In this document: positions 1 through 64,000 of the stretch, piece by piece
How the letters are laid out: each line of letters begins with the position of its first letter
Position numbering within the stretch: the stretch's first letter is position 1
Source of the DNA: Glycera tridactyla
Taxonomy: Eukaryota
Length of the DNA: 64,000 bases
Direction: 5' to 3'
Assembly (NCBI GenBank): GCA_965644265.1
Contig: OZ286461.1
Span: 95,604,001 to 95,668,000, forward strand
Position numbers and translations under genes: made by a program
Notes under the pieces: model-generated
Told to the model about the DNA's origin: nothing
Databases searched by the model: none
The model's input: only the letters and a program-made list of their open reading frames with translations

Positions 1-60
1 CAGTTACACTATGTTTATGTTTTTTGGGGATCGACGATTCTAAAAAAGTAGGACACTCAC

Positions 61-183
61 AGTGTATTCAAGTGTTGTTCCTGGATACAGCATCTTCTTG
101 ACTGTGACTGTACCAGTATCAGGATCGACGTTGAAGAATTCCATTGCTATAGTGTCCCCAATGGCTCGATATATGACACGATC
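61..183 (-). CDS. Cadherin exon 55 (short); gene continues left of the window
   Basis: tgtag|GAT..ACT|gtgagt; 123 nt; DRVIYRAIGDTIAMEFFNVDPDTGTVTVKKMLYPGTTLEYT. Confidence 0.9.
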
Positions 184-3100
184 CTACAAACAATATCACA
201 CCATGCATTCAATCAACTTGGCAGAGACCACCTCACCAGCCAGTAAAACCTCACATGGTCACCATGGTGGGCCAGGAGGCCTATTGCTAAAACATAGATG
301 CATCAGACATCTTGCTGCTGAACTCAATTTTCCTCGCACCATTTTGAGTCACATGATGAAGCTCCAAAATTTCAGGAAACAAATATCACCTTTCAAAAAT
401 CATCTCATTTGGAAATCTTTGAATTCAAATTCTTCAACTTTTCTTTGAAATAAATTTGGCGAAAGTGTGTAAATTCACAATTACTTTCACCATGACAGTT
501 GAACTTCCTAGAGGAATGTCTCTATGCAAAGCCCACCAGTCTATAATAGCCATCCATGTGGCAAAAGCAATAGTAGATGCATTTTTGCTGTGACTGTCAC
601 CTTCACAAAGGTCTTCCTGTATATCCAACACACACCATGATGAGGGGTGTTACCGGAAATCCAACCAATGCCTCTCCACCAATCAAATATTCACCAACGT
701 CCATCTTATGATGCCTGAACTTGTTTTCTCTAAATAGATAGATTTGTAACATTCTTAAATCACTCTCACATTCAATGAATATAAGCAGTCATCCTGATAT
801 GATGTGAAGATTATTAATTCTGTCAGAGTTCTTTCAGAGGATTTGAGATGAAATTTGGGACTGTAGCTCAAACTCACCCCATCTGCGTCAGTGGCTCGTG
901 GTTCGTCGGTGACAATATGACCGAGTGGTACGGTCTCCTTGATGGTGACACGCAGGGGTCCTTCATTGGCCCAGACTGGTCTGTTCTCATTCCTCTGCAT
1001 CTGGACCTCCACGGTAGCTGTGGCTGTCTGCTCAGGATAGATGTCATCGTAGGCAAGTACCCTTATCTGGATGAAATAAAGTACATTGTGAGGAACATTG
1101 ACCAGAAGGATGAAGAGGTTAGAGAGTGTCACTTGATGGTGCATGAGTCAAACACCATAGATTCAATCACTATCACGCTTACTCTTGCTATATTTCAATG
1201 GGGCATTTATTTGTCATACATAGACCGAATATCCATTGGAAAATCAAGAAAAAGAATGGATGTTTAAATCACATAAGATGAGTTTCAGATATTTTTGCAA
1301 AGTAGAATCTTAAGGCTGGATATTGAATGTAAACAGAGTAGTAGTTCTGTAGACATCTGACAGAAACTGACTCCACCATTTAAGAAATTACGGCACAATC
1401 ATTCCATCAGAATCGAAAATCAGAAGTTTATAGCAATCATGATATTTCAAGATGTCAGACCATTGGCAGTATATTTATTTTTAAAAATGTAGATAATGAT
1501 TAAATTTCTGAAAAGAATCTTTCAATTTGAGGTATAATGAAAATGAATTTGAAATATGTTCCTACAGCATGCTAGTAGAAGTTAGCAGCTAACAAGCCAC
1601 TTGCTGATGATGTTTGCTGGTACTTACCATGTAGGAGAAGGCATGGTCGGTCTTCAGATCATTCTGGACGGTGATGAGACCACTCATGTCATCAACATGG
1701 AAGAAGTACGGAGATGGGAAGTCCCCGATCAGCTGATACTTGATGGTACCCTGAAGAATGAACACACCGAAAATGTCGACATAAATGAGGTGAGTCAAAA
1801 TGACAAGGTTCACTACCCTCAGAAATCCATCGTCACCACATTCTTTCCGGTCCAACTCTCTAAACACTATCTGGGATTCAAAGTGATGAAGCCAGTTGAC
1901 TAGTGATTCATCTTACAATTCACAAAACTGAAAGCATGTCGATATGCAATCAATTGCAGCTCTGTCCATACCATATGCAATCAGATCCACTTAAAATGAG
2001 TTGTCAAAGGCTCAATATTTCTGGAAGAAATGTGATGAGTTACCTGGATATCTCTGTCTCTGGCTCTGGCTGTGAACACAGATCCTCCGACCACCTCATT
2101 TTCAGAGAGAATCGTGAAGTAGGGTTGACCCTGGAACTCTGGTAGGTACAGGTTGCGGTTGACCTTGATGGTGACCACTGCTTCCGCACTTCGCTCTGGG
2201 GTGCGATTATCACGGGCAGCGATTGTAAACTGGAATCAACGGAAAATGAAATTATAAGTGCTGATATATGAGGAATAATAGGTATCATCCAGCCAATCAT
2301 AGATACTGCAAATTTACTGTATTTGGATGTTGACTGCAAGGAGGAGACTTGGTGAGGTGAATCAATTTGCATCACATTGAAACCACAAAGGAACCATGTT
2401 CAGTACTCTCGGTTGCATCAAAAACCAATCTTCATAGAAGGGTTGCCTTTGTATGAAAGTGTTTCCTTGAGCCAGTTCGACTATATTCTCCATCTCACCA
2501 GTATTTTCCAAAATATTTCACCATGCTCTGATTGTACAGTATAATACTGCAGCCATTTAGTGATATCATTGTATGCTACAGCTGGACATCTGGTACATTA
2601 TGCACTGGATTTTGGCTGACATCTGTGAAATGAGAATCAACATGATATTCAGGTTGGCAGCTTGGAGTTGCTAACTTGGGATGGCACTGACCGCATTTCC
2701 CTAAGATGCTCAACTCAATGAAATTCTTCGATTCTTTCACCTACTAGTGAATGGGATATTTATCGGGTTTTTTCACAAACTCGTCAGAATTACCTTGGCT
2801 ATATCTAGATACCGATGCAATGGGCATGGGTGGAATTATCTGAGACTCCTACTTCTGTGTCCCCATGGGTGAGAGTTCATGAAATTCACACGATTATATT
2901 CAGTGTTACTTGAGTTAGTCAACTGACCCTGTATTGTGTAGTGCCCAGGTCATCGTTCATCAGACTCTGCTTCAGATGGACAACACCAGTATCAGGAGTG
3001 ATGAAGAAGTAGGAAATCGCAAGGGCTTCATTTGCGTCCCCATTCCATTCATACGTCAATGTATCCTGTAAAATATTGACAAATGATTTGAGTAATGCAA

Positions 3101-6100
3101 TGGAAATCACTTCTGAACAGAAATGCTGCAATCAAAAATATATCTCCTATAAACTAGTTTATAAGTGCCTTCAACAATATGCTTCAATCAGAACCCTTGA
3201 GAAAACATGATAAAGATGCCTAGCACAAATGTGTCTTCACAACTACCCACCTCATAGATAATAGATTGAATATTCTAAAGTGAAACTGCAAAAGCAATTC
3301 TCTGATCATCTCATGAAAACTATATACAACAAGAGACTGCCCTCAATGTCACCAAAAAGTGGTCTCTGAGAAGCGGTGGTCTTTTGTAAAAAGTATGACT
3401 ATGTCAAACAAGAAAGCTGCTCAGCAGAAGTGGTCTCTCCTCTGATCTGGTCTCTCATGGCAGGTTTCACTGTAACCATTGTCATGAAATGTGAGGAACT
3501 GATATGGCAAGGTGATTCAATGCTGGAAATATATGCTCATGTATAAGAATTTTAATGAAGGTGGTATAGTCCCCATGAGGTGTGGGCATTCATCTCTCAG
3601 CTCATGAAATCCCTCATAACTCAGTATGCATGAATAGGATGTAAAACTCAAACTAGCAAGCAATAAATCTTTTATGTGCATCACTCACCTGATCAGCATC
3701 TGTGGCAGTAACGGCAAGTATGTCAACACCAACATTCAGATTCTCGTTGATGGTGGCTTCATAATTGTTGTTGTTGTACACAGGCGCATTGACATTACGC
3801 AGGACAGGAATATTCACTGTGGATGTGGCAATAGCTGTGGGATTCCCAGAGTCCAGTACCGTAACTCGCATCTGAAAGAAGATGAATAATACAACATTGT
3901 TCATCTGTTCAGATAAGGTACATAACTTGACACTCTTGAGATCGATGATTTCAATTGAACTGTGTAATATCTCCATGATACTTGATTGAGAATAAGCAAT
4001 TTCTTTTCATGCACATGATCAAGTTTTGCTGTTGAGGAAGAAATGCACTGAATATCACCTCTATGACATTGACAAAGTCTAATATTCAGAAAATGAATGT
4101 AAGATTAATCTGCGTATGCTTATTTTGAGTGATATGCCTAATAGTGATGATAATAATGATAATTGTTATTTGTGTTTTGTGATTGTTGACTTACGATGTA
4201 GTATGGTGACCAATCCTCCATGAGATCTTTCTTGATGGTAATCACTCCTGTGTCTCGGTTGATCTCGAAGTATTCCGGTGTTGGTGGATCACCGATGACA
4301 CCATACTGCAGCTGGCCCTACAAACAGAACAGAAGAGGAGTGAATACAATAATGAATATCCTGTTAGACAGATCCAAATAAAGCTTCTTCCGGCAGGAAT
4401 ATAGTCATAATGCATAACATTTTGAGAACCCCAAACTGGACCTCCAAGAGATCATCAAGGACGGATTGTACCTTCCAATGTGCAAACTCAGTTCTTACCA
4501 TAGGATCTCAACAATGACAATAGCAAATGAATGTACAATGCTATAAGTTAATTGACCAATTGGGAATTTGTAAAAGTTCTCCATGAGACTATATATAGTT
4601 CATGTGATCTGATTGAATTCCTCTATAATGTCGGACAGCCAGACTTGGCCTAGGTATGATCTGTAAATAAACTACTAGAGATATCTAGCAGTGACAATAT
4701 TTTACCTTCTGATCCATGTCTCTCCCACTGACAGTGAAGACTGTGGATCCAACAGGTCGATCCTCTGGCACGGTCGGTGCATTGTAAGGGGTTTCAACAA
4801 ACTCTGGTTCATATTCATCTCTCAGGATGTTGATCACCAATTCACGCATAATTGACTGAGATGGGATACCAGAATCTACTGCTTCCACATTCAACTGAAA
4901 GCAAAAGTGAAGTGCCATCAATGTTACAATTATATTAAGTCAATTTCTCTGAGGTTGCAAAGGAAAGTTTTTCAAGGTGTTGAGTTGCAGCTAATATTCT
5001 TGAATGTTTTGTAACAGGGATGGCTTCCCCTTTCTTATTCTCACACACTTAAGATAGGGAATATGTGGTGGAGAATTCTGCACAAGTTTTCACTATTCTC
5101 TAGAGTCTGCTTTTTCAAACAGAAATCAATTATCCTAACAATTTTTACTCTTCCCATGAAATCCCTGAAATGGATTCGGTGAATGTTTTCTTTTTCCAGG
5201 AAACAGAACTACCTGCTGCAATCAGAAGTTGACATTCATAAAACATCTACATTATGGTCTGTGTATGGTGATTTGCCATTGATCTTAATCTTTCACTTTT
5301 GTAATAAAATTGACAAACAAGCAAATATTTGTTATTTGTCTGCTATAATGAACATGCTACTGAAGATTTTTGAAACTCCATCCTACTTTACTCCATAACG
5401 ATTGACAATCACACGCCCAAACCTCCTATGAATACTCCTCATATCCGAAGATATTGATCATCAAACATGACATATGTCCAATAGGATGCCATTCCAAAAC
5501 TCTGAATGCCTCCAACATACACATCCTGACTTTCGAAAGAGCATCAATCAATACATGGAATTTCAATTCAGAATCAGTATGCTATGTTTGACCACATAGT
5601 GCATGCAACAATCTGACCCTCTCTGACATCTTCTTTTCAATCAGATGCCAACATGCAAGATTCAACACATAATCCTTTTGGGTGAACCAAAATATGACAA
5701 ACCAATAGCCAAAACACCTGGAAGACTGTCTTTGCTGCAAGCCACTTCATTTGGTCTACTGCAAGATATTGTATTAACTGAGGTATAGCATTATACTGTA
5801 TATTACCCTGAATTCCTTCGTATCGGACTCAGTCAAGAACCTCTTGGTGGTGATGACTCCTGTGTCAACATTGAGGAAGAAGTACTGCAGTGCCTCATCT
5901 TCCACTTCATTCCTCAAATAATACTCTACAGTGTCCTGAAAAAAAATCCATCATCATTTGAAAAGTGCAAATTCTCACAACAAGAGTTGGAACATGGGGT
6001 GGAGAGACGACCAACACTCTCATTACCATATCACTTTAGGGCAACTTGTGGTCAGTATTTCTTCAAAAGTGGCCCCCTGCTGATGAAAGATGCATCATAA

Positions 6101-9100
6101 ATATCTTCAAAAGTGGCCCCCTCCTGATGAAAGATGCATCATAAATATCTCCAAAAGTGGCCCCCTCCTGATGAAAGATGCATCATAAATATCTTCAAAA
6201 GTGGCCGCCTCCTGATGAAAGATGCATCATAAATATCTTCAAAAGTGGCCCCCTCCTGATGAAAGATGCATCATAAAAATCTTCAAAAGTTTGCCCCTCC
6301 TGATGAAAGATGCATCATAAATATCCTGTGAATACTCGAGGATATGTCTCCACGTGATTAGCTGATCATTCAGCTCAATCATATTCCTCTGATTGCCATG
6401 AAATGAAATGAAAATAATTTAGAGTGGTACAAGCATGGCACTTACCCCATCTTGATCAGTGGCAGTGACCTGCATCACGACCTCACCAAGGTCAAACTTT
6501 TCATCAATGGTGGCCTCATACACACCAGCTGGGTCAAACACTGGTGCATTTGGATTGCGTATGACTGTAATGGTGGCCGTACCGGTTGCCTGGTTGTCAG
6601 GGTAGGTTGTATCATATGCTATCACTTTCAGCTGCAAAGGTCAAAACAATTAGATATCAAGATCATAATGGGAAAAGTAGTGAGTCTCCAATAAAGCATG
6701 GGATTTTTCCCACAATCTGTGATGTCTCAATGAGNNNNNNNNNNNNNNNNNNNNNNNNNNNNNNNNNNNNNNNNNNNNNNNNNNNNNNNNNNNNNNNNNN
6801 NNNNNNNNNNNNNNNNNNNNNNNNNNNNNNNNNNNNNNNNNNNNNNNNNNNNNNNNNNNNNNNNNNNNNNNNNNNNNNNNNNNNNNNGAAAAGTCGTTGT
6901 ATTCTTCCATGAGATATAGTTCATGTCATCAATCCCTTTTCAACCATATATTTCCACTTACAAGGTATGTGGGTGCACGCAGGCTGTCTTCAACCAGACT
7001 CTTCTTGATGCGTACTTCTGCACTATCCTCATGGACACTGAAAAAGTCCTGCGCTGGATATTCTCCAACGATCATGTACTTGATTTCACCCTGAAACATG
7101 ATATGTTACAGTGAATAAATGAATACATTCCGTCAGAATTATGTCTATATATGTTACCGGAAAAGCCAAACCTGGCTGCTAAGAGATATCTACTCATAAT
7201 TACGAACCTTGACTTGAATGAAACCATGTTTCACAATAAACCACTGAAACATACAAATCACCTGGACCTATCTTCTTAATTGATAGTGACATGAGCAAAA
7301 AAAAGACATTATACTTGATCTATTTCTCAATGAAGCAATATTCTAACGACCCCAACCCTATCCTTATCTCAGCATATTTCATCCATGACTGATTTGAATC
7401 AAACCATACTGCATAAAATTTCAGAGTAAGCCGTGGTTCTTCCAATTGATCCAGGTACTCCCAAATATACTATAGATACATAGAAAATTGGAGTGCATTT
7501 AGTTTGAAGAGCAGTTCTGATGTATACCTTCATGCTCAACAACTGAATGGAGTATTCCATAGTCAATTCATGTTCGAATGAGATTGCTTTAGACATCTCT
7601 ACATGGCTATTCTGATTCAGGATGATGGACCAATTACTAGAATCTTCTGGTACATACCACAAGGTCACCATCTGTTGCCCTCAGTGGCCCTGGTGAGAGT
7701 CCAATGACTGAGTCCACGGCTGTATCCTCCTCAATCTCAGCTGTGTATGGACTGTTGGTGAATGCAGGCGCTTCCAGATCCCGACTGATTGTTACAATGA
7801 CTCGCGTCAAGGCAGTTTTTTCAGGCGCACTCTGGTCACTCACTTGTAAGTCAATCTTCAAGTGAACACAAAAAGGAGTCATGTTTTACATCATATTCTA
7901 ATGGTCCAAATCACAGAAGTGTGGTTTCATGTGAGTTTGCTTGAACTTATATTCGTACCTCAAAACATATTCCCAGGTTTCCCACACTACATTGCAGCAT
8001 CTGCCAAATCCAGAATGAAAGAATTTCAGACATTCATAAAGTATAACATTTCATGATGTGGCAGAGCTTCCACAATATCAAAGTGTGTGAAGTTCAGATA
8101 GATTAGAAATTTTGATGGAATTATTCACCTACACTACACTACAATATATCGCTAAGGCTACCCAACCAAAATGGCAGCCAATGTATTACATGCTATGTTA
8201 CAAGTACAATGATACAAACCTCTGTTGGAACTGCCTTGAGCAGAGAGAAAACAAGTAATTCTACTATCCTAGACACCTCGCTAAGTCTAATACATTCAAT
8301 ATCAAAAAGAGGACTTGGAGTCAGTAACCGTATGAAAAAATAGCAAATATGTTGATACACATCAGTCAGTGTATAATTCAAATCCCCCTTTGATGGCCTC
8401 CCACCCACAAATAAAGCTTCACTCTTATATGTATATTCACTTTCACCCTAGTCTGAGATAAGCTCGGCTAAGACAAACTTTTATGAATTCAAGGTCAAAG
8501 TTATATTTTTTCACTAGGCCAAATTTCATCGCAGCAAAGGGGAGGGAAATGGGTTACTTTACTGACTGGCTGATTGATTCAGTAATACTTAATTTCCCTT
8601 CAATCATCACAAGATTATATGAGACTGAAGGATAAAGCTTATATTATCATTATTATTATCTTCATCATTGCGTGCCAGGAACATCATATGAATCTTTTGG
8701 CTGTCATGATATGGGTGAGAAGATCACAGAGGTCTCCTTCAGTTTCTACCTGGGGACCTAACAATATTGCTATAGAAATCATTGTATAGTACTCTTCATT
8801 GAGAAGTTCATGGAAATTATGTGGTATGATGTGATGCAATTTCAAAATATCAAGACAGCAGTGTGTAAAATTAACTCGTTCCATTCGCTGGCCGGCCGGG
8901 CCAGTGAATTGGTGAGATTCACTGGCCCGGACCTCATTTCACTGGCCCAGGTTTTTCTTGGAGAAATAATTGTTGTTGACACCCATTTATTGGTGATTTT
9001 ATTCTGACTTTTATAGCTGATAATATCGCCAGAAATGGCATATATTTCTGGCGAAACGAAATCCCGTACGTGTTCACGCAGGGCGAGATATGGAACGAGA

Positions 9101-12100
9101 TCTGTCTTGATTTTCAACATCATCGATTTATAAGGCCGAAATACATATTAAATACCTGATATAACGATGAAATATACACGTAGAATGTAAGAATAATGTC
9201 TTTATTTGTCGAAATATCGTTCAAAACTCATCGATGGCCATTTTATTGACGTATTTAGGTCGATTCTTCTGATGATGATTTCTCCATTGAGAAATGGTTT
9301 CATGCAGACGAAATCTCGTGATGGCGAGAATTCGTGAGAGACCTAAACATCACGTATATTTATCGGCCCGCTAGGAGATTTACTGGCCTCGGGCCGCCGG
9401 GCCGGTGTTAATTTTACACGCTGAAACATCGTCGGTCACTACCTAGGACCTTCTTCTGTAAAGGTTCACACATTGTAGCCTTGATTCATACTTTCAGTAT
9501 GAAATCACCAGGCAATACTGTCTACATTCATACATATGATGAGTTATCAGAGATTCCGGAAAAATAGTGTGTATGGATTGAAGTCCTAATTTCACTCATC
9601 CTGAACCCCCAACCATGAATAGTTTCGGCTCATGAGATGTTTCAACCATCACATCCTGACCATATTCCGAAATTGTTGAGAAACCTTCGACGTTCCAGTT
9701 TCATGAAAATCATACATATGGATATCGATGACAAAAAGCTGATGAGAAAACCATAAAACATGGCAAAATGGATCAGGAGCATGAATCCAAAAATGAGAAA
9801 ATAAAAAATGCAACCAAAATACTCAAAAACTTTGTTTGAGAAGAAAGTGATCATAGTTCCACTAATGTGAAGACTGATCAAGATGAATTGATGACCCCAA
9901 TGCCAAATTGATCAGATATGTTTATTAGGTTGGGGAAAATCCAGCAGTCGCTTGGGCCGGTGAAGTGAGATCTTCCCCAGCCCTCTGCAACATTCCTCCT
10001 GCCAACCTGCATATCATCAGTCTTAATCGAGATTATACGCCTGCCTATTAGGCAGGCAGACTAATGAAAATCCTGCCTGAATACTGAATCTGGATGCCAG
10101 TGAAGCAGGTATTGGCATTGAGCCTTGGGTATGAAGGTATGACAAACCAGCCCTAGGCAGAAGCTTTGATGGATTGGTCCTATTCTCTCCATCATACTGA
10201 AATTAATCCTGCCTACTGCAGGTTAAATTGACAGACTCTACTCAGAGATGGCCATGGGGCAATGACTTCACATATCCACTGTACTCTCAAGATAATATGA
10301 AGTAATACTCACTGAGTTTTAATCAAAGATCTCTACCTCAATTTTGGATACGGATGTTCACTCTATTCTCAAGATAATATGAAGTGACACTCACTGAGTT
10401 TTAATCATAGATCTCTACCTCACTATTGGATAGCAGTATGAAGTCAATATACCCCAAATACCCAGTGAACTTCTTTCTTGATGCTTCTAGGTGAAATAGA
10501 TGATCCATTCCCTTCAGATTGTGAATTCTAAAGCAGTGTAAACCTTAATCTAGAGCAGAAAAAGATAACGATAACAATCCTGATGGACATGCAAAATACT
10601 ATAACCTCACTTCATATGACCACAAATGGAGACACTGAAGCAAAACAATTATTCATGCTCTATGATGTGATCCAATCCTCTCAGTGTTAAATTTCACTGA
10701 TGAATTTGTTGGATAATCATGCAGAATAGTATATGAAATGTTAGATGGATTGAAGTATATAATCAAAGACAAAATACAATATGATCAGAGTTTCATACCA
10801 GAAATCTTGTGTAAAACCATGCACGTGCATACCACACATACACTAAAGTGTTGGCATTATTCTGGAATGGAAGACAGCACTGATGAATTCAGGACATCCT
10901 GAATTTTAATTGACAATTGATGGAACAAATGATAATCCTGCAATGTAAGACATTCCTGTAGTGGTTTTCATGGAATATAATTCCACACAGCTGTTGACCT
11001 CAAATGAAGGATGAGAGGGCAGCGGTTTGCAATTTCCAAAGAAAAGAAACTTCAAATTTAAGTGAGAAAGTAAATTCTGGAGATAACATGTAGCTTTCCT
11101 CACAGGGAAATGCTGTCAATATTTATCATCTGGTCATTTTTCCCCATTATTCAGTAGTCCCATCAGTGAAACTTCAGTAAGTTCTAATGAATGTAGAATA
11201 GAGAAGCTAAACAATGCTGATTCCAGCAATACTGACAAATCGCAGATGACACAGTTGAGAATACTTAGCATTGTTAGACAATAAAGTGGCACTTTATGTT
11301 GAAGCTAGATATGATTGACTATATCCTATGTGGAATTAAAGATATATCTACAAATCACAAGCTATCTATCATATTATACTGGCATACTCAGTGATGTTAG
11401 TCTCACTACAAATATAGCTACTACAAACAAGATATTGTGAATTCATTATACATGTATAGGCTGTACATAATTAGAATTATCTGCAATCATCATATATTCT
11501 TGCTGCTCAATTCAACCACAAAAATGTCTTGCCTACAATATAACCTTCTTCAAAAGTCATATAAAACAGTGACATCATTGTAAGCAGGAATCCAATAAAC
11601 TCATACAATTCTGAAGCACCACCGTTTCATAAGAAATGACTTCTCACAAAGTATATCGGTGGATATCATCGGGGATATGGAGCATGCATTCCTGCAAATG
11701 GAGTGCCATCCCCTGACTCACATCCCCAGATGTCACTCATTCTTAAAGCAATTCATAGAAGAGAAGCTGATGTGCCCCAAATGAACTTAAGTCTGAAAAA
11801 GGAACTGATATCCAATGAAAGATGACCTTCCTCTTAGAGGTGAAAAGTTTCGTCTGTTGAACCTATGATACCTCAAAGGATCTCGATATGAAGATCACAT
11901 TATATGGAAAAATTTCTGCCACAAAGAAGACATCAGTTTCAGACTTAAGCCGGTAATCATGTTGAAGATAACCACATTTGGGAAACAAACTATAGGTGTG
12001 TGTGTGTATGTATGACCTTAACTATCATAAGCACTCAGAAAGGTCATAGTGCAGTCATCCAACATCCAAAGTCTCATAGTGACAATCCCACAATGTTCAG

Positions 12101-15100
12101 TTTTGCTCATATATCCGAAAATAGTTCTTGCTGTCACTTGTTGAGCCAGTTTATCTTGTTACAACCCAAATTGTATCAGGCAAAAAGATTCGAATGATTT
12201 GACAAATCTGAAATTCTACAATATCCAAGCATGCAACCAAATGATTAGATAAAAGATGTTCATTGCAACTTGCAATTTCATAAGTGGCCTGGTTTGAGCC
12301 TCAAATGATCATTGCGTGCCTCAATATTATGCATTGTGAATCATGATCAATTAAGTGATGCTTAATATCTCTTCCACCCAGGCAAAATCATTTTAGACTA
12401 GCTTACAATAAACACTTATCAAAATGAATGCATTACAGCCGGGATCATGGACAGATCGGTCAAGAATCTTGTGATTTAAATGACCACCATTCACAAAGTA
12501 TCAGCAAATGCATGCTCGATCAGGAAACATTTGTGGGATAGTCACTTGATGACTGACTGATGTTGGATAGAGAATCTCACCTCAAACTCTACGGATATAT
12601 TTTTATCAAGCTTGAAAATAATACAATGACAAACTCAGAAATATCTATATGACTGATACAAATCACAGATCTCATGCAGAACATAATATGACTTTCAGAT
12701 AAAAAAGAAGCATGCAATATGGGAACAATTGGGATAGGTGTAAGCAACCAAATCCTCTCAACCAGAAGTACATACTTTAGTGTACACAACCTAAGGTTCA
12801 TGTACAGTAATATATCTTATGTATGTCCTTCTGATTCACATGTGAGGCTTCAATCACCAGGAAGGAACCTGATCTATGTGATGGATACAAAGCAAATAGG
12901 TTGGGGAATGGTGCAATCAGGCTTGAGGGTGATGAAGGGGAATTATGCAGGTTTTCAAGTCAATATTACATATATATATATTGTTTGTTTTTTTCCAGGC
13001 TGGACAATCTTGACACATATGGCATTTTTGTCAATCAATCTAATCCCAAACATGCACGTTCAATGACAATGCAGTGAGTTTAATCTCCAAAACAATCATG
13101 CATATTTCTTGAGATCATATATGTACATGTATGATGTCGAGCCCAGAACAGCAGGAATATTAGGAGGTCTATGGATATATTCAGCAACTTAAATCCCATC
13201 AAGAAATAGATTGAAGTATATGCTTTCTCATGAAATGATTGCTTCTTAAAAAAGTAACATTCACTGCAAATACTGCACTGAAATGCCAAGTTCATATTTT
13301 CATGCTTGGCCATTTATGACCTATAAAAACCAGTGCTATTTATTTGGCTTCTTAAATTTTCAATATTATTTTGACGAATATTATTTGATGCATACTCTGT
13401 GGAGATTCGGCAAACATTTTCATAACTCTCAAGCATAAACACTTTGTGAAAACAATTGTTGAAAATGTATATTGGGGAGGAATACAAGTAACTATGAAAA
13501 TTGATAGAATTTTTTTTACCATGATGGTATTACTTGGACATCTCTATCACTGGGTATTAGATGGCTCAGATTGGGGAAATCAGGAATTACTCAATATTCT
13601 GATTGGTGTGGAGAAAACATGTTTCTCTGTGAGTTACAGTCATGCATATAGGTTGAACAATTACCACACGTAGTTCCAAGTTCAGCTAAACAACATTGAT
13701 GAACTATCATTGATTTTCACGATACCATCTCACATTACTTTGAATTGTATTTCAATTATCACAACCTAATCACTACTTGAAATATGAGAACACAACTATT
13801 TTTGTGATATAGTCAAAATTGTTATCATCTGTATCATTGCACAATCATGACGATAGTCATGATTGAAACTTATGAAGGACTTGAAATTTTGCATTCTAAA
13901 TCTGAAAATTCCTGATAAGCTAACATTCTAAAATTTGCTCTTGTGGCAAGTCTTGTTCACCACAGAACATACGATTGTTAAAATCATCTCAACATGCAGA
14001 CAATAGCTTCATCACAAAGTTTGATGGTATCTTGCTAAATCACTAATTGAGATCCCCTTAATTACCCGTATATCACTTAGTATATTAAAACTACTGACAT
14101 ACACCATAAGATATCAACCGTTCATGAATTGATCAAGACCTCAAACATATATTTCTGTTTAAGCCCTGTGATGTCATATCAATTGAAATAACTTGGAGGG
14201 GTGGGTAATAACATGTGCAATCTGATTCAATGCAAAGCGATGCCCACAGGATGCAAGGGGAATCTGAGTAGCTGACATGTTATTCAGTGAGGGTGAATAA
14301 ATATCAAAATGCATGGGGAGAGCATGAAATACCAAAATATTGAAAAGGAGGGCCTTTGTATGTTGATGCAGGCTCACACACGGAGGAAACACAAACAGAA
14401 ATGTGTGTGCTCCGATTCAAAAAGACCTGCATCAGCAAGGGTATGCAACCTATCCAGTGAAGAATAATTATTAAGTGGTACATACATCATCACTGATGGA
14501 GGTGCCATCTGTCAGCAGCTTCTTCAACGTGATCTCTCCAGTCTCAGGGTTCACGTAGTAATATTCCATCGATGATTCTGACCCGATTATTGAATAACTC
14601 AGAACATCATCCTGAAACAATGTAATTTCAATATGTATCATCAAAGGATCTACACAGATTATTTGTGCAAGTCACTTATGTTTGATTGTCATTGATATAT
14701 GGTGACTTGTTAAATTGCTTCGTGTACAAGAAAATTGCACCTTTCCAGGATCTGAGTGGTGTTTGATTCTGTTCCACAATGGGCCATGATTCATTTACTT
14801 ATTCATTCATCTATTTATTCATTTAGTTATTAATTAATTGTCATTTATTATCACATGACAGAAAAATCAGAAACAGATTTGCTCTCCATCTTGAATCATG
14901 CTGCCAAAACATACAATCACAGCAAAGGCGCTTGGTGAAGTACAAATGTATTAGCACTTTTTCTTTCGTACATCATTTCATCAGACTGAGGAAGCCGCAT
15001 TTAGGGGCAACTGTATTGCATGATTATACATGTGATGAATTCAAATGGAGAACTATCAAATCAAATCATCAGAGCTACATAACTAGTTCAGCTTATGATG

Positions 15101-18100
15101 AAAAATCATAAGATAGAAGAAAACATATACAATTTAATTGGGAAGAATTCTCACCTCATCCTGATCTGTGGCTGTCACAGTGACAATATGTTGTCCAAGA
15201 TCCCAGAGATCATTGATGGTGACACGGTATTCAGGCTGGTTGAACTGGGGTGTATTCTCGTTCCTTGATATGGAGGCAGTATAAGTTGCAGTGGCAGTCT
15301 TCTGTGGTCTCCCGGTATCATATACTGTGACAGGTAGCTGTGACAAAATCAGATGGAAATTTATTAATCATATCCATGGCTTCTTTCATTAATACATTAG
15401 ATATATCGAGCCAAGATGATGTTTTTCCCACCCAGTATTAATCTTTGAGAAAAGAATTTATTCAACTCAGTTAGCCACTGTTGCAAAATTCAGCATTTTT
15501 TGATTCAATGCTGATGTGATTCTGTTCTTTGCATGAACTTCAAAACTGACCATCCTACCAACAAATGTCTGTATATACCAGCAATCACTTGCTGGAAATC
15601 AGATAAAGTGTGTTCAAACCATCACTGACTATGGGGAGAGAAGGCTTGAGTATATTTTCTTTGAAATTCTTAGAAGTCTACATTTTCTACAATATCGAGC
15701 ATGCAAGCTGGGACAGAGTTCATTGATGAATAAATGATCACGATACATATTTGAAATTTGATACCAACCTTGTACTCAAATGCTGCATCTGCCTGGAGAA
15801 GTTCTGTGCTCTTGAGTCGAATCTGACCAGTGTCTGGATGAATGTAGAAGATTTCTGTCGCAGGCACGGATGGAATCAAGTCATACTTCAACTGACCCTA
15901 CAAGAGAAAAAAAGAGTCAAATATCAATGATCAATCACAACATATGATCGAAATAGGAAAAGCTTACCCAATTATCACTTTTTCAAATGTCAAGTCTGGA
16001 GATAAAACTCCATGAAGAATTGTCAGAAAAAATTACCCATAGTCTCATAAAGTGTTATATTTTTCTGTTATGGCACATGTGATTTCAATCATGATGTAGT
16101 ACTTCAGTTATATGTTTTGAATCTCAAAACCTCTTCAAGCAAACCCACCCTAAGATACATTCATCTTTTCACTTACAGTGATATATTTCTGTTACATTGT
16201 TCTGCATCATAGGATAATGAATTTGCTTCCAATCCGGAATATTCAAAGTGTAGAACTGGTGTAGGGATTACATGACTGGGTCAATTATCATTATTAAATT
16301 TTGAAAATATGTCTTGTTGCATAATACCTTAAATAAAATCAATTTAGGGTGTTATTACACTGATTCACATCCACCTATTGAACAGATGTCCCCAGGGAGT
16401 GACTAACTGTACCAAAATGCCTCGAGTGTGAGAAAAATTTAGTTCCCATTTGAAATTGGTAGAATGATTGTTGGATCGATACATCTCAATTGTAAAGTTT
16501 CATATCAACTTTTAAAAAAATTGTATCCAATTTGGGATAATCATTGGGGACTAAACTATCATGATATCTATAGAAGTAGCGGCAGTACCTGTTACCATGA
16601 CACTAATTAGCTCAAATTATGGAGTAATCAACACAGATGGCATATAAACTTACCCGCTGGTCATTATCTCGGGCGTTGACATCATACACCACTGCATCAT
16701 GCACTATGTTCTCCGAGACAACTTGTTCCTCTGGCAGATTATCAAATGTGGGCATGCTATCCTCAATGAAGATCACCATCACCCATGTCTTGGCCGTACG
16801 TTCTGGGATGCCTTGGTCACTCACCATCACCTCAAACTACAAGGTTATATAGAGGAGATGTATCAAAGAATATCATACAGTCAAACCTGTCTATAAAGAC
16901 CGCCTTCCGTCACATCGAAGATTGGTCTTTATAGAGGTCATTTACTGTTGAAAATACTACCACGGTTGCAGCTCAGGGTGGTCTTTAAAGAGAGGTGGTC
17001 TCTATAGAGAGGTGGTCTTTGGAGCAGGTTCGACTGTATATTGAATAAAACATAACATTTCTCATTACATTCATGTAGTAATGTGAAATAGTAATATGCT
17101 TTGTTCCATCTAAATTGAATAGAAATCATCGGCGAAAAAGATAATATCAGGGAAGCTCCATACAAAGGAGTGGCTTTTCTCAATCACCCTGAAAAAATAG
17201 ATTTCTATAAAGTCCCTATACCTTTGGTATATTTTGTTCATATCCACATTTAGAAGGGAGTCCAGCAATTATTTTGTATCTCTCATCCCATAATGCATAA
17301 AATTGAATGTCACTCTTCCCTTGCAACTAAAATATTAAAGGTCATCAGAGTGTATGTCTGATTAATGGATACAATTTACCTCTAATCGTCAGAGTACCAG
17401 TCACCTCTCATCACATCTAATAAGAATTCTTCATTATTCACAGTAGAATAGCATCCCTTATACAAACTGACTAGTGTATTTTGTCCAGATGGATCAACCA
17501 AAGGTGAGGATAATCACATTTGCATGTTTCATCAAATTTCATCCTTAACTTCAAACAATAGAATCATAATTTGTAAAATCATTTCACCAGTGCGATGACC
17601 CTAGCCATAGTGACAGTAGAAGTGGCTGGCTGTGGTGGTGACAGGTTGTGATAGCTCTTGTGATCTTGGGAGATTTGTCACAGTCACAGTGATTATGACA
17701 GTGGGGCACTGATGTTACACTAAAATCACAAAACAACTTAGCAGTGATGTGAAATTGTATATCATTGAGGAAACTTGGAAGGTATGATTATCATGAATGA
17801 TCACATATTCTGGAAATAATCGTGCTAAAATAAATCGGGTGACCTCTGTTTGGTATAAGTGAATATCCATCACGAAAATCTAACAAAAAACCTATTTCAT
17901 CAATCCTCGCCACAATAATTTGATTTTGTGGTCTTGACCAATTGTTGCCATTCCTTCAGCCTACTCAGATTGAAATATGTTGCCAAATGATTCTTTGATA
18001 ACAAATTGATGTATCTAAGAACATCTGAAATCCATCATCATCTTCAAGAAAGAATCAACTACTATAATACCTACATTGAATTTGATCATCTACTGGGAGC

Positions 18101-21100
18101 TTTTAATCCACTACAAATCTGCCAATATAGATAAATCGCTCAGCAAGTGCTGCTCATTCTTCTCGGATTTCACACTAGTTACATCTATGGACTACCTCAG
18201 GCCTGACTTGTTGATAAATAGTCAACTATCAGATGCATTTCAGCAGGTTGCATTCAATAAATGTTAGTATATTTATCTACATCAGAGGGTGTTTTTCTGA
18301 AATTAACAGATGCACTAGGATATGGTGGGAAAATAAACACACTTTCCTACCAACTTGGAAATTATCAAGTTCATGGAAACTAAGAGAGATTCACAACTAC
18401 AGATATGTAGGCAGATTTCCTCGAAGGAAATAGAGATGAGATCTAGTTCAACATAAGTGAAACATAGTGAGGAAATGCTCAAGTTTGACAGATCTAACTT
18501 GACATTAGTAGAATCTAGTGGGAAAACATTCAAGTGTGACAAAAATTAGTGAAGGAAAAATGTAGGAGAGCATCAATGTTTCACTAACTGTAGCTAAGAA
18601 TCAATCCTAACACAACATCTCCAACTGACCTGATTACTCATTATATTATGTCCATGTTGTATCAATTATCTCTCTAGTCTGGATATCTGTTACTGACACA
18701 AATATATTGTTGCAACCACACAAGTCTTGTGAATTATTTTTCTCAAATTATGTTCTATTGTGTTTTGAAGGATATTGAATATTGATATATAACAACAAAA
18801 AGACTGAGAGAAAAAAATAAGAGGTTTGAAGTCAGAATATGTGAATAAGATTTCCCTACACATTGGATATTTCAGAATTCTGGACTGAATGATTGACAAA
18901 TCTGGTGAGCATGTAACTCAACTGGGATTGCATTGATATGAAAAAGTGATCAATTAGCAACTTTCAATATATGATTGTTCACATGGAAATACTGGGTGAT
19001 TGTTAGTTAGAAGAGTGACAGTCAAATTAAGATATGATACACACTGAGAGCAAAATACCTTATGATTGTGGTGGATATCTTCATTAGAGATTTATATATC
19101 TATCATCTAATGCCGAGGTTATGTGCATAGAATCCACAAGTTCATTTTTCTAGATTCCTAATCTGTTGACTTCCTGGGGCTCTCAATATGTGATCATACA
19201 TTGATGCAGAATCCAGCATGATCCTAAACTCTCACAACTCTTCGGAACTTTCTGTGAACTGGCATTGCCAGTTCAATCAATCATCAGAGAAGTGGGAAGT
19301 CAGTATCTTCAGGACTCTGCCTATGAAGAAAGAGAAGTAATGCAATTACGATACACATGACTTACTGTGTAGTCCTGTACAGTTATAGGGGATGGATGAT
19401 TGAATGATCAATATCTTTACTGAGTACATGATGCATATAATCAAGAAAGACTCGATAATGTTCTGCATTGCCATCTTCATCGTGATTCTCATACTGATCA
19501 ATGCTTGATGAAAATTTCAGAAATATGTCATCTTTCACTATGAAATTCCCTAAATACAGGAGCAATAGAACATGAATTTGATGCATGATTCCTGCATGGG
19601 AACTTTCTCAGGTTCAATCAGATAGTTAATTCACACTTTTCCAGTTTTGCTGAATTAGCAGCAATTGGGATCCATCAAACACACAAAATGAATGATAACA
19701 TGGCATGGTCATGAATATGAGTAGAAGGATGAAAATCTCATGGTCAAAAGATATATTGGATCATTGAAGGGAATACAAAATAAATCCAAATTCGCATGAA
19801 TATCAAAAAATCACTCAGAAGAAAATGAGAAGCATCATAATGTTATTGCTTCATTTCATATTATGTGTGTCTAAGTAATCGTATCACACATTACTCACCA
19901 TCTACAAATGGAAGCAAGGAGCAATCAATGATAAAATCAGATTATTGTTGATGGGGTTCTCCTGATGGAGAACAAAAGAATCTGAGAACTGGAGATACCC
20001 ATATGATTCCTTGCCCAAATCTTACTTGATTAATCAGAAACGATCATATGACTCAGTAATACTTCCCATAACACTGAGAATTAACAAAACAGTCAGACCG
20101 GTCTATAAAGACTGCCTGCAGTTATATAAAAAAGTGGCCTTTATAGGCAGCTGGTCTTTATAGAGAGGTCATTTAATATTGAAAATACTATGAGAGTAGC
20201 AGCTCAGGGTGGCCTTTATTGAGAGGTGGTCTTTAGAGCAGATTAGACTGTATTTGATATGGCTCTCACAAACCACAACTTTTATTTAGATATTCCTGCT
20301 GACAACATCAGACCATGCTTCTCGAAGCACCATAGCAATTCCAGGAAAATTGGCATTACTCACATCACTTCTCAGTATCATGTAATTGCCATGTATCTAA
20401 ACAGTGTCATAAGGAATAGTGAATTCCTTCTCAATATCAGATCCTTTCTCATGGATCTATTCGTCTCATTATTCCAATGCCCAGAACCAGTGTCGGATAT
20501 GAGACATTTGTCTCACATTTGAGTGTAATGTCTCACATTTTGAAAAGTGATGAGACAAATGCCTGCCTTCAGTCCTACCCAGAGCAAACACTTGTACTAT
20601 TTGATTCCTATCTATGTGAATTGTCTCACATTTTGAATAGATGGGAGACAAATGTCCGCTTCAGCCATAACTCAGAGCCGACACTGCAGAACAATATATG
20701 AAATGACTCACCCTGTATTCTGTGTCCTCACCAGGCCATACCCTCTTCAAGCTCAGCACTCCAGTTGATGGATTCAGGAAGAAGAGATCAGTGATGGGAG
20801 GGCTCTCAACAATACTGTACAGCATGACATCCTACAATAGACAGATAATCATACCAATGTCATGGAGCATCACATCAAAAGTTCAAATCTCATTCTGGTA
20901 TCAGAAATATTCAAGTGTATATTTATGAACATTTTGTATCATGAGCTGGCAGTGATCTTGGTGATTTGAAAAGATGAATTTTCAATAATTGATGATAAAT
21001 GTATTAGCATCTAAGTCATGAGTGTAGGCTCCACAATAGGCATGTAGTGTGAGGGCCTTATATATCACCTTTCTACAACTCGTAGAATAATCTGAGGTTT

Positions 21101-24100
21101 GGCTGTTTACTTTTTCGAAAGATTCTACAGTCATACCTATGGGCTTCACCTGTTGATGGTGTCATCTGTATCAGTTCCTTAGATCAACGAATGGCATGCC
21201 AACTTGTGTCACTCATACGTGATCATATCATCTATCGATGACTTGTTATTCAAATGGTTGTCTTATCCGTAGAACACTACTTGTACTTCTATTTAAAGTA
21301 GAATCATGTACATATGAACTCGAGCATCTATGGAAGCATTCATCACAAACTGGGTCAGTGATGATTTCATTGAAAGTGCAAAATATCACAGCAGTGAATC
21401 CGACACTTACCCCTTCATCTTCATCATTTGCAGACACTTGCAGTATACTCTCTCCAAGTGGGAAATATTCCAGGATTTCATAGCGGTATTCTCCCTGAGT
21501 GAACTGAGGTGACTTCTCATTCCTGGTGACAGTGATGTCTACGTAGCATATAGCATCATGGGCACTGACGCCAGTGTATGTAGCCTTGATCATTAACTGA
21601 AAACAAGAATTTATAGCATATCAAAGACAGCTCAGAAGAACCCTGTCCAGAAAGCATAAATGATTTGGCATTTTGACCATGTCATGATGACTGCAATGCA
21701 TATTTTATTTACAAACTCAGATTACTCCCTCTCCGACAATACAAATTTTGTTTCGAATGGAACTCAATATGTGCAGAAAAAAAATATCAATCAAATTTGA
21801 ATGGTGCTGTCTCTACAGAACAAATGGGTATTGCTTTAAGTATCAAGGAAGGATAATAAAAATCAAATTCCTCACAGGCGAGTCACTGAATTAATTGAAA
21901 TGCCAATCACATGGATGATATAGGGATCTAGAATTTCAAAATGGTGATGATAAAAAGCTCAAATGAGACCTTTCTACTGCGCTACAGATATGGATCAAGA
22001 GTCATAATACCCTGCGTCTCATTTTGCCATCCCTTTGATCTAATGAAACTGCCATACTTTCCAATCCAAGTTAGAAAATCAGAAGCTCAGATAGAGGACA
22101 CATGACTGAAATACTGCAACTGTGATTGTATTTTCAACAGTAAGTTACCTTTATATGAAGGCCACCTGCATACAGAGGCCACTTTTTGATGCAACAGGTC
22201 TGATTGTATATTTTGCTGGACATAATGATATGAGTACTTACTAAGTTACATTTATATGAAGGCCACCTGTATACAGAGGCCATATTTCGATGGTACACAT
22301 ATGGCCTCTATAGACAGGTCTGACTATGAATTTGGTTGGCTATAATGATATGAGTACTTACCTTGTAGAAGGTGACATCACTCGGGTCATTGCGTATATC
22401 TGCCTTGATCTTCACTTCACCTGACTGTCGTTCTACAGAGAAGTAATCCGGAGCATTGCTGGTGCCGACGACTTCATAAATGATGTCAGTCTGTAAGAAG
22501 AAAAGTTCATACATTTTGTTTGAGTTCACAATGGATGAAATCTGCAAATTGATGGCAGAATTGGCCCTGCTTGGCTGATGTGTGAATTTATCAGTATCCA
22601 ACCACAAACACACCTTAATAGATGAAGAGGAAACCATTGATCACCATTCTCAAAGAGATTTCATACTGCGCCTATTTTGTTCATATGATGACTGGAATCA
22701 CTTGATTTATCACAAACAAAATCTGACATTTGCTAATGCCTGCCCAATATGACAAAAGTTGAGAAAATCAAGTTTTTCTCTGGATGAATTTACAGGAGTG
22801 GTAAACAAACTCAATTTTTTAAAGGCCAGAAATTCATATCCACTTACCCCTGGTGATGCCCTGACAGTGGTGATCGTGGATCCAACATTCTGATTCTCTG
22901 ATACCTCAGCTGTGTAGGTCTCTTGTGAGAACCTGAGATCGCCTTCATCTCGTACAACTCTGACCTCCACAACAGCCGTTGATGTTTTGGGTATAGCACC
23001 ATCATCTGTTGCTCTGACACGTACCTGCCAACATATTATCAAGAATTAAGATTTCAAAATCTTGGAAATAAACAAAGACAGTACATAGTTCATTGATGAC
23101 ATAAGTATTGAGATGAGGCCTACCCTGCCACTACTACCTGTGGCTGTGATAATACAAGCTCTTTGCTATGTTGGGACGCGTTGATGGTGCTGATCTCTTG
23201 TCGTGGGTAGGTTGATGAATAGATTGCAAATTCTAATTCAAAATGACTTTAATTCTCTATATCATACATGTTATGACTCGAGCACTAACATATGAAATAA
23301 AGTATCCATCAAACTTGACTAGTTATTTTACTGTCCATAATTCATACATGGTATTATATATAATATCAAGTCGACAAATCATATTTAGCAATGAGGATGT
23401 GAAGAGGATAGTGCAAGAGAATATGTCGATAAGGCAGCATCAGTACTTAAAGACAATGGCACTACCTTGAATTCATTTGATCACTCTATGTAATTCAAAA
23501 ATCAAAATAACACATGAAAATAGTCAAGAATAGTAGCAAGTATGCACTTCCTGCAGGCTGTTCACTTGCAACTAATGGTCGCTAACATTTTGTAACAGAA
23601 AAGGGGCCCCATTCTTTTCTGTCACACTTACGACAGAGAATATTGTTTGGGTATTTTTGGCTAATGTTTTTTCTGTTAGTCAAACTGAACAGTTTGCTAG
23701 TACCTATACTGTGAAAATTAGATGACAATGTACACATCCTAATATTCTAAATATCAACAAAGAGGAAGCAAATCACAAGCAGGCTGCATGCAGAAAGCTT
23801 GTCATATTCTTGTCCTTCCATCATCATTGTTACCAATCAAAGCAAATAAATAGGTGTTTTTTCCATAAGATCCTACCAATGAATGATAACGAATGCTAGA
23901 CATGAGGTAATTGAGTTGATGAGACAAATCTAGCTTCATAACTTTCGTTGGAAATATCTTAGAAAAGATATACTTACACCAAATTCCCTGTGTTCTGACT
24001 CGTAGACAGACTGTAGTAGAGTGATGACACCATCTGTTGGATGGACATAGTAATATGCTGGGGCATCACCATCTCCAATGATCGAATATGAAACCACATT

Positions 24101-27100
24101 ATTAGGAGCCTACAAAAAGAAAGATACACTGACTCAATGTCTATATATTGCCCAAGGGACAACCAACAACAGCTACTCATGTACTACTCTGATAAATTAG
24201 TTCCGTACGTATGTACGTACGTACGTACGTACGTACGTACGTACGTACGTACGGACGCCGGAGGTGAAACTATAATACACCGCTTTTTTCAAAAGCGGGG
24301 TATAAAAATCATACTAAATTTTTTTTAATTGCAATTGGGATGCATGTTGAAATGCTAGTAGAGCTCTTGTTCATATAGTCAACCTGATTGGTGACATTGG
24401 AAAGTCAAAATGTAGCATAGAAAAGGCTGGATCCAAGACCATTCATAATTCCATCTACATTTTCGAGTATCAGTTTCACTCTCCTGATTTCAGATCAAGA
24501 AAAACCATGCCCACTGTGTAATTCCATCAATCAATCTATCTAACAAATACAAGAGGCATGCAAAGAATGATGATGAGAATATGGAGCAATGGATTATAAA
24601 TGATTGATAAGAACCTCATGGTCGATGGATATGACATATCATGTAGCACCAATATATCAAAATATCCAATGATACAACTGAATCAAAGAGTCAGATAAGC
24701 AACTTAAATCAGATCAGAACTCTTCCTTTCAACTTGAAATATATGTAAAGATACACTAATCATATGTGTGGATATATATATATCTCACATAACCACAGAG
24801 TTATCTCACATAATCACAGCATTTGGAACATTCTGTCATACTTGAGTTACTTACAGCAGTGTCCTCGTCTGTGGCCGTGACTTGGGAGACAGTGGAACCG
24901 GCTGGCAGAATCTCAGGGATCTCAGCTTGGTACACATCCTGACTAAACCGCGGCTGTGCAAGGTTACGATCCACATCTATCAGAAGTGTAGCCGTGGATG
25001 TCTTGGGTGGAGTACCACCATCCTGTGCCAGTATCCTCAACTGTAAAGTAAAAAAGAAACATAATGATGTGTTAGCGTATTGAACTCATACTACCTCAAA
25101 GAACTACTGCCATTTTTTCGGATAACTAGAAAAAGTCAAATAGTAAGAATCAAAGCAGGTATCAAAATGATCCAGCCTGGGTTAGAGAGACATCAAGTAT
25201 CACTAAATCAATCAATTAACCCATACTTTCATTCCATCATTGTGACATATTCCTGGTATAGTGCAATGAGTATATTGCTGGGATAGTTCTTATCAAGCAG
25301 GAATGCAGGCATATGGATGGAATTCCATGTATACCTTCTCTACTATGGATGTAATTAGTGATTCAACTCTTCATTTTGTGACCACGGCAAGTTTGATTGC
25401 TCCAAAATTGTCACCAATTTGTCAATTCCATATACGTATTGTAGAGCCACAGGCGAACATGTACAGCCTGCAGGTCACTCGCTAGACACCTGTAGCATAG
25501 CAGGACCACTAGCAACAGTATATTATGGTCTTGAGGAAAAGAGTACAGTCCACCTGACCACCAGGTGGAAGTTGACAACTTTTCTATTTAATGCATCTTG
25601 TCCTAGAGCAACCTCAGAAGGCGTCTACTATCAATGGTACACCTTTCTTATGTAAATGTTGCTTGGCGTATATGTTTTGAACCCTCCCCCCCCCCTCAAG
25701 GTCAACTGTTTTTGCTAAACAATAAATTTGAAACATGAAACAATATCACAGCAGATTCAATGTACTTACAGTGTAGGAAGTTTCCGTGTCAGCGGGCAGA
25801 TTAACTCCGGCTCGAACCTTGATGTCACCATTATCCTCCAGCTTGAAGTAGCTTGGTCCACTATCATCACCAATCATCTCATAACTCACAATATTGAATG
25901 GTTCCTGGAAGGAGAACCAGATGTCAGCTTAATGTTCACCTGACAATGATGTGTCTGATGATTGTGAGCACACACAATGATAATAGAAACTTTAATGTAA
26001 GGAGCACTGATTTGGACTTTGTAATATGAAAACAAACTACATGTACTTGAAATGTCTTTGGGCTATGGTTTGTTTTGCAGCAGTGAACCTGCTGCTGAAA
26101 TGTTCCAAGTACTTCCTGTTCTCAAGAAGTTTGGATGTACTTTCATATATTATAATGTACTCCCTACAATCGCGATCCACTAAATATAGATAATTTCAAG
26201 ATACCATGATGATGTTGTATTTGTTGGCAGTTTTTGCTATAATTGTGTAAAATTCGAGCAGGAACCTACACACAACATGTGAGTGTAATTTTGATTTGAT
26301 CACTCACAACATACACATAGGTGTGTGATCATATGAGCCAAGAAACAGACACAGAGACACACAAACTTATGGTAGAGCCATCAACACAACAAAAGATGAG
26401 ATATCACATACAAATTATGGCCTCTTCATGGATCCATATCATGACAATAGATACAGTTGCCCTCCTTATGATGCATTTATCTATCCGATCATTCGTATTC
26501 AACTCATTCTTTTAGTGGGAATATGGAATTGAGAAAGAACTTACCCGATCATCAACATCAGTTGCTTGCACAGTGAAGAATATTTGTTCCTCGGGTTGGT
26601 CCTGGGCAATCCTCTTGTAGTAAGGAGTTCCTTGGAACTGAGGGGCATTCTGATCACGCTTGACAATGATATTGAGTGATGCTCGATTGCTGCTATTGAG
26701 GGCATGGATTCCTCCAAGATCATACGCCATAGCTTCAAACTGTCAGGAAATAAAGATCAAATAGACTGCAATTGCAACTTTGATACCATACTGACCATCA
26801 ATGTAAGATACTGTTAAGATCAAATGATGAAATAAACCACATTGTTCACACCATCGACATTCATAGAAATACTATGTGAAGTGAGACATTTGAACACTAA
26901 TTACAAATATCAATGATTAGGGCTCAGTCTTAGCTGGCATATTGGCTGCCGTGAAATTGAGAAAGACACAAGTGCGCCTTTTTAATTAGAATTATACAGA
27001 GAACAGAAGCAAGTTTTCAAACTGATGCAATAATCCCACTTCTTAGTTATCCTGAGTCATACATATATCAACGACACTTACATGGTAGTTGTCAGGCTCA

Positions 27101-30100
27101 TTCGGATCATCAAGCACTGATTTCTTGAGGGAAATCTCTCCTGTGACAGCATCGATCATGAAATACTGAAGAATTCCAGCTTCTCCAACCAGTAGATATC
27201 GTACTTCATTGTATGGTGACTGCAAACAAGACAAAAGGTTTAAATGTATCACTGAATATATTTCCCTGGTGTCCCTACACAATATAAAGTAATCAACTCA
27301 CTTCATGAGATATTCTCCACAGAATCATTTTGGAGTGAATATTCGGTAACTTTTCTCCCACAGACCCTGTGTTTGATTTTTCCTTGAGTCTGACCCAAAG
27401 CTACACATGCCATCAATCCCCTGGCATGTTCAGATGAGTGTAATATCCCCACGGATAAATTTCACTTGCTACAAAGTGGCAGAAAACACGCAAGCAAGAA
27501 AAGGAAACTACCAAAGACATCAGGGCCAGGTTTGGTTGCCAGCCAAAAAAATAAAGTTAGATTGTTGACATTTCATCGGTCCAGGTGGCACCAATTGCTT
27601 GTTGGTTGACTCATAACATAGTTTAGGAGAAAAGTTTACTTACCTTAGTATCAGAATCACTGGCAGATACTTGAGTGAATGGTAGACCGAGTGCCTGTGT
27701 TTCCAAGATTTCCTTCTCATAATTAGTATTGGCGAACACAGGTGGATTCAGATTACGGTTGACATGAACTTGGAGCAAACTCATTGTCTTCAGTGGTGGT
27801 GTTCCCCCATCAGCTGCCTCGATACGAATCTGGAAACAAATCATGGAAACATTCACCTGAGCTCACTAATCAAGTGCTTCACCGATAAATATAGAGACTG
27901 CTCATGAATATCATCATCCCCATCAGAATAACGATCCATTTCTTCCTTATTGCCTTTACATAGTGTGGCAGCAAGAGTGTTCAAAACTGCTGAAAAGCAT
28001 GAACTTCAATTTTCCAATGAAGATGGCCAGTTATGGCTGGAATGCTCAAAGGGGATTATATAGATTCTACAATCAGTCAGAACATCCCATCTGATGAAAT
28101 TATCCTGTGATGAAAAGACCAAGGTTTTCTGCTCAAGCATTCATTCATGGTCCCCGGCTAAGAACATCTTGTGGTAACAGATCATTAGTTACTATGGGAT
28201 CCAGAATATGGAACTCTATGGATCCTGATGTAAGAAATTCTAGAAGTCTTGGTATTTTTAAGACAAGTTACTGGAAGTCAAAACCATCCCTGTTCATGAT
28301 GTTAGAGTAAGGAGCTGTGGTTCTCATACATGCTCTGACTATTAAGGTGACAGTGAGCAGCAGTGAAGTCTTGGTGTGGTTGAATAATCCATATTGAATA
28401 TTCATAATACCCATCTAACATACCATATTAGAATATGAATATATACTCCAGCTGTTGGCAAGATAACTTCACTGAACCAGCGCATATGGTGTTATAATCA
28501 TACCTATGCAGAATGACCATGTGATACCCATGACAATGGTAGTAGCCAATATCAGCCTAGGCTGGGTTTTTTCAAGGTTCGTCAAGGTATCTCTGTCACG
28601 CGAATTTATGCTACTTTTCACAAGGTTAAATAAAGTCCATGTCATTCTGTCATTCTGTCATTCATGTTCATCCTGATGGTCTAGATGTGTGATCTCCGAA
28701 CTTCTAATTCTCAATTATGAGTATGTAAAACACAAATCATCAAGATATGGCAATATCATTGCGATGTGGAAATGGTGCATAATATAGGAATCGATATATA
28801 TTCTCAAGCTGTGGAATAACTGGAATAATCGGCAACAGTACATAGCCGTATGAAAATATGTGCTGATTCCTACCTGGTAATCAGTCTCATAATCATTGTT
28901 GATTTCACGTTGAGTCTTGACCTCTCCCTTCTCAGGATCAACTCGGAAGTATGTTGGAGCTGAATCATCACCAATGATAGCATAATGGATGACATTGAAT
29001 GGAGTCTGAAAAAAGAAACAGTTATACAATCAGTACAATTGAAGAAGAACAAGACATTTTCGGAGAGATAACTCCCAAATGCATCTGATCTGATCTCAGA
29101 AAGTGATCATTCTGACACACCCTGGTTCANNNNNNNNNNNNNNNNNNNNNNNNNNNNNNNNNNNNNNNNNNNNNNNNNNNNNNNNNNNNNNNNNNNNNNN
29201 NNNNNNNNNNNNNNNNNNNNNNNNNNNNNNNNNNNNNNNNNNNNNNNNNNNNNNNNNNNNNNNNNNNNNNNNNNNNNNNNNNNNNNNNNNNATGAAGAGT
29301 TGCCACTTAATCATTCCGAGCATATCTCCATCTTTATTCCCATCAAGTGTAGGTAATGGTCACATCATACACTCACTCAAAACATGCCTTTGACAAGATA
29401 CCACTTGTAGCAAAACTGCCATTTCATGTGAAGAGCATAAATCATATGAACCCAGATATGGCTGCAAGTCTGGAGTGGTTTTTTTTTGACACATTCAAGA
29501 TAGAGAATATTTGATGGAAGATTTGCTGAACATTTTCTCTGTTAATCAAACTGAACATTCTTGAAGACGTGAATGGCATTCTACCATCAAGATTGATACA
29601 CCACATACCCAGGTCTCATAAGATTCAAAATCTCTGAATGGGTAAGTGATATTTGTATGTTACTCTCCCGGATTCACATCCCATTGGATACAAGAGTGAC
29701 AAATTTGAAGACTGAGAGTTAATTTTACTCACCGCTGCATCCCTGTCCTCTGCCCGTACTGTATAGACAAGGGTGTCAACTGAGATGTCCTCTGTAACAT
29801 TTTTCCTATATGGTGTTCCGATAAATTGTGGTGTCTGCGTATTACGAATCACATTAACCACAACGCGAGATGACTGTCCAAGACGACTCTCTGGCACACC
29901 CATATCACGGGCAAGGACAGTTATCTGTAGAGACAAAGCACACTGGACATCACACATATGAAATACCTTCAATCAGAAGTGAATCTGATTATCAACAGAA
30001 ATTCGAACTATTGTTTTGGTAGCCCTATGCTAATATAGATCGCCTATGAATCATTTCTTGGTTGCTGATAAAATACTTCCAGGGCTGATTTTAAATTCTC

Positions 30101-33100
30101 AGAGGAATTGTCAATAGTTTTTGATGAGCATGTTTTGTGGGTAACTCTATAATTCATACACAGGATTAAGAGATTGCCAACAATTTTGTAGCAACTAAAC
30201 TTGGCCCTGATGTTATGTGCTCATACCCCTTGATGAATCAAGATGTATAGATGGATTATATCCAAAAACCAATATATATCTGTCAATGATGGAGGTAATG
30301 TATCATTTCAGGTAAGTCAGGTCAGGAGTTCTCTAATGTGCAAAAAGAAACAGAATTATCACATTTTCAAACAAACAAAAGACGACGTAAACTTCAAAGC
30401 ATCAATATCCTTAAATGTGATATATTCGGGGGTCAATCCAGAAGTAACAGGCTATCGATGCCTATGTTGATGTAAATGTCACCAAAAAATCATGTGTCTT
30501 GATCAGCTAGACCCACAAAATCGTACTTGATGATATTCAACTCTGAATGTGCACAGTCTGGGACATTACCGTGTATTGGATGCTTGTCTCTCCAACCAGA
30601 GTTCTCCTGAGGAACAGCTGCCCTGAGACGGGATCAAGTAAGAACCTATCACCATACTGGGAGTTCTCCTCAATTTCATATCGGATAGTGTTGTGTGGTA
30701 CTTTGTCATCCTGGTCCTCGGCGGTCACAGTGAGGATGGGCTCTGTGAGAGGATGAGTCTCCATGATCTCCTCCGTCCACTCTGACTGGACGAATCTCGG
30801 TGAGAAAAGATTACGATTCACGTTCACTGTAGCCACCGATGTCACGGCACATGGTGGGACACCACCATCTTGAACCATCACTCGTAGCTGTAATGAAGAA
30901 TTAAATGATATACATGTCATGAAGAACTCTTGAAGAGACAGAAATTTAAATTTCCATGAGAACTTGAACAAAAATGATATGGAGATATGAAATTCCTCAA
31001 AAGCTTGAACAAAAAATATGAGGAAAGTTGTGATTCCTTGAAAGCTTGTAGATATGGAATTCCATTTTATCTATGAAATTAGCAAACGTGACAAAATGTC
31101 AGCTACCCTGGCAGTAAATGGCTGTGAAACAGTCAATTTGCAATATCAACCAAACTGATCCAAATGGAGCCAAACAAAGTTTCAAAAATTTCAAAGCGGC
31201 ATCTTAACTGACAATGTTCAGTATGCAGGACTCCCTCCGATCAGAGTTGTGATTTTCGTATGTAGGAAACAACCCTGTTATTTCATATAAGGTATGATCA
31301 ATGGAAAAGATAGAAACCATGCAACTAGGCAATATAATCACCTGGTATTGGATCTCATCGTCTGATCTGAGGTCAGTTTTCACTCTGATTATTCCAGTCT
31401 CTGCCTCAATTGAGAAGAACGTTGGTCCCTGATCATCCCCAAGTAGGCTGTATGACAGCTCACGGAATGGGGTATTCTGCAAAAAAAATGTACAAAATTC
31501 AATCATCAATTAATCACAATCCTACTCTGGTGTTGTCCTCTTCAAAAGATACATTCTTGGCAAAGTATTACAGACATTTCTGGCAAAAGAAGTACATCAG
31601 TGAATATTCACTGGATGAGCATGATACAAAGAAAAAAACTACCGAGTATTTCTCAAAAGAAATGGATTCACAATCAAAATTTCAAAATCCCAAAGCAATT
31701 CATGACATGCATGCCTTTATAATTTTCATGCAATAACAGACTGATTTCAGTACAACATCAAATCTATCGAATAGTATCAATATTATGTACATTCCAATAT
31801 CAAATTGCTAATATTCAAATAGGTATTAAAGATGTTTCAAAATCCAGTGCTTGAATTAAATTCAAATGCTTTATCCAAACTCATATTACAAAATAACCCC
31901 ATGAACAGGCTTTTCTGCTACATGACAAAATGACCTTGTGTCAAATGTGCTATGGAGAGCAAGTTGGTAATGAACTGAATATCTCCGACTCACCTGTGGA
32001 TCAAAGTCGACTGCTTGAATTGCGATCACCTCGGAGTTCATTGCCTTGGTTTGATCAATGGCGGCCACATAGGGCTCACCCTGAAGCTGTGGACAGTTGT
32101 TGTTCCGCTGCACACGAACCGTCACTGTGGCACTGTCAGGACTCACCAATTCAGGGAATCCAAGATCATGTGCACTGACTACAATCTGGAAATGCAAGAT
32201 GATGGTCATACAAAAATACATGTACCTTGCAATACATATGATGTGGATTATTTTTAAATGGGTCTTTTCTGAGATCTGATGTGACAGGCATGACAGTTTG
32301 GTTTGAAATTCAAATGTCACATCCTAATTTAGATATATGTCACATCCAAATTTGTATATGCAATCAGTCTTCACGAAAAAAAGTTTCAGCCACTCTCCCA
32401 TTGGGAGAGCAGATTGGGAGAATCACTGTCCGGAAAATGAATTCACTCTCCCAAATATGTGCAAGTCCCACTAATATATATCTTCCTGAGGTTAGATCTT
32501 CAGAATCATACATGTGCAGGCAAATGCAAAGCCTACTCACAGGGACTAGAGATTATTGTTGGTGTAATCAAAATTGTGGTGTTCTGTCCTCACAGAAAAT
32601 CCACCACTCACATCAACTAAAACATTTGGAAGTTTCACTCTCCCGAAATCAAATTCACTCTCCCCGGGATTCGGGAGAGTGCTAAATTCGAAGACTGTGC
32701 AATACTAGGGAAGCCATCATGAAGACATGGAAATCCTTAATATTGATGTGGTTGTAGCAAAAAAATAAATCCCATAGCATATTCTACAGTGTTTGCGTTC
32801 TCCCGAATTACTGATGTCCATGCCATATACATGTACTTTCTGTGTTGAATTTCTCAGATGTTGGTGATTTGTTATAACTCGGTTCAGGCAAGCATACTTA
32901 CTGTGTAACTAGAAACTTCAGGATCATCTTCTGAGAGTGGTTTCTTGATGTAGATTTCTCCTGTCATCTCATTGATCAGGAAATACTCCAGTGCTTTCTC
33001 TGATGCTGTTATCTGATAACGGATCTCATTGTAAGGAGCCTGAAACATGAAAAGAAATATCATATATTCTGAACATCCATAATTCGACAGAGAGTAGATG

Positions 33101-36100
33101 ATAACATCCATGATTTCACAGAATCTGAGAAAAGAAACTTTACTGATCAATCCACTGTTTTGATGAATATGAAGACTGTATCTCTAAAAGTGCATACAGT
33201 TTGAAATACGAAAGTTGAAATCTCTCCATCATGAAATCCAGAGTGACTGAAGATACCCTGCATCATACAATGCTTGATGTGCAATGTTAAACTGAGATCA
33301 GCTGAATGTCTGTACATGATTTGTTCTTGTAACCCTCATGATAAGTAACACTAATATGCCTTTATGTGATTTTGTGTCATCTGTTGTGACATCATTGTGA
33401 ACTAACCTTGGTATCTTCATCAGTAGCATTCACATCAGCAATGGCAACTCCAAGAGGATGATCTTCAAGAATATTTCTATCCAAACGCTGTGGATTGAAT
33501 ATTGGTGCAAATTGGTTTCTGTTCACATTCACAGCTACAGTGGCAGTGGCGGTCTTCATCGGGTCTCCTCCGTCCTCGGCCATCACTCGAATCTGAAACA
33601 TTATAATGTGATTGTCATGCTCTTTCAGTTGAAATTTATCATAAAGATGGATTTGTCTCTTCGAATATGTCTGTATCTCATGACATAGAATCATAACTAT
33701 CCAGGGGTAACCTTGGTAGCAATTGATATGCATTGCCAAAGATGCATCAAAACAACATAAAACATACATAGCAAATGTATTCTTCATTCACCTGACTCAA
33801 CAACCTGTTTTGTTTTTACTTCTGCATGAGCTGATGTGAATAGAAGAAGGCACTATATCATCACTAATTCTGATGTACATTAGTCTGATTAACTGAAGTG
33901 AGACTTGGCGACTGAGATCAAGCTGTGCCTCTGAAATATTTGCCATCATTTCACTGAATCTATGATGTGGTACCTACCGTGTATGTGATATCAGAGTCAG
34001 CAGTGAGCGAGGTATTGAGATTGATATCACCACTGTCAGAGTTGATTCTGAATAATGACGATGCCTTGTTGTCACCAATGATACGGTATGTCACTTTGTT
34101 GAAGGGGGCCTGCAAAATACATTCAAGTCCTCTTGTTAACTCGAATTGACAACTGGAATAATCTTGTTGGATACAGCAGGGATGAATGGTATCCAAAATT
34201 TACATCATAATAGGGATATTTCAAGTGTGTTTCTGTGCCCTGAGCATATATGCTGATTACCCAAAAAGACATGCACCCACTACTTGAATCTATCAACGGC
34301 ACCAGAGATGACTAGTGAAAATGTTTGACAGAGCAGGATAATTGTGTACTCCGTGATATGAACGAAAGGCATGCATCTTTAAAAAGTGATCTTGACACCA
34401 TTGATATGCCTAGTTAGTCACGAGTATGAAATCCCAATAGACTTGCATGCCACTTGCCTATTTCCTCGCGCCCTTGGCGTATATCCAGCAATATACAGTA
34501 TGTGGGGCATTGCTCATACAGAAATTTGCCTTATGGGTGCAAAATATTTGATACTTTCCACAATTTCCACTGATCTCAAGCTTTTCCCTAGGAGACCTTT
34601 AAGATCAATTTGAGTACATTGACTAATCAGGGAGTCTTCTAGGCACATGAACTTTACTCAGGCCACATGAAGTCGCAGGCATATATTTTGTGGAATACCT
34701 CTGATTTATGTCATGGACATGGAATAGTTCTGCTCATACAGATGATCATCAGGCGAGAGGATGTTCTAAGGAATGTTTCGAGCTGTATGAGTTATCTTTG
34801 TGACTTTATGTAATGATCATAGGTTATCGACCTAGAGTGCAATGCTTTCCTGTCTTACCTCTGCATCTCTGTCATTTGTTGTTACTGAGTAGACACTGCT
34901 TCCAACACTCAAGGATTCTCTGATGGTTGTCTGGTAGGGTGTACGCTGAAATTCTGGAGCAAACCAGTTGCGGCCAATAGAGATGTCAACCTCCGCCTCT
35001 GTGCTGGCTCGTGCTGGGTCGCCGCCATCATATGCTTGGATGCGAACCTTCAACAAATGAACAATATTCAGAACCCTATACAAAGACTGATTGTACAACT
35101 GGCAAAATCTAAAATGTAATTCTGTGTGGAACAGAATAATTCACAAATCAGAAAAAACATCATGGGATGAATTTCTTTCTGCAGTGTGGAAAGAATTACT
35201 GTTTGCTGATCTGAAACCTGCATCAATAAGTGGTCTCATTGAAAAATATTTCCTGATGTTCCTTCTATAGATGATATAATTACACAATGCAATTGCAATT
35301 TCTTTCAGACCTTGCTATAGTCAAATAATAGCTTGAATCAATTAATTCCTTCAACAAGATGGGAAAGTGCCCTTCTCATGTGCACAACAGGTAGACTATG
35401 TTTAATGAAATTCTCCATCTTCAGTTATGGTAGGATTGACACTGCATATTGTGAATCAATATGCACAATGAACTTATTGGATGGATTTGACAATCACACA
35501 CACAAAATAGGAAAAATTTGTGCAAAATCCCCACTGGAAAATATGTCCACTCTAGTGTGCAGTGATTACCATGGTTGACACGAATGGTTGATGATGCCAA
35601 TCAATGATTTATCATCCAATGTCTACAGATTATTATATGAAACTTACACTGTATGCCTCCTCAAGGCAAGGCTCGAGTAGGAGGGATTGCCTCAGTACAA
35701 CATCTCCAGAGATTTCATTGATGGCGAAACACTCCATGGCAGCCTCTGTACCAGTGATACCATATGTCAGCAAGTTGTATGGTGACTGAAAAATGATAGG
35801 AAATTGCATGGATTACACTGAAAATTAGATATCAATTACCAATTACAAAGGAATGATAACACAATGTTTTGCTTTTTTGAGGACTGAATATGTGGTAAAG
35901 TGTTACATGAGGTTAAAAGAAAGGTTTTCATCGATTACTCTATCTGTCCCTTTTTGACACAGTCAAGAGTATACTTGGTAGAGATGTGATGAACATTCCA
36001 TCTGTTCACTGAACTGAACACTGTCAGCTGGCATTGAGAAATGGTGATTCCAGCTGGCAAAATGGAGATATGGATCACCAAGTCTCAGAAATATGAAGTG

Positions 36101-39100
36101 CTACCCTCATACATTTGATGATCAATATGATGATTAGCTCTTCCATGATGACATTCACCTGATTGATATCACCAATCAACACAACATAAGTGATGATGCA
36201 GCTATTGAAATTATCAACAGAAACGACCCACTGAAAGTATGTCAGATTCCACTTTGGGTACATAAGTTATCAACTGATATGCTACTTCACCATGAACTTG
36301 GGGTCAAAACTAGTGGATCTGAGGAGATAAGTGTGCCTTTCATTGTGCCTTTCACACATTTGAGCAGATAGCACACAGGTGTCAATTTGATCATCACTAT
36401 TTTGTTGGCCAGGCTATTCACCTACAGGTGAGTCAAGCTCAATACATGATTTTTTTCATAAAAATAGGGAATAAGCTCACTACCAATGTGTGAATTACCC
36501 ACCTTTCTGTCAGCATCGGTGGCGGACACACGGACAATGGAAGTTCCAAGAGTGATTCCTTCGTTGATGTTTGCTTCATACTGTGATTGTTGCCACACTG
36601 GATCATTGAAGTTCCTGTTGACCTTCACTCTCACTGTGGTTGTGTTGGATCTGGCTGGTATACCTCGGTCTGCCACGTTAGCTCGGATCTGAAATTGGAT
36701 TGATGAGAGTTTCAGTTGTATGATTTGTCCTGTTCAACAAATCTCCGGTGATTTGAAGGAGTCAATATATTATGCTGATGAATTCAAGGTGAATGATTGA
36801 CAGTCTCAAAACTGATAGCAGAATTCTGACAGAAATGAAACTGGAAGTAATTCAAAGAATGCTTTACCCGAAACATGAACTTTAGGATTGGATTTGATGG
36901 TCGAAGCTGCTTTTCATTTTCAAAATACTATATACCGATGAGAACAAATTAGTGTGATCATTAGTGTGGTGATATTTCTCTAGATGCATGCATGCCAGAA
37001 CAACAAATGATCAATTTGAAATCAAAGTATCGAAATATATATCAGAAAGTTGTCAACACCTCTCAACGCAGGAAAGCATGTATGCAAATTGTTTCTCACC
37101 GTGAATTCCTCAATGGATGTCTCCTCCAGATTTCTTTTGATGGAAATGTCTCCGCTGACAGATGAGATACCAAAGTATGTTGGTGCAAGATCATCTCCAA
37201 TGATGGAGTAAGCCAGAGTGTCAAATGGACCCTGAAAAGTAGCGTGCATATGAGCATGACATGTGAATCACATTTCAAACATGTATCTTCATGATAGGTC
37301 AATATTCTATGATGCAAATTCAATCACAACACTGCCATTACCTGATAAGAAGTAATTCAGATAAGTATACTGTATGGTGAACCAGCAGGTTGTTTAGTTG
37401 AGCTAATGGAGAAAACGTTCGCCAAATCCCCTACCAAATATTGTCTATCATGGGGACCCTGTTTCCGTTATGTAACGTTAGCGAGTGTTAGCTGCAACTG
37501 AACAGCCTGCAGTATATGCCAACTCATAACCAGCTCAAAAATGATCTTACAACATGAGTGAAAAACTCCCGATCTTTCATGGGAGATGGTCATGCATGGC
37601 AGACCTCAGTCAATCTTGTTCAACAATTCTTTCGAATGATTCAGGAATTTCAAGTAATCTGACAGTATGGGATATTACATTCTTTCGGCTGTCTTGCAAG
37701 GAAGATATGATATAAATGGGCCTAACTAGCATGAGATTCAGGGAAAGTTAACATAGACAAGAGGAGAAAGGGTCATTTTCGAATACTATCCACAGACAGA
37801 ATGCAACACATTTGAAATGGGAAAGTGTGAGTTGCAGATTTAGATGTCTGATTATCTAAAGAAATAATGTATGCATACCTCAGGATCAGCATCAGTAGCT
37901 TGAACTTCAAAGATCTTGGTGTTGATGTCTTGGTTCTCATTCACAGTTGTTTCATATGGCAGATTGCCTTCCCAGGAGGGAGTGAACATGTTACGAGTGA
38001 CTTGGATTGTTACTCGTGCCTGTGATGGACTGTTCTTTGGTGGTGTGCCACCATCTGTAGCTTGCACATCGACCTATATGTGGTGAAGAGAATTTCAATT
38101 TTCGTATGTGTTGCAAAATCATCATACATTGTAATAGTGAAGAAAAACTAGCACTGTCATCTTGATCATCTTCTCACAACAATCTTTTGCACAACTACAC
38201 CAGAGGTATCTCAATCAATCAACTAATCGATTGATATAAGTGTTTATCTGACTCTTAAATTGAAGGTACAAACTTTTCTGTCTGGCATACAGCTGATACA
38301 ATAATGCCCCTGGAAATCAGGCGGCTTGCCACACATATGAAACAATACAGGATTGATCACATATCTCCACTGCTACATATGAATGATAACATATATATTG
38401 CAAAATGCTTACTTCTCTTCAACCGAGGCAGGTTTGTTGCTTGGTAGGTTGGTCATCTACTTACTTATGATGGAAGGTGAAAACCTTTGAAATTCACAGG
38501 CTGTGAATGATTATATGAGACCTGATGAAGTCCTGATTCATAGCCAGACCAAATATACTTACACTGTATGTGGTACGTCTCTCAGGATCCAAGGAAAGTC
38601 CTTTCTTGACAGAGATCTGGCCAGTGTTTTTATCAATCATAAAGTACTCTTGTCCTAGTTCAGTGCCCGTGATTGCAAAGGTGAAAACATTGTAAGGTGC
38701 CTGAAAATTTCAGAAAAACACAAAAATTGATCACTCTATGAGATGGAAATTGGGTAATGAGTATTCCAAAATAAATCATTTCTGTAACCAGACTGTATGA
38801 GCACTCCTAACAACAATACTTCTGGAAGAAAACCGCAAAAACAAACTTGAATGGTGCATAGTTGCAGCTGGCATTTGCTTATACTTTTGCTCAATGATTT
38901 GTGATGAAAGTAGTGATCTCCGGGCCATCCAGTTGTAGCAAACATTTGCTAAATTTGAGAGTCAAATTTCATCAATGTACTGAATAATGTGATGATATGC
39001 AGCTGAGATGCAAGATTTTAACAGAACTATTTCAGTGACACACCTTCTGGTCCTCATCTGTTGCTCGCACTTGTGTGAATGGGACGCCCAGCTGCTGCGT

Positions 39101-42100
39101 TTCCAGGATATTGACTTCATACTCAGCAGGTGAGAATTGAGGGGCATTAAGGTTCCTCTGAACCTTGACAGATACAACGGAGGTATCACTTCGTGCAGGG
39201 GTACCTCCGTCATAAGCCATGATGCGAACCTACAATGGTAATACTCATTGATCAAATAGGTTCAATAACAGGTACATGAATGCTCACTCATTACATCAGC
39301 TCAAATTATACAAAATAATGATATATTACGATCAGATTTTTGATACTGCCAATTACCCTTGATGAACAAATGTACCAACAAGTTGGATGGGTCAATACTA
39401 AGCCCCGAACAAGCCACGCACTCACTGGTGGCAATGCACAAAATTGACGATTTCAGCTCTCTGTATACCAGCATATGATACACATGACATATTGACACAA
39501 AACTACACCCTGGGTGCACTACCATTTCCTGACTATAGACTCAATTGTACACATAGCAGCTTTAGATACCGTGCATGGCTCTCAAGGACTAGGCTTACAT
39601 TCAGAAACAAAAAGAATCGAAGTGTTGATTTTCTCAAGAGTGTATGACTCCTATGTCCTGCAACTTTCAGAGAGCAATTCACATCACTGAGGCAGGGAAC
39701 AGCTAGCTAGAAAATGATGAGGGTGCAAGTATTCCATCCTCACAAACCAGTGATGTCTGACAGTTGCATATGAGTGATTACTGAGGTCCCATCCAATGAA
39801 TTATTTTTGCACCTAATGTATCAACCCACCCCATACCATATCTCCCAGGACATGCTCCATATGAGAGATGACTTGATTAAAAGCCATGCACCATCTCATA
39901 TAACTTTTGTATTGATGTATTGCATATAGTAAGTATCATTATCACATGATTGTTGAATTTTCACCAGTAGTCACCCAACGAAAAAGGCCAACTAGTCAAA
40001 CCAATCCTCCCATCCTTATCAAAGGTCTATATCATTTAGCAGAAGGAAATCCTATGATGTCTTATCCAATCTAATCTATTCTCAGAGAAGAAATAACTCA
40101 TTACCCTGTAGTCTGTTTCTGTATCTCCATTGACTGATGCTTTCAAGGTGACCTCTCCACTCAGCTCACCGACAGAAAAGTAGACTGGTGCCGTATCATC
40201 ACCGATAACCACATAACGTATAAATCGATATGGTTCCTGTCAAGAGATATACATAGAGATCATTATACTGTACACGTTTTTTTGGTATCAGATAACCTTC
40301 ATGGCCTTCAAAATCAGAAAAATATAAATCTTTTGCAGCATTAAAGTTTCAATGGTATTCACAGATATAGTCCAGTCATTCTAAACAAGTCATAATATTG
40401 ATCAACACTGCTTGTACACAGGCGAGGCCATTGGTGCCATATTGCAGATCGAGGTTCGAATGCACGATTGATTGAATGGTTATTTTCGGAGAATGTAATT
40501 CATGTACTATCAATGAAGATTCGTGTATATTGGTTTCTTCTGTCCAACCTCCCTTCACATGAGAATTTCACTATGGGCTTGAACATAAATCTGACCAAAT
40601 AGTCAAAATGGGCCTGAGTTGAGGGCTAGAGTGTGCCATTTGGGGAGCTCAACACAGAAGTATGTATGCTCCTACGCAAGCTGGTTAGTGACATGCTGGA
40701 AGTCGAAAATCAAATCCATGAGAAGTGATCAGATGATCTCTCTAAATGTGATTTGTACATTTGAAAGGTGCATCTTTAGATATATCTCAATTCAAATTGA
40801 TCTGAGTCACCACATTCATTCAATCATTCTTTCATCATTTGCGCCATGAATGCAAATGACAGCCACGACATGCTTATGGGTAGATACCACCCAATACATT
40901 TTAGTGTTTTCATAAGAACACTCTAAATGTACATCTATATCACCTGAAGATCACAAATTGAGAACAACAACATGCAGACAGCAATGTTCAGGGAGTGAAA
41001 TCAAATACTAACAGCCTCATCTTGATCAGTTGCTGAAACAGTTGCAATCGAGGTATCGGTCGGGGCATCCCTGTTGATCTCTTTGAAGTATGGCTCCTGC
41101 TGGAAGAGAGGTGTGTGCTCATTGCGTTCCACATTTATCGTCACTCTCGCTGGCTCTCGACTCGTCCTGGGGTTCTTGCCAAGGTCAGTAGCAAGAATAC
41201 TGAATGGCTGAAATGAGAGAAACACACACAACTGTTATGTACAAAGCCCAACTAAGAATATGTATTGTCTCATGAAGATCCCCCTAGGTTTGGAATTTGA
41301 GTGTGAAATATTCTTTCATACCTTCACAGTAATAGATAAACTTCTCCGATATCAGGCTCATTGGTGGATTTCATCCAGAACGAAATTATAATAGTACTCA
41401 TGATTTTTGCATCCTCAGAAATGATCCATGTTTGTTTGTTTGCACCTGTTTTGAATTTAGGTTCCTTTTGTTGCAATTATATTATGAGAATCTGTCTCTA
41501 CAAGTGGATACTGCAGGCAGGATGATGATATGAACAACTCATCAGATAATTTCTCTATTGCAAAAACTCACCCCATACTGTTTGATTCCAGAGCTGTCCA
41601 GTCTGAGTGATTTCAGCAGGTACAAAATACCAGTCTGTGGATCGACCTTGAAGTACTCCAAGATTTTGGGGTCAGAATTCTCCTGAATCTCATACCGTAC
41701 CACATTATATGGCTCCTGAAAAAAAGTAATTCATGTGTGAGGAATATCATGACATGGGTTTTATCATCAATATTAGAACTCTACTCTACAGTCAAAAATC
41801 TGGCAAAGATATTGGAAAAGGTTACAAGCAGAAATAAGGTATATCGGAATGTAAAATTACTTTGAATGAGATCTGAAAACTAAAATCATACCTTAGTATC
41901 CTCGTCATCAGCTGACACTTGCAGAATAGAAACACCAATGTCATATGTTTCCAGGATTGTTTGGGAATAGTCACGTGGATTGAAGACTGGATCATGGAAG
42001 TTACGGAGGATCTCGACCTTAGCTGTGGCAGTTGCTGTCTGAGCGGGCACTCCGCCATCCTTGGCCAACACACGAAGCTGCAAATGAAAGTTATTTTTTT

Positions 42101-45100
42101 GAATTTATTTACCGTTGACAGTGAGTACGAGAAGAACAGAGAAGATAAACACGATTTCAAAAAGACTTCCATCTCCTGCTATCAGTGGGGATTGAAAATA
42201 AGCAACTCAGAAAGACGAATTGTAGAAACCAGTCATGGTCATGTCAATCCAGTTCTATTTCTCCCAGTGTTTGCTCCCATTTACCAGTCATTGTACAAAT
42301 TACTTCATGTGGATGATTCATTGCATCATCCATGGTACAAAAATTGTGAGATCTTCGTTCATATTGCTGAAAGATTCTCAATAGCAGATTTCCCAAAACA
42401 AATTGACAGATGTTGAGATCTGTATCTGTCAAGACAATCGATACAACATCCTCAAGTTCCATGAGTAAATTGACCAGAAAATAATATCACCAATATGATC
42501 CTGCACAAGCATCTAATTTTATAATTAGAGAGATTCACTTACCGTGTAAAAATCCTCATTCTCTGTGCTAAGATCTTGCTTTATCCGGACCTGACCCTGG
42601 TTGTAGACGATCTCAAAGAATGTGGTAGCTGCATCATCACCAATCAGTGAATAGTTGACTTGGGAGAATGGACCCTGCAATTTGTGGTCAAAATTCACAC
42701 ATTACTAAGAAATAACAATTAACAATGACGTTGGCATGCATTTCATCAAAACAGTTACAGATTACTTTACAGGCTCTGTTGCATATAATCAGAGACTGAA
42801 TAATGTTCAAGTACCTGCCTGTTCAGCAGGCAGACTGATGAAATCACCTGCCCTGACAACAAATCTACCTGTCAGTGCTAGTGGACTAGCCCTTATTGTT
42901 GAGCCACACAGCTATTACAGAGACCCCATCTCTTGTCAAATGAAGTATGATATTTTAAGGGAAACAGTCATTGCTGCTCTGTCGGCAAATGGATGGCCTG
43001 CCTTAAGGGAGGGCGTCATTGATATTCTGTAAATGGAGGTAGATATTCTGATACATTGGTGCAGAGACAAAGGCAGGTTGTTTCATGCAGATGCAATCTC
43101 AGAATGAATATGGATGTGCTGATGAGTCTTCGATCTGTCAATGTGAATCATGATTCAGTTTGAGTGAGGATAGAGCAGCAATACTTCATCCCTGATATAT
43201 GATGTTGTTATAAATAAAAACACTTTAGGAAGCAGTCAAGGTTATGGGACAGAGCTTAAACTTACAGGTGGGTCATCATCTCTTGCAATCATATCCAGTA
43301 CCATGGAGCCCACGGGCCTTGTTTCTTCCACAGATGCCTCATAATCACTCAGTGTGAACACAGGTGAGAGTCGGTTACGTGTTACAAGAACCTGAACTCT
43401 TGCTGTATTGGTGCTGTTCCTTGGTGGATAACCTGTATCTGTCGCATAGACATGCACCTGAAATGAAGATCATATGTGGCAAAGTTAAATATAAATGTGG
43501 TGGTCTGGTATTCTCAGTGAGTTCATGCAATTTTACAATCATATTTCTTGGCTGGCCTGTTCAATCCTGGGTCTTTCTCATATTCTGGGAATCATACAAG
43601 CTCGACCACAGAATTGACTTCATAAGTATGGCACTCACCAATCATGGAGTAGAAGGATCCACTCAGAGATTACTCACCAAGGCACTTACAAGTTCAAGAT
43701 CAATGTGTAAAAAGCAATCATCAGCGGTTCCTTCAATTGATTATTAAGAAAGTGAACATTTGTTGGTCAAATTTCATAACAGAATTGAGATAGAAATGCC
43801 TACTGTATATTTTATCCAACAGGTTGACATCTTACCCGGAAATCAGCCATGGATGTTTCAGCCAGTGATCTTGCAAGTGTTAGCACACCAGTTGTTGGGT
43901 TGACATAGAAGAAATCTTCAGCAGCCTCACTCGATGTGTTGGACATAGTGTATATCACACTATCCTGAAAGAATCAACAGAAAACGAAATCAGCCTTGGA
44001 TGAACCGAAGTACAGTATCATGGTACATGATGCTAGTAATCTACATATTACATAATGTAAAGATAAATTACTTCCTCAAACCCTCCTATATTCATACAAA
44101 ATGTCATATTTAATCCTAATCCCAACAGGATGGATGAAAAAAGGGGTTGCCTATTCAGAAGTCATCTGTGTGTATGTTTGTGCTCATACGTGTGTGTATG
44201 CAATTCACTCAAGATTTTGTAGTGAGCAGATTCCTGACAGCCCCCCCCCCCCCCCCCCCCCCCACTTGGCTGATGCAGATGATGCCAAAGGTAACATTAA
44301 TGCAGCATTGAGTGATCATAGGTTCAATAAACCTTGCAGATACTTCTGGTGAAAAGAGATATAGAAAGTTATATACCTGATCTCGATCTGTAGCAGTCAC
44401 AGTGGAAATTGTGGATCCAACCGCCTGAATCTCAGGGATGGTGATTGTTCGATCGGAATTCTCAAAGCGTGGAGGATTCTCATTCCTTTTGACAGTGATT
44501 GTGAGATTCGCAGTTGCAAAAGAGTCTGGGTTTACATCATCATATACAATGGCGGTGAGCTGGAAACCAGATAATGTCAAAAATAGAATCATCAATATAA
44601 GCATATAAAATTCCTGGATGGAGTGATAATTGCTGATGAAGTAACATCTTCATCCAGCTGGTGGACAGCTGAAAATCACTCCATGCTTGGCAGGATCGCA
44701 CCTGACTGCAGTCTCAAATCAATGCACAAGAAATTCTATCACCCATAAAAGGTCTAGTGGACCTGTTACTCAATAATTTCACCAATTGATCATATTTTTC
44801 ACAGATAAGTGATATTTCCTTCATGAATTATAACTACATGTGGCCATCTATCCAAAGTCAAGTCATCTCAAAAGAGGCAGATTACAATTCNNNNNNNNNN
44901 NNNNNNNNNNNNNNNNNNNNNNNNNNNNNNNNNNNNNNNNNNNNNNNNNNNNNNNNNNNNNNNNNNNNNNNNNNNNNNNNNNNNNNNNNNNNNNNNNNNN
45001 NNNNNNNNNNNNNNNNNNNNNNNNNNNNNNNNNNNNNNNNNNNATACACATACTCTCACACTACAATTCCAACAGGCATACACCAGAACTCGAAGACACA

Positions 45101-48100
45101 CACAAAAAACACCTGTTTACAAACTGAATGATCAAACAATTTTCATCACCTGAAATTACAATAAATATGAACTACTCGAATTCCAAAAGCCAATATGAGT
45201 TACTGAAATTACAATAAATATGAACTACTCGAATTCCAAAAGCCAATACAAGTTATTGAAATTACAATAAATATGAACTACTCAAATTCCAAAAGGCAAT
45301 ACATGATCAATCCCATGAAGATAAAAGACATTGAAATGAAATGTATGCCATTCATCTTATATCCTATTCAATCTGACAAACAGGAAAATACGAGATTTTG
45401 ATGACCACCAGAGGCCCAGTCAAATGAGTCAGGGACATGGAAGCGAAAGAGGTGAAATCAATTAAGGTGGCATAATTACAGAGCCCATTTCCATGTATGT
45501 GTGTATGAATATAGCCATGTAGCCACCCAGAAACAGCCTACTGTAAAGAATATGTACAATCATATGAACCTCGAAATTCCTCAATGTAAGAACATCTTGC
45601 ATACAATGATGGGAATATGTAATGTAGATCTGAAAGTCATTTGCAAATTAGAAGTGATTTCTGCAAAGTAAACATCATCGTCATCCACACAAGTCTACAA
45701 TCATACCACCACCCTTCAATGTCATATATATTTTGAGCTTCTTTTCCAAATTTGTGCCAATGCATCCGACCGTTTTAAGGCCAATTCAATAAATCCCATC
45801 AACTGAGACCAGGAAAACAATCATTGAAATTTTGAATAATTTGGGAAGAATCTGGATAGATTTGCTGTAATAATTTCCATAATTCATTACAGTTTCCAAG
45901 TAGGCAATAAATACAGTTGTTCAAGAGATAATATTTTTGTTCAAGTACAAAGCATATATCAACATGACCAAGCCAAGCATACTATTTGTATCAATACACC
46001 TAAGGCGACACCTACATGCCATACACCAACTTAGACAGGCAACTAATCTATACCAAGGCAATTACAAATGAGAGATACACTAATTTGCATATCCATCTTA
46101 ATTCTCATCTCAGGAGTCTGCATCCCTTGATTTCTATAAAACCTCGGGCAACACATGCATGTTCGTGAGCTTCAAGGCCATTCAATGGGTCGCTTTCATG
46201 GATATATGAAAAATATTGAAGCACTTTTTCTGGTAGGGTAACTTGATAATCATATATATTAGTTACTGTCCAAAAGAACACACTGTCAAGTAGTCACATG
46301 ACTGATTATGATGGTGCATGTCAATTTCACTAAGATTTTTGTGAGCCCAATTTGATCTTAAGTGTGATAGATTAATCAGAAAATGATTGATTCTGAGTCT
46401 CACAAAAACATAGCTACTGACACTGAACAGAGTAAACATTAAGGAAAAAGGCCAACCCTTTTGCAGCCTCAATCATCTAAGTATCAGCTGTCAGTGTGCG
46501 CCTGGCAGCATAAGTCTGCAACGATGGAGGCTAGCTGGGGCTGATGCCATATTAGAAACAGAAATGAGATTGTTCATGAAGTTCATACATGATGAGAATC
46601 TGTGTCCCTACCTATCCACTAATTTTCATGCAGATATTCACACAAAAACCAACTCATATGAGCAATTTAGTGTACACACTCTTTTGTTTTATTCCATTAC
46701 TTGATCATGCAATGAAGGGCTGGATGGTGTACTCATGACTGATTGTGTGACAAGGCTGCCACACATGGTGGGCGGCTTGGTTGTGAAGTCGAATGATTGC
46801 TTTCAAATACGCCAAACTGCATCAACTGTACTCTGGCTGTTCACAGAACAATATCTGCCAGGTGATCCTTTGTTTTTCCCATCAGATTGTTTTTCACAAT
46901 AATTGACCTGTCCTAAGCATGAACTTGCTCTAAGCAAAAGTGGTCTGGTTTTTCTTCTCATGAGAAGGAATAGATAGCTGCTATCACTCAAACATAGCAT
47001 TGAATGAATAGTGGCTTGGATGTCCAAGTTGCATAATGCTTCTGGTGGCACAATGTTTGCTTGTCCAGATAGAAGTCTATTGCATCATGGTCTCAGCTGA
47101 TGAAGAGTTCCAGATACTTAAGTAAAAGCTTTCTTACACATGCAAAAACAAGCAAACACAAAATTGCCTGCAACCATCACCATTGCATACCCAAAAATAT
47201 ATCTTATCATTCTATCTTTGATGAAATCACATTTTGACACAAATGACTTGCAACTTTAGTGCTATGCATGCAGAGGTAGTTGACTCATATACAAGCCCAG
47301 TAAAAGTTTATCAAAGGTCAATGATATCTATTCCTTGAACCATAATATGATGGCTTTACAGGATATCAATATAGGAATGAAGATCAGTTACATTGTTCAT
47401 GATGAAGTTGACAAATATATAAATAAATAGATGCAATTCCTTTTTGACATACTGTACTCTCATTAATATATACTAATCATATACAAAAGCAACCAAACTG
47501 CCCCACTCTATCTGATTTGCATTCATCACACATTCACACCCTGGAAATATAGAGTTTGCATATGCATGCATTAAAACAGAACAAAATCAATGCTCACCAC
47601 CAATCTAGAAAGCCACATTTCAACAGATAGCTATGGGTAGTTTTAGTCAATTGAGAACTGCTTAACATTTCAAATTATTCTGATACATCAGAATGTAGAA
47701 TAAATCACTTATCGAAATTGGAAGTATACATAAAGTGAGATATTGAGATTTATTGATCACTTGTAAATGGGGAACTCTCATCATTCTTAATGAATTTGCA
47801 AGTTGTATCAGTCCTCATATATAAAGCCTCCATGTACTGGATCGCAATATAAGACATTGTAGCATATCTCACAGCTAGCTTCCCTGAGACAACATGAGAC
47901 ACCAATTTGACCTCAAATTGCATATATTAGTTGGTCATGGCATCTCTCCGCCTGGATTTTATATTCTGTTGTTATGCACCCAGAGCCTAACATCTGATCT
48001 TAATAGATGCCAACTTCTGCAGGGTATTATAGAAAGAAAGTTGTATGGAAATGTACCATCACATAAGCCAGACCCAACAATGATAACCCAAAGATAGAAA

Positions 48101-51100
48101 TCCCATACATGCACCAATACTTCCAGGGAGAAGTTTGACAGTCCAACAACTGTTGAAAATTGTTGGCAATCTGAATTTCCGCTGATGACTGACATACACA
48201 AGGTGGTCTTTGCCTTCAAATGATGTCACCCTATCACCTCGGCCAATCAAAGTACAATCAGTCATTTTGATTGACAATTTTTCAACAATTTCCTACAGAA
48301 ACATCCAAATAGCAGCAAGTTCAGTTGCAGCTAACATTCAAACATTTCATAATGGAAATGGTGTTCCCCTTCTTTTTGACATGCTTGAGATAAAGAGCAC
48401 AGGGTAGGTAATCTGGCAAATGTTTCTTTGTTCACCAAAGAGAACCACCAGCGAAAATGTTCATCAAATCCCCTATGAAATATTCTCTATCTTAAGTGTC
48501 TTAAAGAAAGGATGGGGACCCTGTTTCTCATATGACAGATTGCTGACAATTTTGGAGCAGCTGAACTTCACCTGGATATGATGAATGGAACATCCCATAC
48601 TAGATGCATCCAAGTCATATTGACCAGTCATGACTGGAAATATGTTGAAATATGAAATAATAACCCGCCATCAAACATGATGCAATAGTGCCCAATATGT
48701 AGATAGATATACCACCAGAAATATTGTCAAATGAAATGTAATAATAGACTCTTCAACTGTGGCTATGACCTGTTGCAAAAGAGGGGGAACTTAACATCCA
48801 GTGCGGGATGACTGAAAAAGTTCGCTCTTTTAGTCATCCCACAGAGGCAACAGTTCATGCTTGGGAGATGCATGAATGATAAGCATGAGGTCAGAGCAAC
48901 TGGATGTCATATTGTATATCAATTATCGACAACTTCCCTACTTCACAGGTACTCATGGACATGATCATTCTCCGATTAATCTCTTTTTGAGACTTGAAAA
49001 TTTGTGACTTCATTGTGGAAGTAGAGATCATCTAAAGAAGTGAGCTGTTGTTGTCATTATACATATTTCGATTTCACTTTATATTTGAGATGACATCCAG
49101 TTTCTCCAGTTACCAATGCTGCTTACAGTGAAAACTTTCTTTCATATTCACATCAAATTGTTCAAGTCAAAACTTGATCGTTTATTTGAAGAGACCAGGT
49201 CGGATTCGATAGACCAAGCATGATAACATGAATTGCTTCTTTCCAATAATTTTCACTGAAATATCATACCCATATATGAATACAAAGAAAGTGACGAGAC
49301 AGCTCAGCTGAAAACGTCAAAAGGCTGTAACAATGAAGCAGGTCAAGAGCCAGTGAAAAAAATGCTTAAAAAATTGCCGGGCATTGTCGCAGGGTACGGC
49401 GTGCACGTATGCTGAACCTACCGCATAGTTGTTGTAGGGTACACCATCATTGTCCAGCTGGAATAAAGTGAGATCACATTCATAACACCGCCTGACATTC
49501 ATGAGTCTCGAATCATAGAATTGGATTGTCATTTCATTATCTGTCATGCCTTTTTCAAATATACGTCATTACAGAAATATTTGAATGGAGGATTGAACAT
49601 AACTGGGCATGTTCCGCATAATGTGAGCTCATGAACATCAAAGGTAGACATAAGTCAAACAAAAGACATCAAGCATCCATCTCACTCATAAGTGTGTGAA
49701 GAAAAACACAGAGGGGAAAGTAAAAAAATAATACTGCTTCTACAGAGAAAAATTCTTCAATAAGGTCTATCTAAAACAATCCAAAATCGGCAATATGGGA
49801 TGTAAAACCATGTACTAAATGTAACAAAGAAACAAATTACAGGCCCTGATGGGGATAAATGTGGAAGACATGGTCATGCGGACTGGGGATTAGGAATTGC
49901 AGCATAGTTCGGATATCTTGCCAATTTCAGTACAGCGAAACATGCGACGAGAGTCCGCCCTAAATGTCACCAAAAAGCGGTCTCTCAAAAGAGATGGTCT
50001 CTAGGCAGAGGTATATTTGACTATGTCAAATAGAAAAGCTGCCCTGGAAAAGCAGTCTCTGGTCGGAAGTGGTCTCTTGTTGGGGGGGGGGGGGGGGGGT
50101 TTCTCTCATCGCAGGTTTCACTGTATCTGTCTGGTAGAGAATCTAATGGACCTACCATTAGTACCAGTGTTTCAATACAAAATCAGCAATTTGGGACATT
50201 TAACTTGAGCAGTGATGAGAAATCAGATTCATATTCAAATACGTATCTCTTTGATATGCTTGTGCCATAAAATATGTGAGTGGCTCAAGTGAAGTTTATG
50301 GGACCTGCCCCTTATAGCCAATGTTTCAAAACAGAATGATAATCAATAGGTTTATTGTTCAAAGATGCTAAAAGTAACAGAAAGCATGGATGCATGCTTG
50401 TATGAACAAATTGTGGAAATATGTCTTAAGATGGAGACAAATGTATGGAATGCTACCTCTATATGCATAATTGTTTGTCATAATTTGACAGAGACTCAAA
50501 CATCCATTAGTTTGAAGGATTTATTCCATCAAATGCAGGGTATGAGGATTATTGGATCAGAAATGGTATGTGGAGGGAAAGTAATATCAGCATGAGGAAA
50601 TTAGATCATATCAATGCTGAAATAATAAGCATCCATCAATATCTGTATCATGCTGATCGGACCATGATGTATATTGTATATCTTAAATGTGCAAACAGAC
50701 TGAGAGTTTTGTCATTATGAAAAGACGGAGGGGAAATATGGACTACATCTAGAGGATTGAGAAAAATAACTGTGAGGAACAATATATATGAAAAATAAAT
50801 ATGGGGAATTCTGTCCTATTCTGAGAGGGTACTACTTACCGTGTAATCAAATGTGATATCTGACATCAGATCGTTGGAGATGAACACTTCTCCAGTATCC
50901 CGACGCACTTCAAAGAAATATGGTGCTGGAACTGTACCAATCACTTCATATTTCAAAGCTCCCTGAAAGGAAAAGATGGGTTTCAGGCATATGTGGCACT
51001 AAACGGAATATACATCTTACTACAGCATATAGATCCTCAATTTAATCTTGGAATGAACCCATGATATTCCCATATGAAATGATTGCATATCAAAGATTCA

Positions 51101-54100
51101 GATCAGTGACAATCATCACAATCTGAATGGATACCGATTAGAATATACAGCTAATGGTCATATATTTTGACAATTAATAACTGAAAATAGAATTGCGATC
51201 ATTTTTGACGTACCTAACATAAAGAAAAAGTTGTAGGGGGTTGGCAAACATTTTCTTGGTTGTAATTGAACTGAATACCCTGCCATACTTTGCATATGGC
51301 AATTGAGTGGTTTCACTCAACAAGTTATAGCTTTTGACCACAACTTTCCACACAATTTTCAATCAATCTTGTAACCTTATTGACGATAACATCATAATAC
51401 AAGGCGTTGTTCTCATTCCAATATATATCGATTTGGAAGCATTTGTGGTGACCTGATGATTTGTAAGATTAGTTTAGTAAAACCTCTTTTGTGAGATCCC
51501 TCTTTTGGGAGACTGCCCTCTTTTGAAAGACTGCTTCTCAGTGGTTCCTTCCTATTTCACACTGTGAAATATACCTGCAATGAGAGATCACCTGTCCAGA
51601 GACACTGCTTGTGGATGGTATTTGGGGCAGTGCTACGAAAGAGGTTTTACTGCATAGTACATACATTCAAATCATATAGTCCCCATCGTCACCACAGCTA
51701 CCTCATCTAAAGAAGGATGCTCACCATTCTATCATCATCTCGTCCTCTCAAGGTGAAGATCATTCTCCCAACGGGATCTGTTTCCTTAATGGTCACTCGA
51801 TATGGTATGCTCTCAAATATCGGCGGTTGTAAATCACGCTTGACCCGTATATAGGCCAATGTTGTTGTATTTTTTCTTGGTGAGCCATTGTCTGAGGCCA
51901 TGATATTAAACTGAAAACAAAAATGGATGAAAACAGATAAAATTCACCGAACAAGTGTATTAAATTCATGATTCTTGACAGTACAAGTAACAGATGAGTG
52001 GCCCATCCATGAGAACAGTCATTACATATTATCTCAATATCTTCGTATGTATCAGCAATTATTGCAGAAGGCATTACAGATGTATAATGGCATTTTAATG
52101 ATATCCAAGTGTTCTGACTATTAGAAGACAAAAGAATGATTCCAGAGTAACCAAATCAGTGTGATTTGAGATTTCTTGAATCAAGGCCAATGCAATTCTT
52201 TCTCTCTATCTTCATTATACTATGTGATCAGTGGTGAATAGTCACTAGAATTTAGCAGTTTTGAAGTTTGAAAACATCTCAATTTACACATTATGGCATT
52301 GTTTACATTGTTGTTCTGATGATGATGTTGGCGCTCTAGCCACACTCCTGCAAATATCATGTGCAGATAGCTAGGCTGGAATATAAATCTGTATCACCCT
52401 GGCAAGGTGATACAGATTTTGTCATCAGAGAATGATGATATGGCCACTTTTTCTGCTGTTATCACATCCTTAGCTATCATCTCATCTTCAATCAGGTATG
52501 ACTTATAAATCAGCATGGTTGTTTCAAATGTGACTACAATATATTCTGTATTGGGAAGGAACAAGGTCCTGTGTCATGGGATTATGATGGACACTGTGAC
52601 GTTCTATGCAACTAACTATGCTACCATGAAGCTGCCAGTGATGACTGGGTAACAGAAACCTACTCTGTAATCCACCCGATCCTCCTCTGTGAGCATACTG
52701 GCTAGATACAGCACACCAGTGTAAGGATGAAGATAGAAGAATGATGTCTCGGGCAACTTCTCTACAATTGCATACTCAATAACATCCTACAACACAAGCA
52801 CCATCAATTAATCAAAGGTCCTAAAACGATGAAATCTGATGGATGAAAAATTCATAAATAAGTAAATTCTAAAGAATATTCAGATGAAACAAAATGGTTA
52901 GATATATTCAATTCCAGTCATTCTGTGCATGGTCATCACTTGCTAATCCATCCCGATCCTGAAAGATTATGAACACTTCAATGCAGCTATTAGCTATTTT
53001 GTAGTTGATTTGCGGTAAATAATTAAGGCGCCACTGCTAACCTTGCACTGTTGTTTCAGATATCAGACATATGCTCACACCATCAACCAGCACTAATCTT
53101 GTAGCTGTATCTATATGGTTCATGGATGCAGGCAGCTCTAACAACACCCCTGTCATGATCAGCCTGCTCAAACCTAGCTGCAGCAGCACCCTTCTTACTT
53201 TTGAATGAAGATGCTACCACAACACATGTACACCCAAATAGTCACTAATTTTCAAACACCAGCTATCAGTGACCGAATATGATTGTGACAATCTTGAATC
53301 TATGATGAATACATGTGAGATCTCCCTGGAATTGTTGAATGAACCATCTTATTTACTGAAATGAAAATTGAAAAGAAAATCATCCTCATTGAAGCAGAGT
53401 GAGTGATCAGAAGTAATTGCACCTATATGAATATGTATCATCTATGATGTGACACTGCATCACAAAAGTCTGTTATTTGAATCAGGTGTGACTTGGGGAT
53501 GTGTGAAAGCAAGAAAGTAATGACATCCATCTCCCCAAAACCTGAATGAAAAAATATCGATCGAGATCTCGTTAAAAAGTAATTACAATCTGGTTCAAAG
53601 TTAGTGGGTGAATAAAAATGCTTCAAGGTTTTCAGTATCTAACAAATTGGAAATCTATAGTATAACAAATAGCATTATTACACAAAAGTGAAGAATTGAA
53701 GTGTAGATCTGGGAATTTGGAGATAGAGGGAAACATAGGAAAGCAGAAATGACTTATTTAACTTCTTGTAGTATCGAATTGAGGTAAGAGATTGTGCTTG
53801 ATAATCTCAGGTGTTCCTAGTGAAAGCTAATTGACTACATCAAATCTAAAGCAGATCATGTGAAGGGAATTGTTATTTGAGGATTATCATGAGAACGATT
53901 CACTCACATTCAATGGCCCATCTCCAATCAGCTAAAAGCACAAAAACCTAAAGACTAAGTACTATGCTCAATTGAGAGCTTCTACACTGAATGAAGGACA
54001 CATTTCGGAAGATCTTCTCCAGGTACTGTAGTTTCCTGAATGAAAACTCAAAATGACATCAATACAAGCATTCTCATTAACCTCACCATAAGTATAGGGA

Positions 54101-56157
54101 AACACAGCATATCTTAGTAGATATGTAATATATATACACCGATTATATAGTATTTATCAATTACTTCCTCAATTTACAAGTTGAACTTAGAGTAAATCAT
54201 CTTGTCTTCCTCATCGCTATAATAATTCATACAATCTGTCATATGAATTTTCTTCTATCAGCGGATGAAATGCACTGCAAATACTGGTCAATTCTGTGGT
54301 TTGACTGGGTATTCCATTCTCTGCATTTGCCACTACCTTCATCAAATCCATGGTACCATATCATCTTGATGACTTCACTGTTGATGCTCTCCTAGGCATG
54401 GTGTAGCTAAACTGATGGAACATAACACTGAAAACATTTCTGAACCAATTATCTGCCTATCAGTACTTATATCGGATCTGGGTGAACTGCACCTACCTGG
54501 TCCTGGTCTGTGGCTGTAACTGCAAGGAGACTGGTGCCAACTGCTGATGTTTCCGGCAGGTTGTCAACTCGGTACTCACTCTGTGAGAAGCGCGGCTGGT
54601 ACTCATTACGACGTACTGTCACATTTACAACAGTATTTGCATACTGAGTAGTGACCTCAAACTCTCGCTCTGCTTCCACATAAATCTGTGAATGAACACC
54701 ATAAGTGAGAACATCACAAATTGATTTCTTCTATATTCTGTAATCGGTGCAGAAATTGCATATTCATCAACAAGCTCAGCTTGATATGTGCCACAGCAAC
54801 ATTATGCATTATCATTAAATCCATGCTTAAAGATGATGGTTCTGACTAGCGACATAAAATAAGGAGTTCAGGATTCTGGATCACAAATGTGAATGAGATT
54901 ATGGTAATTCACAGCATAGTACCCTCAAGCGGTCCATCCTGCTTCACAAACCATCATCAAATATCCTGGCCTGCAGGATCGGCAGATAAGTGAAGAACCA
55001 CTGTTACCAGAGACCACTGCTTGTTCTCATCAGGGGCATATGCACTATGTCCAGAATAATGTTCATGAAGGTAATCGAATCAAATAGAGGCAGTTTTTTC
55101 TGATATCATCCATCAAAATAGTTCCCCAATAGCAGCCATGGAATTACAAATTTCCATCAATAGAATGGCAGTAATGACCCTGAATGTCTGAGAACAGTAC
55201 CGACACACTAATCACAAGAAAAGCAATACAGAAATGCCTCATACTCACCAAATAGTATGCACTTGCACTGGGGTCATTTTTGACTGGGTTCCTGATACGG
55301 ATGCTTCCTGATTCGGCTTCAATCGAGAAGTAATCCTGTGCAGTAACTGTGCCTGTTATGCTGTACCTTGTCCCATCCTGCAATGATTCAAGGAAAACAA
55401 ATTACTGTTGAAGTTCATGAAACAGTGTGTTTAAGATGAGAAGTTTTCAGAGGAACCATCAGACCTTCTTGTCAGTTCATCGCAAATACATTGTTACATT
55501 GTCACATGACCTGGTAGTTAGGAACAGATTGCATGCCTTGGTGAGTATCTCTGAGTATATATCAGCTGGATATTGTAGAGGCCCCAATCCATGTTGAGTA
55601 TGTAATCCTCAAAGCAATTGTTGGAACCAATTGGCCTCTTTGTATAGAACTGTGACCTGATAGAATTACTGCAAGGTATATACTTTGAAACTTGTTAATA
55701 GATAGCATCAGGCAGATACATGCCTTGAATTGTGATGAAAAAAAAAATGCTACACAACAGTATGAAAAGAGAATGAAAAGAGTAGCTTGATCAGCTACTC
55801 TCCATCAATGTTCACTGGGTGTCAGGAGGAATCCCTCCTGAGAGTATCTTATCTGGGTATCAAGTCGGTTGAATGGGTATTGGTTAGGCTTGGTTTGATT
55901 CAAAATCGAAAGGGAAAGATCTTGGAGCTGACATACAGTCATACAGTAAATTCTGACACATTCTAATAATGAATACATACACTTGGGGATGCTGTCACGC
56001 GTACCACCTCAGTATTTATCTCCTTATTCTCTGAGATTGTTGTAGCGTAGGAACTAGTTGAGAATCGTAATTCACCCCGATCACGGACCACCTCTACCTC
56101 CACAGTAGCCTCTCCTGTCTTTTGCGGGAAACCTTGATCAACTGCCTGAACTCGGAC
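61..56157 (-). CDS. Giant non-classical cadherin (Fat/Cdh23-like size class), partial: 55 exons, ~2,970 aa, ~28 EC repeats
   Basis: 55 segments bounded by AG/GT on the minus strand, each a multiple of 3 nt with no stops. They carry recurring cadherin motifs (PxF..Y...xE, AxDxD, Y.I...F.I...G.I, AxDxGxP). No signal peptide, TM or cytoplasmic part seen, so orthology cannot be assigned. Confidence 0.93.
878..1066 (-). CDS. Cadherin exon 54 (long)
   Basis: tccag|ATA..GGG|gtgagt; 189 nt; IRVLAYDDIYPEQTATATVEVQMQRNENRPVWANEGPLRVTIKETVPLGHIVTDEPRATDADG. Confidence 0.9.
1628..1750 (-). CDS. Cadherin exon 53 (short)
   Basis: ttcag|GGT..ATG|gtaagt; 123 nt; GTIKYQLIGDFPSPYFFHVDDMSGLITVQNDLKTDHAFSYM. 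Confidence 0.9.
2044..2229 (-). CDS. Cadherin exon 52 (long, gamma)
   Basis: tccag|TTT..CAG|gtaact; 186 nt; FTIAARDNRTPERSAEAVVTIKVNRNLYLPEFQGQPYFTILSENEVVGGSVFTARARDRDIQ. Confidence 0.9.
2928..3065 (-). CDS. Cadherin exon 51 (short)
   Basis: tacag|GAT..AGG|gtcagt; 138 nt; DTLTYEWNGDANEALAISYFFITPDTGVVHLKQSLMNDDLGTTQYR. Confidence 0.9.
3333..3472. mobile_element. Tc1/pogo-type MITE, left-truncated (same subfamily as 49933-50123)
   Basis: Shares 'aatgtcaccaaaaag(t/c)ggtctct...gactatgtcaaa...gcaggtttcactg|ta' with 49933-50123. Confidence 0.7.
3689..3871 (-). CDS. Cadherin exon 50 (long)
   Basis: ttcag|ATG..CAG|gtgagt; 183 nt; MRVTVLDSGNPTAIATSTVNIPVLRNVNAPVYNNNNYEATINENLNVGVDILAVTATDADQ. Confidence 0.9.
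4195..4317 (-). CDS. Cadherin exon 49 (short)
   Basis: tgtag|GGC..ATC|gtaagt; 123 nt; GQLQYGVIGDPPTPEYFEINRDTGVITIKKDLMEDWSPYYI. Confidence 0.9.
4706..4894 (-). CDS. Cadherin exon 48 (long, gamma)
   Basis: ttcag|TTG..AAG|gtaaaa; 189 nt; LNVEAVDSGIPSQSIMRELVINILRDEYEPEFVETPYNAPTVPEDRPVGSTVFTVSGRDMDQK. Confidence 0.9.
5807..5935 (-). CDS. Cadherin exon 47 (short)
   Basis: ttcag|GAC..AGG|gtaata; 129 nt; DTVEYYLRNEVEDEALQYFFLNVDTGVITTKRFLTESDTKEFR. Confidence 0.9.
6061..6324. repeat. Minisatellite, 6 x 44 bp
   Basis: Unit cttcaaaagtggccccctcctgatgaaagatgcatcataaatat, near-perfect copies. Confidence 0.95.
6446..6631 (-). CDS. Cadherin exon 46 (long)
   Basis: tgcag|CTG..GGG|gtaagt; 186 nt; LKVIAYDTTYPDNQATGTATITVIRNPNAPVFDPAGVYEATIDEKFDLGEVVMQVTATDQDG. 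Confidence 0.9.
6735..6887. other. Assembly gap
   Basis: N run. Confidence 1.
6962..7090 (-). CDS. Cadherin exon 45 (short)
   Basis: ttcag|GGT..CTT|gtaagt; 129 nt; GEIKYMIVGEYPAQDFFSVHEDSAEVRIKKSLVEDSLRAPTYL. Confidence 0.9.
7658..7855 (-). CDS. Cadherin exon 44 (long, gamma)
   Basis: tgaag|ATT..GTG|gtatgt; 198 nt; IDLQVSDQSAPEKTALTRVIVTISRDLEAPAFTNSPYTAEIEEDTAVDSVIGLSPGPLRATDGDLV. Confidence 0.88.
8859..9423. mobile_element. Non-autonomous DNA transposon (hAT-like CAG termini), CpG-rich
   Basis: 17-bp TIR cagtgtgtaaaattaac / gttaattttacacgctg (1 mismatch); subterminal ggcccg/actggcc motif clusters; flanks agacag / aaacat. Confidence 0.8.
10277..10432. repeat. Tandem duplication, 2 x ~82 bp
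   Basis: 'tctcaagataatatgaagt..cactgagttttaatca.agatctctacctca' occurs twice, 82 bp apart. Confidence 0.85.
11280..12520 (+). mobile_element. Decayed DIRS/Ngaro-like retroelement relic (RNase H end + tyrosine recombinase)
   Basis: Frame-broken motifs in the expected order: CLAYNITFFKSHI (~11.55k), NGVPSPDSHPQMSLILKAIHR (~11.7k), KEDISF (~11.93k), IQHPKSHSD...SCCHLLSQFILLQP (~12.06-12.17k), GIMDRSVKNL (~12.44k). Judged by eye only. Confidence 0.45.
14486..14611 (-). CDS. Cadherin exon 43 (short; not in ORF track)
   Basis: ttcag|GAT..GAT|gtatgt; 126 nt; DDVLSYSIIGSESSMEYYYVNPETGEITLKKLLTDGTSISDD. Confidence 0.88.
15155..15337 (-). CDS. Cadherin exon 42 (long)
   Basis: cacag|CTA..GAG|gtgaga; 183 nt; LPVTVYDTGRPQKTATATYTASISRNENTPQFNQPEYRVTINDLWDLGQHIVTVTATDQDE. 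Confidence 0.9.
15769..15897 (-). CDS. Cadherin exon 41 (short)
   Basis: tgtag|GGT..AAG|gttggt; 129 nt; GQLKYDLIPSVPATEIFYIHPDTGQIRLKSTELLQADAAFEYK. Confidence 0.9.
16654..16836 (-). CDS. Cadherin exon 40 (long, gamma)
   Basis: tgtag|TTT..CGG|gtaagt; 183 nt; FEVMVSDQGIPERTAKTWVMVIFIEDSMPTFDNLPEEQVVSENIVHDAVVYDVNARDNDQR. Confidence 0.9.
16878..17036. mobile_element. Tc1/pogo-type MITE
   Basis: TA|cagtcaaacctg...caggttcgactg|TA; internal ggtggtct(t/c)ta repeats. Confidence 0.85.
18280..20450 (+). mobile_element. Decayed DIRS/Ngaro-like retroelement relic, interrupted by a MITE
   Basis: TDALGYGG (~18.31k, RNase H-like); TDQCL...EHEFDA*FLHGNFLRFNQIV (~19.49-19.63k, YR box I-like); IIVDGVLL (~19.94k); HSNSRKIG...IRNSEFLLNIR (~20.33-20.44k, resembles the HSFRIG...GRWxSxAFxxYIR terminus). 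Judged by eye only. Confidence 0.5.
20090..20250. mobile_element. Tc1/pogo-type MITE (family of 16878-17036)
   Basis: cagtcagaccggtctataaagac...gagcagattagactg|ta; clearly similar to 16878-17036. Confidence 0.8.
20488..20686. mobile_element. CAGT-ended MITE with 6-bp target-site duplication
   Basis: CAGAAC|cagtgtcgg...ccgacactg|CAGAAC; internal gagaca(aa/tt)tgtc / tgtctcacatttt repeats. Confidence 0.8.
20712..20831 (-). CDS. Cadherin exon 39 (short)
   Basis: tgtag|GAT..AGG|gtgagt; 120 nt; DVMLYSIVESPPITDLFFLNPSTGVLSLKRVWPGEDTEYR. Confidence 0.88.
21411..21596 (-). CDS. Cadherin exon 38 (long, lacks AxDxG)
   Basis: ttcag|TTA..GGG|gtaagt; 186 nt; LMIKATYTGVSAHDAICYVDITVTRNEKSPQFTQGEYRYEILEYFPLGESILQVSANDEDEG. 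Confidence 0.9.
22141..22361. mobile_element. Tandemly duplicated partial Tc1/pogo-type MITE abutting the exon 37 donor
   Basis: Two copies of 'ttatatgaaggccacctg.atacagaggcca...caggtctga.t...ataatgatatgagtacttac'. Confidence 0.75.
22362..22490 (-). CDS. Cadherin exon 37 (short)
   Basis: tacag|ACT..AAG|gtaagt; 129 nt; TDIIYEVVGTSNAPDYFSVERQSGEVKIKADIRNDPSDVTFYK. Confidence 0.9.
22848..23024 (-). CDS. Cadherin exon 36 (long, second delta module)
   Basis: ggcag|GTA..GGG|gtaagt; 177 nt; VRVRATDDGAIPKTSTAVVEVRVVRDEGDLRFSQETYTAEVSENQNVGSTITTVRASPG. Confidence 0.9.
23551..23611 (-). repeat. Short interspersed repeat fragment (family 2)
   Basis: Reverse complement aligns with 37451-37512 (tgggg.ccct..ttc.gtta....gttagcga...ttag.tgcaa.tgaacagcctgcag); weaker pieces near 4981-5030 and 48320-48570. 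Confidence 0.65.
23978..24109 (-). CDS. Cadherin exon 35 (short)
   Basis: tgtag|GCT..GGT|gtaagt; 132 nt; APNNVVSYSIIGDGDAPAYYYVHPTDGVITLLQSVYESEHREFG. Confidence 0.9.
24205..24308 (+). mobile_element. Helentron-associated (HINE/DINE-1-like) element 3' end with (TACG)n microsatellite
   Basis: ~12 TACG units, then aaactataatacaccgcttttttcaaaagcggggtataaaaa containing the hairpin ccgctttt-ttc-aaaagcgg; related motif at ~57781-57810. Confidence 0.6.
24855..25040 (-). CDS. Cadherin exon 34 (long)
   Basis: tacag|TTG..GCT|gtaagt; 186 nt; LRILAQDGGTPPKTSTATLLIDVDRNLAQPRFSQDVYQAEIPEILPAGSTVSQVTATDEDTA. Confidence 0.9.
25770..25904 (-). CDS. Cadherin exon 33 (short)
   Basis: tccag|GAA..ACT|gtaagt; 135 nt; EPFNIVSYEMIGDDSGPSYFKLEDNGDIKVRAGVNLPADTETSYT. 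Confidence 0.9.
26545..26739 (-). CDS. Cadherin exon 32 (long, beta7)
   Basis: gacag|TTT..CGG|gtaagt; 195 nt; FEAMAYDLGGIHALNSSNRASLNIIVKRDQNAPQFQGTPYYKRIAQDQPEEQIFFTVQATDVDDR. Confidence 0.9.
27082..27219 (-). CDS. Cadherin exon 31 (short)
   Basis: tgcag|TCA..CAT|gtaagt; 138 nt; SPYNEVRYLLVGEAGILQYFMIDAVTGEISLKKSVLDDPNEPDNYH. Confidence 0.9.
27644..27829 (-). CDS. Cadherin exon 30 (long)
   Basis: tccag|ATT..AAG|gtaagt; 186 nt; IRIEAADGGTPPLKTMSLLQVHVNRNLNPPVFANTNYEKEILETQALGLPFTQVSASDSDTK. Confidence 0.9.
28874..29005 (-). CDS. Cadherin exon 29 (short)
   Basis: ttcag|ACT..CAG|gtagga; 132 nt; TPFNVIHYAIIGDDSAPTYFRVDPEKGEVKTQREINNDYETDYQ. Confidence 0.9.
29130..29291. other. Assembly gap
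   Basis: N run. Confidence 1.
29733..29924 (-). CDS. Cadherin exon 28 (long, beta6)
   Basis: tacag|ATA..GCG|gtgagt; 192 nt; ITVLARDMGVPESRLGQSSRVVVNVIRNTQTPQFIGTPYRKNVTEDISVDTLVYTVRAEDRDAA. Confidence 0.9.
30570..30887 (-). CDS. Cadherin exon 27 (fused long+short, 106 codons)
   Basis: tacag|CTA..ACG|gtaatg; 318 nt; LRVMVQDGGVPPCAVTSVATVNVNRNLFSPRFVQSEWTEEIMETHPLTEPILTVTAEDQDDK-VPHNTIRYEIEENSQYGDRFLLDPVSGQLFLRRTLVGETSIQYT. Confidence 0.9.
31342..31476 (-). CDS. Cadherin exon 26 (short)
   Basis: tgcag|AAT..CAG|gtgatt; 135 nt; NTPFRELSYSLLGDDQGPTFFSIEAETGIIRVKTDLRSDDEIQYQ. Confidence 0.9.
31994..32185 (-). CDS. Cadherin exon 25 (long, beta5)
   Basis: tccag|ATT..CAG|gtgagt; 192 nt; IVVSAHDLGFPELVSPDSATVTVRVQRNNNCPQLQGEPYVAAIDQTKAMNSEVIAIQAVDFDPQ. 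Confidence 0.9.
32365..32697. mobile_element. CAGT-ended MITE with 6-bp target-site duplication
   Basis: TGCAAT|cagtcttc...gaagactg|TGCAAT; subterminal cactctccc/gggagag repeats. Confidence 0.8.
32902..33039 (-). CDS. Cadherin exon 24 (short)
   Basis: ttcag|GCT..ACA|gtaagt; 138 nt; APYNEIRYQITASEKALEYFLINEMTGEIYIKKPLSEDDPEVSSYT. Confidence 0.9.
33407..33592 (-). CDS. Cadherin exon 23 (long)
   Basis: ttcag|ATT..AAG|gttagt; 186 nt; IRVMAEDGGDPMKTATATVAVNVNRNQFAPIFNPQRLDRNILEDHPLGVAIADVNATDEDTK. Confidence 0.9.
33978..34109 (-). CDS. Cadherin exon 22 (short)
   Basis: tgcag|GCC..ACG|gtaggt; 132 nt; APFNKVTYRIIGDNKASSLFRINSDSGDINLNTSLTADSDITYT. Confidence 0.9.
34859..35047 (-). CDS. Cadherin exon 21 (long, beta4)
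   Basis: tgaag|GTT..GAG|gtaaga; 189 nt; VRIQAYDGGDPARASTEAEVDISIGRNWFAPEFQRTPYQTTIRESLSVGSSVYSVTTNDRDAE. Confidence 0.9.
35648..35785 (-). CDS. Cadherin exon 20 (short, two Cys)
   Basis: ttcag|TCA..AGT|gtaagt; 138 nt; SPYNLLTYGITGTEAAMECFAINEISGDVVLRQSLLLEPCLEEAYS. Confidence 0.9.
36503..36688 (-). CDS. Cadherin exon 19 (long)
   Basis: ttcag|ATC..AAG|gtgggt; 186 nt; IRANVADRGIPARSNTTTVRVKVNRNFNDPVWQQSQYEANINEGITLGTSIVRVSATDADRK. Confidence 0.9.
37100..37231 (-). CDS. Cadherin exon 18 (short)
   Basis: ttcag|GGT..ACG|gtgaga; 132 nt; GPFDTLAYSIIGDDLAPTYFGISSVSGDISIKRNLEETSIEEFT. Confidence 0.9.
37451..37512 (+). repeat. Short interspersed repeat fragment (family 2)
   Basis: Matches the reverse complement of 23551-23611. 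Confidence 0.65.
37879..38073 (-). CDS. Cadherin exon 17 (long, beta3)
   Basis: tatag|GTC..GAG|gtatgc; 195 nt; VDVQATDGGTPPKNSPSQARVTIQVTRNMFTPSWEGNLPYETTVNENQDINTKIFEVQATDADPE. Confidence 0.9.
38563..38700 (-). CDS. Cadherin exon 16 (short)
   Basis: ttcag|GCA..AGT|gtaagt; 138 nt; APYNVFTFAITGTELGQEYFMIDKNTGQISVKKGLSLDPERRTTYS. Confidence 0.9.
39044..39229 (-). CDS. Cadherin exon 15 (long)
   Basis: tgtag|GTT..AAG|gtgtgt; 186 nt; VRIMAYDGGTPARSDTSVVSVKVQRNLNAPQFSPAEYEVNILETQQLGVPFTQVRATDEDQK. Confidence 0.9.
40105..40236 (-). CDS. Cadherin exon 14 (short)
   Basis: gacag|GAA..AGG|gtaatg; 132 nt; EPYRFIRYVVIGDDTAPVYFSVGELSGEVTLKASVNGDTETDYR. Confidence 0.9.
41013..41207 (-). CDS. Cadherin exon 13 (long, beta2)
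   Basis: ttcag|CCA..GCT|gttagt; 195 nt; PFSILATDLGKNPRTSREPARVTINVERNEHTPLFQQEPYFKEINRDAPTDTSIATVSATDQDEA. A second AG 8 nt further in is out of frame, so the acceptor is slightly less certain. Confidence 0.85.
41572..41715 (-). CDS. Cadherin exon 12 (short)
   Basis: ttcag|GAG..GGG|gtgagt; 144 nt; EPYNVVRYEIQENSDPKILEYFKVDPQTGILYLLKSLRLDSSGIKQYG. Confidence 0.9.
41892..42077 (-). CDS. Cadherin exon 11 (long)
   Basis: tgcag|CTT..AAG|gtatga; 186 nt; LRVLAKDGGVPAQTATATAKVEILRNFHDPVFNPRDYSQTILETYDIGVSILQVSADDEDTK. Confidence 0.9.
42543..42674 (-). CDS. Cadherin exon 10 (short)
   Basis: tgcag|GGT..ACG|gtaagt; 132 nt; GPFSQVNYSLIGDDAATTFFEIVYNQGQVRIKQDLSTENEDFYT. Confidence 0.9.
43266..43457 (-). 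CDS. Cadherin exon 9 (long, beta1)
   Basis: ttcag|GTG..CCT|gtaagt; 192 nt; VHVYATDTGYPPRNSTNTARVQVLVTRNRLSPVFTLSDYEASVEETRPVGSMVLDMIARDDDPP. Confidence 0.9.
43836..43964 (-). CDS. Cadherin exon 8 (short)
   Basis: ttcag|GAT..CGG|gtaaga; 129 nt; DSVIYTMSNTSSEAAEDFFYVNPTTGVLTLARSLAETSMADFR. Confidence 0.9.
44241..44263. repeat. Poly-C (23 nt; G-run on the sense strand)
   Basis: Directly visible homopolymer. Confidence 0.95.
44377..44559 (-). CDS. Cadherin exon 7 (long)
   Basis: tccag|CTC..CAG|gtatat; 183 nt; LTAIVYDDVNPDSFATANLTITVKRNENPPRFENSDRTITIPEIQAVGSTISTVTATDRDQ. Confidence 0.9.
44891..45043. other. Assembly gap
   Basis: N run. Confidence 1.
45151..45306. repeat. Minisatellite, ~3 x 53 bp
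   Basis: Unit tgaaattacaataaatatgaactactcgaattccaaaagccaata(t/c)(g/a)agtta(c/t). Confidence 0.92.
49933..50123. mobile_element. Tc1/pogo-type MITE with an internal G18 run
   Basis: TA|cagcgaaacatgcga...tcgcaggtttcactg|TA. Confidence 0.8.
50840..50962 (-). CDS. Cadherin exon 6 (short; not in ORF track)
   Basis: ttcag|GGA..ACG|gtaagt; 123 nt; GALKYEVIGTVPAPYFFEVRRDTGEVFISNDLMSDITFDYT. Confidence 0.9.
51475..51652. mobile_element. Related MITE (older copy)
   Basis: TIR tagtaaaacctcttt / aaagaggttttactg; internal gagactgc/gagatcacc repeats. Confidence 0.7.
51725..51910 (-). CDS. Cadherin exon 5 (long, gamma module)
   Basis: ttcag|TTT..ATG|gtgagc; 186 nt; FNIMASDNGSPRKNTTTLAYIRVKRDLQPPIFESIPYRVTIKETDPVGRMIFTLRGRDDDRM. 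Confidence 0.9.
52664..52786 (-). CDS. Cadherin exon 4 (short; not in ORF track)
   Basis: tgtag|GAT..AGA|gtaggt; 123 nt; DVIEYAIVEKLPETSFFYLHPYTGVLYLASMLTEEDRVDYR. Confidence 0.88.
54497..54685 (-). CDS. Cadherin exon 3 (long, lacks AxDxG)
   Basis: cacag|ATT..CAG|gtaggt; 189 nt; IYVEAEREFEVTTQYANTVVNVTVRRNEYQPRFSQSEYRVDNLPETSAVGTSLLAVTATDQDQ. Confidence 0.9.
55249..55377 (-). CDS. Cadherin exon 2 (short)
   Basis: tgcag|GAT..TTG|gtgagt; 129 nt; DGTRYSITGTVTAQDYFSIEAESGSIRIRNPVKNDPSASAYYL. Confidence 0.9.
55981..56157 (-). CDS. Cadherin exon 1 (long, delta module)
   Basis: tgcag|GTC..AGT|gtatgt; 177 nt; VRVQAVDQGFPQKTGEATVEVEVVRDRGELRFSTSSYATTISENKEINTEVVRVTASPS. Confidence 0.9.
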
Positions 56158-59100
56158 CTGCACAACGAATATTTTCAGGTGAGCATAAACATATCAGAAA
56201 TCCTTCATCTGAGTATTTGTAAAGAAAAAGATGCCAATAATCTCTCTTGGAGAATGCAAAAATTGCTGCAAATTAAATAAGAAATATAAGGTAAACAAAT
56301 GAGTGAATCTCACAATAGTCAACTGTCCCTATCCAAACATTACATTCCTTCATCGGAATGAAGGCATGATGATGATGCACATACATGCTGAAAGGTCACA
56401 TTCATGACCAGCAATCATACTGTTAACAAATCTGATGTCTGGCTGAAGACCTTGTGGACCAATTGTACACATCCTGTGGACAACCACTTGAATTGATCAT
56501 GTTGACAGTGGTTGACATCACTTAGTAGAACCAGTTATCTTGATTTTCAAATTGTTGGAATTTTTACATAAAAAATCCAGCTGGCAATTCCACAATGCAT
56601 GTGGAGGTTTGGCAATGTTTTGATAATTTTGAAGCAGCCAGACATGGCTTTGATTATTCCCATGGCAAACTTTGGCCACTGTTGCTTTACAGTACATACA
56701 ATGCCAGATCATTATGATCTGGAAATGACTAGAGAACAACAATGAGCTACTAAGTGAAATACTTGTTCCCTCAATCGATGAGTAAGGGTGAAAGCGATGA
56801 ACCCACCAGGTAACTATATATAAGCAATATCATGGAGACAGACACCGATTCAAAATGATGATAGATGAAATACCAAACTATTTCTGGTTTGTTAATATGG
56901 GCATTTCTCACTGGCTCCCCTCCAGTCATGGAAGGGGTAAAATAGGGGTCTGGGCATGTGCAGATGGCCTGATGATTCTATGTCTGTCGACGAGGCCTTA
57001 TCACCATCAATGGTAACCAATAGGGGTGATACTTTATATCTCATTTTCAATATTGATCCGTCACTCATGGGCCCTTCACAGCTTTCATACATATCAAATG
57101 GATAACCAGTCACCATTATGCAGAATATGGGAATAATTGCATGGGTGTGAACTAGGAAAATTTTGGTTAAAAATTAGCAATTTTTCTGGATGTCTGCTGT
57201 GAGTAATCATAGGCAGAGTGATAGCAGTTAGCCATCTCTGCCCCTCCTCCAGGCAGGACCCCTGTGATTTTGGTATGTGGTTATTACCTCACATCTCAGA
57301 TCACTGGTAAGTTAGTAAGAATGAAATCAGATAAGTGACTTTGATTATCACAACTTCCAGTTAAATACAGGTGCGAGTGGGTTGGGGTAAGAGACCGAAG
57401 TACAGTTTTACAACATGGGTTGTCCACTTCCTCACCAGGTGGTCATTGATCGAAGTGCCTTATCTGAGACCTCTGATTTTTGATCATAGTCCTGATTGCA
57501 TCATACTAACAGGAAATCACCCTGGTTGAAGAAACTAGTATTATTGATGCTGATTCTCTCCTTCATGACTAGAGAGGAGCTAGCGAGAAATGCCCGTATT
57601 GCATATCCCTGAGTAAAGGACTTCCAACATCGCAATCAAGACTCCCAAAATATTGAGCCAGCTTGCCTTCAAGCCACAAGCTTCCAAACAGGAGGCATAG
57701 GTATATCAGTGAAAGATACAAATGAGCATAGAGGGCTAACCCAAGAAAAAAGATGTGGTAAACTTAAAAACACTCCAATAAAAACTATAATACCCCGCCT
57801 TTTCAAAAAACTATGAATCTCCATTACTGTTTCAACTCCAGCTCCACCCCATTTGCTTTTCAAATACATTTCCCCTCACTATGCGCACAGCTTCATAAAG
57901 GACATAACTGAACAAAGAGGATCGAATGTAATGAATACCACCGATGCAGACATCCAGATTTCCAGATCAACATGCAGAATTGTCCTATACAGATAGCTCT
58001 CCTGATAGAGGGCTGGTGTTGGGTGTCCAAATCTATCAACAACACTGGACTAGTTCAATTTCTTCAGCAACTCTCAATTCATCATCCAACAACTGGATCA
58101 CCAAGGTGAACATGAGAATCACGGAACAGTTTCAAAAGGCCAAACCTACTATACCTACAAAATGCTGAAAAATTAGGGAGAAATTATCTGCTTGAGAAAT
58201 ATCTGGATGCCAAGGCACGTAAAAAATAATGAATATAAAATGCTCGAAGATGCCTGAAGCAGACTATGCCTATGATGCAAAAACCTCGAAAAAAATCAAA
58301 AAAAGAAGAATTGCAATTGCAGGGTCACAAAACAATCAACAAAACCATTGCTCACACATTCCCTGAACCAGGTTGCCAGTTTGGTGCAAGTGTTTTCTGA
58401 CCAGGATGACCCACTTCCAATTTGTTTTTGAAAAGCTTTGGATGAAGGACACTTAATGAGAGATTTTGTGTATGTCCCTCATGCATCAAACTGAATAGTC
58501 TGCTGGCCATGATCTTGCAACTGCAATCCTTTCAAACAATATGCAGATATAAATACAGTGTGCTGAAGATATGAATGTGATGTCATGTAACTGCAGATAT
58601 TTCTCACAGAGATTCTTTGCCTAGAAAATAAATCTATGACTTAGTCTCCTGCCAAAGATCCACAACTTTCTCACATGCCTTCAATCATCTGCTGAGTGGC
58701 AGAGCATACTCTTGTCCCCTTGCACAAAGCAGACAATATAGATACCATATACCAATATGATGAGCAAGAATAAAATAATTTCGCAAAAAATTGTATATTT
58801 TACTAGAGAGATTATCTCCCCTCATTCAAATGGAACATTCAGTAGAAAAAACACCAAAATGAGTAGGCCTGAATTTCAATTTTGGATACAAGGTTTTTCT
58901 AGTTTTCACTTTGAAAGAGGGCCATTTTATAAATACAATATCGATACAAAGATGTAATTTGTTATTTGTTTGAATGTTATCGTGCAATCCTTTGGGAGTT
59001 ATGTGATGTCCCTTGTGTGATATAGTCCAGGTAGCTGAAGAAAAATGACAGAATGATACATTAAAGCCTTAAATTATGTAACAGGGAGCAGATGGCTGCT

Positions 59101-59251
59101 CAAGGCTGGAAGCAAAAAAGATATGAATACATATGAATACAAGTGTTTTCTTGTCACTTATCTCATAAGCTTGGATCTACCTCAAGAGCAGATGTTTTAA
59201 TATTGCAAGAAGTGGTGCATGTAACCTTCTAATGATGGGTGAGTAAACATA

Positions 59252-59428
59252 CAGTTGAACCTGCCCGAGAGGCCACCTCTCTACAAAGGCTACATGCTTG
59301 TAAAGGCCACCCTGAGCTGTGACCGTGATAGTACTTTCAACAGTGAATGACCTTTCTATAAAGGCCACCTGCCTATAAAGGCCACTTTTTGATGCGACCG
59401 AAGGTGGCCTTTATAGACAGGTTTGACT
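59252..59428. mobile_element. Tc1/pogo-type MITE (family of 16878-17036, opposite orientation)
   Basis: TA|cagttgaacctg...tatagacaggtttgact; aaggccacc repeats. Confidence 0.8.
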
Positions 59429-62294
59429 TATTTCCATCGCGGAGAAGCATGTGACATTCCGGGATTGGGGCATTTCATGATTGTTCATATATTTAAGATG
59501 GCCATCAATTCACATCCGCACTTATCTTAATCCTGTCTCCCTTATAATATCTGAAATACATTTTTGAAGTGATCATCATATGACTGATATGAAATATAGT
59601 CCTATATGAGATATAACAAATTCATTAGTCTTCTTTCCAACATCTTCTTGCCATCAAGGCCACATTCATGATAGAGGGGAAGTCACATTTCCATGAGAAG
59701 AAAAAAATGACAAGAAAACATCATTCAACTTGTTGACTCATCTACAGCTCGAAATAAGGAAAACTAATCTTATTGAAGTTTGACATGCACAAGTGCTGAC
59801 TCTTGGAGTAAAAGATCTCAATGGTGTCAGAAGTTATTGCATAAATCCTTGTTGGTGAGAATGGCAAAATCTACGCTGGATCTACCTCACCAGACCCATT
59901 CAGTCAATGTATAGCCTTGGAACTTCTCCTCACTGCATGTGTCGACTTTCATTCAATTCTTGCGTGTTTTATTAGTTACTCCTGGCCACCATGTATCAGT
60001 GTGCAGGAAATGTTTCTTTCCACTTTGGGACGGTCAGAAGTGGATGATTGTGCAAAAGTGCTGAGTTGAAAAAAAGTGGACACGATACAAGTGCCAGAAA
60101 AGATCTGCATTCACAAGATGAATGAGGCCTCATACTTGGCATACAATCCTGGGATAAACTATCGACCATGGATAATATTCAATCCAATATCTTGCAGACC
60201 ATTAGTTGCAATTCCTGTATAACAAATTCACAATCGCTGTACCTCCATTTCAAACCATTGCAGTGACAGAGTTTTGAACCTCAATACTGAGCACAGATTG
60301 GTCCACAAAAAGGAAGTGAAAACCACATTTGTCACAGTAATAATGACCTAATTGCCATCAAATTCTAGGTGATCAACAAATTTCCACTGGAAAATGCAAT
60401 GATGGTTTCAATGGCATGTCAAACATCAATACACCTACCTTCATAATAATGGAACAGCCAGGACATATTATCAATAAGCATACAAGCAAACACCCTCTCT
60501 GGTCACTGACCATGAGTGAATACATGTACATACACACCAACATCATGTGTATATTAGTCAATTTTATTATCATTATCAGCAGTGATATAGACAAACAAAC
60601 TGAGAGGGCTTATGAACCCTGTCAGCTGCCATTTCAGTTGTTTCCGAAAAAGTTCTTTCATGATTCATGAGATGTAGATCATGTTTTCAGCAAGGTTGAG
60701 GCAATCACATCAATCCCATTTTGATTGAACTTGATGTGCAATTACTATTGAATTTAAGAATACAGCAGTGATCATGAACGTAGATGCTGCACCACCAATA
60801 ATGATAATAAAAATGACTGTCCTGATAACTTGACGGAGGTTAAATCTGGAGCAACAGCTATTCATCCAGAGCATCAAGCAGTCAATGCAGGGTTCTCCAG
60901 AACTCAGGCTGGTCAGCAGGATACTAAATCAAAAACATTTGAATATTCAACAAAATCACCATAAATTCCAGGCTAGGACTGCCATGGATGAGCGAGAATT
61001 CATAGCAATGCCATCAGAATGAATATGGTGAATTCATTTAATACACAAAGGTTCTTGCTTCTATACCGCAGGCTGCGCCATTTCAATTTACAGCCATAGC
61101 ATATATCTGAAATCTACAAGATATTTCTTGCATTATCCCGTGGGTCCATACTGAATGGATTCAGCCGATCTGTGGTAGAATAACATATACATACCCTGTA
61201 TGACAACGAATCAGTGGACTCCTGCTGGAATGCAATGCACAGCTTGCTAGTAACGGATCAATCAATCCAAACAAATGGCACTGTGCTGGCCTTGGAGAGT
61301 ATAAGCAATGGTCCACACCATAAATTCAAACTATCTTATGCAATGCCATGTATGTGTTCCTCTGGATTGACAGTAATAGTTGAGTCTGACTAATTTGCAT
61401 GAATGTCTCAAACATGAGTTTCAAATCGAGATGGGTGAAATCAATATTCAAACCTTCTCACGAGTCCGACATTTTTAAAGGGGCCGCCCTTGTCTCGATA
61501 ACTTCTCACAAGTGATGCTTGATCATGTTTTTCCATCACCAAGAGTACATATTACTCTCCATTTCTGAGAATACTTCTTGGCAAATGAGCGAGAGGTTTT
61601 CGAAATATCATATCACATCAAGATCTCAAAAGTATGCAAACCAGTGAATTATTCTATTGACAAATGAACTGGTTTGTGACTCATGGAATGCAACTCAACA
61701 TAATGGAAGAAGTAATCCACAGCTACCGGAATCACATTGATCAAATACTAATTTCTGGGGCTATTATGGTATTTTTGAGGCTGGAATAAATGATTCTTCT
61801 TTAGAGGACACTAAATATCAATAAAGTGGTATTTGATATGTGTCTCTTTTCTCTGAACATTCATAGGGATCTGATGATGACATCTCAGATGGATTTGCCA
61901 TCCATATCATTGGTCACGATTCAATTGATATTTATTGTCGACAGACCGGCTGGTGAATTTCACATACAGCAAATGTCTGCATGAAGGTCCTAGCTGCCTG
62001 GAACTTTGTTCACGTCTGGATCAATGGTTATTGAGTTACAAGCTCACAAGTTATGGCAGCCAAGCAGCTAACTCAGCTGCAGCAACCAAATTCCATGTAG
62101 ATTGCAGCTCTGTAACTATTAATTCACAGGCACTTCATTAGAACTCACATGGGTTCCATTCATACTGCATTCTTACAACAATGATAAGATCACATCAAAA
62201 ACATTAAAATTCCCATCACATTTTAAGAAGCAAAACAAAACAAGCAGTTCCTGAAGCAGCAAATATAACCAAACTGAGAATATGAAAATCCACT

Positions 62295-62470
62295 NNNNNN
62301 NNNNNNNNNNNNNNNNNNNNNNNNNNNNNNNNNNNNNNNNNNNNNNNNNNNNNNNNNNNNNNNNNNNNNNNNNNNNNNNNNNNNNNNNNNNNNNNNNNNN
62401 NNNNNNNNNNNNNNNNNNNNNNNNNNNNNNNNNNNNNNNNNNNNNNNNNNNNNNNNNNNNNNNNNNNNNN
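62295..62470. other. Assembly gap
   Basis: N run. Confidence 1.
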
Positions 62471-62589
62471 TGCACGTGCAGTATCCTCTTTCTCAGGATA
62501 TTCCTGTGTATGGAAGCTATGATTCACCCCAAGGTGATTCACTTCAAATTAAAGATAACAAATCTGCATGTTGAAGCTACCTTGAAATC

Positions 62590-62800
62590 AGAAGGAGATC
62601 TGACTTCTGAGTCAAAGTAAATAACAGCAGGATGTGTCACTTCTGAATCACTGTGCAAAATCAGCAGAATAACTCAGTTCTGAGTTAGAGTTGAGATCAG
62701 CAGAACTCATTTCTGAGTCAACGTCAAAATCAGCGATCTCACTTCTGAGTCAAAGTTGAGATCATTGTGAAATCTCTTTCCTCAGTCGAAGTAAAAATCA
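62590..62800. repeat. Degenerate short-period tandem repeat
   Basis: Recurrent (c/t)tctgagtca / gagatc / aaaatcag motifs. Confidence 0.5.
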
Positions 62801-64000
62801 GACATCCTCTAAACTCGTTATAACAAACAAGTACTCATTGAATAATTGCAGGTCAATGTTCATTGGAATATCCATACACTCTTCACAATCCATACAGAAA
62901 TGACTTTCACATTCAACTCGGGAAATAAAAGCTCTGCAAAAGAAAATATGACAGGTATCCAAAGCAATCTCCTCAAACATCAGGAAGAGTGAAGTTTTAG
63001 CTTGAAGCCAGGAATCTGCAAATCAGGGAAAGGAAATATGTGGGAAAGAAGCTGCAGCTGTGGGAAATGTTGCAAAATAAAAATATGAATATATACATAA
63101 TCCAACGTGTTTCGAGAGATGCCTGGTACTCTTCTGTCATTTCTGATCAACTGGCCCTCATTGGTCTTCTCAACAAGTTTGCACAGTCTGCCATTTTAGT
63201 GATGACCTCATTCCAACATCATTGACAATCATTGGCAAACCTTGACTGTCAACATTATGACCTTGGTTGGACCGTTCAGATATCTGATCAAAGTCATTGA
63301 TACTGGACTAATCTTCATCCTATAACAATTGCCTGTCCTATCATCAATTCTCGTAGCACCAATATTCATCATCACCATAACCATTTTAGCTTACTTTTTG
63401 GTGTTTGGCTCATACCGACCACTGAAATTCCAAAGGAAAGTAGTCATAAGAAGGATGAGAATTTCCAAATTTGTATTTGAGCTATGCTAAACTCTTGCAG
63501 TCACAAATGAGGTTGCTGTACAATAATGGATCTTCCTATATTACTGATGACAGAACAGAGAACCTGAACATCTCTTTAAAACGAAAACAACTGATGAACT
63601 ATTCCCCTTCACAAACAGGAGTAATGACACTTCAACCCTTTCGGTCATACAGGTTTCCACTTCATATACCTGCCTGTCAGAGTACAAGTTGTAGTAGATC
63701 TCACATGAGTAAGGGGAGAGCTAGCCAGTCTGGTAGCTACCAATTCACATATTGGTCAGTTCTGATGATGATGCCATCAATATTTACTCAGTATCTCAAC
63801 CATGTTAGATGTCGTTGAAAGAAATAAGATCGCGTATAAAGAGCGATAGCTGTAGATACCACAAATGTATCACAGCTGGTATTGCAGAGGTGGTGGGGGC
63901 CATATGCCTATGTGATTCATGATCCATGTATATGTAAGGCAGTTTGGATTGCTGGAATTATCTGTTTTCAAAATATGTGATAAGTCTATAAATTGTAATG

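Follow-up and report, generated by a model that had tools for sequence, protein, structure and literature searches.

In-frame half-repeat exons and RN linkers in a giant cadherin gene of Glycera tridactyla

Exon model and transcription of the locus

The window, a 64,000-nucleotide stretch of Glycera tridactyla contig OZ286461.1, carries part of one cadherin gene. By profile search and splice-site placement across this 64-kb window, we modelled 55 exons on the minus strand, running from 56157 down to 61: 27 long exons, 27 short exons and a single fused long+short exon, number 27. Long exons measure 177-198 nt and short exons 120-144 nt. All 55 lengths are divisible by three, summing to 8910 nt or 2970 amino acids, a coding capacity of 28 cadherin-repeat equivalents, and every exon boundary of the model is an in-frame AG (acceptor) or GT (donor) in phase 0. 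The original prediction that all exons are multiples of three with phase-0 ends is borne out by this model, which has the same limits (56157-61), and the predicted long/short alternation is broken once, at the fused exon 27.

The model was derived from two small profiles, one for the long exon type (A) and one for the short type (B), which were built from clear exon examples and run against every open stretch on both strands. These gave 56 significant matches, on the minus strand only and in strict long/short order. Splice signals in phase 0, a GT donor and an acceptor with its pyrimidine tract, bound each match at the expected ends, and their consensus is strong (GTAAGT/polypyrimidine). Cadherin motifs are almost confined to the minus strand, where open stretches match the Pfam Cadherin profile, and a plus-strand gene was ruled out, with all profile matches and the cadherin motifs on the minus strand. 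Searches used single exons as queries, and exon pairs were joined solely for comparing units within the window.

All exons below are given on the minus strand and are based on a profile match together with phase-0 splice sites. Exon 1 (long, 56157-55981) is of a 177-nt "hinge" kind lacking AxDxD and begins in mid-repeat, so that the gene runs on upstream, past the end of the window. Exons 2-6 (50840..55377) alternate short and long in phase 0: exons 2 (short, 55377-55249), 3 (long, 54685-54497), 4 (short, 52786-52664), 5 (long, 51910-51725) and 6 (short, 50962-50840). Intron 6/7 (44560..50839, 6280 nt), in which no cadherin coding sequence was detected, leads to exons 7-8 (43836..44559), a long exon 7 (44559-44377) and a short exon 8 (43964-43836). 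Exons 9-35 (23978..43457) then make up 14 repeat equivalents, or seven two-repeat (4-exon) modules, in which the short exons open with xP(F/Y)N. The long exons of this block are 9 (43457-43266), 11 (42077-41892), 13 (41207-41013), 15 (39229-39044), 17 (38073-37879), 19 (36688-36503), 21 (35047-34859), 23 (33592-33407), 25 (32185-31994), 28 (29924-29733), 30 (27829-27644), 32 (26739-26545) and 34 (25040-24855); the short exons are 10 (42674-42543), 12 (41715-41572), 14 (40236-40105), 16 (38700-38563), 18 (37231-37100), 20 (35785-35648), 22 (34109-33978), 24 (33039-32902), 26 (31476-31342), 29 (29005-28874), 31 (27219-27082), 33 (25904-25770) and 35 (24109-23978). Within the same block lies exon 27 (30887-30570), whose 318 nt join a long and a short exon, one intron having been lost.

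A second 177-nt hinge-type exon without AxDxD, exon 36 (long, 23024-22848), is followed by exons 37-39 (20712..22490), namely 37 (short, 22490-22362), 38 (long, 21596-21411) and 39 (short, 20831-20712). An intron of 3875 nt lies upstream of exon 40, the first of exons 40-43 (14486..16836): 40 (long, 16836-16654), 41 (short, 15897-15769), 42 (long, 15337-15155) and 43 (short, 14611-14486). Intron 43/44 (7856..14485, 6630 nt) likewise yielded no cadherin coding sequence. The remaining exons, 44-55 (61..7855), comprise the long exons 44 (7855-7658), 46 (6631-6446), 48 (4894-4706), 50 (3871-3689), 52 (2229-2044) and 54 (1066-878) and the short exons 45 (7090-6962), 47 (5935-5807), 49 (4317-4195), 51 (3065-2928), 53 (1750-1628) and 55 (183-61). 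A phase-0 donor at position 61 closes exon 55, which means that the gene also runs on past the start of the window.

We mapped the introns onto the cadherin fold using Pfam profile coordinates, alignment to solved cadherins and an alignment of the 28 units. Within each long exon, strands F and G of one repeat are followed by the linker and by strands A and B of the repeat after it, and the intron comes 0-3 residues past AxDxD. The middle strands belong to the short exon, which in 27 of 28 units stops one residue past the conserved Tyr/Phe that opens strand F; exon 43 is the sole short exon that does not. The repeat boundary (xRNxxxPxF) is always internal to a long exon, and the alignment thus agrees with the proposal that introns fall after AxDxD and after the Tyr preceding strand F, never at the boundary between extracellular repeats. 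The uniform phase is far beyond chance if the introns were independent, but they are not independent events, because the exons are copies of one ancestral pair.

Three assembly gaps fall inside introns, 6/7 (44891-45043), 28/29 (29130-29291) and 45/46 (6735-6887; the intron is 330 nt as assembled). The long/short order is unbroken across all three, and since every exon is self-contained in phase 0 the gaps leave the reading frame untouched. The gaps in introns 6/7 and 45/46 may each hide an exon pair; for the gap in intron 28/29, the two orthologous exons of a related species follow each other with no exon in between. A comparison of 12 family proteins with the window added no cadherin coding sequence to the 55 exons, besides one 24.6-bit match inside an intron that transcripts remove, and hence no hidden or degenerate exons in the long introns. 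The same proteins found no cadherin coding sequence upstream of exon 1 (56158-64000), a region that contains a fourth assembly gap (62295-62470); the exon that precedes exon 1 must be in this gap or outside the window.

RNA from four runs of one study was available as assembled contigs, which we compared with the stretch 37001-43000. The four runs contain ~0.15 of the sampled words from this stretch, somewhat below its exon share, and their contigs consist of exons only, with eight introns spliced out. The junctions match the model boundaries of exons 10 through 18 (37100..42674) to the base, confirming eight of the 54 introns; seen from the plus strand the removed introns have CT..AC ends, hence GT..AG on the gene strand, and exons 11-18 sum to 1308 nt, as do the contig coordinates. 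Where RNA covers it, the gene is transcribed and spliced as modelled. If all downstream exons are included, a 22,735-nt contig of run X2 places ~14.3 kb of transcript 3' of the window start, and a 3,505-nt contig of run X1, again with all exons counted in, extends 614 nt or more beyond exon 1 on the 5' side. The mRNA would therefore be at least ~24 kb in size, and the gene far larger than the window.

Two details of these contigs concern individual positions. By length accounting, the X2 contig stops no more than 3 nt from where exon 4 begins (~52786, the exon 3/4 boundary), a point that the X1 contig reads through; this end could reflect a branching assembly graph, for example at an alternative junction or a polymorphism, or lower coverage. 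In addition, two intron spots (37401-37600 and 42801-43000) reach a summed contig depth of 100 to 1100 with many loose ends, and look like interspersed repeats transcribed elsewhere in the genome.

RN linkers and relatives of the protein

The repeats place the protein in the cadherin superfamily: PF00028 matches several exon reading frames, and a search of PDB structures with exon 27 finds CELSR1, protocadherins and CDH23, with E-values as low as 2.7e-27. The linkers between repeats depart from the canonical DxNDNxPxF. In 27 of 28 they read xR(N/D)xxxPxF, with Arg at the position of the first Asp, and this RN linker is one residue shorter than the canonical form. Other conserved positions are retained in most units, including the strand-A Glu (24 of 28), DxD (26 of 28) and xDxG (26 of 28). 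The linker sequence suggests that calcium binding at these joints might be reduced, or replaced by the Arg.

We searched 1.84 billion representative proteins with exon 27, the only whole repeat-equivalent available as a single exon, and matched 3050 cadherins. The top-scoring relatives have many RN linkers and no DxNDNxP; they include two proteins of Haliotis rubra and three of Patella vulgata, and others from bivalves, other gastropods, the brachiopod Lingula anatina and the nemertean Tubulanus polymorphus. They go by automatic names such as "protocadherin Fat 4-like". The Lingula and Tubulanus proteins, however, extend through the membrane span into the tail, and in a Pfam scan only cadherin-type families scored above the cut-off in them, with no EGF-like or laminin-G domains. 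Because these relatives carry cadherin-type domains only, they do not qualify as FAT members. The RN-linker proteins, that of the window among them, form a distinct lophotrochozoan cadherin family, which the automatic label conceals.

Six family members have a common C-terminal block, consisting of a canonical last repeat, ~145 residues and a membrane span. For the Lingula block, an AlphaFold model (mean pLDDT 68.7) gave as its best Foldseek match PCDH15 EC9/10/11-MAD12 (E 2e-14, TM ~0.5), followed by CDH23 EC25-MAD28, compared with just E 0.006 to PCDH15 by sequence alone. The model thus predicts a membrane-adjacent domain of the PCDH15/CDH23 type (MAD12/MAD28 fold) in this one relative. By analogy with its relatives, the Glycera gene, whose ends lie outside the window, would encode a single-pass cadherin with similar ends. 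A giant PCDH15-like family with RN joints would be a more unusual aspect of the locus than the length ladder that had been proposed for it.

The exon design is also found in these relatives. We mapped three annotated proteins to their own genomic loci by exact protein-to-DNA matching. The Haliotis rubra gene (L004) has 71 exons, with 68 of 70 junctions in phase 0, long/short alternation and one fused exon; the Lingula gene (L005) has 78 exons with 69 of 77 junctions in phase 0, and the Tubulanus gene 58 exons with 49 of 57. Non-zero phases in the latter two occur in the last 11-15 exons only; in Lingula these code for the last repeat, the membrane-adjacent part, the membrane span and the tail. 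The design is therefore not peculiar to this locus but common to family members in three phyla and, being present in abalone, brachiopod and nemertean, it predates the split of molluscs, brachiopods and nemerteans. Although the layout is already contained in public gene models, within the literature that could be searched we found no paper specifically on RN-linker cadherins or on cadherin half-domain exons of uniform phase 0; a description may exist. We rejected Haliotis rubra XP_046564129 as a one-to-one orthologue: its exon matches are 35-50% identical with near-equal second matches, and for this reason we treat it as a homologue with partly collinear architecture.

The gene models of two relatives contain near-identical exon copies, in Lingula (L005) at 10491-11745 and 12190-13371, where two short exons also stand side by side, and in Haliotis rubra (L004) at 16789-16974 and 30201-30386. 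These may be recent module duplications or artefacts of assembly or haplotypes.

Module number, splicing and the origin of the array

To compare repeats within the window, we joined one long and one short exon into a unit and aligned the 28 units. Pairwise protein identity ranges from 20 to 49%, with a clear two-repeat periodicity: units at even lags are 34.3% identical versus 29.5% at odd lags, a difference reached by none of 5000 permutations. Units 1 and 19, which belong to the common hinge type without AxDxD, are 45% identical although 18 units apart. We found no DNA-level repeats linking modules in the window, and no k-mer is common to the introns beyond chance levels, which speaks against docking/selector elements of the Dscam kind. 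The array is old, and its sequence carries no sign of regulated exon choice.

The search for DNA repeats between modules turned up only a minisatellite and short interspersed repeats. The minisatellite (6060-6325, in intron 46/47) has six copies of a 44-nt unit with 95% matches. The interspersed fragments (22114-22296, 59317-59398, 16930-17007, 20161-20238, 3324-3396 and 49942-50014) are 77-83% identical between copies and lie in introns and upstream of exon 1.

An orthologous locus in a related species (GCA_013332975.1, L001) was reached via two short predicted proteins ~70% identical to exon 27; the same proteins also led to a near-identical metagenome scaffold. Exons 16-38 match this locus one-to-one and in order at 48-72% identity, as against 35-47% for the next-best paralogous exon, a comparison that covers 12 of the 28 units in one species pair. 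The fusion in exon 27 is common to both loci, and the number of units between it and the second hinge exon is equal. Four further introns are absent from the related species, in which exons 17+18, 21+22 and 23+24+25 are each continuous. Introns have thus been dispensable while module number stayed unchanged over ~40% residue divergence, within exons 16-38, and one-to-one correspondence at ~60% protein identity indicates long-term stability of the module count. The original prediction had taken a fixed module number across species as evidence against a length ladder, and for exons 16-38 of this species pair the number is indeed fixed. Just downstream of the exon-38 orthologue (L001 8862-13521, minus strand), two long open frames with faint zinc-finger matches run on the strand opposite the cadherin; they probably sit inside a long intron.

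We consider it probable that the locus is a constitutively spliced, ancient array built by duplicating intron-bounded exon pairs and quartets. Here we infer both the constitutive splicing of the 46 introns outside RNA cover and the history of duplication. The ancestral repeat would have carried both phase-0 introns, inside the fold and not at the repeat boundary, and the array may have grown by tandem duplication of exon pairs and of 4-exon (two-repeat) blocks. These duplications would have preceded the divergence of molluscs, brachiopods and nemerteans, after which the copies may have drifted to 20-49% identity while module order stayed fixed and single introns were occasionally lost. The in-frame symmetry could have let the array be built in this way, which would not imply that it is put to use at present. 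On this reading the window covers 28 repeat equivalents, a middle part of the stalk in a single, very large cadherin.

The original prediction had proposed that the locus could produce a ladder of ectodomain lengths, either by splicing or by unequal crossover. Its premise stands, in that skipping a long+short pair or a 4-exon block keeps the frame, every boundary being in phase 0, and the design therefore permits in-frame loss and gain of modules. Actual use of this freedom found no support. The splicing version would have regulated skipping of exon pairs or 4-exon modules generate isoforms of different stalk length. Besides the phase-0 symmetry of every exon, it can draw on the two-repeat periodicity, by which 4-exon skips would join like with like, on the X2 contig that stops near the exon 3/4 boundary, and on the annotation precedent of Nematostella RefSeq isoforms that differ by exactly one 303-aa module. 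Against it, we saw only adjacent junctions and no non-adjacent ones at the eight covered introns in the contigs of the four runs, which is a weak test of low-level skipping because contigs lose rare or tissue-specific forms. Furthermore, the splice sites are strong and uniform, no intronic element is held in common, and the related species fused four exon pairs with no sign of constraint. A weak additional argument is that seven annotated relatives each stand alone in a 90% identity cluster, whereas the Nematostella isoforms cluster together. Taken together, we regard regulated skipping as unlikely.

A stronger form of this idea seems slightly less probable again, namely that the symmetry was kept for more than half a billion years for tissue-specific 4-exon skipping that tunes the stalk of a ~100-repeat PCDH15-like cadherin. 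If it were true, the protein would be a natural molecular ruler with exchangeable segments, and a demonstration of module skipping would reveal a new way to set the reach of an adhesion or mechanosensory filament.

The crossover version of the ladder, in which present-day unequal crossover makes module number differ among individuals or close species, is contradicted by the array itself and we consider it very improbable. Phase-0 symmetry would tolerate the gain and loss of modules, scattered interspersed intron repeats could mediate rare rearrangements, and near-identical exon copies do occur in the Haliotis and Lingula models. However, with modules at most 49% identical and no DNA-level similarity between them, the window contains no near-identical DNA copies and no substrate for homologous unequal crossover, and exons 16-38 retain their one-to-one partners in a species at ~60% protein identity. 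Finally, we give almost no credence to the view that the exon model is spurious, with splice sites read into a repeat array and real phases or boundaries that differ. Although direct RNA evidence covers eight of the 54 introns, all eight match to the base, the same positions and phases recur in independently annotated genes of three other phyla, and open reading frames stop a short way outside every predicted exon.

An ancient, constitutively spliced array accounts best for the locus. As things stand its design is permissive only, and it is best regarded as an ordinary, very large, constitutively spliced gene. It also provides an example, RNA-supported at eight introns, of a giant repeat protein built from in-frame exon pairs and quartets.

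Comparison with other modular adhesion genes

Among the closest known systems are PCDH15 and CDH23 (with Cad99C as the invertebrate counterpart). As judged from the relatives, the Glycera protein would have, like these, a long ectodomain made entirely of cadherin repeats and one membrane span, and the last repeat and membrane-adjacent region of the Lingula relative are predicted to fold like PCDH15 EC11-MAD12. The whole of PCDH15 has 11 repeats and the whole of CDH23 has 27, whereas the window alone has 28 and the transcript is at least ~24 kb. The Glycera gene differs further in having RN for DxNDN in 27 of 28 linkers and the same two intron positions in every repeat. Small in-frame exons that cross repeat boundaries occur in mouse Cdh23 too, among them a 129-bp exon that covers parts of repeats 2 and 3 (PMC5347380). 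FAT cadherins are similarly giant, with dozens of repeats and a generic repeat similarity; in contrast, full-length relatives of the RN family lack EGF domains, laminin-G domains and DxNDN linkers. We therefore take the name "protocadherin Fat 4-like" as an annotation habit and not as proof of FAT membership.

Two cases show what the loss of in-frame sub-domain exons can do. In mouse Cdh23, the splice-site variant c.753A (ahl) causes skipping of the 129-bp exon, which gives a full-length protein with a hybrid repeat and is linked to age-related hearing loss in mice (PMC5347380); hybrid repeats are thus not automatically harmless. Dual exon skipping in USH2A, which removes an in-frame exon pair, brought back usherin expression in zebrafish and corrected the mislocalization of photopigment (PMC10258241). 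The logic is the same as that of removing a long+short pair from a long repeat protein, although USH2A has fibronectin-type-3 repeats and its exon pair was removed by design, not by natural splicing. Hybrid repeats can thus be tolerated or harmful, case by case.

Clustered protocadherins and Dscam1 are, like the Glycera gene, cell-surface adhesion genes in which the exon arrangement creates or could create diversity. There, one variable exon is chosen, by promoter choice or by docking/selector RNA pairing; the window, in contrast, has no alternative exon clusters or shared intronic elements.

A different kind of modular exon array is found in a giant cadherin of Nematostella vectensis (L007; GCA_932526225.1, ~7093-51450), with isoforms named "cadherin-23 X1" or "protocadherin Fat 4" in RefSeq. 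It contains about a dozen near-identical tandem modules of 5 exons and 909 nt (303 aa), with mixed phases and canonical DxNDN-type linkers, whereas the modules of the window are old and diverged. Unlike the window array, the Nematostella array is young, recombination-prone and possibly module-skipping. The steps of exactly 303 aa, one module, between its RefSeq isoforms (4407, 4104 and 3801 aa) reflect either real skipping or collapse of modules or an effect of mapping reads onto repeats.

What the first reader, a model, noticed from the sequence alone, without database searches (positions are those of the whole stretch)
878..56157. No canonical calcium linker in 28 repeats: DxNDN replaced by a near-invariant R-[N/D] motif
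Seen: 27 of 28 linkers read x-R-[N/D]-x-x-x-P or equivalent (21 RN, 6 RD; e.g. KRNENPP, NRNFNDP, LRDEYEP). None reads DxNDN, and no LDRE/LDYE motif is present in the short exons. The xE, DxD and AxD motifs are mostly kept. Established: canonical linkers bind three Ca2+ through xE, DRE, DxNDN, DxD and AxD, and site 3 relies mainly on the linker Asn, DxD and AxD. Inference: sites 1 and 2 are lost and site 3 may remain. An Arg conserved across otherwise divergent repeats could substitute for a cation by salt-bridging the retained xE glutamate, giving a partly Ca-independent rod.
Basis: partly seen in the sequence, partly recalled or inferred. Interest (0 to 1): 0.75.

Follow-up and report, generated by a model that had tools for sequence, protein, structure and literature searches.

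The report
Arginine-type linkers in a giant cadherin
The window holds 28 of about 76 repeats of one giant, expressed cadherin gene of an annelid, in which the usual three-calcium joint between repeats is replaced by a conserved arginine-asparagine joint; this joint type marks a whole family of giant cadherins in molluscs, brachiopods, nemerteans and annelids and has not been characterised in any paper I could find.

Summary
The window holds 55 phase-0 exons of one minus-strand cadherin gene. Of its 28 linkers, 27 read x-R-[N/D] (21 RN, 6 RD), none reads DxNDN, and there is no LDRE. The xE, DxD and AxD motifs are kept. The three N gaps lie in introns as assembled. RNA-like contigs confirm all eight splice junctions that I tested.

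The window is only a third of the array. The gene has about 76 such repeats (Arg in 71 of 74 complete linkers). They are flanked by canonical DxNDN repeats and followed by a membrane helix and a conserved tail. The genome is an annelid by mitochondrial gene order.

The same linker marks a family of giant cadherins in gastropods, bivalves, Lingula, a nemertean and Octopus. The published octopus cadherin with 77 EC domains appears to belong to it.

Site-3 ligands are kept at 93-97%, while D67, D100 and D103 are lost. Across 851 repeat pairs of relatives, the Arg co-occurs specifically with the two acidic residues that normally bridge sites 1 and 2. AlphaFold2 predicts a confident but non-canonical orientation of the two repeats, whereas a canonical control fits solved structures. 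Calcium stoichiometry and the Arg-Glu distance could not be measured.

The parts
61..56157 (-). Part of one giant cadherin gene: 55 phase-0 exons, 2969 codons, 28 EC-EC linkers. The gene runs on beyond both ends of the window.
   Evidence: Exon model with AG/GT at every end. Pfam PF00028 Cadherin. Gene extent. Eight introns confirmed by spliced contigs.
55981..56157 (-). A exon, linker VRDRGEL. It has R-D but no Pro, and the next DxD is replaced by SPS. Hinge-like; all three calcium sites look lost.
54497..54685 (-). A exon, linker RRNEYQP
51725..51910 (-). A exon, linker KRDLQPP
44377..44559 (-). A exon, linker KRNENPP
43266..43457 (-). A exon, linker TRNRLSP
   Evidence: splice ends confirmed
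41892..42077 (-). A exon, linker LRNFHDP
41013..41207 (-). A exon, linker ERNEHTP
39044..39229 (-). A exon, linker QRNLNAP
37879..38073 (-). A exon, linker TRNMFTP
36503..36688 (-). A exon, linker NRNFNDP
34859..35047 (-). A exon, linker GRNWFAP
33407..33592 (-). A exon, linker NRNQFAP
31994..32185 (-). A exon, linker QRNNNCP
30570..30887 (-). Fused A+B exon (intron lost), linker NRNLFSP. The only 106-aa continuous stretch; used for the Pfam and PDB searches.
29733..29924 (-). A exon, linker IRNTQTP
27644..27829 (-). A exon, linker NRNLNPP
26545..26739 (-). A exon, linker KRDQNAP
24855..25040 (-). A exon, linker DRNLAQP. The only linker in the window with D at position 100.
22848..23024 (-). 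A exon, linker VRDEGDL. No Pro, and the next DxD is replaced by SPG. Second hinge-like linker, 18 repeats after the first.
21411..21596 (-). A exon, linker TRNEKSP
16654..16836 (-). A exon, linker IEDSMP. The one linker of 28 without Arg.
15155..15337 (-). A exon, linker SRNENTP
7661..7855 (-). A exon, linker SRDLEAP
6446..6631 (-). A exon, linker IRNPNAP
4706..4894 (-). A exon, linker LRDEYEP
3689..3871 (-). A exon, linker LRNVNAP
2044..2229 (-). A exon, linker NRNLYLP
878..1066 (-). A exon, linker QRNENRP
61..55377 (-). 27 short B exons (40-48 aa, strands C-E), one between each pair of A exons. They carry L-x-x-D in place of LDRE.
6735..6887 (.). Assembly gap inside the intron 6632-6961
   Evidence: not filled and not looked up
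29130..29291 (.). Assembly gap inside the intron 29006-29732
44891..45043 (.). Assembly gap inside the intron 44560-50839

Best explanation
The window is the middle third of a giant type-I membrane cadherin of an annelid, with roughly 85 EC repeats in all. About 76 internal repeats are joined by a derived, selectively maintained linker, x-R-[N/D]-x-x-x-P, in place of D-x-N-D-N-x-P.

Shown:
- The gene model and its transcription.
- The near-invariance of the Arg.
- The loss of D67, D100 and D103.
- The retention of the site-3 ligand set.
- The presence of the same syndrome in a family of giant cadherins across Lophotrochozoa, including a 7530-aa Octopus protein.

Inferred:
- Each joint keeps one calcium, at site 3, which is the highest-affinity site in canonical linkers.
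- The guanidinium of Arg101 replaces the cations of sites 1 and 2 by pairing with the retained xE glutamate and with the Asp at the E-of-DRE position.
- This latches the two repeats in a fixed orientation that differs from the canonical one.
- The long internal filament therefore depends much less on calcium concentration than a canonical cadherin, while the canonical repeats at both ends stay calcium-dependent.
For: - Exon model, motif counts and alignment.
- Spliced contigs, one of 22,735 nt.
- All six Arg codons are used.
- R occupies this position in 3.4% of 3698 linkers of other giant cadherins, against 96% here and 75-85% in the family.
- Ligand table (site-3 residues 93-97%; D67 position 7% acidic; E69 position 73% acidic, mostly Asp).
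- Specific covariation of R with xE(i) and position 69(i) (OR 3.5 and 3.4), null for the same positions in repeat i+1 (OR 0.77 and 0.83), and only weak for site-3 ligands.
- AlphaFold2 model of an RN-type pair (pLDDT 95, pTM 0.82). It fits no solved pair above TM 0.61, with rmsd 5-8 A.
- The canonical control fits at TM 0.80-0.91, rmsd 1.4-3.5 A.
- Site 3 has the tightest affinity in CDH23 EC1-2 (5 uM): PMC7547225.
- Motif-to-site assignments: PMC8691648 and PMC5120219.
- The gene's own N- and C-terminal repeats are canonical (DMNDNSP, DINDNSP, DENDFTP, DINDMDP, LDRE).
Against: - No ion was modelled and no coordinates were available, so neither occupancy nor the Arg contacts were seen.
- The covariation counts repeats that are related by duplication and by descent, so its p-values are overstated. 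Only the internal controls protect it.
- E at position 103 in about 26% of linkers, together with the retained xE, Asp69, D136 and the backbone carbonyl of residue 101, could still hold a second calcium.
- The AlphaFold2 model is of a Haliotis relative chosen to have all the motifs, not of the annelid protein. AlphaFold2 ignores ions.
- xE is acidic in only 77-79% of joints and position 69 in 73%, so the proposed latch cannot be complete in every joint.
Confidence: 0.5

Rival explanations
1. Two-calcium joint. Sites 2 and 3 are both occupied and the Arg replaces only the site-1 cation, as in the known two-calcium linkers of PCDH15 EC3-4 and mouse PCDH24 EC2-3.
For: xE, the acidic residue at position 69, D136 and the backbone carbonyl of residue 101 all remain. 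E stands at position 103 in 19 of 74 linkers. Two-calcium linkers are documented (PMC8691648; PMC7547225).
Against: D103, which normally bridges sites 1 and 2, and D67 are both missing in most joints. In the known two-calcium linkers D100 and D103 are kept (DXPDL, DGDDL). Glu is replaced by the shorter Asp at position 69, which would suit a new partner more than the old ion.
Confidence: 0.25
2. Fully calcium-free joint. The conserved DxD, AxD and N/D102 residues are kept as hydrogen-bond or salt-bridge partners of the Arg or for folding, and no ion binds.
For: Calcium-free linkers are widespread (Drosophila N-cadherin, PCDH15 EC9-10, LI-cadherin). The predicted orientation of the two repeats is non-canonical.
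Against: In documented calcium-free linkers DxD and XDX are also degenerate (PCDH15 EC9-10: AIN and DSL). Here they are kept at 93-97%, and stay about 90% conserved even in family joints that lack the Arg. The two joints of this window that did lose DxD (55981-56157, 22848-23024) look different from the rest.
Confidence: 0.12
3. The Arg-Asn pair is conserved for a reason unrelated to the calcium sites, for example contact with a partner or a neighbouring molecule in a lattice, or processing. The joints are simply weakened canonical linkers.
For: In canonical linkers the residue at this position gives only its backbone carbonyl to calcium, so its side chain could in principle point outward (established structures; my own knowledge).
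Against: The covariation is specific to the two acidic residues of the same joint. R, N102 and the loss of D100 and D103 travel together as one syndrome in every family member. No N-x-S/T or dibasic pattern is conserved around the Arg.
Confidence: 0.08

Closest known systems
Octopus giant cadherin with 77 (over 70) EC domains, high in suckers (Albertin et al. 2015; Wang and Ragsdale 2017, as cited in PMC6062618 and PMC6339937). Its likely counterparts here are Octopus sinensis LOC115211772 (P0266, 7530 aa) and the fragments P0008 and P0015.
   Same: P0266 has the same plan: a few canonical N-terminal linkers (DKNDNPP, QNNDNPP, LVNDNAP) followed by a long run of x-R-N-type linkers (33 strict RN among 65 detected). 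It scores with the mollusc RN family, well above the Fat, CDH23 and Dachsous types.
   Different: It is only about 30% identical to the annelid protein. The Arg is less strictly kept in Octopus (about half of the linkers, with many K or Q). The papers describe it as a cephalopod novelty and, in the parts I could read, say nothing about its linkers. That P0266 is the published gene is inferred from its size and species, not shown.
Mollusc, brachiopod and nemertean proteins auto-named 'protocadherin Fat 4-like' (for example Haliotis rubra XP_046564129, Patella vulgata XP_050391949, Lingula anatina XP_013411494, Tubulanus polymorphus XP_074647699, Biomphalaria, Aplysia, Elysia, Saccostrea, Solemya, Mya, Pinctada).
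   Same: 60-90% of their linkers are RN-type, with the same loss of D67, D100 and D103 and the same retention of xE, DxD and AxD. Six members with a complete C-terminus share the tail motif ..YVPPDE.VQ..GEIN..F ... NP.Y with this gene.
   Different: About 30-34% identity. None of them has been characterised. The name Fat 4 is an automatic label: no EGF or laminin-G domains were seen in the two members scanned.
Known non-canonical cadherin linkers: two-calcium PCDH15 EC3-4 and EC2-3, two-calcium mouse PCDH24 EC2-3, calcium-free PCDH15 EC9-10, Drosophila N-cadherin EC2-3, LI-cadherin EC2-3, and the partial linkers of Fat4 and Dachsous.
   Same: They show loss of part of the XEX / DRE / DXNDN / DXD / XDX ligand set, with consequences for stiffness and shape.
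   Different: Those are single joints within otherwise canonical chains and have no conserved replacement residue. Here one replacement motif with an invariant Arg is used about 70 times in series and is conserved across phyla. The best structural match of the predicted pair is CDH23 EC12-13, at only TM 0.61.
Canonical giant cadherins (Fat, Dachsous, CDH23, CELSR)
   Same: Genuine PF00028 EC repeats. The best sequence matches in the PDB are CELSR1, clustered protocadherins and CDH23.
   Different: Canonical linkers have D at position 103 in 76%, D67 in 81%, E69 in 81%, and R at position 101 in about 3-4%.

Membership tests
Cadherin superfamily (EC repeat, Pfam PF00028) | A sequence match to the EC-repeat profile above the curated cut-off | tested here: met
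   The fused exon 30570-30887 scores 35.7 bits against a cut-off of 28.8. Relatives score 955-1065 bits with 25-31 stretches.
Cadherin superfamily (EC repeat, Pfam PF00028) | Tandem EC repeats with the seven-strand fold | tested here: met
   76 A and 75 B exons in strict alternation. The AlphaFold2 model of a family pair is all-beta, with two times seven strands and pLDDT 95, and reaches Z 15-16.6 against solved EC pairs.
Cadherin superfamily (EC repeat, Pfam PF00028) | Canonical three-calcium linker motifs (XEX, DRE, DXNDN, DXD, XDX) | tested here: not met
   Within the array, DXNDN and DRE are absent while XEX, DXD and XDX are kept. The motifs are met only in the terminal repeats of the same gene.
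Lophotrochozoan giant cadherins with R-N linkers (family defined here) | The majority of linkers read x-R-[N/D]-x-x-x-P, with D67, D100 and D103 lost | tested here: met
   71 of 74 linkers in this gene. 44-90% in about 50 relatives, against 8% or less in about 140 other giant cadherins of the first search, with the later searches giving the same split.
Lophotrochozoan giant cadherins with R-N linkers (family defined here) | A single membrane helix followed by a short tail with YVPPDE..GEIN..F and NP.Y | tested here: met
   Membrane-helix exon near G000:C7:95525459-95525806. Last exon at 95523016-95523204, 65-82% identical over about 25 aa to six relatives.
Lophotrochozoan giant cadherins with R-N linkers (family defined here) | Canonical N-terminal repeats ahead of the R-N array | tested here: met
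   This gene. P0090, P0015 and P0266.
Fat / Fat4 atypical cadherins (the automatic name of the relatives) | EGF-like and laminin-G domains between the ECs and the membrane; canonical linkers predominate | tested here: not met
   No EGF or laminin-G family was found in P0031 or P0005, nor in the precomputed Pfam lists of the RN family, whereas true Fat proteins list PF00008, PF02210 and PF00054. The annelid gene's own membrane-proximal exons were not scanned against Pfam.
   I saw only that the N-terminal repeats are canonical. The tail motif matches the RN family, and I know of no PCDH15 motif that it resembles.

The most novel reading that the evidence does not exclude
A previously undescribed class of cadherin joint has one calcium at site 3 plus an arginine latch in place of sites 1 and 2, with its own fixed geometry between repeats. 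It is used about 75 times in series to build filaments of 60-85 repeats, the longest cadherins known. The shape and stiffness of these filaments are largely insensitive to calcium, while only the canonical tip and base repeats remain calcium-gated. The family is ancestral to Lophotrochozoa, so the octopus 77-EC cadherin is not a cephalopod invention.
Probability: 0.35. Interest if true: 0.75.

Novelty: new variant of a known kind. Interest (0 to 1): 0.62.

Why it matters
Cadherin mechanics are thought to rest on three calcium ions per joint. Exceptions have so far been single joints that act as hinges or elastic elements. Here a single alternative joint, with an invariant arginine, is the rule for about 75 consecutive repeats and is conserved across at least four phyla.

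If the arginine really stands in for two of the three ions, it is a natural experiment in building a long extracellular filament that does not need high calcium. It could also serve as a template for engineering calcium-independent cadherin rods.

The result also places the 'largest cadherin', noted in octopus suckers, within an old family. That family has equally large or larger members in snails, bivalves and annelids, all currently mislabelled as Fat 4-like.

Tried and rejected
1. Octopus origin. The many single-exon protocadherin-like ORFs on contig C10 and the '77 EC' literature suggested an octopus. I rejected this because identity to the Octopus proteins is only about 30% and the mitochondrial contig has the annelid gene order on one strand.

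2. Species identification by COX1. The gene has 12 TGA codons under the bacterial code, and the pieces are too short for the length window of the word search. I dropped this. Default ARAGORN found no tRNA; the mitochondrial mode in a script did.

3. Arg-to-Glu distance. I used fold-level comparison with a matched canonical control instead.

4. The annelid protein itself could not be folded or sent to long-protein searches, because a spliced sequence has no reference. Relatives stood in for it.

5. Literature. Albertin 2015 (PMC4795812) and Wang and Ragsdale 2017 are not held. Searches for an arginine or guanidinium replacement in cadherin linkers, and for lophotrochozoan giant cadherins, found nothing relevant. 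The library is incomplete, so this is weak evidence of novelty.

6. A simple N-glycosylation or furin-site reading of R-N was considered and dropped. No N-x-S/T or R-x-x-R pattern is conserved around it.

Full report
**What is in the window.** The minus strand carries a perfectly regular series of short exons. Profile searches of all six frames found 28 copies of a roughly 62-residue exon type ('A') and 27 of a roughly 43-residue type ('B'), in strict alternation. Every one of the 55 exons has a polypyrimidine tract with an AG acceptor, has a GT donor, and starts and ends in phase 0. Together they encode 2969 residues.
- An A exon encodes strands F-G of one EC repeat, the linker, and strands A-B of the next repeat up to DxD.
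- A B exon encodes strands C-E.
- One pair is fused (30570-30887).

That 106-residue stretch passes the Pfam Cadherin cut-off.

**The observation.** Of the 28 linkers, 21 read R-N and 6 read R-D. One has no Arg (16654-16836, IEDSMP). Two of the R-D linkers (55981-56157 and 22848-23024) lack the Pro and also the next DxD. No DxNDN-like string occurs, and no LD[RYF]E; there is one LDPE. The xE glutamate is present in 24/28, the DxD aspartates in 26/28 each, and the AxD aspartate in 26/28. The A exons are on average only 32% identical to each other, yet the Arg is one of five nearly invariant columns. The three gaps each lie inside an intron as assembled, and the splice sites on both sides are intact. 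I did not fill them or look them up. Whether a gap hides an entire extra repeat remains open.

**Transcription.** Contigs of four public runs from one study (coded organism A, RNA by guess) were laid on 37800-43500. They cover the nine predicted exons and skip all eight introns at the predicted bases, with GT..AG on the minus strand. One contig is 22,735 nt long. The gene is therefore expressed and spliced as modelled in that stretch.

**The whole gene.** The window is G000:C7:95604001-95668000. The same exon types continue on both sides, giving about 76 A and 75 B exons from 95542012 to 95700194.

In 74 complete linkers:

| Position | Finding |
|---|---|
| 101 | Arg in 71 |
| 102 | N or D in 71 |
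| 100 | D in none |
| 103 | D in 2, E in 19 |
| DxD | kept in 68-69 |
| AxD | Asp in 72 |

In the B exons the LDRE motif is replaced by L-x-x-D. The position of the first Asp is acidic in 7%. The position of the Glu is acidic in 73%, mostly Asp. The Arg is encoded by all six codons, from both the CGN and AGR families, which argues for long-standing selection on the residue.

Upstream of the array, about eight repeats have canonical motifs (DMNDNSP, DINDNSP, DENDFTP, LDRE, LDYE). Downstream there are canonical repeats again (DINDMDP, IDRED), then a membrane helix and a last exon ending ..YVPPDEPVQESGEINMNF..VNPIYQR. The protein is a type-I membrane cadherin of roughly 85 repeats in which only the internal array uses the R-N joint.

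**Organism.** The 15,366-bp contig C207 is the mitochondrial genome. All its genes are on one strand, in the order cox1-N-cox2-D-atp8-Y-cox3-Q-nad6-cob-W-atp6-R-H-nad5-F-E-P-T-nad4L-nad4-C-G-M-rrnS-V-rrnL...nad1-I-K-nad3-S-nad2. By my own knowledge this is the conserved annelid order.

**Relatives.** A profile of the 28 A exons was searched against 1.8 billion representative proteins. It found thousands of cadherins, but only 11 of the best 150 had mostly R-N linkers. These come from Haliotis, Patella, Bulinus, Potamilus, Lingula and the nemertean Tubulanus, plus two unnamed entries.

Word searches starting from two of them added about 40 more, all from molluscs. Among these are 6,800-7,900-residue proteins of Elysia, Nucella, Gigantopelta, Plakobranchus, Ylistrum, Pinctada and Mya, and a 7530-residue protein of Octopus sinensis. 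The two unnamed entries repeat the order of linkers of the Octopus protein, so they are probably Octopus bimaculoides fragments.

The distribution is bimodal. Family members have 44-90% strict R-N linkers, and among the best 150 of the first search the other giant cadherins have 8% or less. Six family members with complete C-termini share the tail motif of the annelid gene, which makes this one gene family rather than convergence.

The literature held here mentions an octopus cadherin with 77 (over 70) EC domains, high in suckers, and lists it as a cephalopod novelty (PMC6062618; PMC6339937). The Octopus protein found here is very probably that gene. If so, it belongs to a family that predates cephalopods.

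**What the joint probably does.** The standard assignment is as follows (PMC5120219 and PMC8691648):
- XEX and DRE come from repeat n.
- DXNDN is the linker.
- DXD and XDX come from repeat n+1.
- Site 3 uses the first Asn, the backbone carbonyl of the last Asn, DXD and XDX.
- In CDH23 EC1-2, site 3 is the tightest site (5 uM, against 44 and 71 uM; PMC7547225).

In the R-N joints every side-chain ligand of site 3 is kept at 93-97%. The residues that belong only to sites 1 and 2 (D67, D100, D103) are gone. The two bridging acidic residues, xE and position 69, are kept in about three quarters of joints.

I tested whether the Arg is tied to these two residues, using 851 consecutive repeat pairs of the mollusc, brachiopod and nemertean proteins:

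| Residue tested | With Arg | Without Arg | Odds ratio |
|---|---|---|---|
| xE of the same joint, acidic | 81% | 56% | 3.5 |
| Position 69 of the same joint, acidic | 58% | 29% | 3.4 |
| xE one repeat further on (control) | 75% | 79% | 0.77 |
| Position 69 one repeat further on (control) | 54% | 58% | 0.83 |

The site-3 ligands stay near 90% with or without the Arg. The repeats are related to each other, so the p-values are inflated, but the internal controls make a general 'decayed joint' effect unlikely. This is the pattern expected if the Arg pairs with those two carboxylates.

**Structure prediction.** I could not fold the annelid protein, because a spliced sequence has no reference. I used a Haliotis two-repeat fragment with an alignment of 60 R-N pairs.

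| | R-N pair | Canonical control (60 DxNDN pairs, first row from Nematostella) |
|---|---|---|
| AlphaFold2 confidence | pLDDT 95.2, pTM 0.82 | pLDDT 96.1, pTM 0.83 |
| Foldseek against the PDB | best TM 0.61 (CDH23 EC12-13), typically about 0.5, rmsd 6-7.7 A | TM 0.80-0.91, rmsd 1.6-3.5 A, for dozens of solved pairs |
| VIA-align | Z 15-16.6, rmsd 5.1-7.9 A over about 200 residues | Z 18-21, rmsd 1.4-2.8 A |

The R-N pair is therefore predicted to be rigid, but with a relative orientation unlike any solved pair, the calcium-free ones included. The tool gives no coordinates, so the Arg contacts, the tilt and the twist are unknown. AlphaFold2 also models no ions.

**Verdict.** The joint type is a trait of a large, uncharacterised lophotrochozoan family, of which one member, the octopus gene, has been noted in print for its size only. 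I found no paper that describes the linker, though the library is incomplete and the two key octopus papers are not held.

Noticed in passing
G000:C7:95523016-95730663 (window = 95604001-95668000): The gene spans about 200 kb or more. It has about 76 R-N repeats, about 8 canonical N-terminal repeats, canonical membrane-proximal repeats, a membrane helix and a short tail. With roughly 85 EC repeats it exceeds the 77 reported for the octopus cadherin.
   Followed up: partly
window 55981-56157 and 22848-23024: Two near-duplicate linkers (VRDRGELRF and VRDEGDLRF) lack the Pro, and the next repeat has SPS or SPG in place of DxD. They lie 18 repeats apart and are candidates for fully calcium-free hinges. 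The neighbouring B exons also pair up (55249-55377 with 22362-22490, 52664-52786 with 20712-20831), which suggests an 18-repeat block duplication.
   Followed up: partly
G000:C7:95561763-95603343 (below the window): In the C-terminal half, R-N and R-D linkers alternate, together with alternating 'AYDS..P..Q' and 'ASDQ..PE' F-G strands. This points to a two-repeat unit of duplication.
   Followed up: no
window 14486-14611: This B exon ends ..TSISDD instead of the usual ..Y-x. Its donor (GTATGT) fits, but the exon was not covered by the RNA check, so the true 3' end may differ.
   Followed up: no
window 42826-42868: A 43-base piece inside an intron is held at high depth by other contigs of the four runs, with unrelated sequence on both sides. 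It is probably a short dispersed repeat that is transcribed elsewhere.
   Followed up: no
window 41127 (also 40169, 40171, 42009): The contigs differ from the assembly at a few exon bases. T>C at 41127 (A>G on the mRNA strand) is seen in three of four runs. It could be an allele or RNA editing; no DNA run of the same animals was available.
   Followed up: no
G000:C7:95703399-95705291 and 95710470-95711570 (minus strand, in introns of the 5' part of the gene): There are open reading frames of 631 aa (reverse-transcriptase-like, judged by eye from its motifs) and 367 aa (of unknown kind), which look like inserted non-LTR retrotransposon sequence.
   Followed up: no
G000:C207 (15,366 bases): Complete mitochondrial genome with the conserved annelid gene order on one strand. 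trnG appears between trnC and trnM instead of before cox3.
   Followed up: partly
G000:C10, about 11-111 Mb: There are dozens of single-exon cadherin ORFs of about 900-1000 aa spread along one chromosome. This is a protocadherin-like expansion in an annelid, reminiscent of the octopus and vertebrate expansions.
   Followed up: no
P0266, P0262-P0269 (relatives): Giant members of 6,800-7,900 aa exist in gastropods and bivalves as well as in Octopus. The octopus cadherin with over 70 EC domains, listed in a review as a cephalopod novelty, therefore has equally large relatives outside cephalopods.
   Followed up: partly
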